In this document: positions 1-64,000 of the stretch, one piece after another | How the letters are laid out: every line of letters starts with the position of its first letter | How positions within the stretch are numbered: position 1 is the first letter of the stretch | Source: Anaerotruncus sp. | Lineage (GTDB): Bacteria > Bacillota > Clostridia > Oscillospirales > Ruminococcaceae | Assembly (NCBI GenBank): GCA_021770005.1 | Contig: JAETRV010000006.1 | Location: forward strand, 4,372-68,371 | Direction: 5' to 3' | Length of the DNA: 64,000 bases | Translations under genes and position numbers: made by a program | Notes under the pieces: generated by a model | What the model was told of the DNA's origin: nothing | Seen by the model: only the letters and a program-made list of their open reading frames with translations | Database searches by the model: none

Positions 1-740
1 CCGTTAATCACATAGGAGTCGAACCCGGTTTCCCCCTGCCGCATCTTTGCATGAATCTGCGCAAGCGTTTTAAGGGAAGCGTCTTTCTGCGCCTCCTCCT
101 CAATGTTCTGCACCATAATGGTATCTATTGTATTGTCTGCGATGGTCATACCGTTGGCATTGATTGCATAGGCAGAGCTGTTCTCGCTGATACGTACTTT
201 GGAGACAATGTCGTTCAAAAAGGTTTCCGGGGGAACGAAATAGACCACCCCTACCACCTTCGTGCCTGGGATGCCACCTTCCCAGAGCGGTGCAGACACA
301 ATGATCGAAGTTTTCCCCGTAGTCCTGCTCAGAAGCGGATCGGAAATACAGGTCTTCCCCTGCATCGACTGGATAAAGTAATCGCGGTCAGAATAGTCTG
401 TGCCGTCAAAAATACTTTTTCCATCCAAGCCAATGATGTTACCTCTTAGAAATCCATGTGTCTCACACCGCTGGTTGATGATCTCCTGCTTTGCCTGTGT
501 GCTCTGGGAAAAATCCGCCAGCCTCGCAATCGCGCCCGCATCTGTTGCAACATTGGCATAGGAAACCAGCTCCTGTTCCACCCGCACCGCAGCGATCTGT
601 GCAGTTTCGCCCATCGTCTGTTCCAACAGCGTCCTGCTGCTTGTATAGGTGAGGACAATGCTTGTCAATCCCAAGACAGACAAAAGAATCAGCACTGTCA
701 TCAGCATAGAAAACAGTATCTTTCCCCGTATGCTTTTCAT
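1..740 (-). CDS. Cache-domain sensor protein (methyl-accepting chemotaxis protein-like), N-terminal fragment; the gene continues past the left edge
   Basis: Not in the ORF track because it has no stop in the window. My minus-strand translation from ATG 740-738 (GGAGGAA upstream) stays open to nt 1: MKSIRGKILFSMLMTVLILLSVLGLTSIVLTYTSSRTLLEQTMGETAQIAAVRVEQELVSYANV...ETGFDSYVING. One N-terminal TM helix is followed by a Cache-like extracytoplasmic region. Confidence 0.6.
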   Translation of the reverse strand, partial: MKSIRGKILFSMLMTVLILLSVLGLTSIVLTYTSSRTLLEQTMGETAQIAAVRVEQELVSYANVATDAGAIARLADFSQSTQAKQEIINQRCETHGFLRGNIIGLDGKSIFDGTDYSDRDYFIQSMQGKTCISDPLLSRTTGKTSIIVSAPLWEGGIPGTKVVGVVYFVPPETFLNDIVSKVRISENSSAYAINANGMTIADNTIDTIMVQNIEEEAQKDASLKTLAQIHAKMRQGETGFDSYVIN

Positions 741-1048
741 TTGTAAATTCCTCCCCCCACGATGCCCTGCCTCAGAGACCGCCTGAGAAAATCAAGCAGC
801 CCCGGCCCGCCAACACCGACAGGCGGTATGCTTTCTGAAATGGAGCTATCCTTTCGCCGCAAACTTTCCATTTCTTAGCACCCGCATAGGCAAGCAATCT
901 GTTCTGTTGGAATTATAGCACATAGATGGTCAAAATAGCAATAGCGTTTGCATAAATTGTCAATGAAAACAGACCAATTGAATAAAAAAACGGTCGAAAG
1001 TTACAAAATTCTATAGGTTATAGCTCGCCGGCCTCTGCGTCCAATTAT

Positions 1049-1086
1049 CAAAAAACAACAGAAGCGGTTCAAAATGGAACCGCTTC
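1049..1086 (-). terminator. intrinsic terminator downstream of the cupin gene pair
   Basis: 10-bp stem gaagcggttc/gaaccgcttc (1061-1070/1077-1086), followed on the minus strand by UGUUGUUUUUUG. Confidence 0.55.
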
Positions 1087-1264
1087 CGCTGCTTTGCGCT
1101 TTCATAGCGAAAATTGTGACAAAAAGTTTTGTCCGCCTTTCCAGTCCGGCAGGGTCGTGACCTGTATTAATAACCGGAAAGTTTTGGATGTGCAGGGGAT
1201 TTTTCTGTCCCGCAAGCTGTTCCACTCTGTTGGACGGTAAAAGGTCTGCCCAGGCAGTGCCTTT

Positions 1265-2029
1265 TCAAAGCCCTGGGAACCCGTCCGGGCCCACCGGATA
1301 CCCATTGGTGGCCAGCTCGAGCCAGACATAATTGATCCGCTTGCCCTCCGCCGACCGGGAACCGTGCGGGGTGTTGGCCTCGGTATACGAGAGCGAACCC
1401 GGCCCCAGGTCCTGCTCGGTCCCGCCCGCAATGTAGGTGAACGAGCCGTCCGGCAGGACATAATACCACTGCACCAGGTGTTTATGGACATGCTCCCCGA
1501 TAAAGGTGGGGCCCATCCCTTCGTTCCAACCCATGCTCCAGCGGCCGCAGGCCCGCCCTTCGACCAGCAGCCGGGAGGTCACATTCGAACCTGCATCCCC
1601 GGTGAATCCCTCGGTATACTGGACGCACTGGTCAAAATTGCGGAACCGCGGCAGTTTGATGCACCAGTTGGCCATGGTTTCCCTGTCGTAGTCGTTCAAA
1701 TCCCCTACGATATGCAGGAAATGCAGGTCCTGCCCGCCTGCGTGGATCGAGACCTTTTCCCGATCATAATCAGGGACAAAGACCCCCTGCTCGATATTCC
1801 AGCTCTGGGTTTCGGTGCAGACAAAACCGGTCTGATTGGTGAAGAAAAACATCTGGATTTTCTCGCGGAAGGGGAAGAGCGGCGGCTCCCAGACGCTGCC
1901 CGCCTTCAAGGCGCACTCAAACAGTTTTGCTTCCTCGTTGGCCTCCGGCATCAGCGGCTGACGGGACAGCCCGTTTCCATCGAACCGGTGCTGGACCGAG
2001 CCCCCTTGCAACAGACGGATTTTACTCAT
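1265..2029 (-). CDS. cupin-fold protein of unknown function (paralog A)
   Basis: ORF 1265..2236 trimmed to ATG 2029, which is preceded by GGAGAGG. 254 aa, MSKIRLLQGGSVQHRF... It shares blocks with 2055..2783 (VPDYDREKVSIHAGG vs VPDFDKEEVSIHAGN; LPRFRNFDQ vs FPRFRPFSQ). Confidence 0.6.
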   Translation of the reverse strand: MSKIRLLQGGSVQHRFDGNGLSRQPLMPEANEEAKLFECALKAGSVWEPPLFPFREKIQMFFFTNQTGFVCTETQSWNIEQGVFVPDYDREKVSIHAGGQDLHFLHIVGDLNDYDRETMANWCIKLPRFRNFDQCVQYTEGFTGDAGSNVTSRLLVEGRACGRWSMGWNEGMGPTFIGEHVHKHLVQWYYVLPDGSFTYIAGGTEQDLGPGSLSYTEANTPHGSRSAEGKRINYVWLELATNGYPVGPDGFPGL

Positions 2030-2054
2030 ATGATCCTCTCCTTTCCCGAATCTC

Positions 2055-2783
2055 TCAGTCATAGGCCCGGTTGAGCGTATACCAGACATGATGGATGCGT
2101 CCGTCCGGCCCGCATTCGAAACGAAACCGGCTCCCATGCGGGATGTATGCAATGTCCCCTTCTCTGAGCGCGGCCTCCTCCTCATCGACCCACAGGGTGC
2201 AGCCGGCCTGTTCCAGGCAGAGGATAAACTGGTCATAGGTGGGGAGCATATCCTCCGTGACCTTCGAAGCGCCGGGCTGGGCCGACCGGAACAGTCCCAT
2301 GTTGTTCGCGCCCAACTTGCGGTTCTCGATCAGCACGAACGCCCGGGTGTTGGAGTCCTCCGCGTCGATGGTGTGCATCGTGTGTTCCCATGCCTGTGAG
2401 AACGGCCGGAACCGCGGAAAGACCATATGGCTCTTGCCGATCTGGTTGCAGTCCTCCTCGTTCATTTGGCTGACAATTCGGATACATTCGAGCGGGCGGT
2501 TTCCCGCATGGATCGAGACCTCTTCCTTGTCGAAGTCCGGCACAAACAAAGAAGGTTCGGTGATGTTGAACGCCTGCGCTGGAGTGGTTACATACCCGCC
2601 CGCCCCGAGGAAAAGGAACATCTGGGTCACCGCCGGACGCGGGAACAGGGTGGGTTTCCAGACACCTCCTGCCTGTACGGTACAGCGGAAGAGCTGCGCC
2701 CGGTCACAGGCTCCCTCAAGAACCGGAACCTCTTCAACCGGCCCCTGCTGTTTTCCAGCGGACTTTTTGCTGACCTGAATCAT
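2055..2783 (-). CDS. cupin-fold protein of unknown function (paralog B)
   Basis: ORF 2055..2798; ATG at 2783 has GTGAGG upstream. C-terminal motif GDIAYIPHGSRFRF is cupin-like. Paralogous to 1265..2029. Confidence 0.6.
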   Translation of the reverse strand: MIQVSKKSAGKQQGPVEEVPVLEGACDRAQLFRCTVQAGGVWKPTLFPRPAVTQMFLFLGAGGYVTTPAQAFNITEPSLFVPDFDKEEVSIHAGNRPLECIRIVSQMNEEDCNQIGKSHMVFPRFRPFSQAWEHTMHTIDAEDSNTRAFVLIENRKLGANNMGLFRSAQPGASKVTEDMLPTYDQFILCLEQAGCTLWVDEEEAALREGDIAYIPHGSRFRFECGPDGRIHHVWYTLNRAYD

Positions 2784-2806
2784 AAGCGAAAACCTCACTT
2801 TCTCAG

Positions 2807-2838
2807 CCGGACGGCAATCGTTTGTTTTATGCGTCCGG
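2807..2838. promoter_or_regulatory. inverted repeat in the cupin/LysR divergent promoter (candidate LysR-type operator)
   Basis: CCGGACG (2807-2813) and CGTCCGG (2832-2838) form a perfect 7-bp inverted repeat 18 nt apart. TATACT at 2845-2850 lies just before the LysR gene. Confidence 0.3.
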
Positions 2839-2895
2839 ACGTGGTATACTGTGATATATCAACGGATCGAATCCATGCAAAGGAGCGAAGTGCGG

Positions 2896-3825
2896 ATGAC
2901 CCAACAGGACATCGAAATCTTTTTTGCGGTGGTGGAGAAGCGCAACCTTTCCAAGGCGGCCAGTGCGCTTTATATGTCGCAGTCCACCCTCAGCCACCGG
3001 CTGGGGATGCTGGAAAAGGAGCTGAATGCGACCCTGTTCATCCGCCACAAGGGACACCGCACCCTCGAGCTGACCCCCTACGGCCGGGATTTTGTACGGA
3101 TCGCCGAGCGCTGGATGGCGCTCTGGGCGGAAGCGCAGGACCTGCACACGATGCATGGGAGCCACACCTTTTATATCGGGTCGGTGGCCAGCCTGATCCA
3201 GTACCTGTTCCCCCACCTCCTACAGGAGATTTTCCGGAAGGAACAGCACCAGATTCGCCTGATGGTCAAATCGATGCAGTCGGCCGCGCTCTACCCCGCG
3301 CTGGAAAATCGGGAGATCGACCTCGGATTTTCGGTGCTGCCGTCGTTTTACAGCAATGTCATCAACCAGCCGCTGCTCAGCGAAGAAAACGTGCTGATGG
3401 TGCAGAACGCTTCCCCGCTGCCGCCGGGGGAGTACGGGCCGGACGTCCACCCCAGCGAGCTGGACCCCGCTAAGGAAATCCTGTTCCAGTATCACCAAGA
3501 CTACCGGCACTGGCGCAACTACTGGTTCGGGTACTATACCGACCCGGCGATCGGGCTGGGGGACGCGCTGTTGGTGAAGGATTTTTTCTCGACCCCCAAC
3601 GACTGCTGGTGTGTGGCGCCGGTCTCGATGGCGCTGGAAATCCAGCGTTCGTGCAACATTTCAATTCACCGGTTCACCAACCCGCCGCCGCCCCGCACCT
3701 GCTATATGCTGACCCACCGGATTCCACGTACCGGCTACGAATCGAGCATGGAGCTGTTCATGGACTACCTGAACCGGTTTCTTCGGGACGAGGCGGCAGC
3801 GGGACACCTTCAGATTCTCATCTGA
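2896..3825 (+). CDS. LysR-family transcriptional regulator
   Basis: ORF 2851..3825 trimmed to ATG 2896, with AGGAG 10 nt upstream. N-terminal HTH: MTQQDIEIFFAVVEKRNLSKAASALYMSQSTLSHRLGMLEKEL. Confidence 0.85.
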   Translation: MTQQDIEIFFAVVEKRNLSKAASALYMSQSTLSHRLGMLEKELNATLFIRHKGHRTLELTPYGRDFVRIAERWMALWAEAQDLHTMHGSHTFYIGSVASLIQYLFPHLLQEIFRKEQHQIRLMVKSMQSAALYPALENREIDLGFSVLPSFYSNVINQPLLSEENVLMVQNASPLPPGEYGPDVHPSELDPAKEILFQYHQDYRHWRNYWFGYYTDPAIGLGDALLVKDFFSTPNDCWCVAPVSMALEIQRSCNISIHRFTNPPPPRTCYMLTHRIPRTGYESSMELFMDYLNRFLRDEAAAGHLQILI

Positions 3826-5575
3826 CCGCGGTGCGCAGTGCGCGGGTGGCCTCCGCATCGAGGGTGCAGATGCCGTCGCTGTCGCGGTTGATGGCCACTT
3901 TATACTGGTCGCGGGCCGCTTCGACCGAGACATACCCGTCCGCCACATCATCGAGCACCTTTTCGGGAGGACGGCGGAGCGGGTCCCCATAGCCGCCCGA
4001 TCCGGGCGTCAGCGCGATAAGGAGTTCCCCTTTTTCCATCCGGTTGCCGGTGCTCTTGCCTGGGAGCCGGGTACGTTTCCCGTCCATCTCCCGGTAAAAC
4101 GCGCCGGTCGCACCGTCCTTGCCGCCCTCCAGGCCGTAGGGGGCGAACTTCTGCCGGTCGCCGGTCGCCTTGCACTGGATGCCGTCGAGCAGCATCTCAA
4201 ATTCACGGTCGATCCCAAGCCCCCCGCGGAATTCGCCTGCCCCGCCGCTGTCGGTGCGCAGGCTGTATTTTTTGATCATCAAAATTGGGAATTCGGTCTC
4301 CATCGCCTCGATCGGCATGTTGGAGGTGTTGGTCATGTGGACCTGTACCGCGCTCAGACCGTCCGCATGCTTGCTCGCGCCCGAACCGCCCGCAATCGCC
4401 TCATGGCAGATCAGGGTATTGCCCGGATGGCGCGGGTCCTCCCGGGTGAATACAGTGGTCTGGCAGGTGCTGTTGCAGCCCGCGAGCACCCGTTCGCTGG
4501 CGACCTCGGCCAATGCGCCGAAGATGACATCGGGCAGCCGCTGGGCCGCGTTGATCGTGAGCCCCAGCGGGGCCGGGTCGATCGGGTTGACCAGCGAGCC
4601 CTTGGGCGCGACTACCTCGAACACCCGGAAGATACCGCTGGTGGCAGGGATATCCGCGCCGAACAGTGCCTTAAGCGAATAGAAGCAGGAGGCGAGCAGG
4701 GTGTTATACGAGATGTTCAGCGGCGCTTTGAGCTGTTTGCAGGTCTTGCTGAAATCAAAGAGGATGCTGTCGCCCGTGATGCGGATATCCACCGAAATGG
4801 TCTGCGGGTCCGGGCTGTTGTCGCCGCCGTCGTCCAGATAGTCGGTGTACGAGTAGACCCCGTCCGCCACGCTGGCGATCGCTGCCCGCAGCCGCCGCTC
4901 CGAGTAGTTTTGCAGCTCCTCCATGCAGGCGGTGAGCCGGTCGCCGTATTTGGCGAACGCTTCCTCCATCCGGCGCGCGCCCACCCGGTTGGAGGATATC
5001 TGGGCGGTCAGGTCGCCCTCCCGCTCCTCCCGGACGCGGGTGTTGCCCAGCAGGAGCTGGAACACGTCCTCATTGAGTTTTCCTTCGTTGCAGATGCGGA
5101 TGACCGGAATCCGGATGCCCTCCTGAAAGATGCTGTCCGCATAGCTCGAGGTCGAGCCGGGGACCATGCCGCCGATGTCCGAATGGTGGGCCATATTGAC
5201 CACCCAACCGATGATTGCGCCATCCCCGAACACCGGCATGGCGACCACGATGTCAGGGAGGTGGTTGCCGCCGCCGTGATAGGGGTCGTTGCCGATGAAC
5301 ATATCGCCCGGACGGATTTTGGCCCGGTCGAAATGCTGGTAGATATAAGGGATAAAGGTGAGGAAAGCGTTCAGATGAATCGGCAGATAGTCCGCCTGTG
5401 CTACGAGGTCCCCCTCCGGGCCGACCACTGCGGCGGAAACATCCCGCCGCTCCTTGATGTTGGTGGAATAGGCGCTCTTGATGATCGAAAGGCAGGTTTC
5501 CTCCGCAATCGAGAGCATGAGGTTCCCCACGATTTCAACGGTGACCGGATCGACCGGGTTTTGTTTTGCGCTCAC
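3818..5575 (-). CDS. hyuB: hydantoinase B/oxoprolinase-family protein
   Basis: 585 aa. The N-terminus ...VTVEIVGNLMLSIAEETCLSIIKSAYSTNIKERRDVSAAV...GNDPYHGGGNHLPD is typical of HyuB/OplaH-B. It overlaps the stop of the upstream HyuA gene by 4 nt. Confidence 0.85.
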   Translation of the reverse strand: MSAKQNPVDPVTVEIVGNLMLSIAEETCLSIIKSAYSTNIKERRDVSAAVVGPEGDLVAQADYLPIHLNAFLTFIPYIYQHFDRAKIRPGDMFIGNDPYHGGGNHLPDIVVAMPVFGDGAIIGWVVNMAHHSDIGGMVPGSTSSYADSIFQEGIRIPVIRICNEGKLNEDVFQLLLGNTRVREEREGDLTAQISSNRVGARRMEEAFAKYGDRLTACMEELQNYSERRLRAAIASVADGVYSYTDYLDDGGDNSPDPQTISVDIRITGDSILFDFSKTCKQLKAPLNISYNTLLASCFYSLKALFGADIPATSGIFRVFEVVAPKGSLVNPIDPAPLGLTINAAQRLPDVIFGALAEVASERVLAGCNSTCQTTVFTREDPRHPGNTLICHEAIAGGSGASKHADGLSAVQVHMTNTSNMPIEAMETEFPILMIKKYSLRTDSGGAGEFRGGLGIDREFEMLLDGIQCKATGDRQKFAPYGLEGGKDGATGAFYREMDGKRTRLPGKSTGNRMEKGELLIALTPGSGGYGDPLRRPPEKVLDDVADGYVSVEAARDQYKVAINRDSDGICTLDAEATRALRTAVR

Positions 5576-7641
5576 TGCTCTTCGCCTCCTTTATAGTTCA
5601 CATGCAGATTGAGATAACCATCGGTAAAGACGTCCCAATGGGGCGGGATGACGGTCGTGCAGTCCATCTGCTCAATAATCATCGGGCCTTGGGCTTTCAA
5701 GCCGGGGACAAACCCGTCGCGGTGATAGACCGGCGTGGGGATGTAATCACTTTCCCCGACAAACAGCACCTGACGGGTCTCCTGGGGCGCAGGCAGGGAC
5801 GCGCCCGGTACGAGCGGCTTGCAGACCAGAGCGGGCTTTTCGACCTCACCGACCGCGGACAGCCGGAAGTTGACCAGCTGCACATGGAACGCCTCGTTGC
5901 TGTATCCAAAATTTTTCTCGTGGGCCGCATGGAACTGCTGGATTGCGTCCTCGAGAATCTCCGCAGTGACCGCGGGGTCCCGTAGCGGGATGTTGATCTC
6001 ATAGTTCTGCCGCTCATACCGCGCGTCCACCGAGGCGGAGAAGCTGCGCTGTGCGGCGGGGATTTTTTCCCGGTCGAGCAGGTTGCTGCCCTCCTCGATC
6101 ATCTCCTGTAAGACCGCGTTGATTGCGGGGATGTTTTCGGGCTGGGCGAGCATGATGCGGGAGCGGGAGAGGTCAAACCGGGTGTCGGCCATCAGAAGCC
6201 CGAGGCTGCAAAGGGTGCCCGGATTGGGCGGGATCAGGACTTTCCGGATGCCCAGTTCCTCTGCGACCTCGCAGGCATGGAGCGGGCCCGCGCCGCCGAA
6301 CGCCATGAGCGCGAAGTCGCGCGCGTCGTAGCCGCGCTCCACGCTGACGATCCGGATGGCGCGCATCATGTTCGAATTTACGACGCTGATGATCCCGGCG
6401 GCGGCCTCCGAAAGGCTCAGGGAGGAACGGTCACAGATGCTTGCCTGAATCGCCTGTTTCGCAAGCTCCAGATCGACCTCCATCCGTCCGCCGAGGATTT
6501 TTTTCTGGTTGAGTTTTCCGAGCAGGATGTTTGCGTCGGTGACACACGGGTTGACCCCCCCACGCATATAGCAGGCCGGGCCGGGGGTTGCGCCCGCGCT
6601 CTGCGGCCCCACCTTGAGGGCACCGCCCTCGTCAATCCGGGCGATCGAGCCGCCGCCCGCGCCCAGTGTGATAATGTCGATCATCGGGATACGGGCCGGA
6701 TAGCCCTCGACCAGACGCTCGTTGCTCAGCTGGGGCTTGCCGTTCTCGATCAGACTGACATCGATGCTGGTGCCGCCCATATCGAAGGTGATGATATTGG
6801 GCAGGCCGCACAGCCCGCCCAGATAGGCCGCGCCGATTACACCTGCCGACGGGCCGGAAACCGCGGTCTTGATCGGGCAATCGATCGTCTCGCTGATCGA
6901 GATGATCGAGCCGTTCGACTGGGTGACATACGGGCTGACCTTGACCCCGACCTTTTTGACCGATTCCTCGAAGTGGCGGACATACGCTTTCATGACCGGC
7001 CCGAGGTAGGCGTTGAGGGCGGTGGTGCTCATGCGGGAATACTCCCGGAATTCGTGAACCAGCTCGTGGGAGACCGAGACGTAAGCCTCGGGGAAATGCT
7101 CGCGGATCAGCTCCTTAAGGCGGTTTTCGTGGACCGGGTTGAGATAGCTGAACAGGGTGCAGACCGCGATTGCCTGAACCTTCTGTTTTTTCAGGTAGCG
7201 AATCACCCGGATGGCGGCCTCCTCATCGAGCGGGGTTTTGACCGAACCGTCGCAGAGGATGCGCTCGGGCACCTCGCATTTTAGACCGGCGGGGACGATG
7301 CTCTGCGCCTTGGGGCGGAGCAGGTCGTAAAGGTTGGGGCGCTTCTGCCAGCCGATCTCCATCAGGTCCTTGAGGCCCTCGGTGGTGATAATCCCGATGC
7401 GCGCGCCCTTCTTCTCGATCAGGGCGTTGGTGGCCACTGTGGTGCCGTGTGCCAGGTAGGAGATCTGTTCGGCCTGCATCCCGAGCAGCTCGAGCAGTGT
7501 TTCGATGCCGGTCACGATTGCCTGGGACGGGTCCTGCGGGGTGGAGCTGAGCTTGTAGTTGAAGATCTGCTCGGTTTGGGTGTTGAACACGGACAGGTCG
7601 GTAAAGGTACCGCCAACATCCACACCTATCATGTAACTCAT
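5572..7641 (-). CDS. hyuA: hydantoinase A/oxoprolinase-family protein
   Basis: ORF 5572..7776 trimmed to ATG 7641 (AAGGTGA upstream). MSYMIGVDVGGTFTDLSVF... is the ASKHA-type HyuA N-terminus. Confidence 0.85.
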   Translation of the reverse strand: MSYMIGVDVGGTFTDLSVFNTQTEQIFNYKLSSTPQDPSQAIVTGIETLLELLGMQAEQISYLAHGTTVATNALIEKKGARIGIITTEGLKDLMEIGWQKRPNLYDLLRPKAQSIVPAGLKCEVPERILCDGSVKTPLDEEAAIRVIRYLKKQKVQAIAVCTLFSYLNPVHENRLKELIREHFPEAYVSVSHELVHEFREYSRMSTTALNAYLGPVMKAYVRHFEESVKKVGVKVSPYVTQSNGSIISISETIDCPIKTAVSGPSAGVIGAAYLGGLCGLPNIITFDMGGTSIDVSLIENGKPQLSNERLVEGYPARIPMIDIITLGAGGGSIARIDEGGALKVGPQSAGATPGPACYMRGGVNPCVTDANILLGKLNQKKILGGRMEVDLELAKQAIQASICDRSSLSLSEAAAGIISVVNSNMMRAIRIVSVERGYDARDFALMAFGGAGPLHACEVAEELGIRKVLIPPNPGTLCSLGLLMADTRFDLSRSRIMLAQPENIPAINAVLQEMIEEGSNLLDREKIPAAQRSFSASVDARYERQNYEINIPLRDPAVTAEILEDAIQQFHAAHEKNFGYSNEAFHVQLVNFRLSAVGEVEKPALVCKPLVPGASLPAPQETRQVLFVGESDYIPTPVYHRDGFVPGLKAQGPMIIEQMDCTTVIPPHWDVFTDGYLNLHVNYKGGEEQ

Positions 7642-7699
7642 GGCTGTATCACCTTTCTTTCCATCTTTGAAATCTGTTTCATAAACACTTTGCTGCGGC

Positions 7700-8165
7700 T
7701 CGCAGTCAAAGGCGGCGGGGCCGAGGGGCAGTGCGACAGCCGGACGTTTGGCCCCGGACCAAACGTCCAAGCACAAGGCGCTTTCCTCGGGGCTGCTCGG
7801 CTAACGCCGAAGCGCGGCATATGCCGCGATGCCCCTGCGGGCTGTCTTACGGGTTAGGGGGCAGCACCCCCTTCCCGTAGGCCCCACCCCGGCGGGCCTT
7901 GACAGCTCGATTCATCTCTCCACCCAGCTCACCGGGGGAGTTCTCACAAGAGGGGGGCACTGCCTCCCCTCTTGTGGGGCGCATCCTGCCCGAGCGTCGC
8001 GCGTGAGCGCGCTTCGGTCCGAAGGGCCGAGCAGCGAAGGGCGTTGTTTTGGTCGGGAACCCAAAACAACATGCGCCCTGAACAGGGGGTTGTTCCTGAT
8101 TTTGGGCGCAAAAAGCGGAGGCCGACCCAGCAGCCGACCTCCGCCGGTGCAAAACTCGATCTTTC
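7700..8165. repeat. tract of consecutive GC-rich hairpin modules (REP/BIME-like mosaic), tract 1
   Basis: Stacked palindromes, e.g. cgcggcat/atgccgcg at 7813-7828 and acaagagggggg...cccctcttgt at 7946-7975. Modules recur at 14956-15001 (direct) and 18586-18800 (inverted). Confidence 0.75.
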
Positions 8166-8198
8166 AACAGAGTTTTTGTCCCATTGTCTGGTATCTGG

Positions 8199-9305
8199 TC
8201 AGGATTTCATTGCCGTCGCATAGGCGATCAGCTCCGGATCGTTGAAGAAGGATTCCTCCTCCAGCTGGGTGTAGAACCCCTGCATGTTTTCGATCCACTC
8301 GTTGCGGTCAATATCAAGGAAGATTGCGCCCTCTTCGATCATGGTGGGGCGATAGGCTTCGAACTCCGCATAGCATTTCTCGTTGTACTCGTCCGCGGCC
8401 TCCTGTGCGCAGTCGAGCATGATCTGCTGCTGTTCCGGGCTGAGCGAGAGGAACGCCTCGTTGGACATGACAATGCAGTCGAGCGGATACTGGAAGTTGA
8501 CTTCCGCGATGTAGGGCGCATAGAGGTGGAACTTGGAAGTCGAGAACGACTCACTGCTCGTCTCGCCCGCATTGACAACCCCCTGCATCAGCGCTTCCGG
8601 ATACTCGTTGAAGCCGATCTGGTTGACGGTGCCGCCCCAATACTGGAACATCTTCGCCTGGAGCGGGATGTTCGCGACCCGGAATTTTTTGCCTTTGAGG
8701 TTTTCCGGATGGGTGATATCCTCGGTGGAGATCAGCACACGGGGCAGGCGGACAAACTCATAGTTCAGAACCTTGAGGTTCGCGTCGTTCGCGAGCGAAT
8801 CGAGCATGCCCTGTCCCTTTTCGGACGCCATGAATTCGAGCACCGAATCCGCATCCTCAAACAGGAACGGGACCGACAGGATACCAAGGTCGTTGCACCA
8901 GGTGGAATAGGAGTCGAGCGCGGTCGCAACGCCGCCCTGGTTGTTGGCCATCGTCGCTTCGATCTGTGCGGTGCCGTTGCCGAGCTGGCTGGCGGGGTAC
9001 CACTCACAGACCACCGCGCCGTTGGTGCGCTCGGTGACATTGGCGCAGAACTTCTCCATCACAACGCTGCCGAGCTTGTCCGGCGCGCTCGAGTTGCCGA
9101 ATTTCAGGGTAATTGGTTTTTCCGCAGTGGGGCCTTTTGCAGCCTCGGGCTGGCTGGCCGGAGCCGCCTGACTGGGTGCAGCTGCCGAACTGGCAGGCTG
9201 CTGGCTGGAAGCCGGCGCGCTGCTTGCGCTCGAGGAACCGCCGCAGCCGCTGAGTGCCGCGCCTGTCAAACAGAGTGCCAACAACAGGGATAGTGCCTTT
9301 TTCAT
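8199..9305 (-). CDS. dctP: TRAP transporter substrate-binding lipoprotein (DctP family)
   Basis: 368 aa. Lipobox LTGAALSGCGG with a Ser/Ala/Pro-rich linker, then DctP-like sequence (ITLKFGNSSAP...YPASQLG...). Confidence 0.8.
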   Translation of the reverse strand: MKKALSLLLALCLTGAALSGCGGSSSASSAPASSQQPASSAAAPSQAAPASQPEAAKGPTAEKPITLKFGNSSAPDKLGSVVMEKFCANVTERTNGAVVCEWYPASQLGNGTAQIEATMANNQGGVATALDSYSTWCNDLGILSVPFLFEDADSVLEFMASEKGQGMLDSLANDANLKVLNYEFVRLPRVLISTEDITHPENLKGKKFRVANIPLQAKMFQYWGGTVNQIGFNEYPEALMQGVVNAGETSSESFSTSKFHLYAPYIAEVNFQYPLDCIVMSNEAFLSLSPEQQQIMLDCAQEAADEYNEKCYAEFEAYRPTMIEEGAIFLDIDRNEWIENMQGFYTQLEEESFFNDPELIAYATAMKS

Positions 9306-9354
9306 AAGAATATCCTCCTTTATGATTGGGTCTTGAAAATGGGTGCTTTGTGTT

Positions 9355-10635
9355 TTACATCAACCCCAACAGGGATGGGACTGCGGTAGAAAGCGCGGGG
9401 ATATAGGTGAGCATCAGCAGCAGGACCGCGAGCGGGATCAACAGCCAGATTGCGGGCCGGAGCGCCTTCTCAAAGCTGACATTGCAGCATTTGCAGGTGG
9501 TGAACAGCGCTGGAGCCATCGGCGGGGTGGTGCCTCCGATCATGGTGGTGAGCACCAGTACGACGCCCAGATGTACCAGATCGAATCCCATCTCGAGCGA
9601 CAGGCTCATGATAAACGGGGTCATCAGGATCAGGATCGAGCTGCCGCCCATGAAGCAGCCCTCAAACAACAGGATCGCATCCAGCGCGAGCAGCACCAGG
9701 AATGGGTTGCTCAGGCTCATCATACCGTCCAGCAGTTTGCCCATCAGGCCACAGGTGGTAATCATATTGTTGAAAATCTGCCCGGCGCCCATCATAAACA
9801 GGACCATTGTGGTGGTGGTCACCGAGGAGCGCAGGGTCTCCCAGAGGTTTTTGAACGAGAACCGGCGGTAGATGAGCGAAAGCACGACCACATAGACCGA
9901 CGCCATGACGCCGCCCTCGGTAGCGGTGAACATCCCCCCGCTCATTCCGCCCAGCAGGAGCGCCGGCGCGCCCAATGCGGGCAGCGCTTTCACGCCGCTT
10001 TTCAGCGCGACCATCAGCGATTGCTTGGGGGTGGTTGGCGCGATTTCGGGGTTCCGCTTGGCCATGATGTAGCACATAATCATCAGGCTGATCCCCATCA
10101 GGACGCCCGGGAGGAACCCCGCCATAAACAGGGTCAGGATCGAAATCGAGGTCATCGACCCGTAGATCACGAAGCTGATGCTCGGCGGGATGATCGGCCC
10201 GATCCCGGCGCTGGTCGCGGTGACTGCGGCGGAAAAACCATCGTCATAGCCTGCGTCGGTCATCGCTTTGACCTCGATCGCGCCCAAGCCGCCCGCGTCC
10301 GCAATCGCGCTCCCGCTCATGCCCGCAAAGATCATCGACGCCAGCACGTTGGCGTGTGCCAGGCCGCCGGTCCGGTGCCCCACGAGGGCTTTCGCAAAGT
10401 CAAAGATGTCGTCCGAGAAACCGAGCAGGTTCATATAGGAGCCGACAAAGATAAAGGTCGGGATTGCCAGCATGGTAAAACCGGCCATCGCGTTGGACAT
10501 GGTATTCGCAAATAAGCTGAAGTTGGTGGCTGTCTCGAAGCAGTAGAGCGCGGTGGTGGTCATCATCGAGAACGAGATCGGCACATCCAGCAGCATCAGC
10601 ACCAGAAACAGAATCAGATAGATCCAGATGCTCAT
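9355..10635 (-). CDS. dctM: TRAP transporter large permease (DctM family)
   Basis: 426 aa, polytopic membrane protein. Its start overlaps the stop of the small-permease gene by 4 nt. Confidence 0.85.
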   Translation of the reverse strand: MSIWIYLILFLVLMLLDVPISFSMMTTTALYCFETATNFSLFANTMSNAMAGFTMLAIPTFIFVGSYMNLLGFSDDIFDFAKALVGHRTGGLAHANVLASMIFAGMSGSAIADAGGLGAIEVKAMTDAGYDDGFSAAVTATSAGIGPIIPPSISFVIYGSMTSISILTLFMAGFLPGVLMGISLMIMCYIMAKRNPEIAPTTPKQSLMVALKSGVKALPALGAPALLLGGMSGGMFTATEGGVMASVYVVVLSLIYRRFSFKNLWETLRSSVTTTTMVLFMMGAGQIFNNMITTCGLMGKLLDGMMSLSNPFLVLLALDAILLFEGCFMGGSSILILMTPFIMSLSLEMGFDLVHLGVVLVLTTMIGGTTPPMAPALFTTCKCCNVSFEKALRPAIWLLIPLAVLLLMLTYIPALSTAVPSLLGLM

Positions 10636-11168
10636 ATAATATCCCCTCCTTCTCTTGCCTTTTCATCCTGCACATAGATGCGGATGATCTGGCTCAGGCA
10701 GACCAACACGAGCAGAATGCCCATCACGATCATCGGAAGCGCGTAGTAGTAAACACGTCCAAACGGGAGCCCGCCCTGCGGGACCGCTTTGACCTGTACC
10801 CGGTAGAGCCGGAGCCCGCCCTCCACCATCAGCACGCTGACCATCCCGCCCAGCAGGTAGGCCAACGCATTGACCGCCTTTTTGACCTGTCCCGGCAGGA
10901 AGCGCAGGAAAAATTCCACCTGTGCGTGCCCGTTCTGACGGGTCACCACTACCGCGCCGAGCGCCGCAAACCAGACCATCGCGGCTGTGACCCCCTCCTC
11001 AATGCCAAAGATCGGCGATTTGAAAAGGGTGCGGCGGAAAATCTGAACCGCCAAAGCCGCCATCAGCAGCCCCAACAGGACGGCTGCAATCTTCCATGCA
11101 ATTTCTACCACCAGATCAATCAGGTCGCAGTAGCGCAGCAACAGCTTTTTGGTGTTCACTCGTATCAT
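10632..11168 (-). CDS. dctQ: TRAP transporter small permease (DctQ family)
   Basis: 178 aa with four predicted TM segments, immediately upstream of dctM. Confidence 0.75.
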   Translation of the reverse strand: MIRVNTKKLLLRYCDLIDLVVEIAWKIAAVLLGLLMAALAVQIFRRTLFKSPIFGIEEGVTAAMVWFAALGAVVVTRQNGHAQVEFFLRFLPGQVKKAVNALAYLLGGMVSVLMVEGGLRLYRVQVKAVPQGGLPFGRVYYYALPMIVMGILLVLVCLSQIIRIYVQDEKAREGGDII

Positions 11169-11254
11169 CTCCCTTTCGTTTTTATCGCAGTGAAAAATTA
11201 CATCAGCCTTTCTATCCGAACGAAAAGTTTCGCCAGCCTTTGGCCGCGCTCGAA

Positions 11255-11500
11255 CCCCTTAGAGCCTGTTCAAAATCTTTTGCAGGGGGGCTTTTTCACT
11301 TGCAAAAAGCCCCCTCTTGCCGCCAAAACGGCGGCAATTCACCCCAAAAAATGCGCTTCTCAGGATAAAATGTTCCGCCGCGTGTGCGCGGCGGCAGGGG
11401 CTCTGCCCCTTGACCTCGCGATTTTTTGACTGCCGCCGCAGCGGCGTGCACAGGCCAACCGATGCGAAGCATCGGCTCTTGGGCCGGAGCAAAAAATCGA
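11255..11500. repeat. GC-rich hairpin-module tract 2
   Basis: gggggcttttt...aaaaagccccc at 11286-11314; ttgccgcc-aaaa-cggcggcaa at 11317-11337; ccgccgcgtgtgcgcggcgg; ccgatgc-gaa-gcatcgg. Confidence 0.7.
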
Positions 11501-11527
11501 GTAAAACTTTAGATCTTGAATAGGCTC

Positions 11528-12385
11528 TTAGCCGCTTAGCCCGTTGGCTTTCAGCCATGCGACATTCTTGTTCAGCGCCTCGTCAGGGTTAAGCAGGTAA
11601 CGCTTGTCATTAATCTCGAACGACAGGATACCGGTATATCCATTGCGCCGGATCTCTTCCAGATAGCGCGCCATCGGGAAACTGCCATCCCCCAGAGCGA
11701 CATGCGCGCCCGGCCCATCGGTGAAATGGATGTGCCGCAGGTCGCTGCCCAGATTTTGGAAATATTCATCAACCGATTCGCCCATATAGTTCATCACGCC
11801 GATATCCATCATGCTTTTCAGGAATGGGGAGTTGACCTCCCGGATCATCCGCGCGGCATCCCGGCTGGTATTCACCAGATTGGCGGTAGTCGGGGTGAGC
11901 GGCTCGATGGTGATGACGACATGGTTCTCCTGTGCGGTATCCGCCAACTCCTCAAGGGATCTGCGGCTGTGCGTCCACGAGATCTCCTTGCTCTGGTTCT
12001 GGTATCCGAATCCGGGGGAAACCAGCATGGTTTCGCAGCCCATCTTTCCAGCAATCCGCAACGCCTTTTTCAGCATCCGGACCGTCCGGCGGCGCACCGG
12101 CTCCTCGTCAATCGCAATGTTCATCGGGTAGGCGCCCTGTGCCGGGCAAAAGCTGGACAGCTTTAATCCCCGCTTCTGGCATTCATAGATCACCTGTTCG
12201 ACTAACAGGTCGTCCACATCGTCCAGAAAAAAATGGGGCATCGCGCCGAAGAGTTCAAGCTCCCGAAATCCGAAGCGTTTTGCCGCATCCAGAAAATAGG
12301 TTAGCGGGAATTTGATATAATGGCAGTTCATCACCGCCAGGCGGAATGGGGATTCCACCGGGATATACCGCGTTTGTCCGCTCAT
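11528..12385 (-). CDS. sugar phosphate isomerase/epimerase-like TIM-barrel protein (xylose isomerase-like fold)
   Basis: 285 aa. The pattern ...FGFRELELFGAMPHFF...ITIEPL...IHFTDG... is typical of the AP_endonuc_2/IolE-like family. Confidence 0.7.
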   Translation of the reverse strand: MSGQTRYIPVESPFRLAVMNCHYIKFPLTYFLDAAKRFGFRELELFGAMPHFFLDDVDDLLVEQVIYECQKRGLKLSSFCPAQGAYPMNIAIDEEPVRRRTVRMLKKALRIAGKMGCETMLVSPGFGYQNQSKEISWTHSRRSLEELADTAQENHVVITIEPLTPTTANLVNTSRDAARMIREVNSPFLKSMMDIGVMNYMGESVDEYFQNLGSDLRHIHFTDGPGAHVALGDGSFPMARYLEEIRRNGYTGILSFEINDKRYLLNPDEALNKNVAWLKANGLSG

Positions 12386-12409
12386 GCGTAACCTCCTCCT
12401 ATTGGCCCG

Positions 12410-13165
12410 TCAGCTCCGGGGATAGCTGACCAGATAATCCTTCTCCTGCACATAGTGTTCAAACCAGATGTAGTGGATATTCTTGCCCGGTTTACATTGG
12501 AGCGAGTGGTCCAGCCCTGCCGGTACATAGCTGAAATCCCCGCTCTCCTGCTCCACCGTTTCCCCGTTCACCGTCAGGAGCATCTCGGTGTCCCCGAACG
12601 GGACGTTCCACTGGGCAACCGCCGGGTGTCCCTTTTCGAAGCAGCCTTCGGGCTGGGTGCTGTGCTCCGCAGACGCCTCGCCTACCCCCATCAGGACCCG
12701 GCAGAGCCGCTTGGTTGGGATGACCGAAAAGCTCCGGGAACTTGCGGACTTGCAGTCCTGGCAGTACTCCACACACTGGGATAGGCCCTTGAAGAACGGC
12801 AGCTTCATATGAAAAGCGTGGAACCGTTCGACATCCGCGGGCTTCTGCTCCACGACAAACATCGTGTAGGTCATATCGGTTGCCGCGTGAAAGGTAAAAT
12901 GGGAATCCGGGTCAGCGACATAGAACGAAACCTCATCAATACAATACGCCCGCTCCGGAGTGATGATCGCACCTTTGCCATCGGTCAGGCAGAACACCTG
13001 CAAGGTATTTTCGATCATCTCCGGGCTGACCTGACAGCCCGCATCCAGCTTGCATCGGTAGGCGCGTACCCCGCCCGGATAGCTGCCTGCCAGCAGTTCG
13101 GTCTGGCCAAACCCCTGTTTCATCTCCAGATGGATATCGGCCTTTTTCACATATGAAATTGCCAT
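12410..13165 (-). CDS. cupin-fold protein of unknown function (paralog C)
   Basis: ORF 12410..13180 trimmed to ATG 13165 (GGAGGGAAAGAAA upstream). C-terminal motif GDFSYVPAGLDHSL is cupin-like. First gene of the TRAP/Hyu operon. Confidence 0.6.
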   Translation of the reverse strand: MAISYVKKADIHLEMKQGFGQTELLAGSYPGGVRAYRCKLDAGCQVSPEMIENTLQVFCLTDGKGAIITPERAYCIDEVSFYVADPDSHFTFHAATDMTYTMFVVEQKPADVERFHAFHMKLPFFKGLSQCVEYCQDCKSASSRSFSVIPTKRLCRVLMGVGEASAEHSTQPEGCFEKGHPAVAQWNVPFGDTEMLLTVNGETVEQESGDFSYVPAGLDHSLQCKPGKNIHYIWFEHYVQEKDYLVSYPRS

Positions 13166-13404
13166 TTTCTTTCCCTCCATTGCCAGTTTCTATTGTGAAG
13201 TGTGCGGATTCTGTTGCGTCCACCTCCGGTTTTGTTATCTTCATTGTAGCATGGAACGAATCAGAATAAAAATACTGTTTTTTCTCATTAAATAACGAAA
13301 ATATTGAGACCTTTTTTATCCAGATGTTCCTTTGCAAGATTAGATGCGGTTTTTCATGTCCAGCCTCCTGCTATAATTTCCAAAAAACTGGTGTTTTTAG
13401 AACG

Positions 13405-13438
13405 CAAAAAACCCCTCGAAACCCAAGGTTTCGAGGGG
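13405..13438 (-). terminator. intrinsic terminator after tRNA-Thr
   Basis: 11-bp stem cccctcgaaac/gtttcgagggg, followed on the minus strand by UUUUUUGCG. Confidence 0.8.
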
Positions 13439-13439
13439 T

Positions 13440-13515
13440 TGGAGCTAGTGACCTGGCTCGAACAGGCGACCTGCGCATTACGAATGCGCTGCACTACCGA
13501 CTGTGCTACACTAGC
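13440..13515 (-). tRNA. tRNA-Thr(CGU): tRNA-Thr (anticodon CGU), CCA encoded
   Basis: Manual cloverleaf of GCTAGTG-TA-GCAC-AGTCGGTA-GTGC-A-GCGCA-TTCGTAA-TGCGC-AGGTC-GCCTG-TTCGAGC-CAGGT-CACTAGC-T-CCA (76 nt). Confidence 0.9.
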
Positions 13516-13530
13516 AAAGGACGCTTATTT

Positions 13531-13559
13531 AGTATAGCAGTTTCGCTGCCGGACGTCAA
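13531..13559 (-). promoter_or_regulatory. sigma-70-type promoter of tRNA-Thr
   Basis: On the minus strand: TTGACG (13559-13554), 17-nt spacer, TATACT (13536-13531). The -10 ends about 15 nt before the tRNA 5' end. Confidence 0.6.
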
Positions 13560-13773
13560 TATCTTTTCGGCAAAATTCTCCCCCAGCCGGAAAAAACGCC
13601 CTTCCTTTCACACCTCTTTTTTGTTTCCCTCCAAAATTTCACAAAATTATGTCGATTCCTATTGACGGGCAGGGGGATACGCTATAAAATAGGCTTTATG
13701 ACCAAACGGTTTCAAACTTCTATATGGTTTTGAAGCCACTTTTGTCCTATCAAATCCTTATGGAGGTAGCGCT

Positions 13774-14565
13774 ATGCTGCTCGCAATCGACATCGGCAAC
13801 ACCAATATGGAATTTGGAGTCTTCAGCGGGAACGAGATCATTGCTTCGTTCCGCCTGGTCACCAACCGCGACATTACTTCGGATGAGATTGGGCTGTTCA
13901 CCAGCCAGTTTTTTCAGGAGAACAGCCTCGACCGCCGGGACATCAGCGACATTGTCATCGCTTCGGTCGTGCCGCAGGTGATGTACTCGATCACCAACGC
14001 GGTCAAAAAATACTTTTATAATAAGGTACCGCTGATCGTGGGGGATAATCTTCCGTTTGATATTGTAAACTGTTACGACAATCCGCGGGATGTGGGCGCC
14101 GACCGGCTGGTCGCCGCGATTGCTGCACATAAAAAGTATGGCGGGCCGTTGATCGTGGTTGATTTCGGTACCGCTACCACCTTTGACGCAATCGGCCCAG
14201 CAGGGGAATACCTCGGCGGCGCAATCTACCCGGGCATCAAGATTTCGATGGACGCGCTCTTCACCAAAGCGGCCAAGCTCCCGCGGGTTGAACTGGTGCG
14301 CCCCGCATCGGTGATCGGACGCAACACCGTCACCAGCTTGCAGTCCGGGGCGGTCAATGGATATGTCGGCGCGGTCTGCAACATTGTCAGTCTGATGAAA
14401 CGTGAGATGGGCGGCGATGTGCGGGTCGTCGCCACCGGCGGCCTTGCCAAACTGGTTGGGGACGAGACCGATATCTTCCTCGCGATTGACCGCTCACTCA
14501 TGCTTGACGGGCTCTACCTCCTCTATGAATCCTACCAGAAAAAACAGGCGCAGACCACCCTTTGA
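13774..14565 (+). CDS. coaX: type III pantothenate kinase
   Basis: 263 aa. MLLAIDIGNTNMEFGVF...VVDFGTATTFD...GGLA is the CoaX/ASKHA signature. Confidence 0.85.
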   Translation: MLLAIDIGNTNMEFGVFSGNEIIASFRLVTNRDITSDEIGLFTSQFFQENSLDRRDISDIVIASVVPQVMYSITNAVKKYFYNKVPLIVGDNLPFDIVNCYDNPRDVGADRLVAAIAAHKKYGGPLIVVDFGTATTFDAIGPAGEYLGGAIYPGIKISMDALFTKAAKLPRVELVRPASVIGRNTVTSLQSGAVNGYVGAVCNIVSLMKREMGGDVRVVATGGLAKLVGDETDIFLAIDRSLMLDGLYLLYESYQKKQAQTTL

Positions 14566-14569
14566 GAAT

Positions 14570-15050
14570 CTGCTGCTCTTTTCAGAGCGCATGTGTTGCG
14601 GGGAGCCCGCCCCCATGCAGCGGTCCTTTTTGTGCAGCTGCGCAGCACGTTGCCTTTTTTAATTTTAATAAGAGTGCCGCCTTTCCGGCGGCAGGAGATG
14701 CCCGGTCCCGTCCGGGCAGACGGCTTGTTTTTTGCCTGTGCAAAAAGCAAGAGAAAAAGCACACATAAGCGGGGTTCCACCCCTCTTATGGAGCTCCCCG
14801 GAAAGGCGCCCGACCCAAGCCAGGCGGAAACGACGCGCATGTCAGCGCTCGTCTCGACCTGTTTTTTGGGACAGACAAGCCTTGTCCACTCGACCCGGGC
14901 TAGAAGCAAAACGCCTCCACGTGGCTGCTCGATCGAATGGGACACCCGGCCCGGAGGGGGAGTTCTTACAAGAGGGAGGCGCTGCTGCCCCTCTTGTGGG
15001 GTGCGCCGAGCGGCTGTCCCTTTGCCCATCAACCATCTATCATTGATGGG
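14570..15050. repeat. GC-rich hairpin-module tract 3
   Basis: gccgcc-tttc-cggcggc; tgcccgg-tcccg-tccgggca; cttgttttttgc-ctgt-gcaaaaagcaag at 14724-14751. Unit 14956-15001 matches 7935-7979. Confidence 0.75.
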
Positions 15051-15081
15051 TATTTTAAAAATTTTTTTAAATTTAGGCAGC

Positions 15082-15112
15082 AAAAAAGCGGTTGCTGGCA
15101 CAACCGCTTTTT
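15082..15112. terminator. bidirectional intrinsic terminator
   Basis: Stem agcggttg/caaccgct (15087-15094/15101-15108), flanked by an A-run on the left and a T-run on the right. Confidence 0.65.
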
Positions 15113-15250
15113 ATTGTGTTGAGTGTTGCAAGGCTGATCAGACCCTACGATTTTGAAACTGATTTTTCAGGAGGGTTTCAGGCCGTTTACCGTAGCCCTT
15201 AACCTTGGTTATATTATATCCTGTCACGCTTCTGAAATCCTCCTTTTTCG

Positions 15251-15309
15251 GTTACAAAGTGGTTACAAAACGGTAACAGATGCGGGCCAAAAATAACAAA
15301 CCGGTAACA
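15251..15309. promoter_or_regulatory. phased hexamer boxes (GTTACA / TGTAAC), candidate OmpR/WalR-type response-regulator site
   Basis: GTTACA at 15251 and 15262, GTAACA at 15273 (exact 11-bp phasing); ATAACA at 15293 and GTAACA at 15304 (11 bp apart). On the other strand these read TGTAAC-N5-TGTAAC-N5-TGTTAC. Confidence 0.4.
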
Positions 15310-15340
15310 AGCCATCCGCGTGGGATTCTCCTGGCCTTTT

Positions 15341-15679
15341 TCAGCTGATATAATCCTCAATCAGAGCGGTGAGCTTCTGGTAATCCTCCACCCGGACCCC
15401 CCGTTCCAGCTCCTTCTGGTCATATTCAGGGAGTGACTGCACATAAACATCAAACACAAGATCCGGCTCAACCAGATCATCTGTAAAGACTGCGAGCTTG
15501 CCATCATAAGCACGCAACAGATAAGGATAACCGGAAGTATCCTTACGGGCGGGGGGCTGCGGCTCACTGGAAGCCACCAGCTCGGGCGGAGCCTCCACCG
15601 GGGACGAATGTGCTGCCGCAATCGTGATGATCGAAACCAACACCACTCCGATTAAGGTCAATAATATCGCATTTCTCAT
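15341..15679 (-). CDS. membrane-anchored hypothetical protein
   Basis: ORF 15341..15748 trimmed to ATG 15679 (GAGGTG upstream). MRNAILLTLIGVVLVSIITIAAA is a signal anchor, followed by a small soluble domain. Confidence 0.55.
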   Translation of the reverse strand: MRNAILLTLIGVVLVSIITIAAAHSSPVEAPPELVASSEPQPPARKDTSGYPYLLRAYDGKLAVFTDDLVEPDLVFDVYVQSLPEYDQKELERGVRVEDYQKLTALIEDYIS

Positions 15680-15931
15680 TCGGAAACACCTCAATCTATT
15701 TTTGAAACTGGGTTTAAACAGTAAGGCCACAAGCCGCTCCAGGGGCATAGCGGCTGACCCTATTTTTGACGGGGTTTGGATGAAATATACAGTCTGGCAA
15801 CTTTTCCATTATAATATAGAAGCTTCCTCGAAATTTCGTTTAAAAAATGGTAACACTTTATCACGGAAGTGTGCTATACTATAATGGTTGTTAAGACCCC
15901 ATCCTTTTGGACAGGAGGAGATTCCCTACCG

Positions 15932-18205
15932 ATGAGTGCTCATAAGAAACGACGTTCGGCCGGCAGCATGATCGCGGCAGCGTTCGGAAACTTTTTCCGG
16001 TTTATCGCTGCGTTGATTATGGTCATGATTATTACCGGCTGTATTGTCGCATCGGTACTAACCGTCTACATCCTGCGCTATATCAACGCAGATGAACAGA
16101 TCACGTTGGACGATGTGACAATGAAATACACCTCTATTATTTATGCGGGTGACGAGGTCGATCCAGAGACCGGCCTGCCTAAAGAACTGCAACAGCTCCA
16201 AACCGCAGAAAACCGCATCCCGATCAAAGACTACTCGGAAATCCCCAAGCATATGGTGGATGCACTGGTTTCAATCGAGGATAAGCGGTTTTGGGAACAC
16301 CACGGTGTGGACTGGAAACGTACGGTTGGTGCGGCCGTCAACCTATTTATCCCCTCGCGGGCCTCGTTCGGTGGTTCGTCCATTACCCAGCAGCTGATTA
16401 AGAACATCACCGGTGACGACGATTACCGGATCGAACGCAAGGTGCAGGAGATTTTCCGCGCCCTCAAGCTCGAACAGCACTACTCCAAGGAGCAGATTGT
16501 CACCGCCTACCTGAATGTGGTATTCTTTTCCAACCACGCCTATGGCGCGAAAGCTGCGGCAAACACCTATTTCGCGAAGGACCTTTCCGATCTTTCGCTC
16601 GCCGAGTGTGCGTCGATCATCGCAATTACCAACTACCCTACCTATTATAATCCGCTGCTCTATCCGGAACACAACAAGGAACGTCAGGAGTTCATCCTGT
16701 GGGAGATGCTCGACCAAGGGCGGATCACCCAAAAAGAGTATGAGGATGCGATCAATGAAGAGCTGGTGTTCCATACCGAGGTCGCACAGGCGCAGGTCTC
16801 GCCGGTCTACAGCTATTTTGTGGACCACGTGATCGAAGAGGTCATCGATGACCTGATGGACGAATATGGCTACACCTATGAAACCGCCCAGCAGATGGTC
16901 AACGGCGGCGGCCTGCGCATCTATACCACCATTGATACCCAGATGCAGGATTGGGTGACCCAGTATTATAGCGATGTCGCCAATTTCCCCGCAGTCGGAA
17001 ACGCGACCTACCCACAGTCGGCCTGCGTGATTACCGATCCAAATGGCAAGGTGCTTGCCATGGCGGGCGGGATCGGCGAGAAGAAAGGGATGCGTGAATT
17101 CAACCGCGCAACCGGCATGACCCGTCAATGTGGATCTTCGATCAAACCGATCGCCGCCTATCTCCAGGCAATCGAAAACGACATTGTCACCTGGTCCACC
17201 AAGCTGGACGACACCCCGGTAAAATCCAGCGCGAAAGCGGCGGGCGGCGAGGAGGAAAATGACGAGGAAAGCCTGAAAAATCTGGTTGGCTGGCCGGTCA
17301 ACCACTACCGCACCTACCTCGGCCCGATTACGATCGACGAGGCGATCCAGCGCTCTACCAATACCATCCCGGTCAAGCTGGTAGAGCTGGTCACCCCGCG
17401 CAAGGTGTTCGATTTCCTGCACGACAAGCTTGGAATGGAAACACTCGTGGACCGGTATGTCTCGAACGGCGTGGTCTTTTCGGATGTTGACCTCTTCCCA
17501 ATGGCGCTCGGCGGTCTGACCAACGGCGTTTCTCCGCTGGAAATGGCGGGCGCTTATCAGATTTTCGCCAATGGCGGCTATTTCACCAAACCATACTCCT
17601 ATACCCGGGTGCTCGATGCGACCGGCGACCTCATCCTTGAGAAGGACACCACCCCACGCCGGGTGATCTCGGAGGAAACCGCGACCATCATCAACAAACT
17701 GATGCAGCGGGTCACCGGAGGCCCTTACGGTACCGGTACCACCGCCCGCTTCCAGCAGGTGCAGGGAATCCCGGTCGCGGGCAAGACCGGCACCACCGAT
17801 GACGACCGCGACCAGTGGTTCATGGGGATCACTCCATACTATGTCACAGCGGTCTGGCTCGGCTTTGATACACCCGAGCGGATCACCTACTACAGCTATC
17901 CGCCACCGATCATCTACCGCCAACTGATGGAACCGCTCCATCAGAACCTCGAACCAAAGGATTTCCCGGTTTCAGACCTGGTTGAGGAAAAGACCTACTG
18001 TGTCGAGAGCGGCGGTATTGCAGGGGGCGAATGCAGCACTGTTGCGACCGGCTGGTATAAAAAATCCTATGATGGCGGGCCTTGCAATGCGATGCATGGG
18101 AGCAGTTCGATCAATCTGGATGATGACGACCGTTCTTCCACCGTCAAACGCCCCAACCGGCGCAAAACCCAGAGCGGCCTCACCATCATTGATAATGATG
18201 ACTAA
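15932..18205 (+). CDS. class A penicillin-binding protein (glycosyltransferase GT51 + transpeptidase)
   Basis: ORF 15869..18205 trimmed to ATG 15932 (AGGAGGAG upstream). Motifs: EDKRFWEHHGVDW, GGSSITQQLIKN, SSIKP, KTGTTD. Confidence 0.9.
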   Translation: MSAHKKRRSAGSMIAAAFGNFFRFIAALIMVMIITGCIVASVLTVYILRYINADEQITLDDVTMKYTSIIYAGDEVDPETGLPKELQQLQTAENRIPIKDYSEIPKHMVDALVSIEDKRFWEHHGVDWKRTVGAAVNLFIPSRASFGGSSITQQLIKNITGDDDYRIERKVQEIFRALKLEQHYSKEQIVTAYLNVVFFSNHAYGAKAAANTYFAKDLSDLSLAECASIIAITNYPTYYNPLLYPEHNKERQEFILWEMLDQGRITQKEYEDAINEELVFHTEVAQAQVSPVYSYFVDHVIEEVIDDLMDEYGYTYETAQQMVNGGGLRIYTTIDTQMQDWVTQYYSDVANFPAVGNATYPQSACVITDPNGKVLAMAGGIGEKKGMREFNRATGMTRQCGSSIKPIAAYLQAIENDIVTWSTKLDDTPVKSSAKAAGGEEENDEESLKNLVGWPVNHYRTYLGPITIDEAIQRSTNTIPVKLVELVTPRKVFDFLHDKLGMETLVDRYVSNGVVFSDVDLFPMALGGLTNGVSPLEMAGAYQIFANGGYFTKPYSYTRVLDATGDLILEKDTTPRRVISEETATIINKLMQRVTGGPYGTGTTARFQQVQGIPVAGKTGTTDDDRDQWFMGITPYYVTAVWLGFDTPERITYYSYPPPIIYRQLMEPLHQNLEPKDFPVSDLVEEKTYCVESGGIAGGECSTVATGWYKKSYDGGPCNAMHGSSSINLDDDDRSSTVKRPNRRKTQSGLTIIDNDD

Positions 18206-18211
18206 CAACAC

Positions 18212-18261
18212 AAAAGGATACGCCGTACAGATGCATTTCCATCTGTACGGCGTATCCTTTT
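18212..18261 (+). terminator. long stem-loop terminator after the PBP gene
   Basis: 22-bp perfect stem aaaaggatacgccgtacagatg / catctgtacggcgtatcctttt. Confidence 0.65.
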
Positions 18262-18284
18262 GTGCCTCTCTAATAATACATTTG

Positions 18285-18835
18285 TCCAAGCCCCCCCTCT
18301 TGTGGAAACCCCTCTCTGGCAGCGCGCTCGTTTGATCCCAGAGCAAAACAACGCGCTTCGCTTAGGGTATGCCGCCGAGCGGCATGGGGATGCGGGGAGT
18401 CCGCCCCCGCGCGGCGGATTGCTTTTCGGATGCACGAAAAGCAATCAAAAGTGCACGTAAGGGGAGAGCCCCTTACGTATCCCCCAAGCCCCCAGACGAA
18501 GCGCTCATGCTCAAGGCTGACTTGCACCATTGGATGCCCCCAAGCGTCCAAAGATAGATAGAACGGACAAAGCACCCAGCCCGGAAGGGTGAGGACTCCC
18601 CCGGCAAGCTGGGTGGGGAAGCAGGGCGCCAAAGCTTGTCGGGGTGGGGCCTACGGGGAGGGGTCGCCGACCCCTAGCCCGTAAGACAGCCCGCAAGGGG
18701 CGTCGCGCGAAGCGCGCTTCGGCGTTAGCCGAGAAGCCCCGAGGAAGGCGCCTTGCGCCTGAAAGTTTGGTCAGGGGCCAAACTTTCGCTGTCAAAAAGT
18801 GCCCGCACCTGTGGAGGCAGGCGCGGGCATCTAGT
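18285..18835. repeat. GC-rich hairpin-module tract 4
   Basis: ttgcttttcg-gatgca-cgaaaagcaa at 18419-18444; gtaagggg-agag-ccccttac. 18586-18800 is an inverted, diverged copy of 7735-7950. Confidence 0.75.
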
Positions 18836-18852
18836 GCAACTTGATATAGGAG

Positions 18853-20061
18853 TTATCTGGAAACTTTTTTGAAAGCAACCGCGCCGGCAGCGGCCAGTGT
18901 GCCGATTCCGCCAAGGATCGCGGCTGTGACCATATCAGAGCCACCGGTCGAAGGAACCGGCTTTTTCAGGCTGACTTTTTCAATGATATCATCCTGTACC
19001 GCATCGAGATCCAGCTCGGTATCCGAAACGATATAGTTGGTCAGCTTGCGGGTCTTGATGCTCCATCCCTCAATATCATCCCAGTTTTCATAGTAGGTAA
19101 ACTCACTGGTAATATCAGAGAGGGTGCCGTCCGAATTGCGGGTGTAGATGTAAACGTTTTTCGGGTTCAGCGCGTTGTCCGAATCGGTATCCCACGGCAC
19201 ACCCAGTGTCAGGGTCGCGCGGGAAGTGGAAGGAACGGTCGGCGCGCCAACAAAAGTATAGAACCAGAGCTCTGCACCTACCGGGTCCGCATACTTGCGG
19301 TAGATCTCGCTATCCGCCTTGGTGGAGAGCTTCGCATAGAACTTGGATGCTTCGCTGCTCGCGTCAAACCGGAGGGTCGCCATCTCGCCCCACGAGATAT
19401 AGTTTTCGTCGTTGGATTCAGGCTTGAAGATAAACGCGTCGCCTGCTTCCGCGTCGGCGGAGGAACCCGACATTTCATCGTTGCTGATCCAGAAGGTCAG
19501 CTCATACTCCGCGGTATCGTATGTATCTACCGAAACACCGTTGTCCACCAGGATATCCTTGTAAACGCTGGTGGCAATATCCCCGGCATTGACATACTTG
19601 CGGGGCTTGAACGTCACTTCTACAGTCGCTTTTTTCTCCCCGGCTTCATGGGTGGAGCCGGTGGAAACCTTCAGATAAGCGGTGCGCCTATCGGGCGTAC
19701 TTCCGCCGAGGTTTTTGCCGTTGACCAGCTCAACCGATTTGATCAGCGAGCGGCCTTCCCCTTTTTTGGATGCTTTGAAGCTGAAGAGGCTGCCGTCCCC
19801 CAGCTTATTGATTGCATTGGCATTTGCGCCGCTGTCCTTTACCTGATAGGTGGAGCCGTCCCGTTTGGTAAAGGTGATGCTGGAGTCAAGGTCTTCAACC
19901 GGGATATAGTAGGTGCTGTCCGGGCGGACTTCGTCAAACACCAGCCCATTTCCAGAGAGTGTCAGGTCACCATGGCTGTTATACGCATCGGCGGCAAGGG
20001 CGGATACCCCCATACCAGCAACCAGCGCAACGGCCATCACGCAGGAAAGGATTCTCTTCAT
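18853..20061 (-). CDS. sortase-anchored cell-surface protein
   Basis: ORF 18853..20121 trimmed to ATG 20061 (AAAGGAGG upstream). Signal peptide MKRILSCVMAVALVAGMGVSALA. C-terminal sorting signal VPSTGG, then a hydrophobic stretch and KKVSR. Confidence 0.75.
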   Translation of the reverse strand: MKRILSCVMAVALVAGMGVSALAADAYNSHGDLTLSGNGLVFDEVRPDSTYYIPVEDLDSSITFTKRDGSTYQVKDSGANANAINKLGDGSLFSFKASKKGEGRSLIKSVELVNGKNLGGSTPDRRTAYLKVSTGSTHEAGEKKATVEVTFKPRKYVNAGDIATSVYKDILVDNGVSVDTYDTAEYELTFWISNDEMSGSSADAEAGDAFIFKPESNDENYISWGEMATLRFDASSEASKFYAKLSTKADSEIYRKYADPVGAELWFYTFVGAPTVPSTSRATLTLGVPWDTDSDNALNPKNVYIYTRNSDGTLSDITSEFTYYENWDDIEGWSIKTRKLTNYIVSDTELDLDAVQDDIIEKVSLKKPVPSTGGSDMVTAAILGGIGTLAAAGAVAFKKVSR

Positions 20062-20349
20062 TCGTAATTTGCCTCCTTTGAAAAATCCAGCTTTGAAATC
20101 GTAACCAACAGGGTCCTCCAATCCCTCTCTGTTACATTTCCAAGTATAACTATTTGTATATTCAATGTCAAGGCGTTCTACTTTCCAAATTATTCATATT
20201 GCACTATATATGCACCCATTTAGCCAATATATTCCGTCTATACTGCTGAATTATTCCAATAAAAAGGACTTTTATGAAAAGGCTGCCTCCATTTCCTAAT
20301 ATATTTATATACTTTAAGTATTATTTTCCTGTCCTACCAAATATTTTGG

Positions 20350-20388
20350 AAACAACACAAAGCCCCGCTGTGTTACCACAGCGGGGCT
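20350..20388 (-). terminator. intrinsic terminator ending the orphan 630-nt unit
   Basis: 12-bp stem agccccgctgtg/cacagcggggct with loop ttac, followed on the minus strand by UUUGUGUUGUUU. Confidence 0.7.
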
Positions 20389-20979
20389 TACATTTCCATA
20401 TACCCGCGCACAGGGCGGTTGGAGAGACCCGTCCCGTTTTGAGGGTTGCGTGCGGCTGCCCGGAGGGGACCCCCGCATACCTGAGGATTCCAGCCAACTT
20501 TGCAGCCTGCTTTCCACCTCGGGCTGGGCTTGCATGTGATACCGTTCCTCCAGCCTCCATCCCCTCCGGGCCAGACAGCAGCCTTTTGTTGACTGCTGTA
20601 TCCGGAAGGCATAAAAGGTCTATACGGTGAAACATACTTCCCACCGAATCCTGCTTCACAGGACCCGGCTGTTCAATTTGTCGCACGCGAAACCAACTCA
20701 GGGTCAGGCTCGCGAGAACTTGTCCGCGTGCTTTCGCTTGCGCTGGGTACGCGGGCGGATGCAAAGCGCCACTCCCCACTTTCCAACCGTCAGAAAGCTG
20801 TTCTGTGCGAACACGATCCAGATTTCCTCCCAGCTGGGTCCGCAGGATGTGATGCTGTAAACCCGGATGGTCAAATGTCGGTCAAGCCTCCTCCGAAGAG
20901 AAAACCTCCCATGCCCAGTTGTCCTTCCGGAAGCAATCAGTTCTGTCAACGACTGGAACCCTCCGTTCCATTGATTGCT
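20350..20979 (-). ncRNA. candidate large non-coding RNA (family unknown) or decayed gene
   Basis: Bounded by a consensus promoter (20986-21014) and a terminator (20350-20388). No ORF has an RBS. Local helices include GNRA-capped elements (ccgcgt...gcGCAAgcGAAAgc...acgcgg at 20724-20753). Helix ccuuccgg/ccggaggg around acagcag/cugcugu (20562-20609) has a G-U pair only if read on the minus strand. Confidence 0.4.
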
Positions 20980-20985
20980 GAATTT

Positions 20986-21014
20986 ATTATACCTCGAATC
21001 AGACGGAAAGTCAA
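20986..21014 (-). promoter_or_regulatory. near-consensus sigma-70 promoter
   Basis: On the minus strand: TTGACT (21014-21009), 17-nt spacer, TATAAT (20991-20986). Confidence 0.65.
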
Positions 21015-21021
21015 TCCATTT

Positions 21022-21069
21022 TGTAACCGTTTTGTAACTTTTATAATCTTTTTGTAACCGGTTTGTAAT
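21022..21069. promoter_or_regulatory. phased TGTAAC boxes abutting the -35 of the orphan promoter
   Basis: TGTAAC at 21022, TGTAAC at 21033, TATAAT at 21042, TGTAAC at 21053, TGTAAT at 21064. Spacing is 11, 9, 11, 11 bp. Confidence 0.4.
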
Positions 21070-21374
21070 TGTTTCCGCCCGTTGTACCTCTGTTCGACCT
21101 TTTTCTGCCCTTCTTACCGGCTTCCTGAGCGCTCGCCAATGACCCATGATGAAAAGATTTATGTCCATATTTCACACTCTGTTCAAAAAAAGATGCTATA
21201 ATATCCGCAAAGTAGCTATTATACCGGGCTTATGGCCAGAACGATTCGCGGGCAGCCGCCTGCTCCCGTTCCAATGGCCAATTATAGCATCTCGCTGCGC
21301 TTCATGCTATAATAGCAGTTGTGGAGTGGTATGTTATGCTTTTGCAAATAGTCTGATATTACGGGAGGATCATC

Positions 21375-22418
21375 ATGATATTAAAACGGTTTCTTGCTTT
21401 ATTCTGTGCATTCGCTGTTCTGCTCGGCGGATGTGGAAAGGAGGATTCCACACCTGAAAACCCAGAGGAGACATCTTCTGTCTCAGAATCGGAAGAGACG
21501 GAAGCGCCCGAATCGGAACCTGATGCGTCTGATACAGAGTCTGATCCGAGTTCCGATGCATCCGAGACGGCGGACGAAAGCAGCGCGGAGGCTTCCTCTG
21601 GTGAAGCGGATGCCGAACCGGTTCCGGAACAGCCGAAATCCCCTCCTCGCGTCTCGCTTTCCAACCGCATCATTGAACTGGGCGAGGTATTGGTTTTGCA
21701 CATCTCCAATGTGGAAAGTTCAGAGGTCGTTGCTGACACGGATCTCCCACACAATTCCCTGTTCTATCCGGATGGCGACGGTCTGACCGTCCTACTCCCG
21801 ATCTCCTATAATGAAACGCCGGGTAATTATACCCTTTCGATTCAGGCGCGGGATAAAACATTTGACTATACGATTATGGTGGCTGACCGGGAGTTTGAGA
21901 TTCAAAACCTCACCATCTCTGAATCTACAGTTGGTTCGACCAATACCGCAGAGGCGAATCAGGAATGGGAACAGAAAATTGAACCGCTCAAAATGCTTGC
22001 AAGCCCAGACAAATACTGGGAAGGACTTTTTATGCAGCCTGTGCAGGGAGAGATCACCACTGAATTTGGCAGCATCCGTTATACCAATGGTTCTGCAACC
22101 TCGACCCGGCATAGCGGCATCGACATCGCGGCTGCCCAGGGCACACCAGTCGCAGCCGCCAACAATGGAAAAATCCTTTTTGCAGATTTTTTGCAGCTCA
22201 CCGGGAATACGGTTGTGATTGACCATGGATTTGGCCTCAAGAGCTTCTATTACCATATGGATTCCCTGGATGTCAAGGAGGGGGATATGGTGAAAACGGG
22301 AGATATCGTGGGTGCAGTTGGCTCCACAGGCTATTCGACCGGACCTCACCTCCACTACAGTTTGTTGGTAAACAATGTGTTTATCAATCCATGGACCGCA
22401 TTTGAATCTGGGATATAA
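21375..22418 (+). CDS. M23-family metallopeptidase lipoprotein (LytM-like cell-wall hydrolase)
   Basis: 347 aa. Lipobox LLGGCGK, an acidic Ser/Glu/Asp linker, then HSGIDIAA...GNTVVIDHG...GSTGYSTGPHLHYSL. Confidence 0.85.
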   Translation: MILKRFLALFCAFAVLLGGCGKEDSTPENPEETSSVSESEETEAPESEPDASDTESDPSSDASETADESSAEASSGEADAEPVPEQPKSPPRVSLSNRIIELGEVLVLHISNVESSEVVADTDLPHNSLFYPDGDGLTVLLPISYNETPGNYTLSIQARDKTFDYTIMVADREFEIQNLTISESTVGSTNTAEANQEWEQKIEPLKMLASPDKYWEGLFMQPVQGEITTEFGSIRYTNGSATSTRHSGIDIAAAQGTPVAAANNGKILFADFLQLTGNTVVIDHGFGLKSFYYHMDSLDVKEGDMVKTGDIVGAVGSTGYSTGPHLHYSLLVNNVFINPWTAFESGI

Positions 22419-22443
22419 GCACTGATAAAACCCATCTGAAAAA

Positions 22444-22473
22444 ACGGCGCAGCCTTTGGTTGCGCCGTTTTTT
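22444..22473 (+). terminator. intrinsic terminator after the M23 gene
   Basis: Stem acggcgca/tgcgccgt followed by TTTTTT. Confidence 0.75.
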
Positions 22474-22538
22474 CAGACTTTTTGCCACATGTGATTTAGA
22501 GTCCCTACAAAAAAAGATAGAAAATTAAAAAATAGGGC

Positions 22539-22567
22539 TTGCAATTTAGATTGGTATGTGCTATACT
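22539..22567 (+). promoter_or_regulatory. promoter of tRNA-fMet
   Basis: TTGCAA (22539-22544), 17-nt spacer, TGcTATACT extended -10 (TATACT at 22562-22567). Confidence 0.55.
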
Positions 22568-22602
22568 AATCGAGTACTAAAAATTGTGCAAAAAGTGGAT
22601 AT

Positions 22603-22679
<77 letters not shown>

Positions 22680-22871
22680 AAAGACCCGCATGGCAAGCCG
22701 CTTTGCGGGTTTTCTCTTGCCATTTTTCCCTCACAATTTTGTTGCAGTAGGGATTTTTTTACTCGTTAGGAAGAAGTGCAGCAAAAGTGAATAAATTCTG
22801 GGCGGTTTTCAGTGCGATTTGGATTGCTGCACTTTTGTTGCAGCCCTATTTTTTGCCGGGAAAAATCTTCC

Positions 22872-24160
22872 CTACTGTGGAGTGTCCCTACTCGGTTCCT
22901 CTGTCCCCGGAAGGAAACCGCTCATCCGGTCGATGGCCTTCCGCTTTTCATCGTCCAGCACATGAGAGTACCGCTCGGTAGTGACGATGGAGGAGTGGCC
23001 CATAAGGTTCTGGATGATGCGAATGGGGACATTCTGCTCCATCAGTCGGGTGGCGAAGGTATGCCTGAGTGCGTGGACATTGACCCCTTGCAGCTCGCAC
23101 CGTTTGCAGACCGCCTGTACCCGTTTCTGGTAGGTTCGGGGGTCGGTGTAGATCCCCCGCTTGGAGGGGAAGATGAGGTTTTGGGGATTGGGCTGTCCCT
23201 CGTGAAGCTGAACCTGCCGGTGGAGCATGAGCAGCCGCTAGATGTTTTCATAGACCGGCGTTTCCCGGTTGCTGGTTTTGCTCTTAGGGGTCTCCTGGAG
23301 GATCAGCTCGGTCTTTTTGCCGGATGGGTCGTCAAAGAGCTGCACCCGTTCCAGATCCTTGCAGATACGGATGGTCCGCTTCTTCTCGTTGAGGTCGCCC
23401 CACTCCAACGGTAATATTTCCCCATCCTCGCCCCCGTAAAGAGGGAAAGGAGCATTGCCACCCGCAGGCGCTCGGAGAAGATTTCCTTGATGAAAATTTC
23501 CATCTCCTCCACCGTCAGCACCCGGCGTTCGGTGGGCTGAACCTCCGGGAGCCGAAGCTCGGCGGCGGGGTTTTCAATGATGATCTTCCCCCTGGCTTTC
23601 TCCAAGGCGGCATTCAGCACCACGAAGATGTTGTAGATGCTCTTGGGAGAAAGCCCGCCTTTCCTGTCCAGTCGCCCATTGGTTTGCAGAAAGTTGAGAT
23701 AGGTCTGCATATCAGCATCGGTCACTTTGTTCAGCGGCGTCTGGCCGAAGAAGGGCAATATCTGTGTCTGGTAAGTCTGCATATAGGAAGAATAAGTGGT
23801 GCGCTTCACCGAAGGCGGGGTCTTGTAGGTCTGGATAAAGTACAGCACCCAGTCGGAAAGGGAGATGTCTATGTCGATCCCCGCCGGGGGTTTCAATCCG
23901 AGGGGCGCACCTGCCAGCATCCGGTAGGCTTCCTGCTGGCGCTGTCCCCGAATTTCCTTCACCCGTTTCAAGAACTCCTTGTACTTTTTGGCAAGCTGCT
24001 CCTCGGTCTTGCCGGTGAAGGTCACCCGCCGGTATTTGTCGTTCTCATCGGTCTCATATTTCTGGAAAATGAGGTATCCATCCTTGCGGAGATAGAGGGT
24101 GCCGCCCTCGAAAATCTTGGCGTGTTTGGACGAAGGCGTGTAGCTTTTACTTTCTGCCAT
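22872..24160 (-). pseudogene. int: tyrosine recombinase/integrase, disrupted
   Basis: The N-terminal part is ORF 23303..24160 and the C-terminal part is ORF 22872..23228 (HALRHTFATRL...LMGHSSIVTTERYSHV). The frame is lost in the G4 run (plus-strand C4 at 23420-23423), where ...GARMG should continue EILPLEWGDLNEKKRTIRI... There is also an in-frame TAG at 23240-23238. Confidence 0.8.
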
Positions 24161-24455
24161 TGGTAACTCCTCCTGTTTTTAGCTTTGTGAGAATACAAGA
24201 ATCGTCAACAACAGCAGTTGAACGCTTTCCGGCTGCTATGGGGAAAGGCGAGGAGCCTGGATAGGATACAGGCCCGAAGTTAGTTCGCATCCAGAGGTAA
24301 AATTCCTCCTCCGGTATCCGGTAGCTGCGCCCCACCCGGATGACGGGGAACTCCCCGCTGTGGATAAGGCGGTAGGCCGCTACCTGGCCGATCTGGAGGA
24401 TGCTCTGGACATCCTTCACCTTCAAAACCTTTGGACAGGATAAAACGCCATTCAT
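24147..24455 (-). CDS. xis: excisionase-like MerR/Xis-type HTH DNA-binding protein
   Basis: ORF 24147..24536 trimmed to ATG 24455 (GGAGGGGGAG upstream). LKVKDVQSILQIGQVAAYRLIHSGEFPVIRVGRSYRIPEEEFYLWM. Overlaps the int start. Confidence 0.65.
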   Translation of the reverse strand: MNGVLSCPKVLKVKDVQSILQIGQVAAYRLIHSGEFPVIRVGRSYRIPEEEFYLWMRTNFGPVSYPGSSPFPIAAGKRSTAVVDDSCILTKLKTGGVTNGRK

Positions 24456-24788
24456 AAAAGCTCCCCCTCCCTTGTGGGCAGCCGGTTTCACCGCAGTATG
24501 TGCCGCTGGGATCAGCAGCATTTTTTCAAGGTACAAAGGCTCTTCAAGCTAATTGTACCAGCGGCGGGACGAAAAGCAAGAGCTTCACAGGCCCGAACCG
24601 GACTTTATTTTTAACTTCTTTTTTCCTACGGAGAAAAGGCCGCAGAAATACAAAAAAGACTTCCGGCGCCCCAGAGGGGTACCGGAGGTCTTCCTTTTTT
24701 CACGCTTTTATTCTACCTCAAAACAGAGAAAAAAGCAATACCCCAAAGAGGGGAATTTGGGGGGAACTTTGTGGTAGGGGTAAGGCAA

Positions 24789-24829
24789 GTGCAAGGCAAG
24801 TTTAGGGCAGGTGCAAGGCACATTTAGGG
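24789..24829. repeat. two 19-bp direct repeats with 22-bp phasing upstream of xis-int
   Basis: gtgcaaggcaagtttaggg (24789-24807) and gtgcaaggcacatttaggg (24811-24829). Further GCAAGG copies flank them. Confidence 0.6.
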
Positions 24830-24867
24830 AACGAGTAAGGTCGATTTGGGGCAAGGTATGTACCCGA

Positions 24868-25380
24868 TCAGGGGAACAGCTCCTTCTCCCCCTCTGTGAT
24901 CACCGACAGGGAGAACAGCAGCGCGTACTGCTCTGTCAAAGAAGCGACCGCCGTATCCCGCATCTTCCGCAGGGTCTTTACGGCCAGCTCTGTCCCCTCC
25001 TGCATCTCCCGCCAGGTCCGGCGTTCAAAGTAATACCCCCGAAGCACCTCCACCTGGGCCTTGTCCAGTTGACCCAGGTAGAAATCCAGCCGTTCTATGG
25101 CGTTTTCCAAGGCGCTCAGCCTGTGAATGACCGCTTTGTAGGCTTCCTCGTTCACTCGGTCGGCCACCTCTCGGTAGCGCAGAGCCACATCGGTGGTCTT
25201 ATCTGAAATGCGCCCGGAGCGGATGCCATCCCCCATTTGGTGGGATAAGGCCATCCCCTCTATAATCTCATCATCCCCGATCCTCACAAAGTTCTTCAGC
25301 TCGAACCGGAGGGAAGCGGCCTCCCGTACCATCCGGCTGTGGTTTTTCAGCAGCATGACAACATATTCCTTTGGCTCCAT
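24868..25380 (-). CDS. sigma-70 region-4-like / phage late-activator-like transcription factor
   Basis: 170 aa. The C-terminal part LDKAQVEVLRGYYFERRTWREMQEGTELAVKTLRKMRDTAVASL resembles a sigma region 4 HTH. Confidence 0.5.
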   Translation of the reverse strand: MEPKEYVVMLLKNHSRMVREAASLRFELKNFVRIGDDEIIEGMALSHQMGDGIRSGRISDKTTDVALRYREVADRVNEEAYKAVIHRLSALENAIERLDFYLGQLDKAQVEVLRGYYFERRTWREMQEGTELAVKTLRKMRDTAVASLTEQYALLFSLSVITEGEKELFP

Positions 25381-25600
25381 CGAAAGCCCCTCCTTTACAG
25401 CGATAATGCTATTGCTGTTTTTGGCAGAATAAGCCGCTATCTTGCGGATATTCGCACATCTTCCAGGAATAGGACCATCAAAAGGGTATGGCTCTATCGC
25501 ACAATAGCCTTATAAAATTATCCTGATTTCCTCCAGTTTCCTGGTCACTCATGCCTATCACCGTCCTTTCGTTGGGCCCTGGCATAAGCATAACCGAAAA

Positions 25601-26056
25601 CTACCCGGAAGAAACTGCAAAGTGGGTCTGCCACCGGTTCCCGTTTACCAACCGGCAAACGAGCCTGGAAAGCCACCCAGGAGGGGATTCCGAAATCTTT
25701 TTTCGGAGCAGGACGCGCCCGAAACCGGGCAAAGGTGAAAACAGCTCTGCGGCCATAGGCAGGAATATCCGCATGAGCCACAGATAGAGCCGCCGGAAAT
25801 CATTGTCGTCACAGCAGACATCCCACCGGTTTCCGCTGTAAACCTTCTCGAAGGTTGTGGCGGTGTGCCGCTTGTAAGGCAGGAGAAAATCCGGCAGCTC
25901 GTGGTGGATATGTCCGCAGCCTTCACAACGAAAGCGGCGGATCATCAGGATCGCCCTTGTCCCGTTGTCCTGGATAAAGTGCCGCCTGCGGGTGCCGATG
26001 GCGTGGAGCCTGCCCTCGCAGATCGGGCAGAGGCACGGCGCAGCTCTGCTCCTCAC
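25601..26056 (-). CDS. zinc-ribbon protein (resembles the DUF6431-type transposase-associated domain)
   Basis: 151 aa. CPICEGRLHAIG...IRRFRCEGCGHIHHELPDFLLPYKRH has two CxxC pairs. Confidence 0.5.
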   Translation of the reverse strand: MRSRAAPCLCPICEGRLHAIGTRRRHFIQDNGTRAILMIRRFRCEGCGHIHHELPDFLLPYKRHTATTFEKVYSGNRWDVCCDDNDFRRLYLWLMRIFLPMAAELFSPLPGFGRVLLRKKISESPPGWLSRLVCRLVNGNRWQTHFAVSSG

Positions 26057-26432
26057 ATAAAAAGGTTATTATCTCCCTCCTCGATCCTGTAATTCTCGCT
26101 GTCAATGCTGACCATCCTGTCACTTTCCCGCGTGATAGAAAGCTATCTCCTCCTTCCGTCCAGACGCCATTGCAAAAAACAAAAAACGCGGAAGCCCCCT
26201 TTCCAAAGGGCCTCCGCGTTTGACAACTTATGTCTATTTGCCGGTATCTGTTTGGTTTTCTTCTACGACCTGAGTTAGCAGTTTGAGAAAAAAGCGCCGC
26301 TGCTCCTTGGTACACAAAAGCAGCTTTTCCTGAATTTCCGGCCATTCATCCTAATATTCAAAAAGAAAACCGGCAGGGGTGTCCCTGGCTGGAAAGCATC
26401 ATTACCATATTGAAGGGCTGTTTCATGGCGGT

Positions 26433-26660
26433 TCAAGCCCGCCCTTCTTCCTGGGGCGGGCTGTCCGGAATATACTCTGCAATATCTTCTAATTTGCAGG
26501 ACAAAACCGCACACAGCTTATTCAGCGTTTTTGTTTCCATATTATCGTTTGCCCGAAGCCGCCGGACGGTCTTGCTGTCAATACCGCATTTTTCCCGCAG
26601 CTGGTAAGTTGAAACACCCCGTTCCCTCATCACCTGCCACAGCTTGTCGAATACGATCAT
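26433..26660 (-). CDS. XRE-family HTH regulator
   Basis: ORF 26433..26795 trimmed to ATG 26660 (GGAAGGGGGG upstream). MIVFDKLWQVMRERGVSTYQLREKCGIDSKTVRRLRANDNMETKTLNKLCAVLSCKLEDI. Confidence 0.75.
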   Translation of the reverse strand: MIVFDKLWQVMRERGVSTYQLREKCGIDSKTVRRLRANDNMETKTLNKLCAVLSCKLEDIAEYIPDSPPQEEGRA

Positions 26661-26762
26661 CCCTGTGCCCCCCTTCCTGTGTTGACAGGTATTAGTATGG
26701 GGGTTATAATCTTCTTTATTAAGGGGATATAACCCCCATATAGGGAAGAGGGGAAAACTTTT

Positions 26763-27284
26763 ATGAAAGAAATGTCCTGTGCTTTTACAGGCCATCGACC
26801 ATATAAATTCCCATGGGGATATGATGAGTCAGATAAGCAGTGTACTGCGCTAAAAGTAGCGATGGACGCTGAGATCGAAAAACTGATAACCGAAGGAATC
26901 ACCAGCTTCTTTTCCGGTATGGCGGAGGGTGTTGACCAGTGGGCGGCGCTTTCCGTTTTAACAAAGAGAAAGAGTAACCTGGCAATAAAGCTGAACTGCA
27001 TTCTGCCTTGGAAGGGACAAGCAGATGGATGGAGCCAAGCGTCACAAAGACGCTACCAGGAGATATTGAGGCAGGCGGATACCGTGACTTATGTGGGACA
27101 GGACTACCAAAAGGATTGCCTGTTAAAGCGCAACCGGCATCTTGTTGACTCTGCAGCTGTTTTGCTGGCCGTCTACAACGGTGAGTGGAGGGGCGGCACA
27201 GCGGCCACCGTGCGGTACGCGCAAAAAGCCGGTAGAAAAATTATCCTGATTGAGCCGATAACCTTAAAGATAACTTATCTGTAA
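26763..27284 (+). CDS. SLOG-superfamily protein (YpsA/DUF1273-like)
   Basis: 173 aa. N-terminal CAFTGHRPYKFPWGYDE... followed by ...FFSGMAEGVDQWAA...RNRHLVDSAAVLLAVYNGEWRGGTAATVRYA matches the YpsA-type pattern as I remember it. Confidence 0.6.
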   Translation: MKEMSCAFTGHRPYKFPWGYDESDKQCTALKVAMDAEIEKLITEGITSFFSGMAEGVDQWAALSVLTKRKSNLAIKLNCILPWKGQADGWSQASQRRYQEILRQADTVTYVGQDYQKDCLLKRNRHLVDSAAVLLAVYNGEWRGGTAATVRYAQKAGRKIILIEPITLKITYL

Positions 27285-27292
27285 AAAGAAAA

Positions 27293-27315
27293 CCGGCTGG
27301 GGATACCCCAGCCGG
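27293..27315 (-). terminator. terminator ending operon A
   Basis: Stem ccggctgggg/ccccagccgg with loop ata, followed on the minus strand by UUUUCUUUUU. Confidence 0.65.
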
Positions 27316-27396
27316 AAACGCAAACCCGCGTTTTGTATAGCCCCTGCTATATAAGCCTTTGGAAAACAGCCGGAGTACCAGCTATTTTCCTGCCCT

Positions 27397-28341
27397 TCAA
27401 GCGGCGTTTTTCTGCCGCTCCTGTCGCTGCACCCGAACCTGAAGATCCTGGGAGAACATCTGAAGGGTGGAAAATTCGTCGTTCAGGTCGTCCAGCTGGC
27501 GGCGGAGGATACCTTCATAGTGCCGCCGCTTTTCTTCCAGCGCATCAATTTTGGCGATCCAGCGGTTCATCACCGCCGGGCTGGTGATGTTGGTGTCGAT
27601 GAAGTGCTTCACCCGTTCCTGGTAAAGCTCCACCTCCCGGCGCATGGCGATGTAGAACTCCTGGGCCATTTTGTCCCGCTGCTTCTGGTCGTCCAGCACA
27701 TACATACTGTTGACGACAAGCTGGCCGCTGTTCTGGTTGTTGGCGTTCAGGGCCTCGATGAAGTCCTCGAACAGCGTCACCTCCTGCATATGGGTGCGGG
27801 GGACAAAAAACAGCTTGCCGTGGATGGAAATAGGCAGGGCCTCCATCCGGGCAAGGAAAAGGTCGGTCAGACCTTCCACCTGTTTGCGGGTGGCACAGCG
27901 TTTATAAAGCCCGAACAATTCCTCCGCCTTCTGGCAGTAATCCCAGGGGTCCACCAGGCTGTCCACAGCCAGGTTGTCGTACCCCGTCTGCCGGTCCATC
28001 CAGAGGTTGGCCAGCTTGGTGTATTGGTTGGTGGTCTCCCCCAATTCTTCCTTCACCAGCTCCCGGCTGATGATCTGGGGGGATTTTTCGTTGTCCCGGC
28101 AGTAAATTTTGAAGATGCGACTGCCCTGGGTCTTTCGAGCCCGGATGTCCTTGGTGGCGCTGCGGAAGGCGTCCGCTTCACTTAACCGACTTCCTTTGGT
28201 GTATGGCAGATCCACCGACTGACAGAGCTGCTGCAACACCGGCTTTTCGATGAGGATCTTAGCAAGGGAGAAATACAGAATCTTTCCCAACACATCGCTG
28301 CTATCGCCCTTGACTGCCATAAAGTTGCTCATGTTCGTCAT
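27397..28341 (-). CDS. hypothetical protein with a coiled-coil C-terminus
   Basis: 314 aa with protein-like composition. Last gene of operon A. Ends ...QKNAA. Confidence 0.6.
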   Translation of the reverse strand: MTNMSNFMAVKGDSSDVLGKILYFSLAKILIEKPVLQQLCQSVDLPYTKGSRLSEADAFRSATKDIRARKTQGSRIFKIYCRDNEKSPQIISRELVKEELGETTNQYTKLANLWMDRQTGYDNLAVDSLVDPWDYCQKAEELFGLYKRCATRKQVEGLTDLFLARMEALPISIHGKLFFVPRTHMQEVTLFEDFIEALNANNQNSGQLVVNSMYVLDDQKQRDKMAQEFYIAMRREVELYQERVKHFIDTNITSPAVMNRWIAKIDALEEKRRHYEGILRRQLDDLNDEFSTLQMFSQDLQVRVQRQERQKNAA

Positions 28342-28364
28342 AGAGATACGCTCCTTTTCTTTGG

Positions 28365-29441
28365 TTATATAGATGGGATTTGCTCCACTTGTCCGGTGGA
28401 ATAGAGATGCCGGGCGTAGAGGAAATCATCGATCCCCTTAAACCGGGCGTCCCATTCCAGTGGCTCAAACAAAAGTCCGTTCTGGCGGGCGATCTTCTCC
28501 ACCTGGGAGAAGGCGTCCCGCACCTGGGGATTTTCCAGCTTGTCCATATCGTAGGCCCCCACCACCTTTTTCAGCGGCAGGCCGTTCAGTGTTTCGGGGA
28601 GGTACCGCAGGCTGTTGACCCCCGGCACGCAGACAAAGAGGGCGTCCCCCAGAAAATAGCTGGCGACATCCCCTTTGAGCCCGCCCTCGGTGACACAGGC
28701 CACCTTGCTTTGGGAGTCTCCGGTGACATGGACCCAGGTCTGGGCCTTGGTCCCCAAGGTAAAGCCCTTGGCGGGATTGCTGGAGAACCAGCGGTACTTC
28801 ATGCCGCCCTCGGCCCGGTCGGAACGGATCTGCATCCCCTGGATGTACCCGTCCTTGTTGTAGATGGGGATGAGATACCCGCCGTTTCCGGCAAAGGTCC
28901 ACGCCCCGTCCCGGAGGTAGAATCCGGGGACGCCTTTTAGCGGATAGCTGGCCGAGAGCTTGGCCGCGATCCTTTTTCTTGCGGAGTAGGAGGCCGGCAT
29001 CGAGCGATACCGGTTCTCCTTGATCCGCTCCAAGGACAGCCCTCGTTTTAAGAGCTGCTTCTGGTGAAAATCCGAAAGGGTCAGAAGGTCCAGCAGGTCG
29101 TAGTAAACATCATGGCGCAGGGCCAGAGGGGCCAGCTTTGAGGCTGGCTTTTTGGAGGGTGGGATTTTAGCGATTCCTTCCACTTTCTCCACAAGCTGGC
29201 GGTAGGCCGTTTTGTTGTCCACGCCGGTGATTTTGGCATACAGCGTGACGCTGTTGCCGCCTGTCCCGCAGCGGTGGCAGTAACAGAGATCCTCCTCGGT
29301 ATTGAGATACAGATGGTGGCTTTTGTCATCGCAAAAGGGGCACCGGGCCTGTACCTCAATATCATCCAGGGTGGACGGCTTCATCTGGAGGCCGCATAGA
29401 GCGGCAGCCTCCAGAATAGGGATGCGAATATAACCGTCCAT
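28365..29441 (-). CDS. DNA primase-like protein (CHC2 zinc finger + Toprim)
   Basis: 358 aa. CPFCDDKSHHLYLNTEEDLCYCHRCGTGG is a CHC2 finger; VTEGGLKGD and AYDMD are Toprim acidic motifs. AGGAGG RBS. Confidence 0.75.
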   Translation of the reverse strand: MDGYIRIPILEAAALCGLQMKPSTLDDIEVQARCPFCDDKSHHLYLNTEEDLCYCHRCGTGGNSVTLYAKITGVDNKTAYRQLVEKVEGIAKIPPSKKPASKLAPLALRHDVYYDLLDLLTLSDFHQKQLLKRGLSLERIKENRYRSMPASYSARKRIAAKLSASYPLKGVPGFYLRDGAWTFAGNGGYLIPIYNKDGYIQGMQIRSDRAEGGMKYRWFSSNPAKGFTLGTKAQTWVHVTGDSQSKVACVTEGGLKGDVASYFLGDALFVCVPGVNSLRYLPETLNGLPLKKVVGAYDMDKLENPQVRDAFSQVEKIARQNGLLFEPLEWDARFKGIDDFLYARHLYSTGQVEQIPSI

Positions 29442-29461
29442 GAAAAAACCTCCTAATACTC

Positions 29462-29579
29462 ATTTTCGATAAATCGAAAATACGCACGCTTCGCGTGCTG
29501 GTGTCGCTTCGCGCCACCCCGTCTCATCGAAAATCCAATCAAGCAGTTTTCGGTAAATCTGATTTTGATTGGATTTTCG
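29462..29579. repeat. cluster of four inverted repeats with TTTTCGRTAA-type motifs (candidate ori/ssi or RNA element)
   Basis: ATTTTCGAT-aa-ATCGAAAAT at 29462-29481; gcacgc-ttc-gcgtgc at 29484-29498; ggtgtcgc-ttc-gcgccacc at 29500-29518; 15-bp perfect arms cgaaaatccaatcaa (29528-29542) / ttgattggattttcg (29565-29579). Confidence 0.6.
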
Positions 29580-31425
29580 GATAACTGGCTTTTTTGAGGG
29601 GGGCGGGGGCCGACTGGCCGGGGGTCACAACAGAGAGGGGCGCATTGGGCACCACCCTGGCCAGCAAGATCTGGTCCGGCAGCTTGGGCAGTCCGGTGAT
29701 GCTCTCCACATCGTCTATAAAGACGGGGTAGCGCCGCCCGGTGAGCCGCTTCATCAGCTGGGAGACCTCCAGGCCCGCCCGCAGCTTCTCCGAATGGGAA
29801 AGCCGCCGGTAATCCCTGCCGTTAAACTGAAAGCGGAAGGCGCTTTTCAGCTCCCCGGTGGTCTTCACCAGGTCGTAGAGAGAAATTTTCACCTGGGGCA
29901 TGGAGAGGCTGGCAAAGGAAAGCTCGTTTCGCACCGCCAGATAATTGACCGCGGCGCTCATCAGCAGCTTTTTTTGCCGGATCAATTCGTCCACTTCCTT
30001 TTCGCGGGCGTCCAAATCGGGGCCCGGCCGTGCGGCGACCTTCTCCAGAGCGGCCAGTTCTTCCTCCGCCTCCTGTTTCCTGGCGTGGAGCTCGGAAAGC
30101 CGCCGCATCTCCTCATCGTCCAGGTTTCCATAGGTCAGGCTGGCGTTATGCCCTTGGATTTGGCTGTCCAGAGCAGAAAGGGCTTCTCCGTGTTCCCGAA
30201 GCTCCTGTTCCATCTTTGCCCGCTGCCCGTGCAATCGGGCCAGCAGGGCGGCGTTTTTCTCCACATCTTCCTTGTGGAATTGTTCAAAGGTTTCCTGCGC
30301 TTGCTTTTCCAGTGCGGTCAGGTCGTTCAGCTGGGAACGCAGTCCCTGGCCTCGTGAGGTGACTTCCCCCAGCTTTTTGCGAAGATTTTCCTGAGCCTGG
30401 GCTACCGCATCAGCCGGGAGCGGCTGTTTACAGGTGGGGCAGATCGCGCCTGGCTGGGTACGGGAGAGCAGGACGCTTACCTGCTTATGCTCCGCCGCCG
30501 CAGCCTGGAGCGCCGCCTGAGTCTCGGCCAAAGCAGCGGTGAATTTGCCCTCGTAGCTTTTCACCCGCAGCCGTTCCTGGGCCAGCTCCGCCTGGCGCAG
30601 CTGTTCCAGCAGTTCCGGAGGAACCTCCTCCGGCTTGTCCCGAAGCAGCTCCTCGTACCGCTGGTGCAGCCCTTCCAGCTGTTTTTCCAAGGCGGGGCGG
30701 TCGATACCGGCCTCCCTTTTCTGTTCAAGAATGCTGATCTGGGCTTCAAGCTGGGCCAGCTGTTCCTTGCCCTGGGAGATAGCTTCCCTGTTTTCCTTCT
30801 GCTGCCGGAGCAGCTGGACCTTCTGGCCCTCCAGCACCAACTTTCCTTCCTCCAGGTCCCGAATTTCTTCCCGCATGGTTTTCAGAAAGGTCTCCGGCGA
30901 CAGGAGAGAGACATTCTCTAAAAGGGTCTGTTCCGGCTCGGCGAGCCGTTCCAACACCGCCTTGTGGTCGATGAGGGGAAGGTTTTTCTGAAGGAGAGTC
31001 TGTCCATCGTTCCCCAGCGTTTCAATGAAATAGAGGGGATTGAAGATGGAGAGAAATTCGTCCCGTTCCCCGAACATTCTGGCAAGGTCGGCCTGCCGGA
31101 TGGCGTAGCCGTCCCAGGTGACCTGCATCTTGTCCCGTTTCCGGGTGCGGACCAGCTCGTGGGAAACTCCCTTGTCGTCCTTGATCCAGAGGTGAATTTC
31201 AATGTCCGGCAAAGTCTCACAGTAGAGCTTGTCGATATGGGCCCCGCCGAAGCGGTCCTGGCCGGTGACAGCAAAGGCGATGGCATCCGCCACCGAGGTC
31301 TTTCCGGCGTGATTGGCTCCGGTGACAAAGCTCACCGGGCCGAAGTCGAAGGTCTGCTCCTCCCGGAAGCACTTGAAGCCGGAGACGGATAAACTGGTGA
31401 TTTGAAACCCGCTGATTTTTTCCAT
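29539..31425 (-). CDS. Rad50/SbcC-like SMC-family ATPase with coiled coil and CxxC hook
   Basis: ORF 29539..31434; ATG 31425 has AAGGAG 8 nt upstream. Walker A GANHAGKTS, a long heptad-rich middle containing GAICPTCKQPL, and a C-terminal VFIDDVESI (Walker B/D-loop). Confidence 0.7.
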   Translation of the reverse strand: MEKISGFQITSLSVSGFKCFREEQTFDFGPVSFVTGANHAGKTSVADAIAFAVTGQDRFGGAHIDKLYCETLPDIEIHLWIKDDKGVSHELVRTRKRDKMQVTWDGYAIRQADLARMFGERDEFLSIFNPLYFIETLGNDGQTLLQKNLPLIDHKAVLERLAEPEQTLLENVSLLSPETFLKTMREEIRDLEEGKLVLEGQKVQLLRQQKENREAISQGKEQLAQLEAQISILEQKREAGIDRPALEKQLEGLHQRYEELLRDKPEEVPPELLEQLRQAELAQERLRVKSYEGKFTAALAETQAALQAAAAEHKQVSVLLSRTQPGAICPTCKQPLPADAVAQAQENLRKKLGEVTSRGQGLRSQLNDLTALEKQAQETFEQFHKEDVEKNAALLARLHGQRAKMEQELREHGEALSALDSQIQGHNASLTYGNLDDEEMRRLSELHARKQEAEEELAALEKVAARPGPDLDAREKEVDELIRQKKLLMSAAVNYLAVRNELSFASLSMPQVKISLYDLVKTTGELKSAFRFQFNGRDYRRLSHSEKLRAGLEVSQLMKRLTGRRYPVFIDDVESITGLPKLPDQILLARVVPNAPLSVVTPGQSAPAPLKKASYPKIQSKSDLPKTA

Positions 31426-31455
31426 GCTTTTCACTCCTTTGGAAATATCAGGTCC

Positions 31456-32252
31456 TTACGCGGCGATCTCATAGCTTTCCAGCAGATTGACCACCTCGTT
31501 GTTTCTGCCCCGCTGCTGATTCAGCCGCACATTCCGCAGGCAGATGCCCTGGGCCAACTGCCGGTCGTCTCCGGGCCGCAGGCAGACGATCTGCCGCCCC
31601 TGCCGGTCGCAGAGGCTGAGGGCGGTGAGTTTTCCGTCCGGGGAGAGCTTCCTGTCTTGAACGGTGTAATCGAAGGTGAAGGAGCCGGACTTGGCCGGTT
31701 GGAAGGCGGAAGGTGCTGCCGCCGGTCTGGGCGCAGCTGTTCCTTGGGGCGCCGCCTTTTGCGGTGCTGGGGCTTTCCCCTGGAGCATCTGGGTGTACCT
31801 GGCGTCCAGGGACTTGCGTCCTGTCTCGGTGATGTAACAGTTTTTCCCTTCTGTTCCACATCCACCCAGACAGCGCCCAGGGAGTAGAGGTACCGGCCAA
31901 TGCCCCACTGGACAGCGGCCCGCTTGAAGGAATCGGAAAGCCCGCCCTTCACCGGCTCGATGTCGCTGTTCTCGGCCCCGTCGGTCTTGGTGACCCACTC
32001 CTTGCGCTCCTCATCGTAGATGGAGAGGGCACAGAGCTGGGAGCCGTTGCCGATCTGGTGCCAGGGGGCAAAGGTGGTTTTCCAGTGGAAGGGCCCCACC
32101 GTTTCGTCCAGCCGCTTCTGGATGGCCCGGCTGGTGATGAAGGCCACCGCCAGCCCCCGGCTTTTGTCCTGGGTGGTCTGTTGGATGCGCCACTCCACAT
32201 CCTGCGCCTCAAAGGGGGCGGTCAATTTCTGGATCAGTTCCTGCTCATTCAT
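31456..32252 (-). CDS. Rad52/Rad22-type single-strand annealing protein; the reading frame needs a -1 shift at 31848-31842
   Basis: The N-terminal part is ORF 31521..32252 (FEAQDVEWRIQQT...GLSDSFKRAAVQWGIGRYLY). After ...VDVEQKGK the zero frame becomes Arg/Pro/Ser-rich, while the -1 frame (ORF 31456..31998) reads NCYITETGRKSLDARYTQMLQ...NLLESYEIAA. Confidence 0.65.
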
Positions 32253-32265
32253 GGGGAAACTCCTT

Positions 32266-32928
32266 TCATTTCAGAAAATCCTTCAAAGTCCGCCCGCTGG
32301 GGATGAGGACTTTTTCGTAGTAGTGATCCGGTTCCTTATCCTTCATATATTCCAGAAGATCCCGGTGCCCCAGCTTCAGCTGGTTGTTGCGTGAGGTAAA
32401 ATGGTCGTCGTTGTTGGGCATCTCCAGAATCAAGTAGGGCAGAGAGGACAGGGTGTGCAGGCTCTTGCACTCCGGCAAGACATTCCCGCCGGTACACAGG
32501 TGAAAGCCGCTGACATTGGAAAAAGGGTAGTGGAACATGGGGGTGTCCGGCGTCAGCCGGCCCTCAGCCACTACGCCCATCTGGCAGTTTTGCACCCGCA
32601 GCCCCATATGCAGGCCAAAGCGGAAAACCAGCCTTGGTAGGGGAAAATGGGGATACACGGTATTCCCATAGGTGATGTCTGCGTATCGGGCCGGGTGTTC
32701 GATGGAAACGGAACGATAGCCGTTATTTCCGGCGTCAAAGGAGATGCAGCCTGTGGGCAACAGTCCGCTTTGGACCATTTCCCGCTGCAAACTCCCCTTG
32801 ATGCACTCCACCAGGGCGTTATACCCGATGCGCTTGGTGATGATGCTCCCCTCTGAGGAGCGGCTCTCCACCTTGATGGTGGCGGAGCCTGGGTCGATGT
32901 GTAAAATCAGTTCTTGTTCGGGGTTCAT
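32266..32928 (-). CDS. E2-like (UBC-fold-like) protein, putative
   Basis: 220 aa. FHYPFSNVSGFHLCTGGN resembles the HPN...Cys active-site strip of ubiquitin-conjugating enzymes and prokaryotic E2 families. Same operon as E1 and JAB. Confidence 0.45.
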   Translation of the reverse strand: MNPEQELILHIDPGSATIKVESRSSEGSIITKRIGYNALVECIKGSLQREMVQSGLLPTGCISFDAGNNGYRSVSIEHPARYADITYGNTVYPHFPLPRLVFRFGLHMGLRVQNCQMGVVAEGRLTPDTPMFHYPFSNVSGFHLCTGGNVLPECKSLHTLSSLPYLILEMPNNDDHFTSRNNQLKLGHRDLLEYMKDKEPDHYYEKVLIPSGRTLKDFLK

Positions 32929-33539
32929 CAGGCGGCCTCCTTCCAGTTTTCCGGTCTCGGCAACGGCAGGTAGAGGACCTTCGCCTTCCGCTCCCGGTCA
33001 TACTTCCAGATCTCATACCGCAGCTCCTCCACCATATGCTTGTAATAATCGAAGATATGGGCGAGGGCTTTTAACAGAGAAAACTCCTGGTTGAACTCCG
33101 GGGAGAGGTAAAGGGTGATCCCGCTGGCCCACCGGTGGTTGACTTTCGTGCTGTAACGGTAGGTGTAATAATAGGAATATAGGCTGTCCAGCTGTTCCTC
33201 CAGCTCCGTCTTTGCCTGTTCCATATAAGGATTTCGCCGCAGGGGGACTCCTCTTTGTCTGGACCAATCCCGGCACAGGCGGTAAAAATCCATCATGCTC
33301 CGGTGGCTGAAAAACCAGCAGGTATCCATATAGGGTCCAACCTCTCGGCATTTCCAGAAGTCACAGACAGTGGTCACTCCCTCGATGATGTAGGAGTAAT
33401 AATCCTCCGCCACGATTGGCAATGCGCCGATCCCTTCCAGGTAATCCTCTTCCCTTCCGGCGTCGCTGAGGACCTTGCCGACCAGGATGGGGATGGGGAT
33501 AAGGCTCAGCTCAAAATTCTCATACTCGTAATCGTCCAT
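32928..33539 (-). CDS. hypothetical protein (aromatic-rich, 203 aa)
   Basis: GAAGGGGG RBS. Its stop overlaps the start of the E2-like gene (TGATG). Ends ...NWKEAA. Confidence 0.55.
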   Translation of the reverse strand: MDDYEYENFELSLIPIPILVGKVLSDAGREEDYLEGIGALPIVAEDYYSYIIEGVTTVCDFWKCREVGPYMDTCWFFSHRSMMDFYRLCRDWSRQRGVPLRRNPYMEQAKTELEEQLDSLYSYYYTYRYSTKVNHRWASGITLYLSPEFNQEFSLLKALAHIFDYYKHMVEELRYEIWKYDRERKAKVLYLPLPRPENWKEAA

Positions 33540-33552
33540 CCCACAGCCCCCT

Positions 33553-33858
33553 TCAGCAAAAGGCCCGCCGGAGGCTTTGGGAAATCGACCGACTGCAAAG
33601 CTGCCGGTTCATTTCCCATAAATAGAAGCGGCGATGGTAGTGGATCTTCGCCCCGTCCAGCAGGTCGTATAGGTCATCCAGGGTGAACCGGGAGTAGTCG
33701 ATTTGCTTGGGGATCAGCGGCTCTCCGTTCAAAATGGGGGAACAGACAGCTTCCATTAGGTAAGGGTCTATCTCTGCAAACTCGTTTTCGGCGGTATCCT
33801 CTGAGGTATCTTCCAGCAGCTGCCGGAAGGTCTGGGAATTTAATTCATACATTTTCAT
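33553..33858 (-). CDS. hypothetical acidic protein (101 aa)
   Basis: AAGGAG RBS directly after the methyltransferase stop. MKMYELNSQTFRQLLEDTSEDTAENEFAEIDPYL... Confidence 0.5.
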   Translation of the reverse strand: MKMYELNSQTFRQLLEDTSEDTAENEFAEIDPYLMEAVCSPILNGEPLIPKQIDYSRFTLDDLYDLLDGAKIHYHRRFYLWEMNRQLCSRSISQSLRRAFC

Positions 33859-33864
33859 TCTCCT

Positions 33865-35283
33865 TTATGCCAGCGCCTTGAAGCCGGCGGCGGTCAATAT
33901 GTGGAACACCATCTTGTTGGTCTGGGTCTCGGTGATCTCGGTCACCAGTGGTTTCCCTGTCAGGGCGTCTGTGCTGGTGACATGAGAATCGGTGAGCTGC
34001 TCCTTGACAATCCGCCCCTTGATGATATGGGGGCTGTCGCAGGGCATGAGGCCGTTAATGAGGCCGGAGCCGCCGATGAGTCCCACCTGTCCCACTGTCA
34101 GGGGGAGGGGCGGGCGCTTTTCTTTGCTATCCAGAGGACTTTGTTCCAATAGTTTTTTGAAGCTGTCCGATAGTTTTTTGAAGCTGTCCGAGGCGGCAAG
34201 CTGCCTTGCCAGCTCCGGGACATTGAACACCGCCCCCTTGAAGATGGGAACCTTCTCCGGGTGGGCGGGCAGCGGGTAGCTTTTCTCCGGCAGCTGGGTC
34301 AGCTCCGGAATTTTGTCCGCATCCTGCACCTGCCGGAGCAGGCCAGGGACCTCCTTGGAGCCATTGTCCCGTGGCTTGTGGATGCCCAGCACCGCCACCT
34401 GGCGGAACCGCTGGAACTCCGTGCCGCAGAATTTGTACACCGAGAGCCGCTCAAAGTTGTCGCAGAGGATGCGGGCGATGTCGGCGGTCAGCCGGTAATA
34501 GGGGATGATGTAGACCAGCAGGCCGCCCACCATGAGGTGGGAAAAGCTGTTTACCAGGAACCGCTTTTCATCCCGGCCGGTCTGGCCGTTCTTCCCCAGC
34601 ACCGAGAGGTAGGGGGGATTGAGGAACAGGGCGTGAAACGCCTCGTGACTGATCCGGGCGCTGAAATAGCTGCCGATGGCCACCCGGTGGAGCCTGGTCT
34701 GGGCCTCCTCCGCCCGGCGTTCGTCCAGCTCTACCCCGTAGGCGTAGCAGTTGTTGCCGGTGGCCATGAGGCGCAGGGCGATGCCGTCCCCGCAGCAGGG
34801 GTCCAGAAGGTTGGTGGTCACCCCGTCAGGAAATTCGATCCCCTTGGTGATGAGCTTCACATGGTCCGGGTCGGTGGGGTAAAATCCCATCCTCACATGG
34901 TTCATCAGCCGCCCGATGATGGCGGCGCTGGCGGTCTTATCCCCGGTATCCGGCATCCCCTTCACAAAGGCGGAGAGGGTGTCGCAAAGCCGGGAGTAGT
35001 CCGGGGTGGAAAGCTGGAACTTCGCCACCGCTTTCCCCAGGCCAAGGGCCGCAGCCGCCAGGTCGGGCAGGGAGAGGCGGCAGTCCTCCAAAGCGGCCAG
35101 CAGGCAGGCTTGATGGGAGCGCAGCGTCTGATACCAGTCCTTGGCCCCGTTGGGGTCTTTTTTCAGCTGTTTCTCAATCTTTTTCCTGGCGGCGGGCATT
35201 TCCTCCTTTGCCAGCAGGATGACCCGCTTGGACTGTTCCAGCCGGTCTACGGCGTATAGCTGCTGTTCGTTGACTTCTTCCAT
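33865..35283 (-). CDS. SAM-dependent N6-adenine (NPPY) DNA methyltransferase-like protein with a long C-terminal extension
   Basis: 472 aa. Motif I is LLDPCCGDGIAL and motif IV is LFLNPPY. Contains a 21-bp tandem duplication (SDSFKKL x2). Confidence 0.7.
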   Translation of the reverse strand: MEEVNEQQLYAVDRLEQSKRVILLAKEEMPAARKKIEKQLKKDPNGAKDWYQTLRSHQACLLAALEDCRLSLPDLAAAALGLGKAVAKFQLSTPDYSRLCDTLSAFVKGMPDTGDKTASAAIIGRLMNHVRMGFYPTDPDHVKLITKGIEFPDGVTTNLLDPCCGDGIALRLMATGNNCYAYGVELDERRAEEAQTRLHRVAIGSYFSARISHEAFHALFLNPPYLSVLGKNGQTGRDEKRFLVNSFSHLMVGGLLVYIIPYYRLTADIARILCDNFERLSVYKFCGTEFQRFRQVAVLGIHKPRDNGSKEVPGLLRQVQDADKIPELTQLPEKSYPLPAHPEKVPIFKGAVFNVPELARQLAASDSFKKLSDSFKKLLEQSPLDSKEKRPPLPLTVGQVGLIGGSGLINGLMPCDSPHIIKGRIVKEQLTDSHVTSTDALTGKPLVTEITETQTNKMVFHILTAAGFKALA

Positions 35284-35365
35284 CGTTAGAAACCTCCTAT
35301 TACAAGGAGGGGCAGGATCAGATGACCCAGCCCCTCCGATTTTTGCCCCAAATGGGTGTTTTCTT

Positions 35366-35974
35366 TTATGCCGCCAGCTCCTGAACAGGCTGGGCCTCCT
35401 CCTGGATGCGGGAAACGATGTAGCCCTTTTCCCGCAGGACTTCCAGAATGGCAGATACCAGCTCGCTATCCGGTTCCGGCTTTGGCGCAGGCTCCTTTGG
35501 CAAGGAAAGCACCGGCTTTTTGGCCGCTTTTTTCTTCGGCTTTATCATCCTGCGGAAAGGCGCAGTCAACAGCCTTTTCAGCCCGGACAGCAGCTTATTG
35601 GGGAGATACCGGCGCAGGCTCACTACCTCCTGGGCGGTGCAACTGCCGATGTTGGAGCGGTTCACCACCAGCCGCTTAGCCGAGACCTCCAGCGCCTGGA
35701 CAAAGTTCTTGGCGCAGAGAGTTCCTCTGGCCTTGCAGGTGGTGGCGTACAGTTCCCCAAAGGCCCCGCCGCCGATCTCCTCCTCCCGGATAAAGCCGGT
35801 ACGGAGGTTGACGGTATCCGCCTCCAGGCGGCGGGCGTCTACGATTCCCCGGCCCAGAAGCCGCCGAACCTTGAGGGTCCCGTTTACCTTCAGAACACCG
35901 TTGACAACCAGAGTATCCGTGGAAAGGATGCTGTAAAGGGCTGTCTTCCCCTTTTCGATGGTAATGGTTTTCAT
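35366..35974 (-). CDS. hypothetical protein: N-terminal beta-rich repeat region (bactofilin-like impression only), Lys/Pro linker, small C-terminal domain
   Basis: 202 aa. ATGA overlap with the E1 stop. LVVNGVLKVNGTLKVRRLLGRGIVDARRLEADTVNL... Ends ...VQELAA. Confidence 0.5.
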   Translation of the reverse strand: MKTITIEKGKTALYSILSTDTLVVNGVLKVNGTLKVRRLLGRGIVDARRLEADTVNLRTGFIREEEIGGGAFGELYATTCKARGTLCAKNFVQALEVSAKRLVVNRSNIGSCTAQEVVSLRRYLPNKLLSGLKRLLTAPFRRMIKPKKKAAKKPVLSLPKEPAPKPEPDSELVSAILEVLREKGYIVSRIQEEAQPVQELAA

Positions 35975-36744
35975 CTCCTTTTTTCTTTAATCGTAGGCCG
36001 CATATTGACGCTGGTGGTGGAAAAGGAGACCGCTTGGACATTGGTTTCCCCTCTCACCAGGATGTTGTAGACCAGAGCTACCACTGCGCAGGCCGCCGTG
36101 ATGTTGGCGGTAATGGCCTGTGGCGCCGAGACTGAAGCCTCGGCACAGGAAAGCTCGGTGGGGAACTTGTCGGTTCCGTCTAAGATTTCGGGGTACAGGG
36201 CCCCAACCGGCTTGTGGCAGGTGCGCCCGCCGCTGCGGACGCCGCACACCACCTGGCCGGTGTACTCCCCGTTGCCGCTGTCGATGTACACCAGGTCTTT
36301 CATCTGATAGAACACCTTATGGCAAAGGCTCCGGGACTTGTTGTTGTCCACCGCGCCGATGAGGATGACCAGCTCGGTGAGGGTTTTGTCGTGCCATTTC
36401 CCCTCTGAATAATACTGGCCGGTTTTCCAGATACGGGGCGTCACCAGCTTTTTCAATTCCTCTTCACTCTCAATGTAAGCGGGGATGTACTCGGTTTCCA
36501 GGCCAAAGACGGAGGAATACCGCTCGGCCAAAACCTTGGCTTTGTTTTCCCCTAAGTCCGCCTCAATGAAGTTCTGGCGGACCAGGTTCTTTTTCTCCAC
36601 CAGGTCGCCGTCCACAATGAGAAAACGGCAGTTTTCCTGGTCCAGCGCATAGAGCAGGCGGTAAAGGTGGGGGGCGATATGGCCTCCGGTGCCCCCTGCC
36701 CCCAGCATCACGATCTTGACCGGGCGATTTCGGGAAAATCTCAT
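35971..36744 (-). CDS. ThiF/MoeB/E1-like adenylyltransferase
   Basis: 257 aa starting from ATG 36744. MRFSRNRPVKIVMLGAGGTGGHIAPHLY...FLIVDGDLVEKKNLVRQNF carries the GxGxxG and D.D..E..NL.RQ motifs. As sequenced it is also the C-terminal part of ORF 35971..38175. Confidence 0.8.
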   Translation of the reverse strand: MRFSRNRPVKIVMLGAGGTGGHIAPHLYRLLYALDQENCRFLIVDGDLVEKKNLVRQNFIEADLGENKAKVLAERYSSVFGLETEYIPAYIESEEELKKLVTPRIWKTGQYYSEGKWHDKTLTELVILIGAVDNNKSRSLCHKVFYQMKDLVYIDSGNGEYTGQVVCGVRSGGRTCHKPVGALYPEILDGTDKFPTELSCAEASVSAPQAITANITAACAVVALVYNILVRGETNVQAVSFSTTSVNMRPTIKEKRR

Positions 36745-38133
36745 GCCGCCATCGCCCCTTTCAGGGTGAAACCGTCTTCCTCCCCCGTGATGGGGAAGGA
36801 GTCTTCCAGCAGTTGTATCCGGTTGCTCCACCAGTCGGGGAATGCCTTTGGCACCCCCCTCCAGCACATCGCCGGGGTGGATGGGCAGGAAAGTCCCGCC
36901 GTTGCAGATCCGGGCGGATACCTCCGGGAAGTATTGATCCAGCCGGCCCATGACGAGGTACAGGCAGTTTCCCTTCTCGTCGGCGTCGTCAATGCTGGAA
37001 AACTGGGCTGCCATGGAGTTATGCGAGTGTATATCGGCGTAGTAGATCAGCCCGTCCTCCTTCTCCGGGTCGATGGGGATGTCCGCAAAGATGCGGGCCT
37101 TGCTCACCTTCTGGTGGGGGATGTCCAGCAAAAATCTTTCCTCCAGCCGGTTCCAGTAGACCCGGACCAGGGCTTCGGTCTCGGCCCCGTCCCGCATACA
37201 GGAGCGGAAGAAGCCAATGACCTGCTGCACCAGCTCAAAGGGGATGAGGGGAAGGTTGGAATAAAAGCCCTCCCGAACTTCGCCCAATTCTGGGATTTCT
37301 TTTGGTCTGGTGATGAAGCGGCCGGACTCCATACAGCGAATTTCATACACATGGCCATCCCTGGCCGGGACAAAGTTGATGACCTTGGGGGCCTTCTCCA
37401 TCTCCTCCAGGGAGGAAAAAAGACCCTTATACGAGGCGATGCCCTTGGACTGGGCGGCGATGTGGGGGCGCACCTTGCAGGTGAAGTCCCTATCCTTGGC
37501 CTTTTTCAGCATATCCCGGAAGCCTTCGGACTTTTCTATCTCCGCCTTCATGTCGTGGATAACGGAGTCTTTGGGCTTGGGGATGGTTTTGGTGATCTTC
37601 CCGTACTCCATCGTCCAGGAAACACGCTTGCCATCCTCCAATTCGGGGAAGTCCGTCTCCTTCTCCTTGCGGAGTTGCTCAAAGGTCTTTTTCGAGTCGG
37701 TGATCTCCTCCGTCACGCCGCTAAACTGGAAAACCGGCGGCTTTTGGAGCAGTTCCCCGGCAAGGTCCTCGGTAATCTTTTCCTCCACCTGGCGCATGGC
37801 TGCCTCAAAGGGGTTTGCGGGCGCAGCAGACGGTTTGGCTGCCGCCTTGGGAGCCGCAGGCTTTTTTTCTGGGGCAGCGGCCGGTTGGGGCGGGGCTTCG
37901 GGTTCTTTTTCTTCTGGGACATTTGCATCCTCCTTCTTTTCTTTGGGCTCCGGCGTTTCGGCAGGGGCCTCTTTGGGCTGGGCGGTTTCTGTGGTTTCCG
38001 GAGCTTTTTCTTCCGGGGGCTGGGGCGCCGGTTCCTTCTCCGCGAACAGGGCGTCAAAATCCTCCCTGCCGCTGCCAAGGTCCAGGCTGCCCTCTCCTCC
38101 GAAAATCGCCATGAAATCCATGTTGTCACTCAT
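36741..38133 (-). CDS. JAB/MPN (JAMM) metallopeptidase with a long N-terminal region. The native C-terminus is in another frame: one extra G in a G6 run fuses it to E1 as sequenced.
   Basis: ATG 38133 has AAGGAGGA upstream. JAMM motif HSHNSMAAQFSSID (HxHx7Sx2D) at about 37029-36988. Deleting one G at 36854-36859 gives ...HPGDVLEG-VPKAFPDWWSNRIQLLEDSFPITGEEDGFTLKGAMAA-stop, and that stop forms an ATGA overlap with the E1 start. Confidence 0.7.
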
Positions 38134-38162
38134 TGTGTTTTCCTCCTTCTTTGTTTTGGGAC

Positions 38163-38205
38163 AAAAAAAGACCACAGCCGGGCCCTTTTGGGCTGGCTAT
38201 GGTCT
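38163..38205 (-). terminator. intrinsic terminator at the 3' end of leader copy A, about 30 nt before the JAB start
   Basis: Minus-strand RNA reads agaccauagccagccc-aaaa-gggcccggcuguggucu followed by UUUUUUU. Confidence 0.7.
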
Positions 38206-38376
38206 TTCTGTCTGGTCGTATTTCGGTTTTCGTGTTGGACGGATTACGGCGGGGCGCACTGGCCCCTGGGGTCTTTCGCTCCTACCTTGGGCGGCACAAG
38301 GGGCCGCGCCACACTCCTACCTGAAATACAGGTCTATTTTAGCATGAGGAGGAGAGGGTGTACACTTGCACTTTTG
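38163..38376 (-). promoter_or_regulatory. promoter + ~165-nt structured leader + terminator cassette, copy A
   Basis: Extended -10 TGcTAAAAT (TAAAAT at 38341-38336). Conserved core contains two AGGUAGGAG repeats. Roughly 85-90% identical by manual alignment to 60061-60268. Confidence 0.65.
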
Positions 38377-38526
38377 AAAAATTTATTTCTCAATATGAAG
38401 AACAAAAGCGACGATAGGGTGATTTTTTATTTTTGTCTGTTGCGGTTACAGAGAGAACCTATCATAGTTCAGACAGTGCTTAACGATTGTGAATACCAGC
38501 TCTTAGCGCCTTTAATTGATACTCTC

Positions 38527-39864
38527 TCACCCGTTCCATCCCTCCACCCGAATGAGCAGCTGCCGGGTGTAGGTGTAAGCGCTGACCGGAAAATCCCGCA
38601 GATCTGCGGTGTTGGAACAGATCAGGTAGTCTACAACATTGCCTTCCTCATCGGTCACCACATCGCTGATCAGTACAGCATGTCTCCACCGGTCGGCCGT
38701 GCCCATATGGATAATATCCCCCGGCCTGCCTGTATCGTAGGGGGCGTCAGTGACCGCAACCAAACCGTAACCTCTGTTTTCTTTCGCATAGCTCAAAAAG
38801 TCCTCCACCGCCGACCAGGAGGCGGAGCGTCCCGCCGCTCTGGAGAGGTTGTCCGGGGTGCTGCCATACCACTTCCAAATACCGGGGGCAGAAATATCCA
38901 TGGGGATGCCTCCGGCCAGCAGGCACTGGGAGACAAAATTCTGGCAGTTGCCGCCGTTGCGGCTGTAATCCGGCCAGCTGCTGCTGCGGTCCCCTACCCA
39001 CTGACGGGCGTAGGCAACTGCCCTTTCCCGGTCATAGGGATGGCTGGCCGCCACCGCCTTTTCCTCCCCTTGGGAAAGACGCCGCGCTACATCCTCTCTT
39101 GCAGCTTCCAGCATCCGCGCGGTCTGTTCCTTGTAGTAGGCTTCCAGCTCCGTTAAGGACGGGGTCGAGGGAGAGGAGCGGCGATACGCATACCGCCCCA
39201 TCACAGTCCAATACAGGCGCTCCATCTGGCTGTGGGCCGTGACGGTCCAGCGATCCTCCCCCAAAGATGTCAGGGTAAATTGGTGATAGACATTTTTTTG
39301 CTCCGAATCCACTTCCGGGGTGGCCCGGAAATTCTGGATGCTGTCTTCCGACACCCAGAGGGTAACGGAACCGTCCTCCCCCTCCTCCAAATTCCGGCAG
39401 GTCAGCTCCACCTGATAGGAGAGCAGGGAAAGGTCGGCACGCTGCATCTTTCGTATCTCCACGATGTATTCCCAGATCGCCCGGTTCCCCAGCCGTTGGG
39501 CGTCGGCTCCGGGGGTAAAAAGATCATCCGGCTTTTGCAGCTCCAGCCCCGCAAGGGTGTCGTAGTATCGGGTCATCAGCGCCAGCACGATCTCCTGCTG
39601 CCCCAAAGTCATTTCCCCAGGGTCGGCAAAACCCACCGTTCCGATCCCCAACGGCTCCGGTGGGCTGTCTTCCGCGTCAGGTTCCTCCAGCGGCAATATG
39701 ACCGCCTCCGAAGCCGGCTGTTCCGACTGCGAAGAAGCGCTGTATGAAAAATCGGACCTTGGCAGGTCCGATCCCGAAGGAACAGAAGCGCATCCGGCCA
39801 AGGCTCCGGCCAGCAGCAGCGCGGCAAAATGTTCCAGAAAAGCTGTCAAAATAACACCTCCCAT
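38527..39864 (-). CDS. secreted lipoprotein with a C-terminal amidase/cysteine-peptidase-like domain
   Basis: ORF 38527..39873 (ATG at 39864). Lipobox LAGALAGCAS. The C-terminal part ...RNGGNCQNFVSQCLLAGGIPMD...WRHAVLISDV resembles the putative amidase domain family. Confidence 0.6.
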   Translation of the reverse strand: MGGVILTAFLEHFAALLLAGALAGCASVPSGSDLPRSDFSYSASSQSEQPASEAVILPLEEPDAEDSPPEPLGIGTVGFADPGEMTLGQQEIVLALMTRYYDTLAGLELQKPDDLFTPGADAQRLGNRAIWEYIVEIRKMQRADLSLLSYQVELTCRNLEEGEDGSVTLWVSEDSIQNFRATPEVDSEQKNVYHQFTLTSLGEDRWTVTAHSQMERLYWTVMGRYAYRRSSPSTPSLTELEAYYKEQTARMLEAAREDVARRLSQGEEKAVAASHPYDRERAVAYARQWVGDRSSSWPDYSRNGGNCQNFVSQCLLAGGIPMDISAPGIWKWYGSTPDNLSRAAGRSASWSAVEDFLSYAKENRGYGLVAVTDAPYDTGRPGDIIHMGTADRWRHAVLISDVVTDEEGNVVDYLICSNTADLRDFPVSAYTYTRQLLIRVEGWNG

Positions 39865-39889
39865 AGCGGGCAAGAGGCCAGCAGCCCTG

Positions 39890-40393
39890 TTAATCCACCT
39901 CTCCCACGATATTTTCCTTCATGGCGGCCACAACATCAGGCTGATTCTCACAGTCACAGGGCAGGTGGGAAAAGACATTGATCAAAAGCTCCAGCCCTCT
40001 TTGAAGGTCCGCAACATCCTGATCGCTCAGCGCCTCCAGCAGCGGACGAAAACAGCTTGCGTCATGCTCCAGAAAATGCTCGGTGTATCCGGTGGCCTTG
40101 TCCGTCAGCCGGATGCGGATGATCCTGCGGTTTGTGGGATCATAGACCCGATCCACCAGCTCCTGTTCCACCAGGCGGTTTACCATGGCGGTCATCTGCT
40201 GCTTCTGCATTTTGGTCCACCTGGCCAGCTCGGACATGGTCATGATCCCGCCGCCCCACTGCAAGGTCTTGATGCAGTAGTACATCTCCAGGCTGATCCC
40301 CTCCTCCAAAAGCTGTTTGAACGGCTTCGCAACACGGTAATTCCACTGGGGCAGCAGCGTCAGAAACATCTCCTGTATTTTTGTAAAATCCAT
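39890..40393 (-). CDS. MarR-family transcriptional regulator
   Basis: 167 aa. Winged HTH ...MSELARWTKMQKQQMTAMVNRLVEQELVDRVYDPTNRRIIRIRLTDKATG. Confidence 0.8.
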   Translation of the reverse strand: MDFTKIQEMFLTLLPQWNYRVAKPFKQLLEEGISLEMYYCIKTLQWGGGIMTMSELARWTKMQKQQMTAMVNRLVEQELVDRVYDPTNRRIIRIRLTDKATGYTEHFLEHDASCFRPLLEALSDQDVADLQRGLELLINVFSHLPCDCENQPDVVAAMKENIVGEVD

Positions 40394-40461
40394 AAAATCT
40401 CCCTCTTTATTTCAGCATAGGTCTTGACAAAATATAAAGTTGACTATATACTTTCATTTAT

Positions 40462-40479
40462 AGTAAATCTCGTTTTACT
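40462..40479. promoter_or_regulatory. candidate MarR operator palindrome
   Basis: AGTAAA-tctcgt-TTTACT lies in the marR/MATE divergent intergenic region. A third AGTTTACT half-site sits 10 nt downstream. Confidence 0.35.
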
Positions 40480-40577
40480 GAATATTTTAGTTTACTGTAC
40501 TTAGATTATACGCGATATTTGCGGAAAAGGCAAGAGAAAAAATAAATTTCTCAAAAAATCTGTCTGGAATAGGGGGC

Positions 40578-41960
40578 ATGATCTTGACAGCAGAACATGA
40601 GGACCGCGACCTACATCTTATGGCAAGGGCGCCGGTCTCACAAGCGATCCTGAAACTCTCCATCCCAACGGTACTCAGCAACATCGTTTCCCTGCTCTAT
40701 AACCTGACCGACACCTATTTCATCGGCCTGTTGGACGACCCGGTGCAGCTGGGGGCTATCTCTCTGGCCTTCCCGGTGTTTATGCTCATCCAGGCCATCG
40801 GCAATGTCTTCGGCAACGGCGCGCCTTCCTACATCTCCCGCTGTTTAGGCGCCAAGCAGTATGACGAGGTAAAGCGGACCAGCGCCGTGTCGGTGTACAT
40901 CTCTTCCGCCGCCACCGTGGTACTCGGTATCGCTATCTTTCTCTTTATGGACCCCATCCTCCGCCTGCTGGGGACCAGCGAGGCCAACATCGGCCCTACC
41001 CGCGCCTATCTGGAAGTGATCGTCGCCTTCGCCGTGGTCATCATCCTGCAAGTCATCCTGTCCAGTATGCTCCGGGCTGTGGGCAAGGTGAAGGAGGCGG
41101 TGATCGGCATCATCGTTGGCACGGTGCTGAACATCGTCCTGGACCCGGTTTTCATCTTAGTGTTCCGTCAGGGTGTGGCGGGGGCGGCTATCGCCACCAT
41201 TCTCGGCAACCTTGTGGGGGTGATCTACTACCTGTTTGTTTACATCAAGAGGGAGAGTCCCCTTTCCATCCACCCAAAGGACTGCCGCCCCAGCGCGCGG
41301 ATCTTCTCGGAGGTCCTGAAGATCGGCCTGCCCAACTCCATCTCTGTTATCATCATGAGCTGTTCCACCATCATTCTGAACAATCTGGCCTCCGGCTTTG
41401 GCGACCATGTGGTGTCCGCCTACGGCGTTTCCGGAAAGCTCATCCAGATGGTCTACATGATCGTGGTGGGATATGTCACCGGCTATATGCCCTTTGCAGG
41501 GTATAACTACGGCGCGGGCAACTTCAAGCGGATGCTTTCCGCCCTGAAATTTACCATGCTGTCCGGGACGGGGGTCTGTCTGGCGCTGCTGGTCCCCTTT
41601 GTCTGGCTCTCCCCGAACTTTGTAGGGGCCTTTACCACCGACGCGCAGATCATCGATGTGGGGGTCCGCTTTCTCCGGGCCCAGGCTTGGGCGGTCCCCA
41701 TCATGGCGGTGCAGACCACCATGATGGTCACCTTCCAGGCCACCGGGCAGGCGATCCGGGCCATGACCGTCAACATGGGGCGGCAGCTGCTGTACAATAT
41801 CCCCTTCCTTTTCCTGTTCAGCCATCTATGGGGCCTCGACGGACTGCTCTACGCCCAGATGGCGGCGGACTATTGTACCGTCATCACGGCGGTCCTGATC
41901 GGCATTCCGCTGCTTCGCAGCCTGTACCAAAAAAGCAAACAACAAACAGACGACCTTTGA
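40578..41960 (+). CDS. MATE-family efflux transporter
   Basis: 460 aa, 12-TM pattern. ...ILKLSIPTVLSNIVSLLYNLTDTYFIG... Confidence 0.85.
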   Translation: MILTAEHEDRDLHLMARAPVSQAILKLSIPTVLSNIVSLLYNLTDTYFIGLLDDPVQLGAISLAFPVFMLIQAIGNVFGNGAPSYISRCLGAKQYDEVKRTSAVSVYISSAATVVLGIAIFLFMDPILRLLGTSEANIGPTRAYLEVIVAFAVVIILQVILSSMLRAVGKVKEAVIGIIVGTVLNIVLDPVFILVFRQGVAGAAIATILGNLVGVIYYLFVYIKRESPLSIHPKDCRPSARIFSEVLKIGLPNSISVIIMSCSTIILNNLASGFGDHVVSAYGVSGKLIQMVYMIVVGYVTGYMPFAGYNYGAGNFKRMLSALKFTMLSGTGVCLALLVPFVWLSPNFVGAFTTDAQIIDVGVRFLRAQAWAVPIMAVQTTMMVTFQATGQAIRAMTVNMGRQLLYNIPFLFLFSHLWGLDGLLYAQMAADYCTVITAVLIGIPLLRSLYQKSKQQTDDL

Positions 41961-41974
41961 AGGAGGAAATTTTT

Positions 41975-43102
41975 ATGAACAAGAAGAAACTGGGCTTCGG
42001 CCTGATGCGCCTGCCGCTCCTGGACCCGTCTGATGTGACCAAGATCGACTACGAGACGCTGTGCAAAATGGCGGACCGCTACCTGAAGGCGGGCTTCAAC
42101 TACTTCGACACGGCGTTTCCCTATCACAACGGCGGCAACAGCGAGATCGCCTTCCGGGAATGTGTCGCCAAGAGGCACCCTCGTGACGCCTACACCCTTA
42201 CCGACAAGCTGAGCTTCTTTGTGGTCCAGAAAGCGGAGGAATTGGAGGATTTCTTTGCCGGTCAGCTGGAGCGGTGCGGCGTGGAATACTTTGACTACTA
42301 CCTGCTCCACTCCATGAACAAGGACTACCTGGAGCTGGCGGAGAAGATCGGCGCCTTTGACTTTGCCGCCCGGAAAAAGGCGGAGGGGAAGATCCGCCAT
42401 GTTGGTTTCTCCTTCCACGACAAGGCGGATGTGCTGGATGAGATTCTGACCCGCCACCCGGAGATGGAGTATGTGCAGCTGCAAATCAACTACGCCGACT
42501 GGGAGAATGCAGAGGTGCAGTCCCGGAAGTGCTACGAGGTGGCGGTCAGGCACAACAAGCCGGTGCTGGTCATGGAGCCGGTGAAGGGCGGACTGCTGTC
42601 CGATGTCCCGCCGGAGGCGGAGAAACTGTTGAAAAAGGCCCGCCCAGAATGGTCGGTGGCCTCCTGGGCGGTGCGGTTTGCCGCCAGCCTTCCTAATGTG
42701 GCGATGGTGCTGTCCGGCATGACCACCCCGGAGCAGATGGAGGACAACCTCTCCTACATGGACGGTTTCCAGCCCCTCACCGAGGAAGAAATGCAGCTTG
42801 TGAAAAGGGTCGCCGGGATCATCACCTCGAAGGAGACCATTGCCTGCACCGGCTGCCGGTACTGCGTGGACGGGTGCCCGCAGAAGATCGGTATTCCCGA
42901 CTTTTTCAAGCTGGTCAACGATGTGGATAAGTTCGGCGAGCGGCAGATCCCCCTTGCGAAAAACTATTACAACCACTATACGACTACGCTGGGGATGGGC
43001 AAAGCCTCGTCCTGTATCGGCTGTGGGCAGTGTGAGGAACATTGTCCCCAGCACCTGCCCATCAGGAAGCATCTGGAGAAAACCGCAGAAATACTGGAAT
43101 AG
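41975..43102 (+). CDS. aldo/keto reductase with a C-terminal 4Fe-4S ferredoxin-like domain
   Basis: ORF 41687..43102 trimmed to ATG 41975 (AGGAGG upstream). MNKKKLGFGLMRLP... Cys clusters CTGCRYCVDGCP and CIGCGQCEEHCP. Confidence 0.8.
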   Translation: MNKKKLGFGLMRLPLLDPSDVTKIDYETLCKMADRYLKAGFNYFDTAFPYHNGGNSEIAFRECVAKRHPRDAYTLTDKLSFFVVQKAEELEDFFAGQLERCGVEYFDYYLLHSMNKDYLELAEKIGAFDFAARKKAEGKIRHVGFSFHDKADVLDEILTRHPEMEYVQLQINYADWENAEVQSRKCYEVAVRHNKPVLVMEPVKGGLLSDVPPEAEKLLKKARPEWSVASWAVRFAASLPNVAMVLSGMTTPEQMEDNLSYMDGFQPLTEEEMQLVKRVAGIITSKETIACTGCRYCVDGCPQKIGIPDFFKLVNDVDKFGERQIPLAKNYYNHYTTTLGMGKASSCIGCGQCEEHCPQHLPIRKHLEKTAEILE

Positions 43103-43210
43103 CAGCTTGATTTTACGATCCGGTTATACGGCTTCGGAGACAGAAAGACGCAGTATCTGTACATTGGAGCCTGTCATAACAATAAAAAGGAAACACAGGA
43201 GGAACTTATC

Positions 43211-44335
43211 ATGAAGCGAAAAATGGCGAGCATTTTGTCCCTGCTCCTGGTGATGGGGATGATCGGGGGCTGCGCCTCTGCTCCAGCACCGGAGACCCCA
43301 TCCCAGGCCCCAAGCGTGCCTGCATCGGAAAGCGCCCCTGCGTCGGAAAGCACGCCTGCGCCGGAGAGCTCCAGCGAAGACGGGGAGGAAGAGTCTGCCG
43401 GCGGCTATGAAATCTCGGGAATGCCGCCGGAGGAGATGGTGGCCCATGTGAACCATAAGACCGAGGACGAGTCCGCGCCCATTGTCTATTTCACCTCGGA
43501 TGTGAGCCCGGAAGGTCTCAAGAAGGTCTATGACGCTCTGGGGCATACCCTCGAGGGCAAGGTGGCGGTAAAGATCTCCACCGGCGAGCAGGGGAACCAG
43601 AACTATCTGCGCCCGGAGCTGATTGGGGATCTGGTGCAGTCCCTGGACGGAACCATCGTGGAGTGCAACACGGCCTATGACCGGGCAAGGGCCAGCACGG
43701 CGATGCACCTTCAGGTCGCGGAGGATCACGGCTTTACCGCAATTGCGGATGTGGACATTATGGATGCGGACGGCTCCATCGAAATTCCCGTAGAGGGCGG
43801 CACCTATCTTACCGAGGACATTGTGGGAAGCCACCTGACCAACTATGATTCCATGCTGGCCCTTTCCCACTTCAAGGGCCATCCCATGGGCGGGTTCGGC
43901 GGCGCACTGAAGAACATCTCCATCGGCGTTGCCTCCCGGAGCGGCAAGAGCTGGATCCACAGTGCGGGAACCGCCAAGGAGGGGATGCAGATGTGGCCGC
44001 AGAATCCTTTCCTCCGTTCCATGGCCGAGGCGGCCTGGGCGGTGGATCATCACTTTGGGGAGCAGATCTCCTATGTGAATGTGTTGAACAATATCTCTGT
44101 GGACTGCGACTGCGTGGCGGAAGCGGCAGATCCGTCGATGGCCGATATTGGGATCATGGCTTCCCTCGATCCGGTGGCTATTGATTCCGCCAGCGTGGAT
44201 ATGATCTATGACGCCCATGACGGCCATGAACTGGTGGAGCGGATCGAGTCCATGAACGGGCTCCTGATTTTGGAGCACGGGGAGAAAATGGGGATCGGCA
44301 GCCAGAATTACCGTCTGGTCAACCTGGACGAATAA
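43211..44335 (+). CDS. DUF362-like lipoprotein (putative Fe-S-binding)
   Basis: 374 aa. Lipobox MGMIGGCAS. SHFKGHPMGGFGGALKNISIG and DCDC motifs. Confidence 0.6.
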   Translation: MKRKMASILSLLLVMGMIGGCASAPAPETPSQAPSVPASESAPASESTPAPESSSEDGEEESAGGYEISGMPPEEMVAHVNHKTEDESAPIVYFTSDVSPEGLKKVYDALGHTLEGKVAVKISTGEQGNQNYLRPELIGDLVQSLDGTIVECNTAYDRARASTAMHLQVAEDHGFTAIADVDIMDADGSIEIPVEGGTYLTEDIVGSHLTNYDSMLALSHFKGHPMGGFGGALKNISIGVASRSGKSWIHSAGTAKEGMQMWPQNPFLRSMAEAAWAVDHHFGEQISYVNVLNNISVDCDCVAEAADPSMADIGIMASLDPVAIDSASVDMIYDAHDGHELVERIESMNGLLILEHGEKMGIGSQNYRLVNLDE

Positions 44336-45220
44336 ATGGGTGCAGAAATCATTCGGTTGGTCCGCAGGGAACTCATCTACCTTGCCTATTATTTTGAGAT
44401 CCAGTTAGGGCAGATCCTGCCCTACTGGGTCCTGGGCATCATCATCGGGTCGGTGGTGTCGGTCTTCGGAAAGCAAAAGATCCACCGGCTTTTCCTGTCC
44501 ATGCAGAAGCACCGGCTGGGCATCGCTTCCCCCCTATGTATGTACGGGACGATCCCCATCGCGGCTTCCTTCTCGGAACAGGGGATGGCTGACGACTGGC
44601 TGGCGGCTTTTATGATGAGTTCTATTCTTCTGAACCCCCAGCTGATGATCTACACCTCCGCGTTGGGGGAGGCCGCCTTTTGGGTCCGGTTCGTCTCCAG
44701 CTTTCTGTGCGGATGCTGTGCGGGGGTGCTGATCCGAATTTTTTACAAGGATAAAAAGTTTTTCAATTTTGAAGGCTTTGGCTCCGGCGGCAACAGGGAT
44801 ACCGACCCAAACCCGCTTCTGCGGCTGCTGAAAAACATGGGGCGGAATGTAAAGCGGACGGGGCCCTATTTCCTGCTGGGCATCCTGCTGGCCTCCCTCT
44901 TTCAGATCCATGTGCCGTCGGAAGCCTTTGCGGACCTCTTCTCCGCCGACCGGCGCTTCGGCATTTTCATGGCGGCCACCATCGGGGTCCCCATGTATGC
45001 CTGTGGCGGAGGAACCATTCCGCTTTTGCGTCAATGGCTTCTGTCTGGAATGAGTATGGGGGCCGCCGCTGCCTTTATGATCACCGGACCGGCCACCAAG
45101 ATCACAAATCTGGGCGCCATGAAAACGGTTTTGGGGCTCCGACGGTTTTTACTGTATCTGGGATTCTCTATGCTGTTCGCTTTTGTTTGTGGACTGGCCG
45201 TTGATCAGGCGGGCATTTGA
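44336..45220 (+). CDS. permease (ArsP/DUF318-like)
   Basis: 294 aa, polytopic. ...CMYGTIPIAASF...PMYACGGGTIPLL... Confidence 0.6.
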   Translation: MGAEIIRLVRRELIYLAYYFEIQLGQILPYWVLGIIIGSVVSVFGKQKIHRLFLSMQKHRLGIASPLCMYGTIPIAASFSEQGMADDWLAAFMMSSILLNPQLMIYTSALGEAAFWVRFVSSFLCGCCAGVLIRIFYKDKKFFNFEGFGSGGNRDTDPNPLLRLLKNMGRNVKRTGPYFLLGILLASLFQIHVPSEAFADLFSADRRFGIFMAATIGVPMYACGGGTIPLLRQWLLSGMSMGAAAAFMITGPATKITNLGAMKTVLGLRRFLLYLGFSMLFAFVCGLAVDQAGI

Positions 45221-45268
45221 ATCCCGCCATCACAAGCTCAAAAGGGGCAGGAAAAAGGAGGTGGAAAA

Positions 45269-45703
45269 TTGACGGATAGGGCGGAAAAAGCATTGGAGCT
45301 GCGTTCCAAAAGGTATAACTGTTGTCAGGCGGTGGTCTGCGCCTTTGCCGACACGGTGGGCGTAGACGAACAGATCCTTTTCAAAGCCGCCGAGGGCTTT
45401 GGCGCTGGCATGGGCGGGCAGCGGTGCGTCTGTGGCGCCATTGCGGGCGCTGTTATGATCAGCGGGCTGCTGCAAAGCTCTGGACAGGCTGGAGATATGG
45501 ATTCTCTGCTTCGCTCCCTGGAATGCTCCCGGCAGCTTACAGAGAGCTTTGAGCGGCAAAATATGTCTTTGATCTGTAAGGATCTGAGATCCCCCGATGC
45601 GGGAAAAACACAAGCCATCTGCAACGGATATGTTGCGGATGCTGTAAAATTAGTGGAAGATATTATTTTGAATCCCAAAAAGGAGGGCTCCAACGATGCC
45701 TGA
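45269..45703 (+). CDS. C_GCAxxG_C_C-family protein
   Basis: 144 aa. YNCCQAVVCAF...CVCGAIAGAV matches the family-defining motif. Confidence 0.7.
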   Translation: MTDRAEKALELRSKRYNCCQAVVCAFADTVGVDEQILFKAAEGFGAGMGGQRCVCGAIAGAVMISGLLQSSGQAGDMDSLLRSLECSRQLTESFERQNMSLICKDLRSPDAGKTQAICNGYVADAVKLVEDIILNPKKEGSNDA

Positions 45704-47447
45704 ATACTTGGATCGCATCAATTCCCCGGCAGACCTGAAAAAACTATCGCCGGAGCAGCTTCCTGATCTGGCGGCGGAGATCCGGGAGACGCTGCTGATC
45801 CGTCTGATGACCACCGGCGGTCATGCCGGCCCCAACCTGGGCATGGTGGAGGCCACCATCGCCCTGCACTATGTATTCGATTCCCCCAAGGATCAATTCG
45901 TTTTTGATGTTTCCCACCAGTGTTATGTCCATAAGATGCTCACCGGGCGCCGGGACGGCTTTACCGATCCGGCGCGGTACGGGGCCTACTCTGGCTACAC
46001 CAACCCGAAAGAGAGCGAACACGACATATTTACTGTGGGCCACACCGCTACCGCCATCAGCCTGGCTACCGGTCTGGCGATGGCCCGTGACCTGAAGGGC
46101 GAAAGCAACAATGTGGTGGCTATCGTGGGCGATGGCTCCATGTCCGGTGGTGAAGCCTTTGAAGGATTGAACAACGCCTCTATGCTTGGCAGCAACTTCA
46201 TCCTCCTGTTCAACGACAACGGCATTGCCATCGCCCCTAACCATGGCGGGATGTACCGGAATTTTTCCCGGCTGCGAGAAACAAACGGTTTGGAGGAATG
46301 TAATTTCTTCCGATCCTTTGGCATGGATTACCTCTATGTTCCCAATGGAAACGATGTTCTGGCGCTGGTGGAGGCTTTCCGGGCGGTGAAAGACACAAAG
46401 CTTCCCGTGGTGGTCCATATCCACACCGAGAAAGGCAAGGGCCTCCCCTGGAACAAGGAGAATATGGAGGGGACCCACTTTGTTATGCCCGGCCTCGCCC
46501 CCCTGGATGACTTTATGAGCCAGTATCCCAGCTGCGGCGCGATGATGGCGGAGCATCTGCTGGAAAAGATCAAGGCCGATCCCACCATCATGGTTCTCTC
46601 CCCCGCCACGCCGGGACAATCTATGCTCCTGCCGGAGTTTCGGGAAAAGGCGGGGAAGCAGTTCCTGGATGTGGGCATCGCGGAGCAGCACGCGGTAGCG
46701 GTAGCCGCCGGACTTGCCAGCAGCGGGGCCAAACCGGTGCTGTGTATCGTGGCTTCCTTTATGCAGCGGGCCTTTGACCAGCTGCTGCTGAATCTGTCTC
46801 TGGACAAAAGCCCGGCGATCATTTTGGTGTCCAACGCCACCATCAACCCTGGAGACGCCACCCACTGCGGCATCTACGACATCGCCATGACCAGCCCCAT
46901 CCCCAACCTTATCTGCCTGGCTCCTGCCACCGTAGAAGAGTACCTTGCGATGTTTGACTGGGCGCTGGAACAGGTCGAGGCCCCGGTGATGATCCGGGAG
47001 CCCGGTATGCTCATCTCCGCCGGGCGAAACATTGCCTTTACCGACGCCGATGTGGGCAAGTATGAGATCACCGAGCGGGGCTCGAAAGTGGCTCTGTTAG
47101 GTCTGGGCAATTTTTATCACCGAGCCGCCCAGGTCAAAGCGTTGTTAAAGGAAAAGGCCGGCGTTGACGCAACACTCATCAACCCCCGGACCTGGTCCGC
47201 TTTGGATGAAGGAACGCTGGAAAAACTGAAGGCGGCGCATACCGTGGTGGTGACTTTGGAGGACGGTGTTGTTACCGGCGGCTTTGGTCAGAGGGTCGCC
47301 AGCTTCTACGGACCATCTGCCATGAAGGTATTGAACTACGGCGCGGCCAAGGAGTTCCGGGATCGGGTGCCCGTCGAAGAGCAGTACCTGCGGGACCGTC
47401 TGACCCCGGAACAGATCACGGAAGATATTTTATGCTGCCTCCAATAA
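45696..47447 (+). CDS. 1-deoxy-D-xylulose-5-phosphate synthase-like transketolase-family enzyme (short paralog-type)
   Basis: 583 aa. LDRINSPADLKKLSPEQLPDLAAEIRETLL...GGHAGPNLGMVEATIALHYVFDSPKDQFVFDVSHQCYVHKMLTGR. Confidence 0.75.
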   Translation: MPEYLDRINSPADLKKLSPEQLPDLAAEIRETLLIRLMTTGGHAGPNLGMVEATIALHYVFDSPKDQFVFDVSHQCYVHKMLTGRRDGFTDPARYGAYSGYTNPKESEHDIFTVGHTATAISLATGLAMARDLKGESNNVVAIVGDGSMSGGEAFEGLNNASMLGSNFILLFNDNGIAIAPNHGGMYRNFSRLRETNGLEECNFFRSFGMDYLYVPNGNDVLALVEAFRAVKDTKLPVVVHIHTEKGKGLPWNKENMEGTHFVMPGLAPLDDFMSQYPSCGAMMAEHLLEKIKADPTIMVLSPATPGQSMLLPEFREKAGKQFLDVGIAEQHAVAVAAGLASSGAKPVLCIVASFMQRAFDQLLLNLSLDKSPAIILVSNATINPGDATHCGIYDIAMTSPIPNLICLAPATVEEYLAMFDWALEQVEAPVMIREPGMLISAGRNIAFTDADVGKYEITERGSKVALLGLGNFYHRAAQVKALLKEKAGVDATLINPRTWSALDEGTLEKLKAAHTVVVTLEDGVVTGGFGQRVASFYGPSAMKVLNYGAAKEFRDRVPVEEQYLRDRLTPEQITEDILCCLQ

Positions 47448-47586
47448 GCGCCTGTTTGTCCAAAGATAAGGGACCCTTGTTGTATGATAAAATTTGTCCA
47501 TCCCGGATAGGCGAACGCAGGGGTGCGAGGCGGTGTGGAATCGGAAAACCACCTGAAATTAGCCAGTCAAAAAGGAGCGTGAAAAA

Positions 47587-48678
47587 ATGAAGCGGCTGCT
47601 TGCCTTATTTCTTGCCCTCTTCTTGTTGGGAGGATTGACCGCCTGCGGGAGCCAAAGCTATCCGGAAACCGAGACGACCAACGGAAGCGCAGGCTCCCCG
47701 GCGGTCGAAGCGCCGGAGGAGAGCGGAATGGCTGAGCCTGGCCCCTCTTTTGCAGCGCAGGCCCAACCGGAGGAACCGGTCTATCCAGACCCGGCGGAGG
47801 AGCTGCCCTCCACCCAGGATTACATTCATCAGGTGGTACGGGAGCATGTCGATCAGATCGAACAGCCGGGCATGACCGAATTTGAAAAGGTGAAGGCCGC
47901 TACCGACTATTTGATCGCGCTGGGCTACTATTGTCAATCACCGGCCCTGGATGTTTGGCGCTGGCGCACCGCCGGGGATACCATGCCCACCTACGAGGAA
48001 ATGCGGGCGCTCAGTATGCTGCTTTTCGGGGCAGAGACCTGCGAAGGGTACACCTCGGCTTTGAATCTGCTGTTGGAGGAGATGGGGATCGAGACCCGGT
48101 ACATGACCGGGATGACCTACAGCGTCCGGGGAGATCTGGTCTACCACTCCTGGAGCCAGGTCAAGGTGGACGGGGTCTGGTATCATTTGGACAGCGACCT
48201 GACGGACAACATCGCCAGGGACGGAGTGGTGAACTACCGCTATTTTCTCAAGGGCGACGCCACTATGAGCGCCTCCCACTTCTGGGGGCAGAGGCTCATC
48301 GACTCGGGGCGGCTGGAGCCGAAGCAGGTGGAGGAGGTACGCACCAACTATATGGGGGAAAATTGCCCACAGGACTATCCCACCCCGGCAGCGGCGATTA
48401 TCGCAGTCACACCAAAACCAGACATTAACGCCATCCGGGAAGAACTGAACAAGGAATTGGCCGCCTATGAAGAGCGGTACGGCAAGCTGGAATACATGGA
48501 ACTGGATATTCTGCCGCCGGTGTTCATCCGCGGACATGGATTTTCAGAGGATGAGCCCCTCAGACAATGGGCAGCGGATTACCAGGCGCTGCACTGTCTG
48601 ATCCCCCCGCCGGGGCAGGAGATCATAACCGGGGACCCCTTTGAAGATTGGGACGCAGAGTCCGGTTTTCCAAAGTAG
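47587..48678 (+). CDS. transglutaminase-like lipoprotein
   Basis: 363 aa. Lipobox LGGLTACGS. The core carries the Cys-His-Asp arrangement: ETCEGYTSALNLLL...YHSWSQVKVDGVWYHLDSD. Confidence 0.75.
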   Translation: MKRLLALFLALFLLGGLTACGSQSYPETETTNGSAGSPAVEAPEESGMAEPGPSFAAQAQPEEPVYPDPAEELPSTQDYIHQVVREHVDQIEQPGMTEFEKVKAATDYLIALGYYCQSPALDVWRWRTAGDTMPTYEEMRALSMLLFGAETCEGYTSALNLLLEEMGIETRYMTGMTYSVRGDLVYHSWSQVKVDGVWYHLDSDLTDNIARDGVVNYRYFLKGDATMSASHFWGQRLIDSGRLEPKQVEEVRTNYMGENCPQDYPTPAAAIIAVTPKPDINAIREELNKELAAYEERYGKLEYMELDILPPVFIRGHGFSEDEPLRQWAADYQALHCLIPPPGQEIITGDPFEDWDAESGFPK

Positions 48679-48768
48679 CGCCGGGATAGGATCATCGTGT
48701 TATCCGTCTTGGCGGGAGTCGCAAAGTCGGTTTATAACGATCCGGGTGAAGGGTAAAACAAAGTGAAT

Positions 48769-49335
48769 ATGAATAAGACAGCAAAAAATCTTGTATTGGC
48801 CGCCATGTTTCTGGCGATTGGAATGCTTTTACCTATTTTTACAGGACAGATCAAGCAGATCGGGAATATGCTCCTCCCTATGCACCTGCCGGTCTTTTTG
48901 TGCAGTTTGATCTGTGGATGGCAGTATGGAGCAGCGGTCGGCTTGGTTTTGCCCTTGCTGCGTTCCGTTCTATTTGGTATGCCGCCCTTATTTCCGACTG
49001 CCATTGCGATGGCGTTTGAATTGGCTTCTTACGGGCTGGTGGCGGGGTTGCTCTATGGACATTCGCGCTGGCAGTGCATCTTTGCTCTTTATCGTTCCCT
49101 GATCACAGCCATGATTGCAGGCCGGATCGTTTGGGGAGCAGCACAGATCGTATTGCTTGGCTTGAGCGGAAGCACCTTTACATGGCAGATGTTTATGGCC
49201 GGAGCATTACTGAACGCCATTCCCGGAATCATCGTTCAACTGATTTTGATTCCTGTTATTATGCAGACACTCAATAAAACTGGCCTGGTTCCGTTTAAGA
49301 AAATGAAAGCGAAAGAATCTGTGGCTTCATTTTAG
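48769..49335 (+). CDS. ECF-transporter S component (substrate unknown)
   Basis: ORF 48763..49335. ...LLPMHLPVFLCSLICGWQYGAAVGLVLPLLRSVLFGMPP... is typical of ECF S components. Confidence 0.65.
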   Translation: MNKTAKNLVLAAMFLAIGMLLPIFTGQIKQIGNMLLPMHLPVFLCSLICGWQYGAAVGLVLPLLRSVLFGMPPLFPTAIAMAFELASYGLVAGLLYGHSRWQCIFALYRSLITAMIAGRIVWGAAQIVLLGLSGSTFTWQMFMAGALLNAIPGIIVQLILIPVIMQTLNKTGLVPFKKMKAKESVASF

Positions 49336-49622
49336 AACTAAAAACGGAGCGTATAAACGGCAGGATTGTATCATGTTTTCTTTGTGATCGCGGCAAGACG
49401 ATTGGTACATATTTTTTAGATTATTTGTCTCCGCAAAACAGGGATGCCGAATACGAGGTAAGTATATCTTATCGAAAGGTCAATCTACCTTGTGCGGATT
49501 GGCCTTTCGACATTACATTAGCGAAAACCATACTGATAAGGAAGATTGCTTTCGGATACAGCGCAGTTTGAATAAAAAACAGTTTAGATCAAAATGTAGA
49601 AGGGAGGAAAAGTTTTACGGAG

Positions 49623-49949
49623 ATGTTGCGAACCCATTTGCGAAAAGCGCGTGAAGCCAGAAAACTCTCTCAAAGTGTCTTAGGCCGCCTTGCTGGCTGC
49701 GGTCAGGAAAAAATCAGTGCCTATGAAACCGGCAAAAGCCGGCCTCAATACCAAACGCTGATCCACTTGGCGGATGCTTTGCAGGTCTCCACAGACTACC
49801 TCCTTGGCCGGACAGACGAGATGGAGCCGATAATCACTCTTGAAGATGTACTGGAAGAAGATGAAGTAGAGCTAATTCTCAAATACCGGTCTTTGCCCAA
49901 AGAAAAGAAAATCAAGCTGTCCGGCATCGCCATCGGCCTAAGCGAATAA
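49623..49949 (+). CDS. XRE-family HTH regulator
   Basis: 108 aa. LRKAREARKLSQSVLGRLAGCGQEKISAYETGKSRPQYQTLIHLADALQVSTDYLLG. Confidence 0.8.
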   Translation: MLRTHLRKAREARKLSQSVLGRLAGCGQEKISAYETGKSRPQYQTLIHLADALQVSTDYLLGRTDEMEPIITLEDVLEEDEVELILKYRSLPKEKKIKLSGIAIGLSE

Positions 49950-49953
49950 GAAA

Positions 49954-49996
49954 AAGGCAGGGAAGAAAGAGCGTTCTGCTCCTTCTTCCCTGCCTT
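49954..49996. terminator. bidirectional terminator ending operon B
   Basis: 14-bp stem aaggcagggaagaa/ttcttccctgcctt with A/T runs on both sides. Confidence 0.7.
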
Positions 49997-50017
49997 TTGG
50001 CTGTCAGCCAAATCTTT

Positions 50018-50335
50018 TCAGACCAAATCTCTAAACACAAGACGGTTGGCGCAGCTCTCGATGGTATCCCGCACATCCTCCATGTAGCGGGTCTCCAGCT
50101 TCTGCCACTCCCGGTAAATATCCGCCAGAGGACAGGGAGAATCCAACAGGGCGCTGCCCTGCTCCACCGTAACATCCCGTTCCTCCAGCGCCATGAGAAT
50201 ATCCTCTCGGACACTGTACTCATAGGCGTGGTCTAAAATCTCCATGGGCGACAAGCCCAAAAGCCAGTCTCGGTAGGTATCCTGCTCCGCTTTCATCTTC
50301 CGGTACAAAATCGTAGTGAGTTCTTCCGCTGTCAT
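50018..50335 (-). CDS. hypothetical protein (resembles DUF3848-type proteins of Clostridia mobile elements)
   Basis: 105 aa. MTAEELTTILYRKMKAEQDTYRDWLLGLSPMEILDHAYEYSVREDILMAL. Confidence 0.5.
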   Translation of the reverse strand: MTAEELTTILYRKMKAEQDTYRDWLLGLSPMEILDHAYEYSVREDILMALEERDVTVEQGSALLDSPCPLADIYREWQKLETRYMEDVRDTIESCANRLVFRDLV

Positions 50336-50350
50336 ATCATCAATACCTCC

Positions 50351-51943
50351 TTAAATCCTGCCGGAAAGCAGCCGCTCGGCCACCTGCTGGCCGCCCAGCT
50401 CGCTGATCCGGTAGATCTCATCGCAGAAGGGCGCCAGGGTAAACTTCATCCCAGGGGTGGCCTGGTCCATCAGGATGCCGGTGATGGTGAATCCCATCGC
50501 CGCCTTTTTCTTCTGAAGCTCCCGGACAAAGGGCTCGGACACCCTGCATTCCCCATCGGTGATGAATACCACATCCGCCTGCCGGAACTCCCCGGTCTCC
50601 ATGAGCCGGAAAGCCTCCCGCAAGGAGGTCTCGTAGTCGGTGCCGCCGTCCAGGAAGGTGGAGGCGGAGGTCAACACATCCTCCGGGGCATACTGGCCGG
50701 GACGAAAAATATCTGTCCTGAAATCATCTTCATCGGAGAAGTGGATAAGGGCAAAATTCCGCCGATGGAATCCGGTAACATCCAGCAGGGCATAGGCCAC
50801 AGCCTTGCCCCAGGCGGCGTTGTCCCCGCCATGCTGCATGGTGGAGCCAGATTCATCCAGACAGACGATCTTATCCCCCTGGCCCTTGCAGACCTTTTCC
50901 CGTCGCTGGTGCTGGAGCAGCGCCCTTCGCTGGTATTTCCGCAGAAAGAGGGGGATGGTCTCCGGGGCGGCCAGCGGCCCGAACTCGGAGGAAAGCACGC
51001 TCCGCAGCCGGTTGCCCAGCTCCAGGCCGTATTTTTCGCCCCTGCCGTAGACGGTGGCGTTTTTGCGCTTCATTCGCATCATCTCCCGCAGGCGGCCCAG
51101 GTATTGGGAAATCTTCACCAGCTGTTCGTTCTGCCGGACCTTTTGGAGCAGCTGCCCGTTGAGGGCATCCGGCCGCATATTTCCGGGGTCGGTCCCCCAG
51201 GACAAAAGAATCTGGGCCGTTTCCTCTGCTTTCTCCATAGCGGCCTGTTCAGCGGCGGACAGCACAGCCTCCACCTGTTCCTGGTGATGGAGAAGGTTGT
51301 CCTCCACCATCTTCTCCAAAGCGGCCAGCTGCCGCACCTTGCTTTCGGCCCGGTTTGCCAGCCGGAGAATTTTTTTCTCCAGCTTGGAGTCCGGTTGGGA
51401 GGGGTCGTGGCGATCCAAGAGCTGTCGTAGCTGTTCCAGCCGTTCCTCCTGTTTGACAGTCTCCTTTTCCAGCACCGAAAGGCTCTGCTTCGGCCCGTTG
51501 GCGGCGTCCATCAGCCGGTCCAGGTTTTCGCAGGCCTGGCGCATGAACTCCTCCGCCGCATCGTAAGCGGGCAGCTCGTTTCCCTCGCAGACGGCCCTCA
51601 TGGCTGGGTAGACGGGGGACTGCATCAGCTGGCGCAGGATAGGACGGTGGAACTTTTTTGCCATGGGGGAAAGCTGCTCCTCCGGTTTCTCCCGAACATT
51701 CATGCTGAACAGGCTTTGGAACACATCACGGGAAAGGCCCCCGATACCGGGCAGCTTCCCCTGAGCCTGCTTTTCCAGCTTGCTCAACATATCGTCCCTG
51801 CCCTCTCGGACCTCCCGGTAAATTTCGTCCTCGATCCTCCTGGAGTAGAGGGTCCGGTTCTCCTTCCCGAACACCGTTTTCAGGCGGTCGCAAAAGAAGG
51901 CCGATTTCATCAGCCTGCCGAAATCAATAAAAGCGTCTCTCAT
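50351..51943 (-). CDS. von Willebrand factor A (VWA) domain protein, CoxE/NorD-like partner of the MoxR ATPase
   Basis: 530 aa. MIDAS motif VCLDESGST...DVVFITDGEC in the C-terminal third; long helical N-terminal region. Confidence 0.7.
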   Translation of the reverse strand: MRDAFIDFGRLMKSAFFCDRLKTVFGKENRTLYSRRIEDEIYREVREGRDDMLSKLEKQAQGKLPGIGGLSRDVFQSLFSMNVREKPEEQLSPMAKKFHRPILRQLMQSPVYPAMRAVCEGNELPAYDAAEEFMRQACENLDRLMDAANGPKQSLSVLEKETVKQEERLEQLRQLLDRHDPSQPDSKLEKKILRLANRAESKVRQLAALEKMVEDNLLHHQEQVEAVLSAAEQAAMEKAEETAQILLSWGTDPGNMRPDALNGQLLQKVRQNEQLVKISQYLGRLREMMRMKRKNATVYGRGEKYGLELGNRLRSVLSSEFGPLAAPETIPLFLRKYQRRALLQHQRREKVCKGQGDKIVCLDESGSTMQHGGDNAAWGKAVAYALLDVTGFHRRNFALIHFSDEDDFRTDIFRPGQYAPEDVLTSASTFLDGGTDYETSLREAFRLMETGEFRQADVVFITDGECRVSEPFVRELQKKKAAMGFTITGILMDQATPGMKFTLAPFCDEIYRISELGGQQVAERLLSGRI

Positions 51944-52014
51944 AAGTTGTCCTTTCCGGCGTCCAAAATGGGGAGAGCCGAAGCCCTCCCCGTGGTAACG
52001 CCACAGTTTATTTT

Positions 52015-52530
52015 TTAGAACGGCAGGTCTCCGGTCTCCTCTACTTCCTCGAAGGAAGAGGAAAAGCTGGATACCAGACCATCAAAGCCCGCAAAAGCGG
52101 CACTGAAGTCGGCGGCGGCCGGTGCAGCTGCGGGAGCCGCGGCCGGGGCTTGTGCCGGGGCCGCAGGCTGGGGCAGATAAGAGGGCCTTTCCGCTGTCCC
52201 GTCTGCCGGGACGGTTTCGATGGGGGCAAAGCCCACCCGTTCGGCCAGGATACGCACCCCCTCATGCTTGCTGCCATTTTTGTCCGTCCAGGGGGCGGCC
52301 TGCAAGCTGCCGGTGACTTCGATGAGCTTTCCCTTCTGGAAGTTGTTGGCGATAAACTCCGCCGTGGAACGCCACGCCTCCACATTAAAGAAGTCGGCCT
52401 TTTTCTCCTTGCCCTTGCCGGCGTACCGGTCACAGGCGATGCGAATGCCCACATGGAATACCCCCGCCGGGGTCTGGCGCAGCTCCGGGTCTTTGGTGAG
52501 CCTGCCGGTGATCACGATTGCGTTTGCCAT
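52015..52530 (-). CDS. ssb: single-stranded DNA-binding protein
   Basis: 171 aa. OB fold MANAIVITGRLTKDPELRQTPAGV..., an Ala/Pro-rich linker, and an acidic tail ending DLPF. Confidence 0.9.
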   Translation of the reverse strand: MANAIVITGRLTKDPELRQTPAGVFHVGIRIACDRYAGKGKEKKADFFNVEAWRSTAEFIANNFQKGKLIEVTGSLQAAPWTDKNGSKHEGVRILAERVGFAPIETVPADGTAERPSYLPQPAAPAQAPAAAPAAAPAAADFSAAFAGFDGLVSSFSSSFEEVEETGDLPF

Positions 52531-52872
52531 TTATGGTTCCTCCTGTTCTTTTAGGGCGGGATTTTCCCTGCCCTGCTTGTCGTAGATATTCCAGAGGATG
52601 TGCCGGAGCGTTTCCCGCCAATCCCGCCGTTCGTACCGAAACCAACGGCAAAGGGTCAAAAGAGGATGGGGAAACCGGTTCAGATACAGCAGATGCTCCT
52701 CATTCCAATCCCCGATACCGGAAAGCCGGCGGTAGAGGGTCTCACAGACAGCGATCTCTTCTGACCTGGCAAGAAACGCCTGGGGCGTAAGCCCGGAAAT
52801 CCTCTGACGAAAGGTGGCGTAGTCCAAGTCCAGCTTGTCCCGAAGCCCCTGTGGAAGATCATTTCTGCCCAT
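52531..52872 (-). CDS. hypothetical protein (113 aa)
   Basis: ORF 52531..52971 trimmed to ATG 52872 (GGAAGGTGG upstream). Confidence 0.45.
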   Translation of the reverse strand: MGRNDLPQGLRDKLDLDYATFRQRISGLTPQAFLARSEEIAVCETLYRRLSGIGDWNEEHLLYLNRFPHPLLTLCRWFRYERRDWRETLRHILWNIYDKQGRENPALKEQEEP

Positions 52873-53062
52873 TTGCAGACCACCTTCCCAGCCCCTTGCG
52901 AAAGCCCGCAAGGAAATTCTCTGCCAGCTTGCCGAGGAAAACGGCCAGTCCACCCAGCAGCCACAGGCCAATGAGAACCTGCGCCACCCTGGAGCGCAGC
53001 AGGCAGAGCAGCAGGATAACCAGGGTGATGCCGATGAGTACCGAAAGCAGCTTGTGTTTCAT
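52859..53062 (-). CDS. small membrane protein (67 aa, two TM segments)
   Basis: MKHKLLSVLIGITLVILLLCLL...VLIGLWLLGGLAVFLG. Fills the gap between the MoxR gene and the downstream gene. Confidence 0.45.
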   Translation of the reverse strand: MKHKLLSVLIGITLVILLLCLLRSRVAQVLIGLWLLGGLAVFLGKLAENFLAGFRKGLGRWSANGQK

Positions 53063-53078
53063 AACTTAGTCCTTTCCT

Positions 53079-54458
53079 TTAATTCTGGTTGCCGGGGCCC
53101 ATCAGGGCCTCCAGCTCGTTCAGTGGGATGTAGGTGAGATTGGTGGCGGCGTGGGCCTTCTGGCTGGCCTTTTCCAGTTCCTCCAGCAGCCCGTCCACCT
53201 GGGCAGTTTCGGTGTCGTTCTGGGCGTAGGCCCGCAGAGCGGTGATCTTGCGGTAAAGCTCCACCGCCTCGGTGCGGAACCGCTGGAGCGCCCGCACCAC
53301 ATCCCCGTCCGGGGTCTGCTCAAACCGGGCCACAGTATCCACCACCGCCTTGCGGATCTCAGAGATCTTCCCGCCCAGGGGATTCTCGCAGAGGCGGGTC
53401 AGCACCTGGCTGATCTTGGGCAGCTCCTCCGGGCTGGTCCATAGGTAGTTGCGGAGGATGATCAGGTCTGTCCCGATTACCTCATCCCTGCCGCAGAGCC
53501 AGGCGTGGGCCTGGACGATGGGGTAATAGCCGAAATATTTCCGGTCGGAGACATGGACTCCCTGCCGGCGCAGTTCCATGAGGATGTCGTCCATCAGCTC
53601 ATTCACCGCAGCCGGGACACGCACCGAGGAAACCTCCTTCTGCATTTCACAGAGTTCCTCCAGGGTGATGGTGGGCCCGGTAAGAGGGGCCTCCTTGTCC
53701 TCGGCCTGCTTTTTGACCAGCATCGCCAGCCGGGTATTCCGGTCCTCTATGTACTTGACATAGAGCTTCAGCTCCAGCCGGTCGTAGAGGGGCCGGAGGA
53801 TGGACTCAGCGGGGTCGTTGAAATTGGGAATTTCATTGGACGCCGTGAAGAAGGAGATGGTGGGAATGTCCACCGTCACCCCCTCGTTGGTGTACCGCCG
53901 CTCGTTGAGGGCGGTGAGCAGGGAGTTTAAGACCCCATCGCCAGCCTTAAACAGCTCGTCAATGAAGACAATATGGCTCTCTGGGATCTTCCCCTTAGTC
54001 TTGATATGGGGGTCGTTGCCGTGAAGCTCCGCCAGGGCCTTTCGGTAGTCCTGGGTAAGCTGTGCCATTTCCCCCACCTGCCGGAGCCGTTCCGGGGCGG
54101 GGTCGTTGGCTAGGTTTTGCCGGGCATCAGACAACCCCTTTCGCAGGGACTGATAAACGCTGTCCTGCTCCAGAACCTCCTCGGAGACATTTCCGGGGAT
54201 GAGGCTCCCCAGGTCCAGGCGGCCAAAAAGCTGCTCCTCGTCACTCTGCTTGGAGATGAGCCGCTCAAACTGCTTCGCCCCCAGGATGCGGCGGCGGAAC
54301 CGGTTGATGGCGTAGCTTTTGGCCGCGCCGGTATCCCCCAGGATAAAGAGGTTTTTCCTGGTGAGCAGACAAACGGCGATCATGTTGATAAGCTCCCGGC
54401 GTTCGGCCACTTCCTCATTGACAGCACTGATAACAGCGATCATTTTTTCCTTCAGCAT
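53079..54458 (-). CDS. MoxR-like AAA+ ATPase
   Basis: 459 aa. Walker A GDTGAAKS, Walker B IVFIDELFKA, followed by NSLLTALNERRY. Confidence 0.75.
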   Translation of the reverse strand: MLKEKMIAVISAVNEEVAERRELINMIAVCLLTRKNLFILGDTGAAKSYAINRFRRRILGAKQFERLISKQSDEEQLFGRLDLGSLIPGNVSEEVLEQDSVYQSLRKGLSDARQNLANDPAPERLRQVGEMAQLTQDYRKALAELHGNDPHIKTKGKIPESHIVFIDELFKAGDGVLNSLLTALNERRYTNEGVTVDIPTISFFTASNEIPNFNDPAESILRPLYDRLELKLYVKYIEDRNTRLAMLVKKQAEDKEAPLTGPTITLEELCEMQKEVSSVRVPAAVNELMDDILMELRRQGVHVSDRKYFGYYPIVQAHAWLCGRDEVIGTDLIILRNYLWTSPEELPKISQVLTRLCENPLGGKISEIRKAVVDTVARFEQTPDGDVVRALQRFRTEAVELYRKITALRAYAQNDTETAQVDGLLEELEKASQKAHAATNLTYIPLNELEALMGPGNQN

Positions 54459-54766
54459 TTTCCATTCCTCCTAACATACCAGCCCATGACATCACAGATC
54501 TTCCGGCTCTCCTCGATGGCGGCGGCGTCAGACCTGTCCAGGTCCGTCTCCTCGGCCAAGCGGGTAATCAGCAGCGCGGCGATGCGGTAAAGGCCGGTGT
54601 TACTTTCCTCCTCCGAGCCTGCCAGCAGGCAGTCTACAAACCGGTTATAGTTTTCCGGCTGGCTGGCCATAGAACCGGCGAATTTCTTCAGTTCCATGGC
54701 AAGGTTCCCGGCGGAGATAGTACGCTCCGCCCGCTGGGGTCTCAAAACTCTTGTTGTCTCGCGCAT
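54452..54766 (-). CDS. hypothetical protein (104 aa)
   Basis: Tightly packed in the operon: it overlaps the MoxR start by 7 nt and begins 1 nt after the stop of the upstream gene. Confidence 0.45.
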   Translation of the reverse strand: MRETTRVLRPQRAERTISAGNLAMELKKFAGSMASQPENYNRFVDCLLAGSEEESNTGLYRIAALLITRLAEETDLDRSDAAAIEESRKICDVMGWYVRRNGKC

Positions 54767-54767
54767 A

Positions 54768-55145
54768 TTACGCAGCCTCCTTTTTCATTTCCTCGTTGCA
54801 GATCTCAATGACCTCCTGGCACTGGGCCATGGTAAACTGGGCGATATGGGTGCGGTAGTCGGGAAGCTTCATCTTTTTTGCCAGCCAGTGGTAGGCTTCG
54901 CTCCGTTTTAGCCCCTTTTTTCTCCACAGGGGGTCAAAAGCGTTGTGGGCTTCCCGGCGCTTGCTTCTCAGGGCGGCGTTGGCCAGCGTCCCAAGGGGCT
55001 TTTTTGTCCCATCGTGGACGCCCACATAGGCCCCGCAGTTGGTGCAGTAGTAGATGTTCCCATAGCTTTTGCCGTGGTAGACGATAGCGGAATCGGTGAA
55101 GATCACCTTGCCGCCGCAGTAATCGCAGATAGTGGGGATTTTCAT
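54768..55145 (-). CDS. zinc-ribbon protein
   Basis: ORF 54768..55172 trimmed to ATG 55145 (GGAGG upstream). CDYCGG...CTNCGAY has two CxxC pairs. Ends ...KKEAA. Confidence 0.55.
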   Translation of the reverse strand: MKIPTICDYCGGKVIFTDSAIVYHGKSYGNIYYCTNCGAYVGVHDGTKKPLGTLANAALRSKRREAHNAFDPLWRKKGLKRSEAYHWLAKKMKLPDYRTHIAQFTMAQCQEVIEICNEEMKKEAA

Positions 55146-55161
55146 AGAGATGACCTCCTTC

Positions 55162-55758
55162 TTATGCCGCAAGCTGTACCCGCAGCTTTTTCCTTGTCCG
55201 GTAGAGGCAGTTATCTACCGTCTTGGGGTCCATGCCGGAACGCTCCGCGATCTCAGCGTAGGTATGGCCGAAGGAGCGCAGGCGCAGCACATTCCCCTGG
55301 CGGACAGTGACCAGCTTTTTGGTTTTGTCCCACAGCTCGCTGAACTCCGCAGCTTCATAAGCCTCCCCGGATACCGAGGCATCGGAGAGAAAGCGCAGGG
55401 CCGCCTCATAGGCGGAGCTGTCCTGGTTTATCCGGGAGCGGCGGCGGGCCTCCTTTCGGATAAGCCCCAGCAGCTCCCAGCGCATGGCGTTGACCGCCAC
55501 GGTGGTGAAGCTGTATCTCCGTAGCTCCGGGCGTTCATCGTACTGCTGGACCGCCCGCATATACCCGTCCAGGGCGGCATCGTAAATATCCTCCTTCTCC
55601 AAAAAGGAAAAGGGGACTTCTTCGGAAGAACGACAGGCGTTCTTCTGGTTTACCCAGCGGAAGGAGAGGAACCATTTCAGGAGGCTGTAATGCTCCTCCA
55701 TGAAGCTGCTTTGCTCCGGAGTAAAGGGGTGCAGGGTGGTATTGGTTCTTTCACTCAT
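55162..55758 (-). CDS. sigma-70-family (ECF-like) RNA polymerase sigma factor
   Basis: 198 aa. Region 2-like DIYDAALDGYMRAVQQYD; region 4 HTH LRSFGHTYAEIAERSGMDPKTVDNCLYRTRKKL. Confidence 0.7.
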   Translation of the reverse strand: MSERTNTTLHPFTPEQSSFMEEHYSLLKWFLSFRWVNQKNACRSSEEVPFSFLEKEDIYDAALDGYMRAVQQYDERPELRRYSFTTVAVNAMRWELLGLIRKEARRRSRINQDSSAYEAALRFLSDASVSGEAYEAAEFSELWDKTKKLVTVRQGNVLRLRSFGHTYAEIAERSGMDPKTVDNCLYRTRKKLRVQLAA

Positions 55759-55770
55759 GACATTTTCCTC

Positions 55771-56958
55771 CTATGCGGCTTTGGCCGCGGTCTTTTTGGT
55801 TTTGGCGGTCTTTTTCTTGGCGGAAGCCTTTTCCTTCTGCTCCTGCTCTACTTTCGCCTTTTCCACGCGCTTGACCGGCCGTCTGGGGACCAGCATATAC
55901 TTCTCGCTCCCGTTGGCGGCAATCAGCACGCCGTCCTGGGAGACAGACAACGCCAGCATCCCCTCCATGAGGCGGATGCCCTGGAGAAAATCGGACGCCT
56001 TGTAATAGAAACCGGTGTCCCCCGGCATGGCGTTCAGCACCCCTGCCTCCAGCCAGGTGCTGGAGTTGACCCCGTTGGGGCCATCGCAGGAGAGAAAGAG
56101 CTTTTTGTCCAGGGAGAAGCGCAGCTGAAGGCTACTGTATCCATCGGTGGCAGCGGTGACCATCTCCACCGCCTGGCGGAGGGCCTTGGCTTCCACCAGC
56201 GCCCGGTATTTCCCCGGCGTGGCCAGAAGTCCGTCCACATCCAGATAGGGGATCTCCACGATCCGGGAGGTGAAGTACAGGCCCGGCCGGAAGAAAACGG
56301 CGCTGTGGTCCTGTATCCCCAGGTAGACGGTCTCCTTATCCTCCACCAGCCCCGCTAATACACGAAGGGACTTGGCGGGGAGCAGAAGCTCCAGAGCGCC
56401 GCCGCTTTCCGCCTTTTCCCTTGTTTCCACAAGGCGGCTGCCATCGCAGGCAACAGCCTGGACGGAATTGGGGGCGATCTCCAGGCGGACGCATTCCATC
56501 TGCTTCTGTTCGCTTTTCTTGGCGGCGGCAAAGGTGGTGGATCGCTCCAGAGAGGGCAGGCCGGTGAGCCGCACCAGGGTATCCGGCACCGGTATCTTCA
56601 CGCTGGTGAGGATGTCCGGCTTCAAGGTCCCAACGGTGTATTCGGTGTCCCGGCATTTTAGGCGGAGCAGCCCGTTTTTTAGGGACTCCACCGAAACGCG
56701 GTCTCCGCTGGTCAGGCCCAGCATACCGGTGAGCAGCTGGGCGTTGATGATGGCGGAGCCACCGGCCTCCACATCCGCCTGAACCTCGCAGCGGATGGCG
56801 ATCATCAGGTCGGCCCCGAAAAAGGATACCTGCCCGGTGTTTTCATCGGCTTCCACCAGGACACCGGTGAGTTCGGCGATGGGGGAGTTTTCGGGAGCCG
56901 CCTGGGCCGCCTTACGGGCGGCGGAGAGGGCTTGTTTTCTATCAATATGGAATTTCAT
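55771..56958 (-). CDS. dnaN: DNA polymerase III beta-subunit-like sliding clamp (element-encoded) with a Lys/Ala-rich tail
   Basis: 395 aa. MKFHIDRKQALSAARKAAQAAPENSPIAELTGVLVEADENTGQVSFFGADLMIAIRC... has a three-domain clamp-like layout. Confidence 0.65.
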   Translation of the reverse strand: MKFHIDRKQALSAARKAAQAAPENSPIAELTGVLVEADENTGQVSFFGADLMIAIRCEVQADVEAGGSAIINAQLLTGMLGLTSGDRVSVESLKNGLLRLKCRDTEYTVGTLKPDILTSVKIPVPDTLVRLTGLPSLERSTTFAAAKKSEQKQMECVRLEIAPNSVQAVACDGSRLVETREKAESGGALELLLPAKSLRVLAGLVEDKETVYLGIQDHSAVFFRPGLYFTSRIVEIPYLDVDGLLATPGKYRALVEAKALRQAVEMVTAATDGYSSLQLRFSLDKKLFLSCDGPNGVNSSTWLEAGVLNAMPGDTGFYYKASDFLQGIRLMEGMLALSVSQDGVLIAANGSEKYMLVPRRPVKRVEKAKVEQEQKEKASAKKKTAKTKKTAAKAA

Positions 56959-56976
56959 AGATGCCTCCTTTTGGTG

Positions 56977-59900
56977 TTAAGCAGAAATCTGCTCGAAGAA
57001 AGAGAGTTGGTTTTCGTCTGTTTCGGCAGGGGCCTTTTTCCTCCGGCGTGCCAGCTGGCTGTAAGTGATGAAGGTAAGGGGCTGGGTAGGCTCCGTCGGC
57101 TGTTCGGCCACCGGGAGCAGGACCACTGACTTGGGAATCGGCTTCTCCGGGGGCGGCAGTTGCCGCACCTCGCCTTGTGGGTGCAGAAAGGCCATCTTCT
57201 TAAAGACAGCGCCGATATCCTCTACCTCGCTCTTGATCCCCAAAGCCAGCTCCTTGGCCAGCTGGGAGGTCATATCCTGGCAGTTGGACATGGCGGCAAG
57301 GCCCTCATCGGTGATGTTCCCCTCGATGATACCGGCCACCGCCAGCTTGGAGGCCATGAGCTGCATGGCCCGCTCCTGGATGGTGTGCTTGTAGTAGAAG
57401 AAGTACACTTCCACTCTGGGGGCGGTCTGGTTGATCCGCCAGCTGCGGCGGGAGGCTTGGCGCAGGGTGAACAGGTTGTACCCCATGTTATAGAAGATGA
57501 GGGTGGTAAAGGCATTGGCGTCCAGCCCCGTCTCAATAAGGGAGGGGTTGCAGATGAGGACCTCCAGGCCGTTTGCCAGCTGCTTTTCGATCCACCGCTC
57601 CCGCTTGATGGGCTCAATGTTCGCAGGCAGCACGGCGGCGCGGCAGCCCCGTTGGGTCAAAAGCCCCAAGAGCTTTTGCTGGGTGTCGATCCGCACCCAG
57701 CTGGTGTAGATCAGTACCTTTTCCCCCTTCTCCACCTTCTGCCGGACCAGCTCCAGGACTTTCATATCCTTCTGGTGCAGTTCCTCCGGCTGGGCGGTGT
57801 CCATGGGAATCACCAGCGGCCTGCCATCGTAGTCCAGCACCGGCGGGATGCCGTAGGGTTGGTCGGGGTAGACCGTGAGGGTGTTGAGATAGGCAGAAAG
57901 GAGCTTCCTGGCGGTTTTCCGGTCCGAGCGCATCAGGCTTTGGAAGGCTTCGGTGAGGCGTTTATACTCCCGCTCCACCTCCGGGCGCATGGCAAGCCCG
58001 ATGGGAATTTCCTCGTATTCGGGTAGGTCCTTCCCCATATCCATCAGGGAGAGAAAGGCCGTGTTTTCCAGGAGAAAACGGGAGTAGACCAGAGGGGAGA
58101 CCCCCGGCAGCATCCGTTCCCCTTTTTTCGTGCGGGAGGCCCTGCGGTTGGCGTTGTACTTCGCCTCCTTGGCCTCGAAGGTGCTTTCCACCACGCCGTA
58201 CTCATAGCAAAAATGCTTGGGAGCAGCATACGCCTGACCGTCCGCCACCATCTCCGCCGGGGCCAGCCGGAACAAGAGGTGGAAGATGCCGGAGGCATAG
58301 CCGTTGATAAGGGTGGCGGTCATACCCACCACCTTTTTTGCCGTCCCCGCGATCTCCGCCATAGCGTCCCCCTGGCCGCTGTCCTGGGCATACTGGTGAA
58401 GTTCATCCGCAAGGAGGGAGTCGATCTTTCCCTTCATCTTCCGTCTGATGAAGGAGCTGATGGGGAATCGCCGGCAGCCATAGGAGGGATTGTCGAACCT
58501 TTCCGGGTTTTGGGAAAGCTCCCGCAGCGAATCCAGTACCTGGGGCGACCGGGTCTTGTTCTGGTAGGTCCAGAGGAAATCCCGATGGACAAAACCGAAG
58601 CCGCCGATTTTTGCCCATTCGTGAAAACGGGAAGATGGGGCAGCAGCACAAAGAAACTGTTCTGGTTTGCAGAAGGGCTCCCACAGAACGCCGCCGCACT
58701 CTTTGCACTTGTGGTTTTTGCTGTTCTCCCGCAGAAAAAAGGCCGGTTCGGCTGGGACATCATAATGAATCCTGCCTTCGCTGATCTCCTCCATAATAGG
58801 GTTATGGCAGTGTGGACAGAGGAAAGCCTTTTTTCGTCGGTTCCACTGGACAGCGGGGGCCCGCAGATACCCGTCCCTGGCCCGCTCTTTGGAGAGGATA
58901 GCGTAGGCGGTGCGGTCTCCCTTTTCGTAGGCCCGGTAGAGTTTTTTCAGGTCCCGGATGCTGGTGACGATGCCGGCAAAGGCGTCCGGGACTGTTTCCT
59001 CCACCTCCCGCACCCACTTTTCGGTGATGTGGGAGGGGCAGAGGACTACATTGAAGGTCTTTTTCTTTCCGACGGCCAGGTGGCTGGCGGTGAGAGCGGT
59101 GAGGCCGATCTTCGTTTTTCCCACACCACATTCCGCCACCAGCAGGGCGGGCTGGTGTTGATCCAGCCTTCGCTTCAGCCCTTCAGCTGCGGCAAGCTGG
59201 GCATCGTAGAGGGGGTATCCGGCCTTCCGGCGGATGTTGTCGTTGACGGTCAGGACGCTCTGGGAAAGCGCCTCCGATGCCGGGTCGAACAGGGGGACAA
59301 ACTGCCCCTTGATCCGCTGGGCGATGTTGGCCCCGAATTTTTGCAGATACCCGGTGACCGTCTGAATGTCCTCGAAAGCGGCGGCGTTCTCCGGCGTGGA
59401 GCCGGGGATGGAGATGCTACCGCTTTTCAGCCCGTCCTCCACGACCTGGACGATGTTCCTGTCGTCCTTGGTGCAGGTGAGCTGCCAGGCGTCAAACCGC
59501 TTGGTGCGGCTGATGACCTCCAGCTTTCGCAGGATGCTCCGCTCTTGCAACTCCGCCAGCAGGTAGTCCCGGAAATCGGGGATGAGGAGGACGCCGATGC
59601 GCTTGTCGATCTCGCTGAACAGGCGGTCCCTGTCCCCCTGGGGGCAAAAGATGTAGCGTCTCAGCGGCGGGCCCTCCAGTTTCGTCTGCCCTTTCTGGGC
59701 TTTTTCCTGTGCCGCCGGTTCCGGTTCGCTGTCCCGCAGGAACAGGGTAGCCTCGGCGTAGATACCATCGTGGGTAAGCTGCCGCTGGTATTGCTTGGGA
59801 AGGGTGTCCAGCTTTAAGTCCGGCTCCACCTCCACAGTGCCGCCGCCATAGATGGCGTCCGCAAGCCCCCGCACCTTTTCCGGTTCCCCGCCAAAGCGGA

Positions 59901-60024
59901 TGGCCGCCAGCTGGGGGCCATTGTCTCCGGCCGGGTCGTACACGATGGTATCCGCATAGCAGTCGAGCCGAATGCCTCCTTTCTTGTCCTCGTAGGTCAC
60001 TTTCCAAAGTTGTGGCTGGCTCAT
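56977..60024 (-). CDS. SNF2/DEAD-like superfamily-2 helicase with an inserted zinc ribbon and a ~280-aa unknown N-terminal domain
   Basis: 1015 aa. Motif I AECGVGKTK, motif II LADELHQY, zinc ribbon CPHCHNPI...CKECGG, and a helicase-C region ...QASRRSWRINQ. Confidence 0.8.
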   Translation of the reverse strand: MSQPQLWKVTYEDKKGGIRLDCYADTIVYDPAGDNGPQLAAIRFGGEPEKVRGLADAIYGGGTVEVEPDLKLDTLPKQYQRQLTHDGIYAEATLFLRDSEPEPAAQEKAQKGQTKLEGPPLRRYIFCPQGDRDRLFSEIDKRIGVLLIPDFRDYLLAELQERSILRKLEVISRTKRFDAWQLTCTKDDRNIVQVVEDGLKSGSISIPGSTPENAAAFEDIQTVTGYLQKFGANIAQRIKGQFVPLFDPASEALSQSVLTVNDNIRRKAGYPLYDAQLAAAEGLKRRLDQHQPALLVAECGVGKTKIGLTALTASHLAVGKKKTFNVVLCPSHITEKWVREVEETVPDAFAGIVTSIRDLKKLYRAYEKGDRTAYAILSKERARDGYLRAPAVQWNRRKKAFLCPHCHNPIMEEISEGRIHYDVPAEPAFFLRENSKNHKCKECGGVLWEPFCKPEQFLCAAAPSSRFHEWAKIGGFGFVHRDFLWTYQNKTRSPQVLDSLRELSQNPERFDNPSYGCRRFPISSFIRRKMKGKIDSLLADELHQYAQDSGQGDAMAEIAGTAKKVVGMTATLINGYASGIFHLLFRLAPAEMVADGQAYAAPKHFCYEYGVVESTFEAKEAKYNANRRASRTKKGERMLPGVSPLVYSRFLLENTAFLSLMDMGKDLPEYEEIPIGLAMRPEVEREYKRLTEAFQSLMRSDRKTARKLLSAYLNTLTVYPDQPYGIPPVLDYDGRPLVIPMDTAQPEELHQKDMKVLELVRQKVEKGEKVLIYTSWVRIDTQQKLLGLLTQRGCRAAVLPANIEPIKRERWIEKQLANGLEVLICNPSLIETGLDANAFTTLIFYNMGYNLFTLRQASRRSWRINQTAPRVEVYFFYYKHTIQERAMQLMASKLAVAGIIEGNITDEGLAAMSNCQDMTSQLAKELALGIKSEVEDIGAVFKKMAFLHPQGEVRQLPPPEKPIPKSVVLLPVAEQPTEPTQPLTFITYSQLARRRKKAPAETDENQLSFFEQISA

Positions 60025-60060
60025 TTACAATGGTCTTCCTCCTTTTTCTTAAATTCAAAC

Positions 60061-60103
60061 AAGAAAAGACCACAGCCAGGCCCTTGCGGGTTGGCTATGG
60101 TCT
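60061..60103 (-). terminator. intrinsic terminator at the 3' end of leader copy B, about 40 nt before the SNF2 start
   Basis: Minus-strand RNA reads agaccauagccaaccc-gcaa-gggccuggcuguggucu followed by UUUUCUUGUUUG. Confidence 0.65.
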
Positions 60104-60268
60104 TTCTGTTAGGTGTATTCAGGTTTGGTGGACAGGTTACGGCGGGGCGCACTGGCCCCTGGGGTCTTTCGCTCCTACCTTGGGCGGTCTTTGGGGCCGC
60201 GCCACACTCCTACCTAAAATACAGGTCTATTTTAGCACGAGGAGGAGGGGGTTTACACTTGCACTTTT
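60061..60268 (-). promoter_or_regulatory. promoter + ~160-nt structured leader + terminator cassette, copy B
   Basis: Extended -10 TGcTAAAAT (TAAAAT at 60234-60229). Same conserved core as 38163-38376. Confidence 0.65.
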
Positions 60269-60513
60269 CAGAGAATGAGAGGAACAGATGCTATTTCTGT
60301 ATTATGCCTTCCGGTTATATCAATTCATCAAGGATAGGTATTTGACCTACCACGCTGTCGGGTGATAAAATTAAGAAAACACATTGGGAGGGTTTTCCAT
60401 AAAAATAGAGGATATGGGGATTTTTACCGCCTATGGCAAGGAAAACAAATCGGAGGAGCTTCTTTCACAGCTGCGGGAAGCTGGGCGAAAGCTGAAATGA
60501 TGGGGGAAATAAG

Positions 60514-61608
60514 ATGGAATACAGGACCTTGCCCCACGGCGGGGAAAAAATCAGCGTTATCGGCTTAGGAGCAGGCAGCCTGCCGGAAGATGTGGAGCAG
60601 GCCACAAAAATTTTAGACACCGCCATCCAAAACGGTATCAATTTCTTTGACCTGGCGCCGTCCATTCAGGCGCCCTTCTATGCTTATGCCCAGGCTTTTG
60701 CCGGGCGCAGGGACCGGATACTCACGCAGATGCACTTCGGCGCGGTGTATGCGGGCGGAAAATACGGCTGGACCAGAGAGCTGAAGGAAATCAAAGAGCA
60801 GTTTGCCTGGAATTTGCAGACAGTAGGCACCGACTATACCGATTTCGGCTTTATCCACTGCACCGATGACCAGGAGGATCTGGATAAGGTATTGGCTCCC
60901 GGCGGGCTGTGGGATTATATGAAGTTCCTGAAATCGGAGGGAAAAATCCGCCACCTGGGTTTTTCCTCCCATGAACCGGGTGTTGCCCGGCAACTCCTGG
61001 ACACCGGGCTTATCGACCTGTTTATGTTCAGCATCAATCCGGCCTATGATTACCAGAAGGGCGAGTACAGCAAAGGCGAGGTAGCACAGCGCGCCCAACT
61101 CTACCGGGACTGCGAAAAAGAAGGGGTGGGTATCTCGGTGATGAAGCCCTTTGCAGGCGGACAGCTGCTGGATGAAAAGACCTCTTCATTTAAGCGCACC
61201 TTGACCCATACCCAGTGCATCCAGTATGCCCTGGACCGGCCCGCCGTGATGACGGTTCTGCCGGGCGTCCGCAGCTTGGAGGACCTGCATACCGCTTTGG
61301 GATATGTCAGCGCTGCTCCTGAAGAACGGGACTATTCCATCATTGGGGAATTTACCCCAGCTACCGCGGAAGGGGGTTGTGTCTACTGCAACCACTGCCA
61401 GCCCTGTCCTATGGGGCTGAATGTGGGCCTTATCAATAAATATTACGATTTGGCGCTGGCCGGGGACGAGCTGGCAAAAGGGCACTATGACAAGCTGCCT
61501 CTCCATGCCGGTGACTGTGTGAAATGCGGGTACTGTGAAAGCCGCTGTCCTTTCCATGTAAAACAGGAAAGCCGTATGGATGAGATCGCAGCGTATTTTT
61601 CAAAATAA
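60514..61608 (+). CDS. aldo/keto reductase with a C-terminal Fe-S cluster domain
   Basis: 364 aa. MEYRTLPHGGEKISVIGLG... Cys motifs CVYCNHCQPCP and CVKCGYCESRCP. Confidence 0.8.
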   Translation: MEYRTLPHGGEKISVIGLGAGSLPEDVEQATKILDTAIQNGINFFDLAPSIQAPFYAYAQAFAGRRDRILTQMHFGAVYAGGKYGWTRELKEIKEQFAWNLQTVGTDYTDFGFIHCTDDQEDLDKVLAPGGLWDYMKFLKSEGKIRHLGFSSHEPGVARQLLDTGLIDLFMFSINPAYDYQKGEYSKGEVAQRAQLYRDCEKEGVGISVMKPFAGGQLLDEKTSSFKRTLTHTQCIQYALDRPAVMTVLPGVRSLEDLHTALGYVSAAPEERDYSIIGEFTPATAEGGCVYCNHCQPCPMGLNVGLINKYYDLALAGDELAKGHYDKLPLHAGDCVKCGYCESRCPFHVKQESRMDEIAAYFSK

Positions 61609-61630
61609 ATATCGTCAGGAGGTTTTCCCT

Positions 61631-62758
61631 ATGAATGCCAAAAAGCTGGGCTTCGGCCTGATGCGCCTGCCCACAAACGACCCCGCCAACGCCGGGGACA
61701 TTGACATAGAACAGGTCAAAAAGATGGTAGACCTGTTTCTATCGAAGGGCTTTACCTACTTTGATACCGCCTGGATGTACTGCGGCTTTAACAGCGAAGC
61801 CACAGCCAAAACGGTTTTGGTGGATCGTTACCCCAGGGACAGCTTTACCCTGGCCACCAAGCTGCACAACGGCTTTTTCAATTCCCTGGAGGACCGGGAC
61901 AAAATCCTCCGGGAGCAGCTCACCAAGACCGGCGCAAGCTATTTTGACTACTATATGCTCCACGGCATTGAGGAGGGCAGCTACCCCAAATACGAGCAGT
62001 TCGACTGCTTCCATTGGCTCAAGGAGAAAAAGGAGCAGGGGCTGATGAAAACCATCGGCATCTCCTTTCATGCCGGCCCGGAACTGCTGGATGAGATTCT
62101 GACAAAGTATCCGTTTATCGAGTTTGTCCAGCTTCAGATCAACTATCTGGATTGGGAAAGCCAATGGATCCAGTCCCGGCGTTGTTATGAAACTGCGGTG
62201 AAGCACGGCAAGCCCATCATCGTTATGGAGCCGGTGAAGGGCGGCACTCTGGCCAGGGTGCCCGCAGAGGTGGAGAATCTGTTTCGAGCGCACACGCCGG
62301 ATGCCTCCCCCGCCTCCTGGGCCATCCGGTTCGCCACCAACCTGCCGGGGGTGATGATGGTGCTTTCCGGCATGAGCAGTCTGGCCCAGATGGAGGATAA
62401 CCTCCGCTTCATGGAAAACTTCCGGCCGCTGACGGGGGAGGAAAAAGCCTTAACAACCAAGGCGGCGGAACTCATTAACGCCCAGATTGCCGTTCCCTGC
62501 ACCGGCTGCTCCTACTGCACCGAAGGCTGCCCCCAGAAAATCGCTATCCCCCAGTATTTCTCCCTCTACAACGAGGATATGCGGGAGCATCTGGAGGAAA
62601 AGGGGTGGACGGTGAATTTTACAAACTACGAGAATTTGACGAAAAAATTCGGCAAGGCGGGGGACTGTATTGGCTGCGGCCGGTGTGAGGAGATGTGTCC
62701 CCAGCACCTGCCCATTATCCAACATCTGAAAGCGGTGTCCCAGCATTTTGGCGAGTAA
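61631..62758 (+). CDS. aldo/keto reductase with a C-terminal 4Fe-4S domain (paralog of 41975..43102)
   Basis: ORF 61580..62758 trimmed to ATG 61631 (CAGGAGG upstream). MNAKKLGFGLMRLP... Cys motifs CTGCSYCTEGCP and CIGCGRCEEMCP. Confidence 0.8.
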   Translation: MNAKKLGFGLMRLPTNDPANAGDIDIEQVKKMVDLFLSKGFTYFDTAWMYCGFNSEATAKTVLVDRYPRDSFTLATKLHNGFFNSLEDRDKILREQLTKTGASYFDYYMLHGIEEGSYPKYEQFDCFHWLKEKKEQGLMKTIGISFHAGPELLDEILTKYPFIEFVQLQINYLDWESQWIQSRRCYETAVKHGKPIIVMEPVKGGTLARVPAEVENLFRAHTPDASPASWAIRFATNLPGVMMVLSGMSSLAQMEDNLRFMENFRPLTGEEKALTTKAAELINAQIAVPCTGCSYCTEGCPQKIAIPQYFSLYNEDMREHLEEKGWTVNFTNYENLTKKFGKAGDCIGCGRCEEMCPQHLPIIQHLKAVSQHFGE

Positions 62759-62816
62759 TATTCGTCAACATACAAGAGGCCCAGGTCCCCCTGTTATCGG
62801 GGGCCTGGGCCCTTTA

Positions 62817-63698
62817 CTATGCTCCGCACAGCTCCCGCATCTTCTCCAGAAACTTCTGAGCGGGCTTAGAGAGCAGCTGGTACTTCTTCCAGATCATACT
62901 GGCCGTCACCTCGAAGGCAGGGTGCAGAGGGCGGAAACAGAGGTTCGTCCCCTCGGTGTTGATGAGCCGATCAAAGCAGATGGCGTACCCCAGCCCCTCC
63001 GCCACCAGCAGGGAGCCGTTATACAGCAAGGTGTAGGAGGCCACCACATTGAGTTTGGAGGGGTCCTCCGAAACGGCCTGTAGCGTCCGTCCCCCTTCCC
63101 GGCGCTCTTGGGCGGAGATGATGAGGGGCTTGTCCGCGAGGTCTTTCGGGTCTATGAACTCCTTTGCCGCCAGGGGGGAGTCCCGGCGCATCAGCACGCC
63201 GAAGGTGTCGGAAGAGGGCAGGCGGATGGATTCATATTTGGCGTGATCCACCGGAACGTACACCAGCCCAAAGTCGATGAGCCCCCGGTCCAGCTGCTCT
63301 AAAACAAAGACCGCGTTTCCACTGGAAATATGAAAGGAAATGTCCGGGTAGTGTTCCCGCAGCTGGAAAGCCGCCCGGCCCAGGAGGCGGTTTACATCCG
63401 ATTCCCCCGCCCCGATGTAAACATCCCCGGAGACAGCCTCGTCGGAAAGGGCAATCTCATCCTCGGTCTTTTTCATCAGCTGGATGATCTCCTCCGCGCG
63501 TTTACGGAGGATCATCCCCTCCTCGGTGAGAGCGATGCCCTTGTTGCTCCGGGTAAACAGCTGCTTGCCCAGCTCATCCTCCAGGTCCTTTAACTGCCGG
63601 GAGAGGGTGGGTTGGGAGAGGTGCAGCGACTCCGCCGCCCCGGAAAGGCTCTGCTCCCTAGCCACCGCCAGAAAGTATTGCAATACACGAAATTCCAT
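62817..63698 (-). CDS. LysR-family transcriptional regulator
   Basis: ORF 62817..63731 trimmed to ATG 63698. MEFRVLQYFLAVAREQSLSGAAESLHLSQPTLSRQLKDLEDELG. Confidence 0.85.
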   Translation of the reverse strand: MEFRVLQYFLAVAREQSLSGAAESLHLSQPTLSRQLKDLEDELGKQLFTRSNKGIALTEEGMILRKRAEEIIQLMKKTEDEIALSDEAVSGDVYIGAGESDVNRLLGRAAFQLREHYPDISFHISSGNAVFVLEQLDRGLIDFGLVYVPVDHAKYESIRLPSSDTFGVLMRRDSPLAAKEFIDPKDLADKPLIISAQERREGGRTLQAVSEDPSKLNVVASYTLLYNGSLLVAEGLGYAICFDRLINTEGTNLCFRPLHPAFEVTASMIWKKYQLLSKPAQKFLEKMRELCGA

Positions 63699-63848
63699 AA
63701 AATAGCACCTCCAATATTGGCAGTATAGCACAGATAACTATGTCTGTCAAACATAAACAAATATTTGAAATAAGTATTTGTTATCTTTATTTTCTCATGC
63801 TATCATAAAAGCCAGTAAAAGAGTTTTCCCGAAGGAGGAGCGCATCCC

Positions 63849-64000
63849 ATGAAAAAAACAGTTTCCCTGCTCAGCCTGTTTTTGACTTTCTCTTTGCTTC
63901 TGACAGGCTGCGGTGTCGGGCAGACAACATCTCAGTCTTCCCCTCCGGCCAACAGCTCTTCCCGCAGCCAAGCAACATCCATCTCGAAAAATGAGGCTTC
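63849..64000 (+). CDS. lipoprotein, N-terminal fragment (runs off the right edge)
   Basis: ATG 63849 with AGGAGGAG upstream. MKKTVSLLSLFLTFSLLLTGCGVGQ has a lipobox. Confidence 0.55.
   Translation, partial: MKKTVSLLSLFLTFSLLLTGCGVGQTTSQSSPPANSSSRSQATSISKNEA

Follow-up and report, generated by a model that had tools for sequence, protein, structure and literature searches.

A large structured RNA in a small clade of gut Anaerotruncus, probably a noncoding gene of its own that appears co-regulated with cell-surface proteins

Among described bacterial RNAs, the closest to the one reported here are OLE, ROOL, and GOLLD (RF01071, RF03087, and RF01998), large ornate RNAs whose function was long obscure and which were recently shown to be homo-oligomers (PMC12286853). 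Also relevant are the cia-dependent csRNAs of streptococci, which are regulator dependent and have been proposed to pair with Shine-Dalgarno (SD) regions (PMC3091779); the WalR regulon, for which the consensus TGTWAH-N5-TGTWAH has been published (PMC9210968); and the 5' stabilizers of Bacillota, which comprise 5'-terminal stem-loops and STAB-SD elements (PMC4113751).

The locus described here was found in a 64,000-nucleotide stretch of DNA from Anaerotruncus sp. (GenBank assembly GCA_021770005.1, contig JAETRV010000006.1), hereafter the window. It occupies a gap flanked by two genes, one on the minus strand for a secreted, wall-anchored protein and one on the plus strand for an M23 peptidase (21375-22418). 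We consider this minus-strand unit of ~628 nt to be a discrete, stand-alone, regulator-controlled gene for a stable and highly structured noncoding RNA (ncRNA), a reading to which we assign a probability of roughly 0.7. With OLE, ROOL, and GOLLD it shares the ~600-nt size class, the stand-alone organization from promoter to terminator, the many helices around a closed core, the occurrence in anaerobic Bacillota, and the lack of an ORF; we also noted as common ground its own complementary invariant loops, GGAGG and CCUCC, which might mediate loop-loop contacts. Unlike those RNAs, however, it is unmatched by their covariance models at an E value of 10, is limited to three close lineages instead of being distributed phylum-wide, and is absent from the phage and plasmid collections; and oligomerization, which has been shown for them, is speculation for the RNA described here. 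OLE RNA has a genomic association with oapA/oapB; the present RNA adjoins genes for an LPXTG-type surface protein and an M23 peptidase.

The csRNAs offer a second comparison. As in these and other envelope-stress small RNAs controlled by OmpR-family regulators, the promoter abuts an OmpR-family-type direct repeat of the form hexamer-N5-hexamer, at which binding is predicted only, and, as with the csRNAs, the RNA would belong to an envelope regulon and carries anti-SD sequences in loops predicted to be unpaired. In contrast, at ~628 nt and with more than 10 helices it is roughly four to six times longer than the csRNAs, which are shorter than ~200 nt and have two stem-loops; there is no sequence homology between them, the boxes are WalR-like (TGTAAC) rather than of the csRNA type (TTTAAG), and targets are predicted no better than by chance.

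The proposed borders of the gene and the features discussed below are collected in Table 1. The promoter that the sequence-only reading had assigned to this RNA was borne out, being the best promoter-like site within positions 18500 to 23000, and the TSS was placed from it at A20979, 7 nt past the −10 hexamer. At the other end, the strong hairpin and U-rich tail of the terminator also stood, the stem comprising 13 bp rather than the 12 bp first counted; it is followed by the tail TGTGTTGTTT, in which the U-tract is interrupted. In the related genome of Anaerotruncus sp. G3(2012), one A-U pair and one G-C pair of this stem have each become G-U, changes that keep the pairing on the minus strand alone. 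The G+C content of the RNA stretch is 54 to 59%, that of the flanking spacers is 36 to 46%, and the genome mean is 56%. Plotting the ORF-free gaps of the entire genome against their G+C content proved too coarse a means of ranking the region.

Table 1. Features of the RNA locus and its surroundings (window coordinates unless a contig is named)
Feature	Position	Strand	Remarks
Sigma-70-type promoter, TTGACT-17-TATAAT	20986..21014	-	11/12 matches; both hexamers invariant in three lineages; spacer and discriminator vary
Predicted ncRNA body, ~628 nt	20352..20979	-	3' end in U-rich tail; both ends placed from promoter and terminator
Intrinsic terminator	20350..20389	-	13-bp stem (20389-20360), 9/13 pairs G-C; 4-nt loop GUAA; U-rich tail
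Five phased boxes, GTTACA-like towards the RNA (TGTAAC-N5-TGTAAC on the plus strand)	21022..21069	-	Last box ends 7 nt upstream of −35
Box loci in the window genome (n = 4)	21022-21069; C6:1634-1661 (L139); C155:4974-4990 (L140); 15251-15310		
Separate promoter of the surface-protein gene, TTGACA-17-TATACT	20143..20171	-	Context, outside the RNA
5'-terminal stem-loop domain	20932..20979	-	AGCAAUC/GAUUGCU helix from first transcribed base; encloses 6-bp hairpin with 5-nt loop GGAGG (20960-20964)
Variable long hairpin arm	20862..20931	-	UUCG or UUUU tip; UUUCUC vs GAGGAG, GGGAGG, or GGGAAA across three lineages
Branched or irregular arm	20765..20856	-	Most compensatory changes; double changes at alignment A2 pairs 133-212, 156-190, 160-187, and 170-177
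Central multi-helix core	20402..20756	-	Predicted; nearly invariant 10-bp long-range closing helix 20747-20756/20402-20411
Long arm with 8-bp helix 20602-20609/20562-20569	20526..20642	-	Inner 9-bp hairpin with loop AACAAAA; covariation
Hairpin with CCUCC (20462-20466) as 5-nt loop	20451..20477	-	Loop invariant; stem U-G to C-G and U-A to U-G
Invariant hairpin with 10-nt loop GUCUCUCCAA (20419-20428)	20413..20435	-	Predicted

All carriers of the RNA belong to a small clade of gut Anaerotruncus. It was found only in the window genome, in Anaerotruncus sp. G3(2012) and its strains, and on one Logan contig (L148), and in all three lineages the gene order is surface-protein gene, RNA, boxes, and M23 gene. 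G3(2012) (NZ_KE159668.1), the sole species-representative genome with a homolog, carries it at full length and with 84 to 85% identity, and the RNA of the Logan contig is 87% identical to that of the window and 93% identical to that of G3(2012). This third lineage and the G3-type strain variants (L142 to L147; 99.7% identity) were reached by following the neighboring proteins through a large protein collection. BLAST and nhmmer searches of 17 congeners and 400 genomes of the family returned one true homolog, that of G3(2012), and nothing in the 16 other congeners; the short matches in the 400-genome sample were chance ones inside unrelated DNA. A covariance model built on the 221-nt core (R1) recovered nothing further from 18 genus genomes, and an exact-pattern scan of a genome-contig collection returned G3(2012) only. 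The corresponding scan of metagenomes yielded one contig with an nhmmer score equal to that of G3(2012), called a G3-type copy, and 16 others that were set aside as chance matches without similarity to the RNA; all of the viral-contig matches (22/22) were likewise due to chance, and the phage and plasmid collections gave no match. A second copy was not found in the window genome. Neither RNA nor boxes are present in the short spacers upstream of the M23 orthologs of the other congeners or in the spacer of ~350 nt in a lineage whose M23 protein is 74% identical. The RNA is also missing from a contig with a surface-protein variant 94.5% identical to that of the window (L141), because this contig is cut off 44 nt upstream of the gene.

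Several further observations concern the surroundings and variants of the locus. Colinearity with the G3 lineage stops just downstream of the surface-protein gene (position 18794 leftwards), where the left neighbor is a PBP locus in the window and a chemotaxis-receptor gene in G3(2012), the shared block consisting only of the surface gene, the RNA, and the M23 gene. Upstream of the M23 gene lie three GATGCTATAAT-like extended −10 elements, at 21193-21202 (plus strand), 21304-21313 (plus strand), and 21281-21291 (minus strand), and positions 21204 to 21350 have no alignment with the G3 lineage. Two G3-type metagenome contigs, L151 (1008/1009) and L153 (1067/1068), carry internal RNA deletions of 20 nt and 25 nt, and at least one of these contigs is of low coverage (L153, ~3×); the 25-nt deletion lies between GGCTG repeats and takes out one strand of a covarying helix. 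Misassembly may account for these deletions, or they may be natural variants that have lost structure; if real, they would imply that the RNA is dispensable in some strains.

Within this clade, the RNA is under block-wise purifying selection. Between the window and G3(2012), 84% of its positions are identical, compared with fractions of 0.74 and 0.60 at the four-fold sites of the flanking genes, and the conservation is a mosaic, with invariant runs of 43, 39, 35, 34, 29, and 28 nt. When as many substitutions were placed at random 20,000 times, six invariant runs of at least 28 nt never arose, and the first 43 aligned nucleotides are the same in all lineages.

Base pairing is conserved as well, and it is conserved strand specifically, on the minus strand. 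To avoid circularity, the MFE structure was predicted from one lineage alone and then confronted with the substitutions found in another, with substitutions shuffled among like bases as the control. On the sense strand, fractions of 0.63 to 0.70 of the changed pairs stay paired, versus 0.34 to 0.57 in the shuffles, and the observed value was reached by 0 of 2,000 shuffles in four of the five lineage comparisons; double compensatory changes number 7 to 9 in the comparisons with the window, where ~2 are expected. On the antisense strand, the kept fraction in the same test lies at or under the shuffle mean. The MFE z-scores of the sense strand are −3.5 (window) and −4.0 (G3).

In the overall predicted fold, which has more than 10 helices, a stem-loop domain at the 5' end is accompanied by a pair of long arms and by a multi-helix core that a long-range helix closes; the consensus prediction shifted in places once the third lineage was added. 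In the variable arm, G facing C is invariant and the purine facing U alternates between A and G. The core contains invariant runs of 28, 39, 29, 34, and 35 nt. The 8-bp helix with an inner hairpin that had been drawn from the window alone is confirmed by covariation across the three lineages and one strain variant: in this arm, C-G became U-A twice and A-U became G-C, several G-C or A-U pairs became G-U, and a strain-level G-to-A change keeps the pair with U (U-G to U-A). A second element proposed at the same time, a 6-bp helix closing two GNRA-capped hairpins (20724-20753), fares less well; although the helix can be drawn on paper, it shows no variation and is in competition with a long-range pairing, and the second of the two supposed GNRA loops (GAAA) is AAAG or AAAA in the other lineages. 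The sequences CCUCC and CUCUCC lie in invariant predicted loops, and the CCUCC loop is the exact complement of both the GGAGG loop and an SD sequence. Because only three close lineages are available (84 to 93% identity), most core helices and all three of the notable loops are invariant and thus without covariation support.

No known family accounts for this RNA. A scan with Rfam 15 (4,227 models) returned no family at gathering scores or, with permissive filters, at E values up to 10, the models covered including OLE, ROOL, GOLLD, HEARO, raiA, riboswitches, RNase P, tmRNA, 6S, and introns, in agreement with the sequence-only reading, which had recognized no known RNA. The best matches, sar and isrJ, are look-alikes of the terminator only and score far under the gathering thresholds, and a weak match to rsmX (E = 6) was set aside. 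A CsrB-like sponge was considered and rejected, for although GGAGG is enriched, one copy alone lies in a conserved hairpin loop; an 11-nt tetraloop receptor was likewise rejected by eye, UAUGG being present but its partner strand misfitting. On sequence grounds, the RNA is a structured, lineage-restricted family absent from Rfam.

The boxes upstream of the promoter offer a clue to its control. Like the two hexamers, they show no change among the three lineages, in contrast to the variable DNA on their upstream side. Arrays of TGTAAC-N5-TGTAAY boxes occur at four loci in the window genome, against zero with the reversed control. The boxes of contig C6 run in the same direction and end 7 nt from the −35 element, ahead of a secreted paralog of the neighboring surface protein; on contig C155 they lie ahead of another secreted protein, and in four congeners they are found upstream of paralogs of the LPXTG-type surface-protein family. 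Since the same box-promoter geometry precedes the secreted paralog, the RNA appears to be co-regulated with cell-surface proteins, and the arrays look like a genus-wide surface-protein regulon of a putative WalR/OmpR-type regulator. The boxes fit the consensus of WalR (YycF/VicR) exactly, although they would suit any OmpR-family regulator whose half-site is similar, and, as in the WalR regulon, the members identified are proteins that are secreted or anchored to the cell wall, along with a PBP locus. To our knowledge, the WalR regulons described so far consist of protein genes, and the ncRNA differs in this respect.

Two side observations belong to these promoters. The second array in the window (15251-15310), oriented along the plus strand, precedes an extended −10 element, TGaTATAAT (15346-15354). 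A transcript started there would be antisense to a minus-strand ORF for a 135-aa membrane protein (15341-15748) and would head towards a class A PBP gene (15869-18205). Positions 106 to 121 of the RNA (window 20859-20874), TTGACCATCCGGGTTT, match the −35 element and spacer of the C6 paralog promoter (L139:1611-1626) at 15 of 16 positions (E = 0.06), a resemblance that could be left over from the duplication of a promoter region or be due to chance.

The neighboring surface-protein ORF (422 aa) is listed at 18853-20121 on the minus strand with a TTG start and has no Pfam match; translation likely begins at the ATG at 20061 (MKRILS...), which follows AAAGGAGG. Besides a signal peptide, the protein carries at its C terminus a PSTGG sortase-like anchor motif, a hydrophobic stretch, and a basic tail. 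Its family has 5 to 22 copies per genome in the genus, and several copies contain an in-frame TAA.

This gene is central to the alternative that survives best, namely, that the stretch is a long conditional leader, in which case the box promoter would be the ancestral promoter of the surface-protein gene, the RNA would be a cis-acting sensor, and the terminator would be read through under some signal. The RNA does lie 290 nt upstream of the gene on the same strand, its terminator has the interrupted U-tract noted above, and the same boxes sit roughly 100 to 240 nt upstream of the paralogs of that gene in the window genome and in congeners; given this usual distance, the RNA could be an insertion into an old leader. 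However, the gene has its own near-consensus promoter, which, as judged from sequence, is identical in the window and G3(2012) together with the 5' untranslated region and the AAAGGAGG SD sequence, making a pure leader unlikely. Nor was any aptamer family matched in Rfam 15, and the sole upstream segment able to pair with the 5' arm of the terminator (GCGGGG) has been lost in both other lineages, a manual, nonexhaustive check finding no conserved antiterminator pairing with that arm. At 630 nt, moreover, the RNA is several times longer than known riboswitch and attenuator leaders, which we also count against this explanation. The leader option raised by the sequence-only reading is thereby weakened, and we now consider it rather unlikely, such weight as it keeps coming from the type of box promoter.

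Considerably less probable is a decayed gene or mobile-element remnant that is transcribed but has no function of its own. The narrow distribution, the M23 orthologs of other congeners that have no such spacer, the 15/16 resemblance of a 16-nt stretch to the −35 element and spacer of the C6 paralog, and the two metagenome variants with internal deletions would all fit such an origin. Against it, the RNA exceeds the four-fold sites of both neighbors in conservation and contains invariant blocks beyond chance, its substitutions keep pairing on one strand alone, no second genomic copy and no phage, plasmid, or viral-contig match was found, and protein homology is absent; we reject the earlier suggestion of a decayed gene. 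As to protein homology, a Pfam search with six ORFs gave no match, blastx against 167 proteins of the neighboring families gave no homolog, and phmmer with the 152-aa ORF against 1.84 billion proteins gave no homolog, returning three ORF calls on the same RNA locus and one chance match. Two of these, P0169 and P0171, were rejected as distant protein relatives because they are ORF calls on G3-type copies of the same RNA, as P0168 (99% identical) presumably is; P0170 was the chance match, its contig (L152) having no similarity to the RNA. ORFs of 152 to 216 aa have been called over the RNA locus in several assemblies in public protein collections (P0168, P0169, and P0171), and these are most likely false proteins.

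Slightly less probable again is that the transcript encodes one or more small proteins and is thus an mRNA or a dual-function RNA. The three ORFs originally listed (20704..21168, 20321..20779, and 20388..20612) are all present, and the statement that the longest ATG ORFs beginning past the TSS have 29 and 13 codons was mistaken, for both 20388..20612 (74 codons) and 20314..20535 (73 codons) start with ATG past this point. The former is still open in G3(2012), and GGAGG occurs eight times where 1.4 are expected, two points in favor of this reading. Nevertheless, this frame lacks an SD sequence, its ATG is replaced by GTG, and its codon changes comprise 8 synonymous and 21 nonsynonymous ones, distributed 11/8/13 over the codon positions; the 73-codon frame, by reading of the alignment, meets a stop at codon 16 in G3(2012), and the remaining frames are broken there by stops or 1-nt indels. 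GGAGG is kept in all three lineages at two motifs only, and most copies lie inside helices. Over the whole RNA, the 101 substitutions between the window and G3(2012) fall 35/34/32 by position modulo 3, and there are two 1-nt indels. The initial judgment that no ORF here is credible therefore holds, the ORFs breaking or changing as expected without protein-level selection.

Least credible of all is that what is conserved is regulatory DNA, rather than an RNA, serving the divergent genes of the M23 peptidase and the surface protein, for although the stretch does lie between two divergent cell-wall-related genes and the boxes might serve both directions, the signal includes G-U pairs possible on the minus strand only and is absent from the antisense strand, the conserved stretch runs from the predicted TSS to the terminator, and the candidate M23 promoters lie 130 to 240 nt past the boxes, in DNA that is unalignable between lineages. 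A large ncRNA, which was among the options raised at the outset, is thus favored by the strand-specific conservation of structure, the block-wise purifying selection, and the absence of coding signal and protein homology.

As such an ncRNA, the transcript would be switched on together with the cell-surface or envelope regulon, by way of the putative response-regulator boxes (WalR/OmpR-type direct repeats) that adjoin its sigma-70-type promoter, and would act as RNA. Both of its ends are predicted to lie in helices, and the 5' domain, with a 6-bp hairpin 13 nt in that displays GGAGG, would shield it from 5'-to-3' decay; a helix at the first transcribed base, the GGAGG hairpin, and the 3' terminator together suggest the layout of a long-lived Bacillota transcript. 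Like the 5' stabilizers, it is predicted to be helical from the first transcribed nucleotide on, and an SD-like GGAGG occurs less than 20 nt from the 5' end without a start codon for it. Unlike in STAB-SD, however, this GGAGG lies within a 5-nt hairpin loop, where ribosome binding is hypothetical, and the resemblance would explain stability alone and not function.

With respect to function, the invariant loops CCUCC and CUCUCC could pair with the SD regions of target mRNAs, a mode of action that we regard as a possible but unlikely one. When the RNA was compared by RNAduplex with the initiation regions of the M23, 422-aa, PBP, C6, and C155 genes and of the 135-aa ORF, the z-scores ranged from −1.9 to +0.7, no better than shuffles. 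Alternatively, the same loops could pair with the GGAGG loop of the RNA itself, within one molecule or, in the manner of the ornate oligomers, between copies, and such loop-loop self-association seems to us somewhat less probable than the anti-SD mode. The remaining weight goes to some other function at the RNA level. Taking these elements together, we offer as a decidedly tentative proposal that a WalR-type cell-wall two-component regulon, which also comprises sortase-anchored proteins, has among its outputs a new class of large structured RNA, and that this RNA would act via its GGAGG, CCUCC, and CUCUCC loops, either by self-assembly or by clamping the SD regions of envelope mRNAs.

Few bacterial ncRNAs of more than 500 nt with conserved folds have been described, and each class so far has turned out to be unusual. 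Since so few lineages carry the present RNA, its importance in general is limited, and comparisons among them have limited power. G3(2012) has an NCBI strain designation, and if that strain is obtainable and can be grown, the transcript, its regulator, and a knockout may come within reach. The shared regulator-box promoter would tie the RNA to the envelope biology of these gut bacteria and suggests the conditions under which a phenotype might be sought, a clue that the other classes of large ncRNA lack.

Follow-up and report, generated by a model that had tools for sequence, protein, structure and literature searches.

Proteins encoded by an integrative element of gut Clostridia end in Ala-Ala (AA) far more often than expected by chance, and these tails are real, conserved at the amino acid level, and specific to particular families. 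They do not depend on the E1, E2, and JAB genes (hereafter the trio) in the same operon. The best-supported explanation, to which we give about an even chance, is that the AA ends are encoded ssrA-like C-terminal degrons that would be read by host ClpXP.

Layout of the element

The window, meaning the whole stretch of DNA analysed, comprises 64,000 nt of Anaerotruncus sp. (GCA_021770005.1; contig JAETRV010000006.1, positions 4,372–68,371, forward strand). The element spans ~22.8–60.1 kb, from an integrase beside a tRNA-Met gene at its left end (22603–22679, + strand; ARAGORN) through an SNF2-type helicase gene. The tyrosine integrase is split into two ORFs on the − strand (22872–23228 and 23303–24160; Pfam Phage_integrase and Phage_int_SAM_3), neither of which has an AA tail. 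Between the JAB and VWA genes, positions 38527–49949 hold cargo genes that Pfam assigns to an amidase, MarR, MatE, DUF362, an ArsP permease, a DXP-synthase-like protein, a transglutaminase-like protein, and an HTH protein. None of these is AA-tailed. The original prediction had treated the 38.5–50 kb stretch as lying outside the element; it is cargo within a single element, and homologous elements carry other cargo at the same site. A Pfam search between the integrase and SNF2 identified no type IV secretion system (T4SS), coupling-protein, or relaxase genes.

Enrichment and conservation of Ala-Ala tails

AA tails occur in the window on six intact ORFs and on two frames restored over frameshifts. 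Among called genes they are found in 6/20 from the element and, as originally predicted, in none of the others (0/33; Fisher P = 0.0017); the element count has a binomial P of 3e-8 against an expectation of 1%. A wider sample covered ~100 related loci, with DUF6744 identity down to 36% and GC content of 35%–60%. Among non-redundant proteins, AA ends 165/413 (40%) in the core and at most 14/588 outside it (Fisher P = 2e-56); of these 14 exceptions, no fewer than 11 are themselves encoded by element genes. The tails persist at 36%–37% DUF6744 identity and in an element with 35% GC.

Tails are found on more than a dozen unrelated families (by the more cautious count, at least 12), including DUF6744, Rad52, the SMC-like ATPase, E1, the clamp, sigma, DUF3268, SNF2, and several unknowns. 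They are never found on E2, the methyltransferase, SSB, MoxR, VWA, or the integrase. Tailed and untailed status is fixed across lineages regardless of gene spacing, and orthologs conserve the tails in, for example, the 203-aa unknown (hyp203), Rad52, and clamp families (counts below). Conservation peaks at the last residue, where A is far above S and G, and the penultimate residue is small. At −3, K, E, R, and Q predominate; Leu makes up just 8%, and Pro is present. Because all four Ala codons are found at both terminal positions and Ala content is effectively the same inside and outside the core (8.0% and 9.0%), selection is on the peptide rather than on a GCNGCN motif.

Tails of individual genes

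The genes described here all lie on the − strand. Every AA tail and single-Ala end given for the window agrees with the original prediction, the restored frames included. The first gene of the block encodes the SNF2-type helicase (56977–60024; Pfam ResIII and Helicase_C), which ends QISA; its orthologs include LMAA, AIAA, DTAA, and EAAA (AA in 5/9). A DnaN-like sliding clamp (55771–56958; Pfam DNA_pol3_beta) ends AAKAA, with AA in 12/14 unique ortholog tails. The sigma-70-family factor (55162–55758; Pfam Sigma70_r4_2) ends VQLAA, and all three unique ortholog tails have AA, including KEAA in the 35% GC element. For the DUF3268 zinc-finger protein (54768–55172; Pfam E = 8e-46), which ends KKEAA, the count is 3/4. 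The genes hyp105, VWA, SSB (DLPF), hyp146, MoxR, and hyp104 (50018–54766; Pfam) have no AA tails.

On the other side of the cargo, the JAB metallopeptidase (36741–38175; motif HxHx7Sx2D) is fused to E1 by a +1 G in a G-run (36850–36862) relative to homologous locus L001; every homologous locus has the two as separate genes. The restored JAB frame ends KGAMAA, matching L001–L003, and an AA ending of JAB is limited to the window's own clade. The ThiF-type E1 (35971–36744; Pfam ThiF) ends KEKRR in the window, where a DNA comparison with the close relative L002 (KEKRRKAA) shows an exact 9-bp loss of Lys-Ala-Ala; orthologs have AA in 8/12 unique tails, mainly RRKAA. An unknown 202-aa protein (35366–35974) ends QELAA (AA in 12/14 unique ortholog tails). 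The DUF6094 methyltransferase (33865–35283; Pfam E = 2e-116) ends KALA, with AA in 0/18 unique tails, and an unknown 101-aa protein (33553–33858) has a conserved non-AA ortholog tail, [RK]xF[CFV] (AA in 0/27 unique tails, FC in 24).

The next gene, hyp203 (32928–33539), ends WKEAA, with AA in 29/31 unique ortholog tails and invariant residues C89, R90, H135, W137, and S139. Its AF2 model (pLDDT 80.6), the only one built for an AA-tailed protein, has no fold match in the PDB and low confidence over the last ~14 residues, which suggests that the tail is probably flexible. The Prok-E2_D-like protein (32266–32928) scores 23.5 bits against PF14460, below the 25-bit cut-off; its homologs carry PF14460 and Cys145 is invariant. 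It ends DFLK (AA in 0/20 unique tails), and a fold search of the PDB with its AF2 model gave no significant match.

The Rad52-like annealing protein (31456–32252; Pfam Rad52_Rad22) has a frameshift near 31836–31900, located from the ORFs and by tblastn with the L014 ortholog. Its N-terminal domain (31836–32252) continues in the frame of ORF 31456–31998, restoring the end YEIAA; the intact L014 ortholog ends RYEIAA. Unique ortholog tails have AA in 17/21 and VA in three more. The SMC/Rad50-like ATPase (29539–31434; Pfam AAA_23 and SMC_N) ends PKTA after a short extension, and its orthologs end PKAA, RKAA, QKAA, or KKAS/KKAG (AA in 14/23 unique tails). A primase-like protein (28365–29441; Pfam CHC2 zinc ribbon and DUF3854) ends IPSI, and its orthologs vary: RKTA, RRTA, KKAA, ESAA, QKAG, or AA followed by M or Q. 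DUF6744 (27397–28341; Pfam PF20529, E = 2e-99) closes the operon and ends QKNAA, with its two final Ala codons at 27400–27405. Among 91 representatives of 50%-identity clusters with intact C-termini, A is terminal in 81 and AA in 57.

The bias in phages and loci without the trio

In 73 Rad52-anchored phage loci without E1, E2, and JAB, AA ends 150/1706 genes (8.8%). Other genes in these loci are AA-ended in 11.5% of cases if Rad52 is and in 2.5% if it is not (P = 4e-13). By GenBank annotation, Yersinia phage OM046622 has AA in 8/44 early and 1/29 late genes. In lambda, Bet, Ea10, Ral, NinB, NinC, NinG, and p35 are AA-ended; of the 26 late genes, which include several cases of ATGA stop/start overlap, only the portal protein gene is. 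An E. coli K-12 sample had none (0/42 genes). Since the same bias occurs in enterobacterial lambda-like phages without E1, E2, and JAB, AA tails do not require the trio. The bias is 3–4 times stronger in trio-carrying elements than in trio-less phages. In three DUF6744 loci without the trio, AA occurs in 0/54 genes; the DUF6744 homologs there end TT, ES, and AV, and their neighbors have no AA.

A proposed degron function

Of the three interpretations in the original prediction, a ClpXP turnover tag is the one that came out best, by inference from published E. coli degrons and from the AA bias in early genes of lambdoid phages without the trio. We infer both ClpXP as the reader and rapid turnover as the outcome. 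A short flexible tail with a free Ala-Ala carboxylate would be bound by the unfoldase ClpX of the host and the protein passed to ClpP. The short-lived subset would consist mainly of DNA-transaction and regulatory proteins (Rad52, the SMC-like ATPase, SNF2, the clamp, sigma, the zinc-finger protein, E1, DUF6744, and several unknowns), and the methyltransferase, SSB, E2, MoxR/VWA, and integrase would be the stable products of the same polycistronic message.

RecN and the N-terminal fragment of LexA are cleared by ClpXP via LAA/VAA ends. As in such (L/V)AA proteins and ssrA-tagged substrates of ClpX (C-motif-1), element proteins have Ala-Ala at the extreme end of a probably flexible tail, with neutral or positive charge upstream of it, and the carriers act transiently on DNA. 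Unlike the ssrA tag, the putative element degron is gene encoded rather than added by tmRNA, most often has K, E, R, or Q at −3 instead of Leu, and is shared by ~40% of a single operon's proteins. In a screen of random C-terminal tags in E. coli, Ala-Ala ended 91% of the top 100 degrons and was the dominant short C-degron, and the consistent degrons were all ClpXP dependent (PMC10862746). Leu was favored and Pro disfavored at −3, and Ala-Ala alone was insufficient (PMC10862746). Given their −3 residues, many element tails would be weak degrons under E. coli rules. For Firmicutes, the RqcH literature describes Ala tails as ClpXP degrons. In mycobacteriophages whose immunity is integration dependent, encoded ssrA-like -AA tags on the repressor and the integrase are established (PMC8092301; reference 40 therein); these phages are temperate elements that, as proposed here, encode destabilizing ends on their own proteins. 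There, one or two switch proteins carry the tag and integration removes it, whereas the integrase here is untagged and the tails are operon-wide on replication, recombination, and regulatory proteins.

Alternative explanations

A second reading, by analogy with type II CBASS, is that the AA ends serve as handles on which the element's E1, E2, and JAB act with no ubiquitin-like protein; we consider it unlikely. In this scheme E1 adenylates the small residue at the C-terminus, E2 would take it up as a thioester and conjugate or cap it, and JAB would reverse the reaction, with a whole set of operon proteins as substrates, unlike CBASS; such handling could run alongside ClpXP, for instance if it masked the free carboxylate. 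All AA-rich loci of the Firmicute family have the trio in the same operon, but so do all elements of the family, and the co-occurrence is inseparable from shared descent. The stronger bias with the trio, the tail-free trio-less DUF6744 loci, and the conservation of the terminal residue favor this scheme, as do the conserved catalytic motifs (nucleotide-binding and Asp in E1, the E2 Cys, and the JAB motif). Also in its favor, no beta-grasp ubiquitin-like protein was found: Pfam was negative on all small ORFs and the hyp203 model is not beta-grasp. Against it, the E2 call is at the profile level, with no fold match.

In type II CBASS, Cap2 (E1-E2) and Cap3 (JAB) act on the cGAS C-terminus, whose Gly/Ala is conserved only with Cap2 and Cap3 (PMC10097602). 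The element likewise co-encodes a ThiF-type E1, a conserved-Cys E2-like protein, and JAB beside proteins with a conserved small C-terminal residue (Ala). It differs in that E1 and E2 are separate small proteins, no CD-NTase or effector is present, candidate substrates are many rather than one, and the terminal pattern also occurs in trio-less phages. MccB, a ThiF-type protein (9egc), and Cap2 are the nearest solved relatives of E1, all weak matches, and the likeness to Cap2 is confined to the Rossmann region. The substrate interpretation is further weakened because E1 itself is AA-tailed and because a dozen unrelated substrates addressed through a two-residue tail have no precedent.

It is less probable still that AA or its GCN GCN codons favor termination and re-initiation in early operons whose genes are closely packed and translationally coupled. 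In the element, ATGA overlaps do have a higher AA frequency (29.7%, versus 19.6% at TAA and 19.7% at non-overlapping TGA), and the ATGA comparison in trio-less phages is 27% versus 13%. GCA is the final Ala codon in 107/150 cases from enterobacterial phages, giving GCATGA, and positions −3 and −4 often hold K, E, R, or G, residues encoded by purine-rich Shine-Dalgarno-like codons. However, DUF6744 has the most conserved tail with no coupled gene downstream, TAA and non-overlapping TGA do not differ, every Ala codon is used, lambda late genes, some with ATGA overlaps, lack AA except for the portal protein gene, and family tail status ignores gene spacing. The GCNGCN-stop context proposed earlier as a trivial cause is therefore rejected.

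A signal for another machine, either a conjugative type IV secretion coupling protein that would send tailed proteins into recipients or the element's own MoxR/VWA, is highly improbable. In its favor, basic tails ([KR][KR]AA) are common and some type IV secretion signals are also basic, and MoxR is an element-encoded AAA+ ATPase. Against it, T4SS, coupling-protein, and relaxase genes are absent between the integrase and SNF2, lambda-like phages have the trait, L011 has AA tails without MoxR/VWA, and L098 has MoxR-VWA-DUF6744 without AA tails.

Relation to temperate phages

A ClpXP degron is the best-supported account of the tails, although the 3–4-fold stronger bias with the trio and the 0/54 count without it would also be compatible with a reader encoded by the element. 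Tails deviate jointly within some lineages (KKCA, KKAS, YEVA, QKAG, and KKAV in L019–L026; ITA, RAT, EVA, and KTA in L014), which would fit a co-evolving reader of this kind. Lambda-like early (pL/pR) operons resemble the element in being densely packed on one strand, with a single-strand annealing protein, SSB, methyltransferases, and small unknowns, and their early genes are enriched in AA, which is rare among late genes. In contrast to them, the element in the window lacks virion and lysis genes, uses AA 3–4 times more often, and has the trio, SNF2, a clamp, a sigma factor, and an SMC-like ATPase in addition. The trait of the element is an extreme form of a bias found in temperate-phage early operons generally.

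Ala-Ala C-termini in the element and its relatives

All C-termini quoted in the original prediction were correct, both restored frames included. Of the 20 genes called for the integrative element in the window, 6 encode a C-terminal Ala-Ala (AA tail), compared with 0 of 33 other genes (Fisher p = 0.0017), and against a 1% expectation the count has a binomial p of 3e-8. The same enrichment was found in homologous elements, where AA ends occur in 165 of 413 non-redundant proteins inside the core span versus 14 of 588 outside it (Fisher p = 2e-56). At least 11 of these 14 are the element's clamp, sigma, or SNF2 genes. AA ends are conserved in orthologs, family by family. The analysis thus bears out the Ala-Ala observation, at a strength well beyond what was visible from the window sequence alone.

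Homologous elements (loci carry L numbers) were gathered through methyltransferase homologs, a DUF6744-anchored metagenome scan, three viral scans, and distant DUF6744 representatives; a scan of genome contigs with the methyltransferase returned four close loci only. Close relatives of the window element are mouse-gut Oscillospiraceae MAGs. Gene order is kept across homologous elements. In L086, 9 of 15 consecutive operon genes have AA ends, with none past DUF6744. The pattern persists in an element with 35% GC (L114/L115) and in L127, where DUF6744 identity is just 36%. Deletion variants without some or all of E1, E2, JAB, Rad52, and SMC (L071, L087, L053, L038, and L112) keep a DUF6744 ending in RKAA or KKAA. 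The SNF2, clamp, and DUF3268 proteins of L087 end in DFVA, KEEA, and MDKK, not AA.

Organization of the element

Pfam scans and a tRNA search delimited a single integrative element of ~37 kb, from ~22.8 to 60.1 kb of the window, with tRNA-Met at one border and host aldo/keto-reductase and LysR genes at the other. The tRNA-Met gene (22603–22679) adjoins the integrase end, an arrangement that suggests integration at a tRNA gene; a search for an att site found no direct repeat of ≥12 bp joining this end and the SNF2 end (60025–60120). In transcription order, one minus-strand block codes for an SNF2 helicase, a DnaN-like clamp, a sigma factor, a DUF3268 zinc-finger protein, hyp104, MoxR, hyp146, SSB, VWA, and hyp105. 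The second codes for JAB, a ThiF-type E1, hyp202 (35366–35974), a DUF6094 methyltransferase, hyp101 (33553–33858), hyp203 (32928–33539), a Prok-E2_D-like protein, Rad52, an SMC/Rad50-like ATPase, a primase-like protein, and DUF6744, followed on the same strand by DUF6431, an excisionase-like HTH protein, and a tyrosine integrase; YpsA lies on the opposite strand. Pfam scans identified no virion, lysis, or conjugation genes in the element. In literature searches, neither the element family nor its tails were described, and no account of DUF6744 or DUF6094 in such a context was found.

The two blocks are separated by ~11 kb of cargo, and the VWA/JAB junction is a cargo hot spot. It holds amidase, MarR, MatE, ArsP, and DXP-synthase-like genes in the window (38527–49949), BlaR/BlaI-like genes in L005 (1481–6512), and an arsenic-resistance set with GmrSD in L014 (1128–6631). 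The window copy is damaged at several points: two ORFs make up the split integrase (22872–24160), Rad52 is frameshifted (31456–32252), and one additional G in a G-run (36850–36862) fuses JAB to E1, which are always separate genes in homologous elements. E1 has an in-frame 9-bp loss (at 35971–35976) that is exactly the Lys-Ala-Ala end retained in L002. These lesions reflect either decay of the element or indel errors in the assembly.

Distribution of tails among families

Counted among unique tails, AA ends predominate in hyp203 (29/31), hyp202 (12/14), the clamp-like proteins (12/14), and Rad52 (17/21, with three further tails in VA), and are frequent in the SMC-like proteins (14/23, the remainder mostly KKAS or KKAG), E1 (8/12), sigma (3/3), DUF3268 (3/4), SNF2 (5/9), and a 153-aa family, f15 (5/9). 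All five listed copies of a 99-aa family and all four of a 67-aa family have them as well. DUF6744 has a terminal Ala in 81 of 91 representatives at 50% identity (AA 57, CA 13, VA 5, SA 3, and TA 2). AA was never found in E2 (0/20), the methyltransferase (0/18), the hyp101 family (0/27), or the acidic-tailed f7 family (0/21), nor in the SSB, MoxR, VWA, and integrase families.

Some families have other characteristic ends. The hyp101 family (~98 aa; orthologs from L005 to L127) has its own conserved terminus, [RK]xF[C/F/V]; a ~185-aa operon family has acidic ends (HED, DSN); and a ~95-aa operon family has EEY or DEY at its end. In the commonest human-gut lineage (L027–L093), the E2-like protein has a Gly-Gly terminus (...KDFIGG), and elsewhere it ends in NRR, GR, SN, or LK. 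In the primase-like protein of L011, L064, L084, L086, and L110–L112, Ala-Ala is followed by one residue (SRAAAM, SRVAAM, SRAAAQ, and SRIAAQ). Tails deviate jointly in L019–L026 (KKCA, KKAS, YEVA, QKAG/QKAS, and KKAV) and in L014 (ITA, RAT, EVA, and KTA), as though the tolerance of the reader varied by lineage or host.

In every element the gene for hyp203 is directly upstream of E2, with translational coupling between the two, and Cys89, Arg90, His135, Trp137, and Ser139 of hyp203 are invariant. Its AF2 model, the only one made of an AA-tailed protein, has a pLDDT of 80.6 that falls to 48–57 over the last ~14 residues, a tail that is probably flexible. A PDB neighbor search with the model returned nothing, and the predicted structure may be a new enzyme fold.

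Ala-Ala ends in early genes of lambda-like phages

An unexpected corollary concerns lambda-like phages, whose early genes have the Ala-Ala bias as well. In 73 Rad52-anchored phage loci without detectable E1, E2, or JAB, AA ends occur in 150 of 1,706 non-redundant genes (8.8%). Other genes are AA-tailed at 11.5% where the Rad52 homolog itself ends in AA (as ELKKAA, DLNKAA, or ELKQAA) versus 2.5% elsewhere (p = 4e-13). Two of these loci were searched against a phage collection; L193 matched Enterobacter and Klebsiella lambdoid phages, and L185 matched Yersinia ones. Using the depositors' annotation of Yersinia phage vB_YenM_06.16-1 (OM046622, L210), AA ends were counted in 8 of 44 early versus 1 of 29 late genes. 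In lambda (NC_001416, L211), they are found on Bet (QKVAA), Ea10, Ral, NinB, NinC, NinG, and p35, and among late genes on the portal protein alone. For E. coli K-12, no AA end occurred among the 42 genes of a 50-kb sample. No account of an Ala-Ala bias in lambdoid early genes was found in the literature. Since these phages have the bias without the trio (the element's E1, E2, and JAB), no reader encoded by the element is required for the trait.

Tails as candidate degrons

Random C-terminal tags in E. coli gave a set of degrons in which 91% of the top 100 end in Ala-Ala, all consistent ones being ClpXP-dependent (PMC10862746). Encoded -AA "ssrA-like" tags on the repressor and integrase of mycobacteriophages are an accepted mechanism (PMC8092301), and the RqcH literature describes Ala tails as ClpXP degrons in Firmicutes. 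On these grounds the element tails can be read as C-degrons, and we consider it an even call that they are encoded ssrA-like turnover tags, one of the possibilities raised in the original prediction. Ala-Ala is at the extreme C-terminus, as in ssrA (six intact and two restored proteins in the window), and phages without the trio share the bias. The hydrophobic Leu of ssrA at position -3, however, is mostly missing: the 124 AA tails have K 31, E 21, R 14, L 10, Q 10, M 9, and P 4 at this position, and Q 28, K 26, E 20, and R 17 at position -4; residues upstream of Ala-Ala are variable and polar. In the same E. coli screen, Leu at -3 was favored, Pro was disfavored, and Ala-Ala alone was insufficient (PMC10862746). 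With Leu rare and some Pro at -3, many of the element tails may therefore be weak degrons.

The reader would be ClpXP, which is common to the hosts of elements and phages. E. coli RecN and the N-terminal fragment of LexA are cleared likewise. As degrons, the tails would make selected proteins encoded by a polycistronic operon short-lived, mainly those acting on DNA or transcription, and would leave the methyltransferase, SSB, E2, and integrase stable. In mycobacteriophage integration-dependent immunity -AA is found on Rep and Int, whereas the element integrase is not AA-tailed in the window or its relatives. Relative to known ssrA-like degrons, what would be new is the use of encoded tags across a whole operon.

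The E1-E2-JAB trio as a possible reader

The original prediction also raised the possibility that the tailed proteins are substrates of the co-encoded E1 and JAB. Catalytic motifs are conserved in all three enzymes. The E1 adenylation domain (Pfam ThiF, E = 4e-12) has invariant GxGxxG-type and DGD/VDNN motifs, with weak matches to PADLOC E1-E2 and, by profile, to structures of 9egc (a ThiF-type protein), MccB, and Cap2. The JAB motif HSHNSMAAQFSSID fits HxHx7Sx2D, and the Pfam Prok-JAB match (E = 5.5e-5) is just under the cut-off. The E2 candidate reaches 23.5 bits for Prok-E2_D, where the cut-off is 25 bits; its homologs, which among the matches listed are close relatives only (≥46% identity), carry PF14460, and Cys145 is invariant. 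A PDB search with its AF2 model (pLDDT 84) gave no significant match, which leaves the Pfam profile and the invariant Cys as the basis for calling it an E2. A viral scan with E2 recovered the same element family only.

No ubiquitin-like protein (Ubl) was found in the operon: ten small or unknown operon proteins were negative for a beta-grasp Ubl in Pfam, apart from one 16.6-bit match to RBD_SIN1, and the hyp203 model is not a beta-grasp. The RBD_SIN1 match, a weak one to a beta-grasp Ras-binding domain, is in a 79-aa family that ends in NW and is missing from the window. Bil/Bub-type systems differ in having a Ubl beside E1/E2. Type II CBASS offers a possible analogy, since the C-terminal Gly/Ala of its cGAS is conserved solely alongside Cap2 and Cap3 (PMC10097602). 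The Ala-Ala bias described here, in contrast, also occurs without the trio, and the CD-NTase and effector of a type II CBASS operon have no counterparts in the element operon by Pfam and PADLOC scans.

Within the DUF6744 family, three trio-less loci, among them a jumbo-phage-like one (L095) and an HTH-MoxR-VWA-DUF6744-FtsK element (L098), have non-Ala DUF6744 ends and AA in 0 of 26 (L095), 0 of 18 (L098), and 0 of 10 (L100) genes. AA bias is 3–4 times stronger where the trio is present, and the joint tail deviations in L019–L026 and L014 could be explained by a co-evolving element-encoded reader. Against this, AA enrichment is found in early genes of lambda, the Yersinia phage, and ~40 enterobacterial phage loci, all without the trio. 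The strength of the bias and the joint deviations thus leave a contribution of the trio to reading the tails conceivable, and we regard it as unlikely. Somewhat less probable again is a dual use, in which the tails would by default leave a dozen of the element's proteins open to ClpXP and E1-E2-JAB would act directly on the same termini; a Ubl-less E1-E2 would adenylate them and then conjugate or cap, and JAB would reverse this.

Other explanations for the tails

A trivial origin in a GCNGCN-stop context favored for translational coupling, the remaining suggestion of the original prediction, is contradicted by the data. All four codons are used for both the penultimate Ala (GCG 46, GCA 31, GCT 24, and GCC 23) and the last (GCA 48, GCG 35, GCC 26, and GCT 15). 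AA frequency is 19.6% before TAA, 19.7% before a non-overlapping TGA, and 29.7% in an ATGA overlap, and DUF6744, last in the operon, has the most conserved tail. Neither the motif nor ATGA coupling can be the sole cause. Composition bias was rejected as well, as Ala content is alike inside and outside the element (8.0% and 9.0%) and the 35% GC element is still AA-tailed. Codon variety, equal Ala content, stop-context frequencies, and the DUF6744 tail therefore argue for selection on the peptide.

MoxR/VWA was rejected as the reader, because L011 has tails without MoxR/VWA and L098 has MoxR/VWA without tails. A clamp-binding motif was set aside, as the clamp itself is tailed and Ala-Ala would leave the hydrophobic pocket unfilled; a type IV secretion signal was rejected on the lack of transfer genes in the 37-kb element, and a gene-calling artefact on the agreement of the GenBank annotations of OM046622 and lambda.

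Implications

If the trio reads the tails, CBASS-type C-terminal conjugation would be extended to many substrates at once. Were the dual use true, a three-enzyme module would act as a switch for the stability or the assembly of an entire replication-recombination proteome, making it the first ubiquitin-like system to be tail-directed and multi-substrate. Should the tails be degrons, a two-residue code would set the lifetimes of individual proteins from one long operon. The same logic would then apply to recombineering proteins in daily use, lambda Bet and NinB/Orf, with a possible route to improved recombineering tools, and for uncharacterised mobile elements of gut Clostridia, Ala-Ala would serve as a sequence-only marker of early proteins that are "transient".

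Follow-up and report, generated by a model that had tools for sequence, protein, structure and literature searches.

A Rad52-like annealase gene in the window, by which we mean the whole 64,000-nt stretch of DNA that was analysed, changes its reading frame exactly at a slippery-type heptamer, G_GGA_AAA. Does this layout represent a programmed -1 frameshift that yields two isoforms of the annealase, or has the gene simply lost one base from a short run? From the comparison with orthologous proteins and DNA loci, with contigs of sequencing runs and with a structural model, we consider it highly probable that the gene has undergone a one-off single-base loss and that the site is not one of programmed recoding, the two statements being taken together.

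The annealase gene and its two frames

By its profile matches and its setting, the gene is predicted to encode a Rad52-family single-strand annealing protein of an integrated mobile element. The 243-aa ORF that starts at 32252 and occupies 31521..32252 of the minus strand matches Pfam PF04098 over residues 4-134 (E 9e-15; score 55.3 bits, above the curated cut-off of 20.3; positions 3-146 of the 153 in the profile) and phrog_1097, labelled 'Erf-like ssDNA annealing protein' in PHROG, over residues 7-137 (E 5e-46). Neighbouring genes encode an SbcC/Rad50-like ATPase, a CHC2-zinc-finger primase-like protein, DUF6744 and a DUF6094 methyltransferase, and the element further contains a weak Prok-E2_D match and a 734-aa ORF with Prok-JAB and ThiF domains. 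A family-wide genome search recovered a homologue in 5 of 401 genomes and in none of the four genomes of the same genus, a distribution that is patchy and mobile-element-like.

At the site, the minus strand reads CAG AAG GGA AAA ACT GTT, within which the upstream ORF has the codons AAG (31850-31848, K135), GGA (31847-31845, G136), AAA (31844-31842, K137) and ACT (31841-31839, T138). The heptamer G_GGA_AAA lies at 31848-31842 in the X_XXY_YYZ phase of this ORF, with exactly the letters and coordinates that the first-pass annotation had given, and the A5 run spans 31845-31841. The -1 frame is open from 31842 (NCYITETGRK...ESYEIAA) and contains no internal stop before its stop codon at 31456-31458. 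That annotation had taken the -1 frame for a real domain, and rightly so, with 60-88% identity between this frame and the C-terminal halves of 24 database proteins. It had also described the unshifted frame as Arg/Pro/Ser-rich, which holds for residues 138-243, a segment without a genuine homologue. Table 1 collects the features.

Table 1. Features of the annealase gene and of the integrase region (window coordinates)
Feature	Position	Strand	Basis or content
Rad52-like annealase gene, in two frames	31456..32252	minus	matched by orthologue P0007 in two adjoining pieces (residues 1-139 and 135-259), each in its own frame
5' part, frame 0, M1-K137	31842..32252	minus	Rad52_Rad22 core up to the beta-hairpin turn
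Tract AAGGGAAAAA, one base short relative to all relatives	31841..31850	minus	1-nt insertion in every blastn subject
3' part, -1 frame, 128 aa	31456..31842	minus	ungapped alignment to orthologues
0-frame tail, residues 138-243	31521..31841	minus	out-of-frame read of GC-rich coding DNA
Tyrosine integrase, in three pieces	22872..24160	minus	frameshift and in-frame stop at 23238-23240
tRNA-Met gene beside the broken integrase	22603..22679	plus	probable integration site of the element

The 3' part carries the last strand and helix of the annealase core, a Pro/Ala-rich linker, a C-terminal beta domain and the stop. When the two parts are read through, the full annealase has 265 aa, and the orthologues have 259-275 aa. 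The conserved beta domain comprises ~75 aa (window 31459-31683, minus strand; residues 212-287 of a distant homologue, P0032) and closes with (Y/F)EIAA in every case, down to 38% identity. In a scan of 1.8 billion representatives, it was almost confined to these annealase proteins. Searches of Pfam, PHROG and NCBIfam gave no match to the domain, and a profile search against solved structures returned nothing significant (best E 0.25). Separately, a 203-aa ORF at 32928..33539 likewise terminates in Ala-Ala (...KEAA). Conceivably, such an Ala-Ala terminus might act as a handle for E1/E2 enzymes of the element.

The 5' part shows 98-99% identity to P0007. The 3' part is nearer P0001 (88%) than P0007 (84%), so that the gene at 31456-32252 (minus strand) is a mosaic, and the length of the Pro/Ala-rich linker differs among relatives. 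Together, the mosaic identities and the linker variation suggest recombination between element variants.

Reading frame in relatives and the missing base

The frame layout of orthologues had been set beforehand as the check, and the outcome was uniform. A search with the -1 piece among longer proteins showed that each of the 24 proteins with the C-terminal part has PF04098 as well, in one frame; 22 of them are 259-275 aa long, and the two shorter variants have 232 and 240 aa. Their junction sequence is ...VDVEQKGKNCYITE..., with ...VDVEQ(K/R)GKNCYITE... uninterrupted, and the window's two pieces align to these homologues end to end without a gap. The close orthologous DNA loci are likewise single-frame (8/8), reading CAG A(A/G)A GGG AAA AAC or CTG CGA GGT AAA AAC; L001-L003 come from genomes annotated as MAGs of uncultured Clostridia, Angelakisella and Oscillospiraceae, and the other five (L037-L040 and L045) are metagenome contigs. 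Even the distant P0032, of 287 aa and 38% identical over the C-terminal domain, shows this architecture in a single frame, with no slippery sequence at the equivalent position. In a blastn comparison of window 27-37 kb with six orthologous loci, the sole uncompensated 1-nt coding indel within the annealase and downstream ATPase genes was that at 31848-31850, the subjects carrying their additional nucleotide at window ~31848-31850. Programmed -1 recoding with two isoforms, as first proposed for this site, is thus contradicted by orthologues that are continuous in one frame, an outcome which the proposal itself had named as counting against it. A scan of viral contigs yielded distant Rad52-like genes only (<=47% identity), all lacking the C-terminal domain, and these matches are uninformative on the junction.

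Some of the orthologous annealase genes are themselves damaged. In the mouse-gut Oscillospiraceae MAG (L003:3001-3804), the annealase has an in-frame stop near 3720, in the C-terminal domain (...LAQGI, stop, LRNV...). At L045:1982-2065, ~1.3 kb is missing (window ~31772-30459), with about 80 nt in its place, so that a single open frame of 350+ aa runs from the annealase core into the distal half of the SbcC-like ATPase gene. L037 has a 42-nt in-frame deletion within the Rad52 core, equivalent to window ~32156-32115, and P0028 (143 aa) is a further internal-deletion variant.

We also asked what is on record for the 0-frame product. The exact 243-aa protein forms a singleton cluster and is on record from NCBI and Logan only. 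A search with residues 138-243 matched the protein itself and P0026 only. P0026 (193 aa, from a 1.1-kb ENA contig) is a chimeric call without an in-phase Rad52 core, in which the first ~46 residues of the DUF6094 methyltransferase and the last residues of the E2-like protein are joined to an alternative-frame read of the annealase. It was rejected as a second protein sharing the 0-frame tail because it is an alternative-frame read of an intact orthologue, and its make-up implies a deletion variant or a misassembly of the module in another sample. The 0-frame tail is, as far as these matches indicate, no conserved product.

The identity of the missing base can be read from the Logan contigs (not reads) of four sequencing runs, X1, X2, X5 and X8, which were compared over 31300-32400. 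X1 held 86% of the sampled words at a k-mer depth of ~5; its contigs are identical to the window over 31599-31925 (0 differences) and leave a coverage hole at 32040-32113. Among the four runs the match to the window is confined to X1, which is possibly the sample from which the genome was assembled. Three other studies of the rodent gut supplied the metagenomes X2, X5 and X8, each of which has one additional base at 31840-31848: on the plus strand, a T behind 31840 (X2), a T behind 31848 (X5) and a C behind 31843 (X8). The corresponding minus strands read AAG GGA AAA AAC in X2, which at ~97% likeness is the nearest contig and represents an A6 allele, AAA GGG AAA AAC in X5 and AAG GGA AGA AAC in X8.

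These contigs bear out the simpler possibility raised at the outset, a loss of one A that leaves A5 for A6: all orthologues have one base more than the window, and X2 carries A6. The lost base was probably one of an A6 run. Loss from an A3 run, leaving A2, gives the same letters and also fits; A6 to A5 is favoured because the nearest allele is A6 and because its run is the longer one. A loss within AAAGGG with the A5 run unchanged was considered as well, and that view was softened given the A6 allele in X2, both losses fitting the letters.

Inactivating mutation or sequencing error

How could such a loss have come about, and what would it do? Replication slippage would have dropped one base from AAG GGA AAA AAC, most likely turning A6 into A5, in this genome only. 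Normal translation would then leave the annealase frame after K137, add 106 meaningless residues and stop at 31521, giving a product that lacks the last core strand and helix, the linker and the C-terminal domain. Truncation of this kind most likely inactivates the gene, and the in-phase G_GGA_AAA would be a by-product of the deletion context and not an evolved recoding signal. What the comparison shows is the break itself, its confinement to this genome, the single frame of every relative and the further lesion in the element; a real mutation, as opposed to a consensus error, and a non-functional truncated product are what we infer.

The state of the surrounding element is consistent with this. 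The integrase retains SAM-like domains in 23303..24160 and PF00589 profile positions 81-170 in 22872..23228, and its frame changes near 23408, between the SAM-like and catalytic parts. The tRNA-Met gene is the probable integration site of the element. With both annealase and integrase broken, the tRNA-Met-linked element is probably immobilised and decaying. The annealase lesion is unique to this genome and is accompanied by a second lesion in the same element, the pattern expected of a frameshift pseudogene in a decaying mobile element. The lesions in the orthologous genes of L003, L037 and L045 point the same way.

Taking these observations together, the explanation that we think probable, with some reserve, is that a real mutation has inactivated a gene of a decaying mobile element. 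This explanation is favoured because X1, assembled independently, has the same sequence here, because the source assembly has a completeness of 96.5%, because no other coding indel lies nearby and because the element also carries a nonsense substitution. Against it, the only run that reproduces the letters is X1, at a depth of ~5, and X1 may be the source sample itself.

This leads to the strongest of the alternatives, in which the organism's own DNA retains an intact A6 (or A3) run and one base of the homopolymer was dropped in error from the consensus of a low-coverage draft or MAG. The source assembly is indeed a draft in 155 contigs, the X1 contigs are shallow at the locus and interrupted at 32040-32113, and the break sits in a homopolymer tract. 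The annealase gene also shows no other signs of decay; so pristine a state is consistent with a very recent mutation and with an error alike. However, Logan's assembly of X1 was made independently and has no difference from the window over 31599-31925, NCBI and Logan both list the 243-aa product, and the completeness of the assembly speaks against one that is generally indel-ridden. Furthermore, the break is the only uncompensated coding indel in the roughly 3 kb that surround it, and the in-frame stop of the integrase is a substitution, not a homopolymer slip, which points to true decay of the element. An artefact is therefore a possibility that we take seriously but regard as unlikely, and a real mutation remains our preferred reading.

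Slippage at the heptamer and comparison with known systems

Given a real deletion, the letters that remain could still matter: a -1 slip on G_GGA_AAA allows perfect re-pairing, and some full-length protein could be made in this way. The heptamer alone is not beyond chance. In a crude ORF set of the window (about 56 kb), 86 in-phase X_XXY_YYZ heptamers occur, GGGAAAA 6 times and GGGAAAG 8 times among them, and a plain indel can be expected to break the frame at just such a place, because indels and slippage both favour homopolymer runs. The small hairpins noted downstream in the first-pass annotation are present, but the RNA folds no better than shuffled sequence: the 101 nt from the site have a minimum free energy of -31.5 kcal/mol against -26.3 +/- 3.3 for the shuffles (z -1.57), with 11 of 200 shuffles folding at least as well. 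In bacteria, A_AAA slips less readily in the A site than A_AAG does and, without a stimulator, makes a weak slip site; unstimulated slippage on such heptamers is typically of the order of 1% or less.

The position of the break relative to the protein fold is also informative. The phrog_1097 alignment covers residues 7-173 of the intact P0007 and so crosses the break, and it ends at 137 in the window ORF. The AlphaFold model of P0007 has a mean pLDDT of 52, with the C-terminal domain below 50, and only its segment 126-157 was used; this includes the best-predicted stretch (pLDDT about 78-80), consisting of strands 126-135 and 138-141 followed by helix 143-157. The shift site corresponds to the turn between the two strands in this model. 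The break accordingly falls within the conserved annealase core, not at a domain border, and it would be odd for two isoforms to have evolved with their point of divergence in a hairpin.

One way in which slippage could matter is an accidental, leaky rescue: the deletion is real, and -1 slippage on the leftover heptamer keeps enough full-length annealase for function. The product of a -1 slip would have exactly the orthologous junction KGKNCY, and the -1 part has accumulated no stops. A recent mutation equally explains this lack of decay, however, and decay is evident elsewhere in the element; the 101-nt fold revealed no stimulatory element, and the unstimulated level of slippage is low. We regard such a rescue as very unlikely, and the same holds for a freshly born, not yet conserved recoding site at which full-length annealase is kept beside a truncated, core-only form, a development to which we give little credence. 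Least probable of all is an evolved programmed -1 frameshift at G_GGA_AAA that makes a short 0-frame isoform and a full-length annealase, for although the in-phase heptamer permits perfect re-pairing, the open -1 frame holds the conserved remainder and small hairpins lie downstream, the two-frame layout is absent from the 24 proteins, the eight DNA orthologues and the contigs of three other studies, the 0-frame tail is not conserved, the break interrupts a folded, conserved core, the RNA downstream has no significant fold and A_AAA is the weaker A-site sequence. Two other routes to the downstream part were set aside, both as unlikely: transcriptional slippage, for which A5 is short, and internal restart, there being no start codon with a ribosome-binding site near the junction.

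We conclude that a frameshifted Rad52-family annealase gene, be it a pseudogene or possibly a sequencing error, is the appropriate annotation here, and that a recoding site is not. The case also calls for a general caution. Single-base indels arise in homopolymer tracts that resemble slippery heptamers, and a frame change at X_XXY_YYZ without a conserved two-frame layout is thus weak evidence for recoding, because indels share those tracts.

How does the gene compare with known systems? Its N-terminal 137 residues match PF04098 and phrog_1097, as do Rad52/Rad22 annealing proteins of phages and mobile elements, and like theirs the gene lies within a recombination/replication module, beside an SbcC/Rad50-like ATPase. 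It differs from them in the narrowly distributed C-terminal beta domain of ~75 aa with its invariant EIAA, which is a property of the subfamily. A literature search on Rad52 returned eukaryotic RAD52 papers only.

The lesion itself is of an ordinary type. Homopolymer frameshift pseudogenes in degenerating prophages and integrative elements share with it a single-base loss in a short A/G run, confined to one genome with the relatives intact, and the presence of other lesions in the same element, here the split integrase. The sole peculiarity of the present case is that the leftover letters form an in-phase slippery-type heptamer.

With the recoding sites of phage lambda G/GT (G_GGA_AAG) and of dnaX tau/gamma (A_AAA_AAG), the gene shares an X_XXY_YYZ heptamer and downstream information in the -1 frame. 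In lambda G/GT and dnaX, relatives retain the two-frame layout and both products have a function, and dnaX adds SD-like and hairpin stimulators. In contrast, the layout in the window occurs in one genome only, its 0-frame tail is junk, no significant structure follows the heptamer and the break cuts the annealase core.
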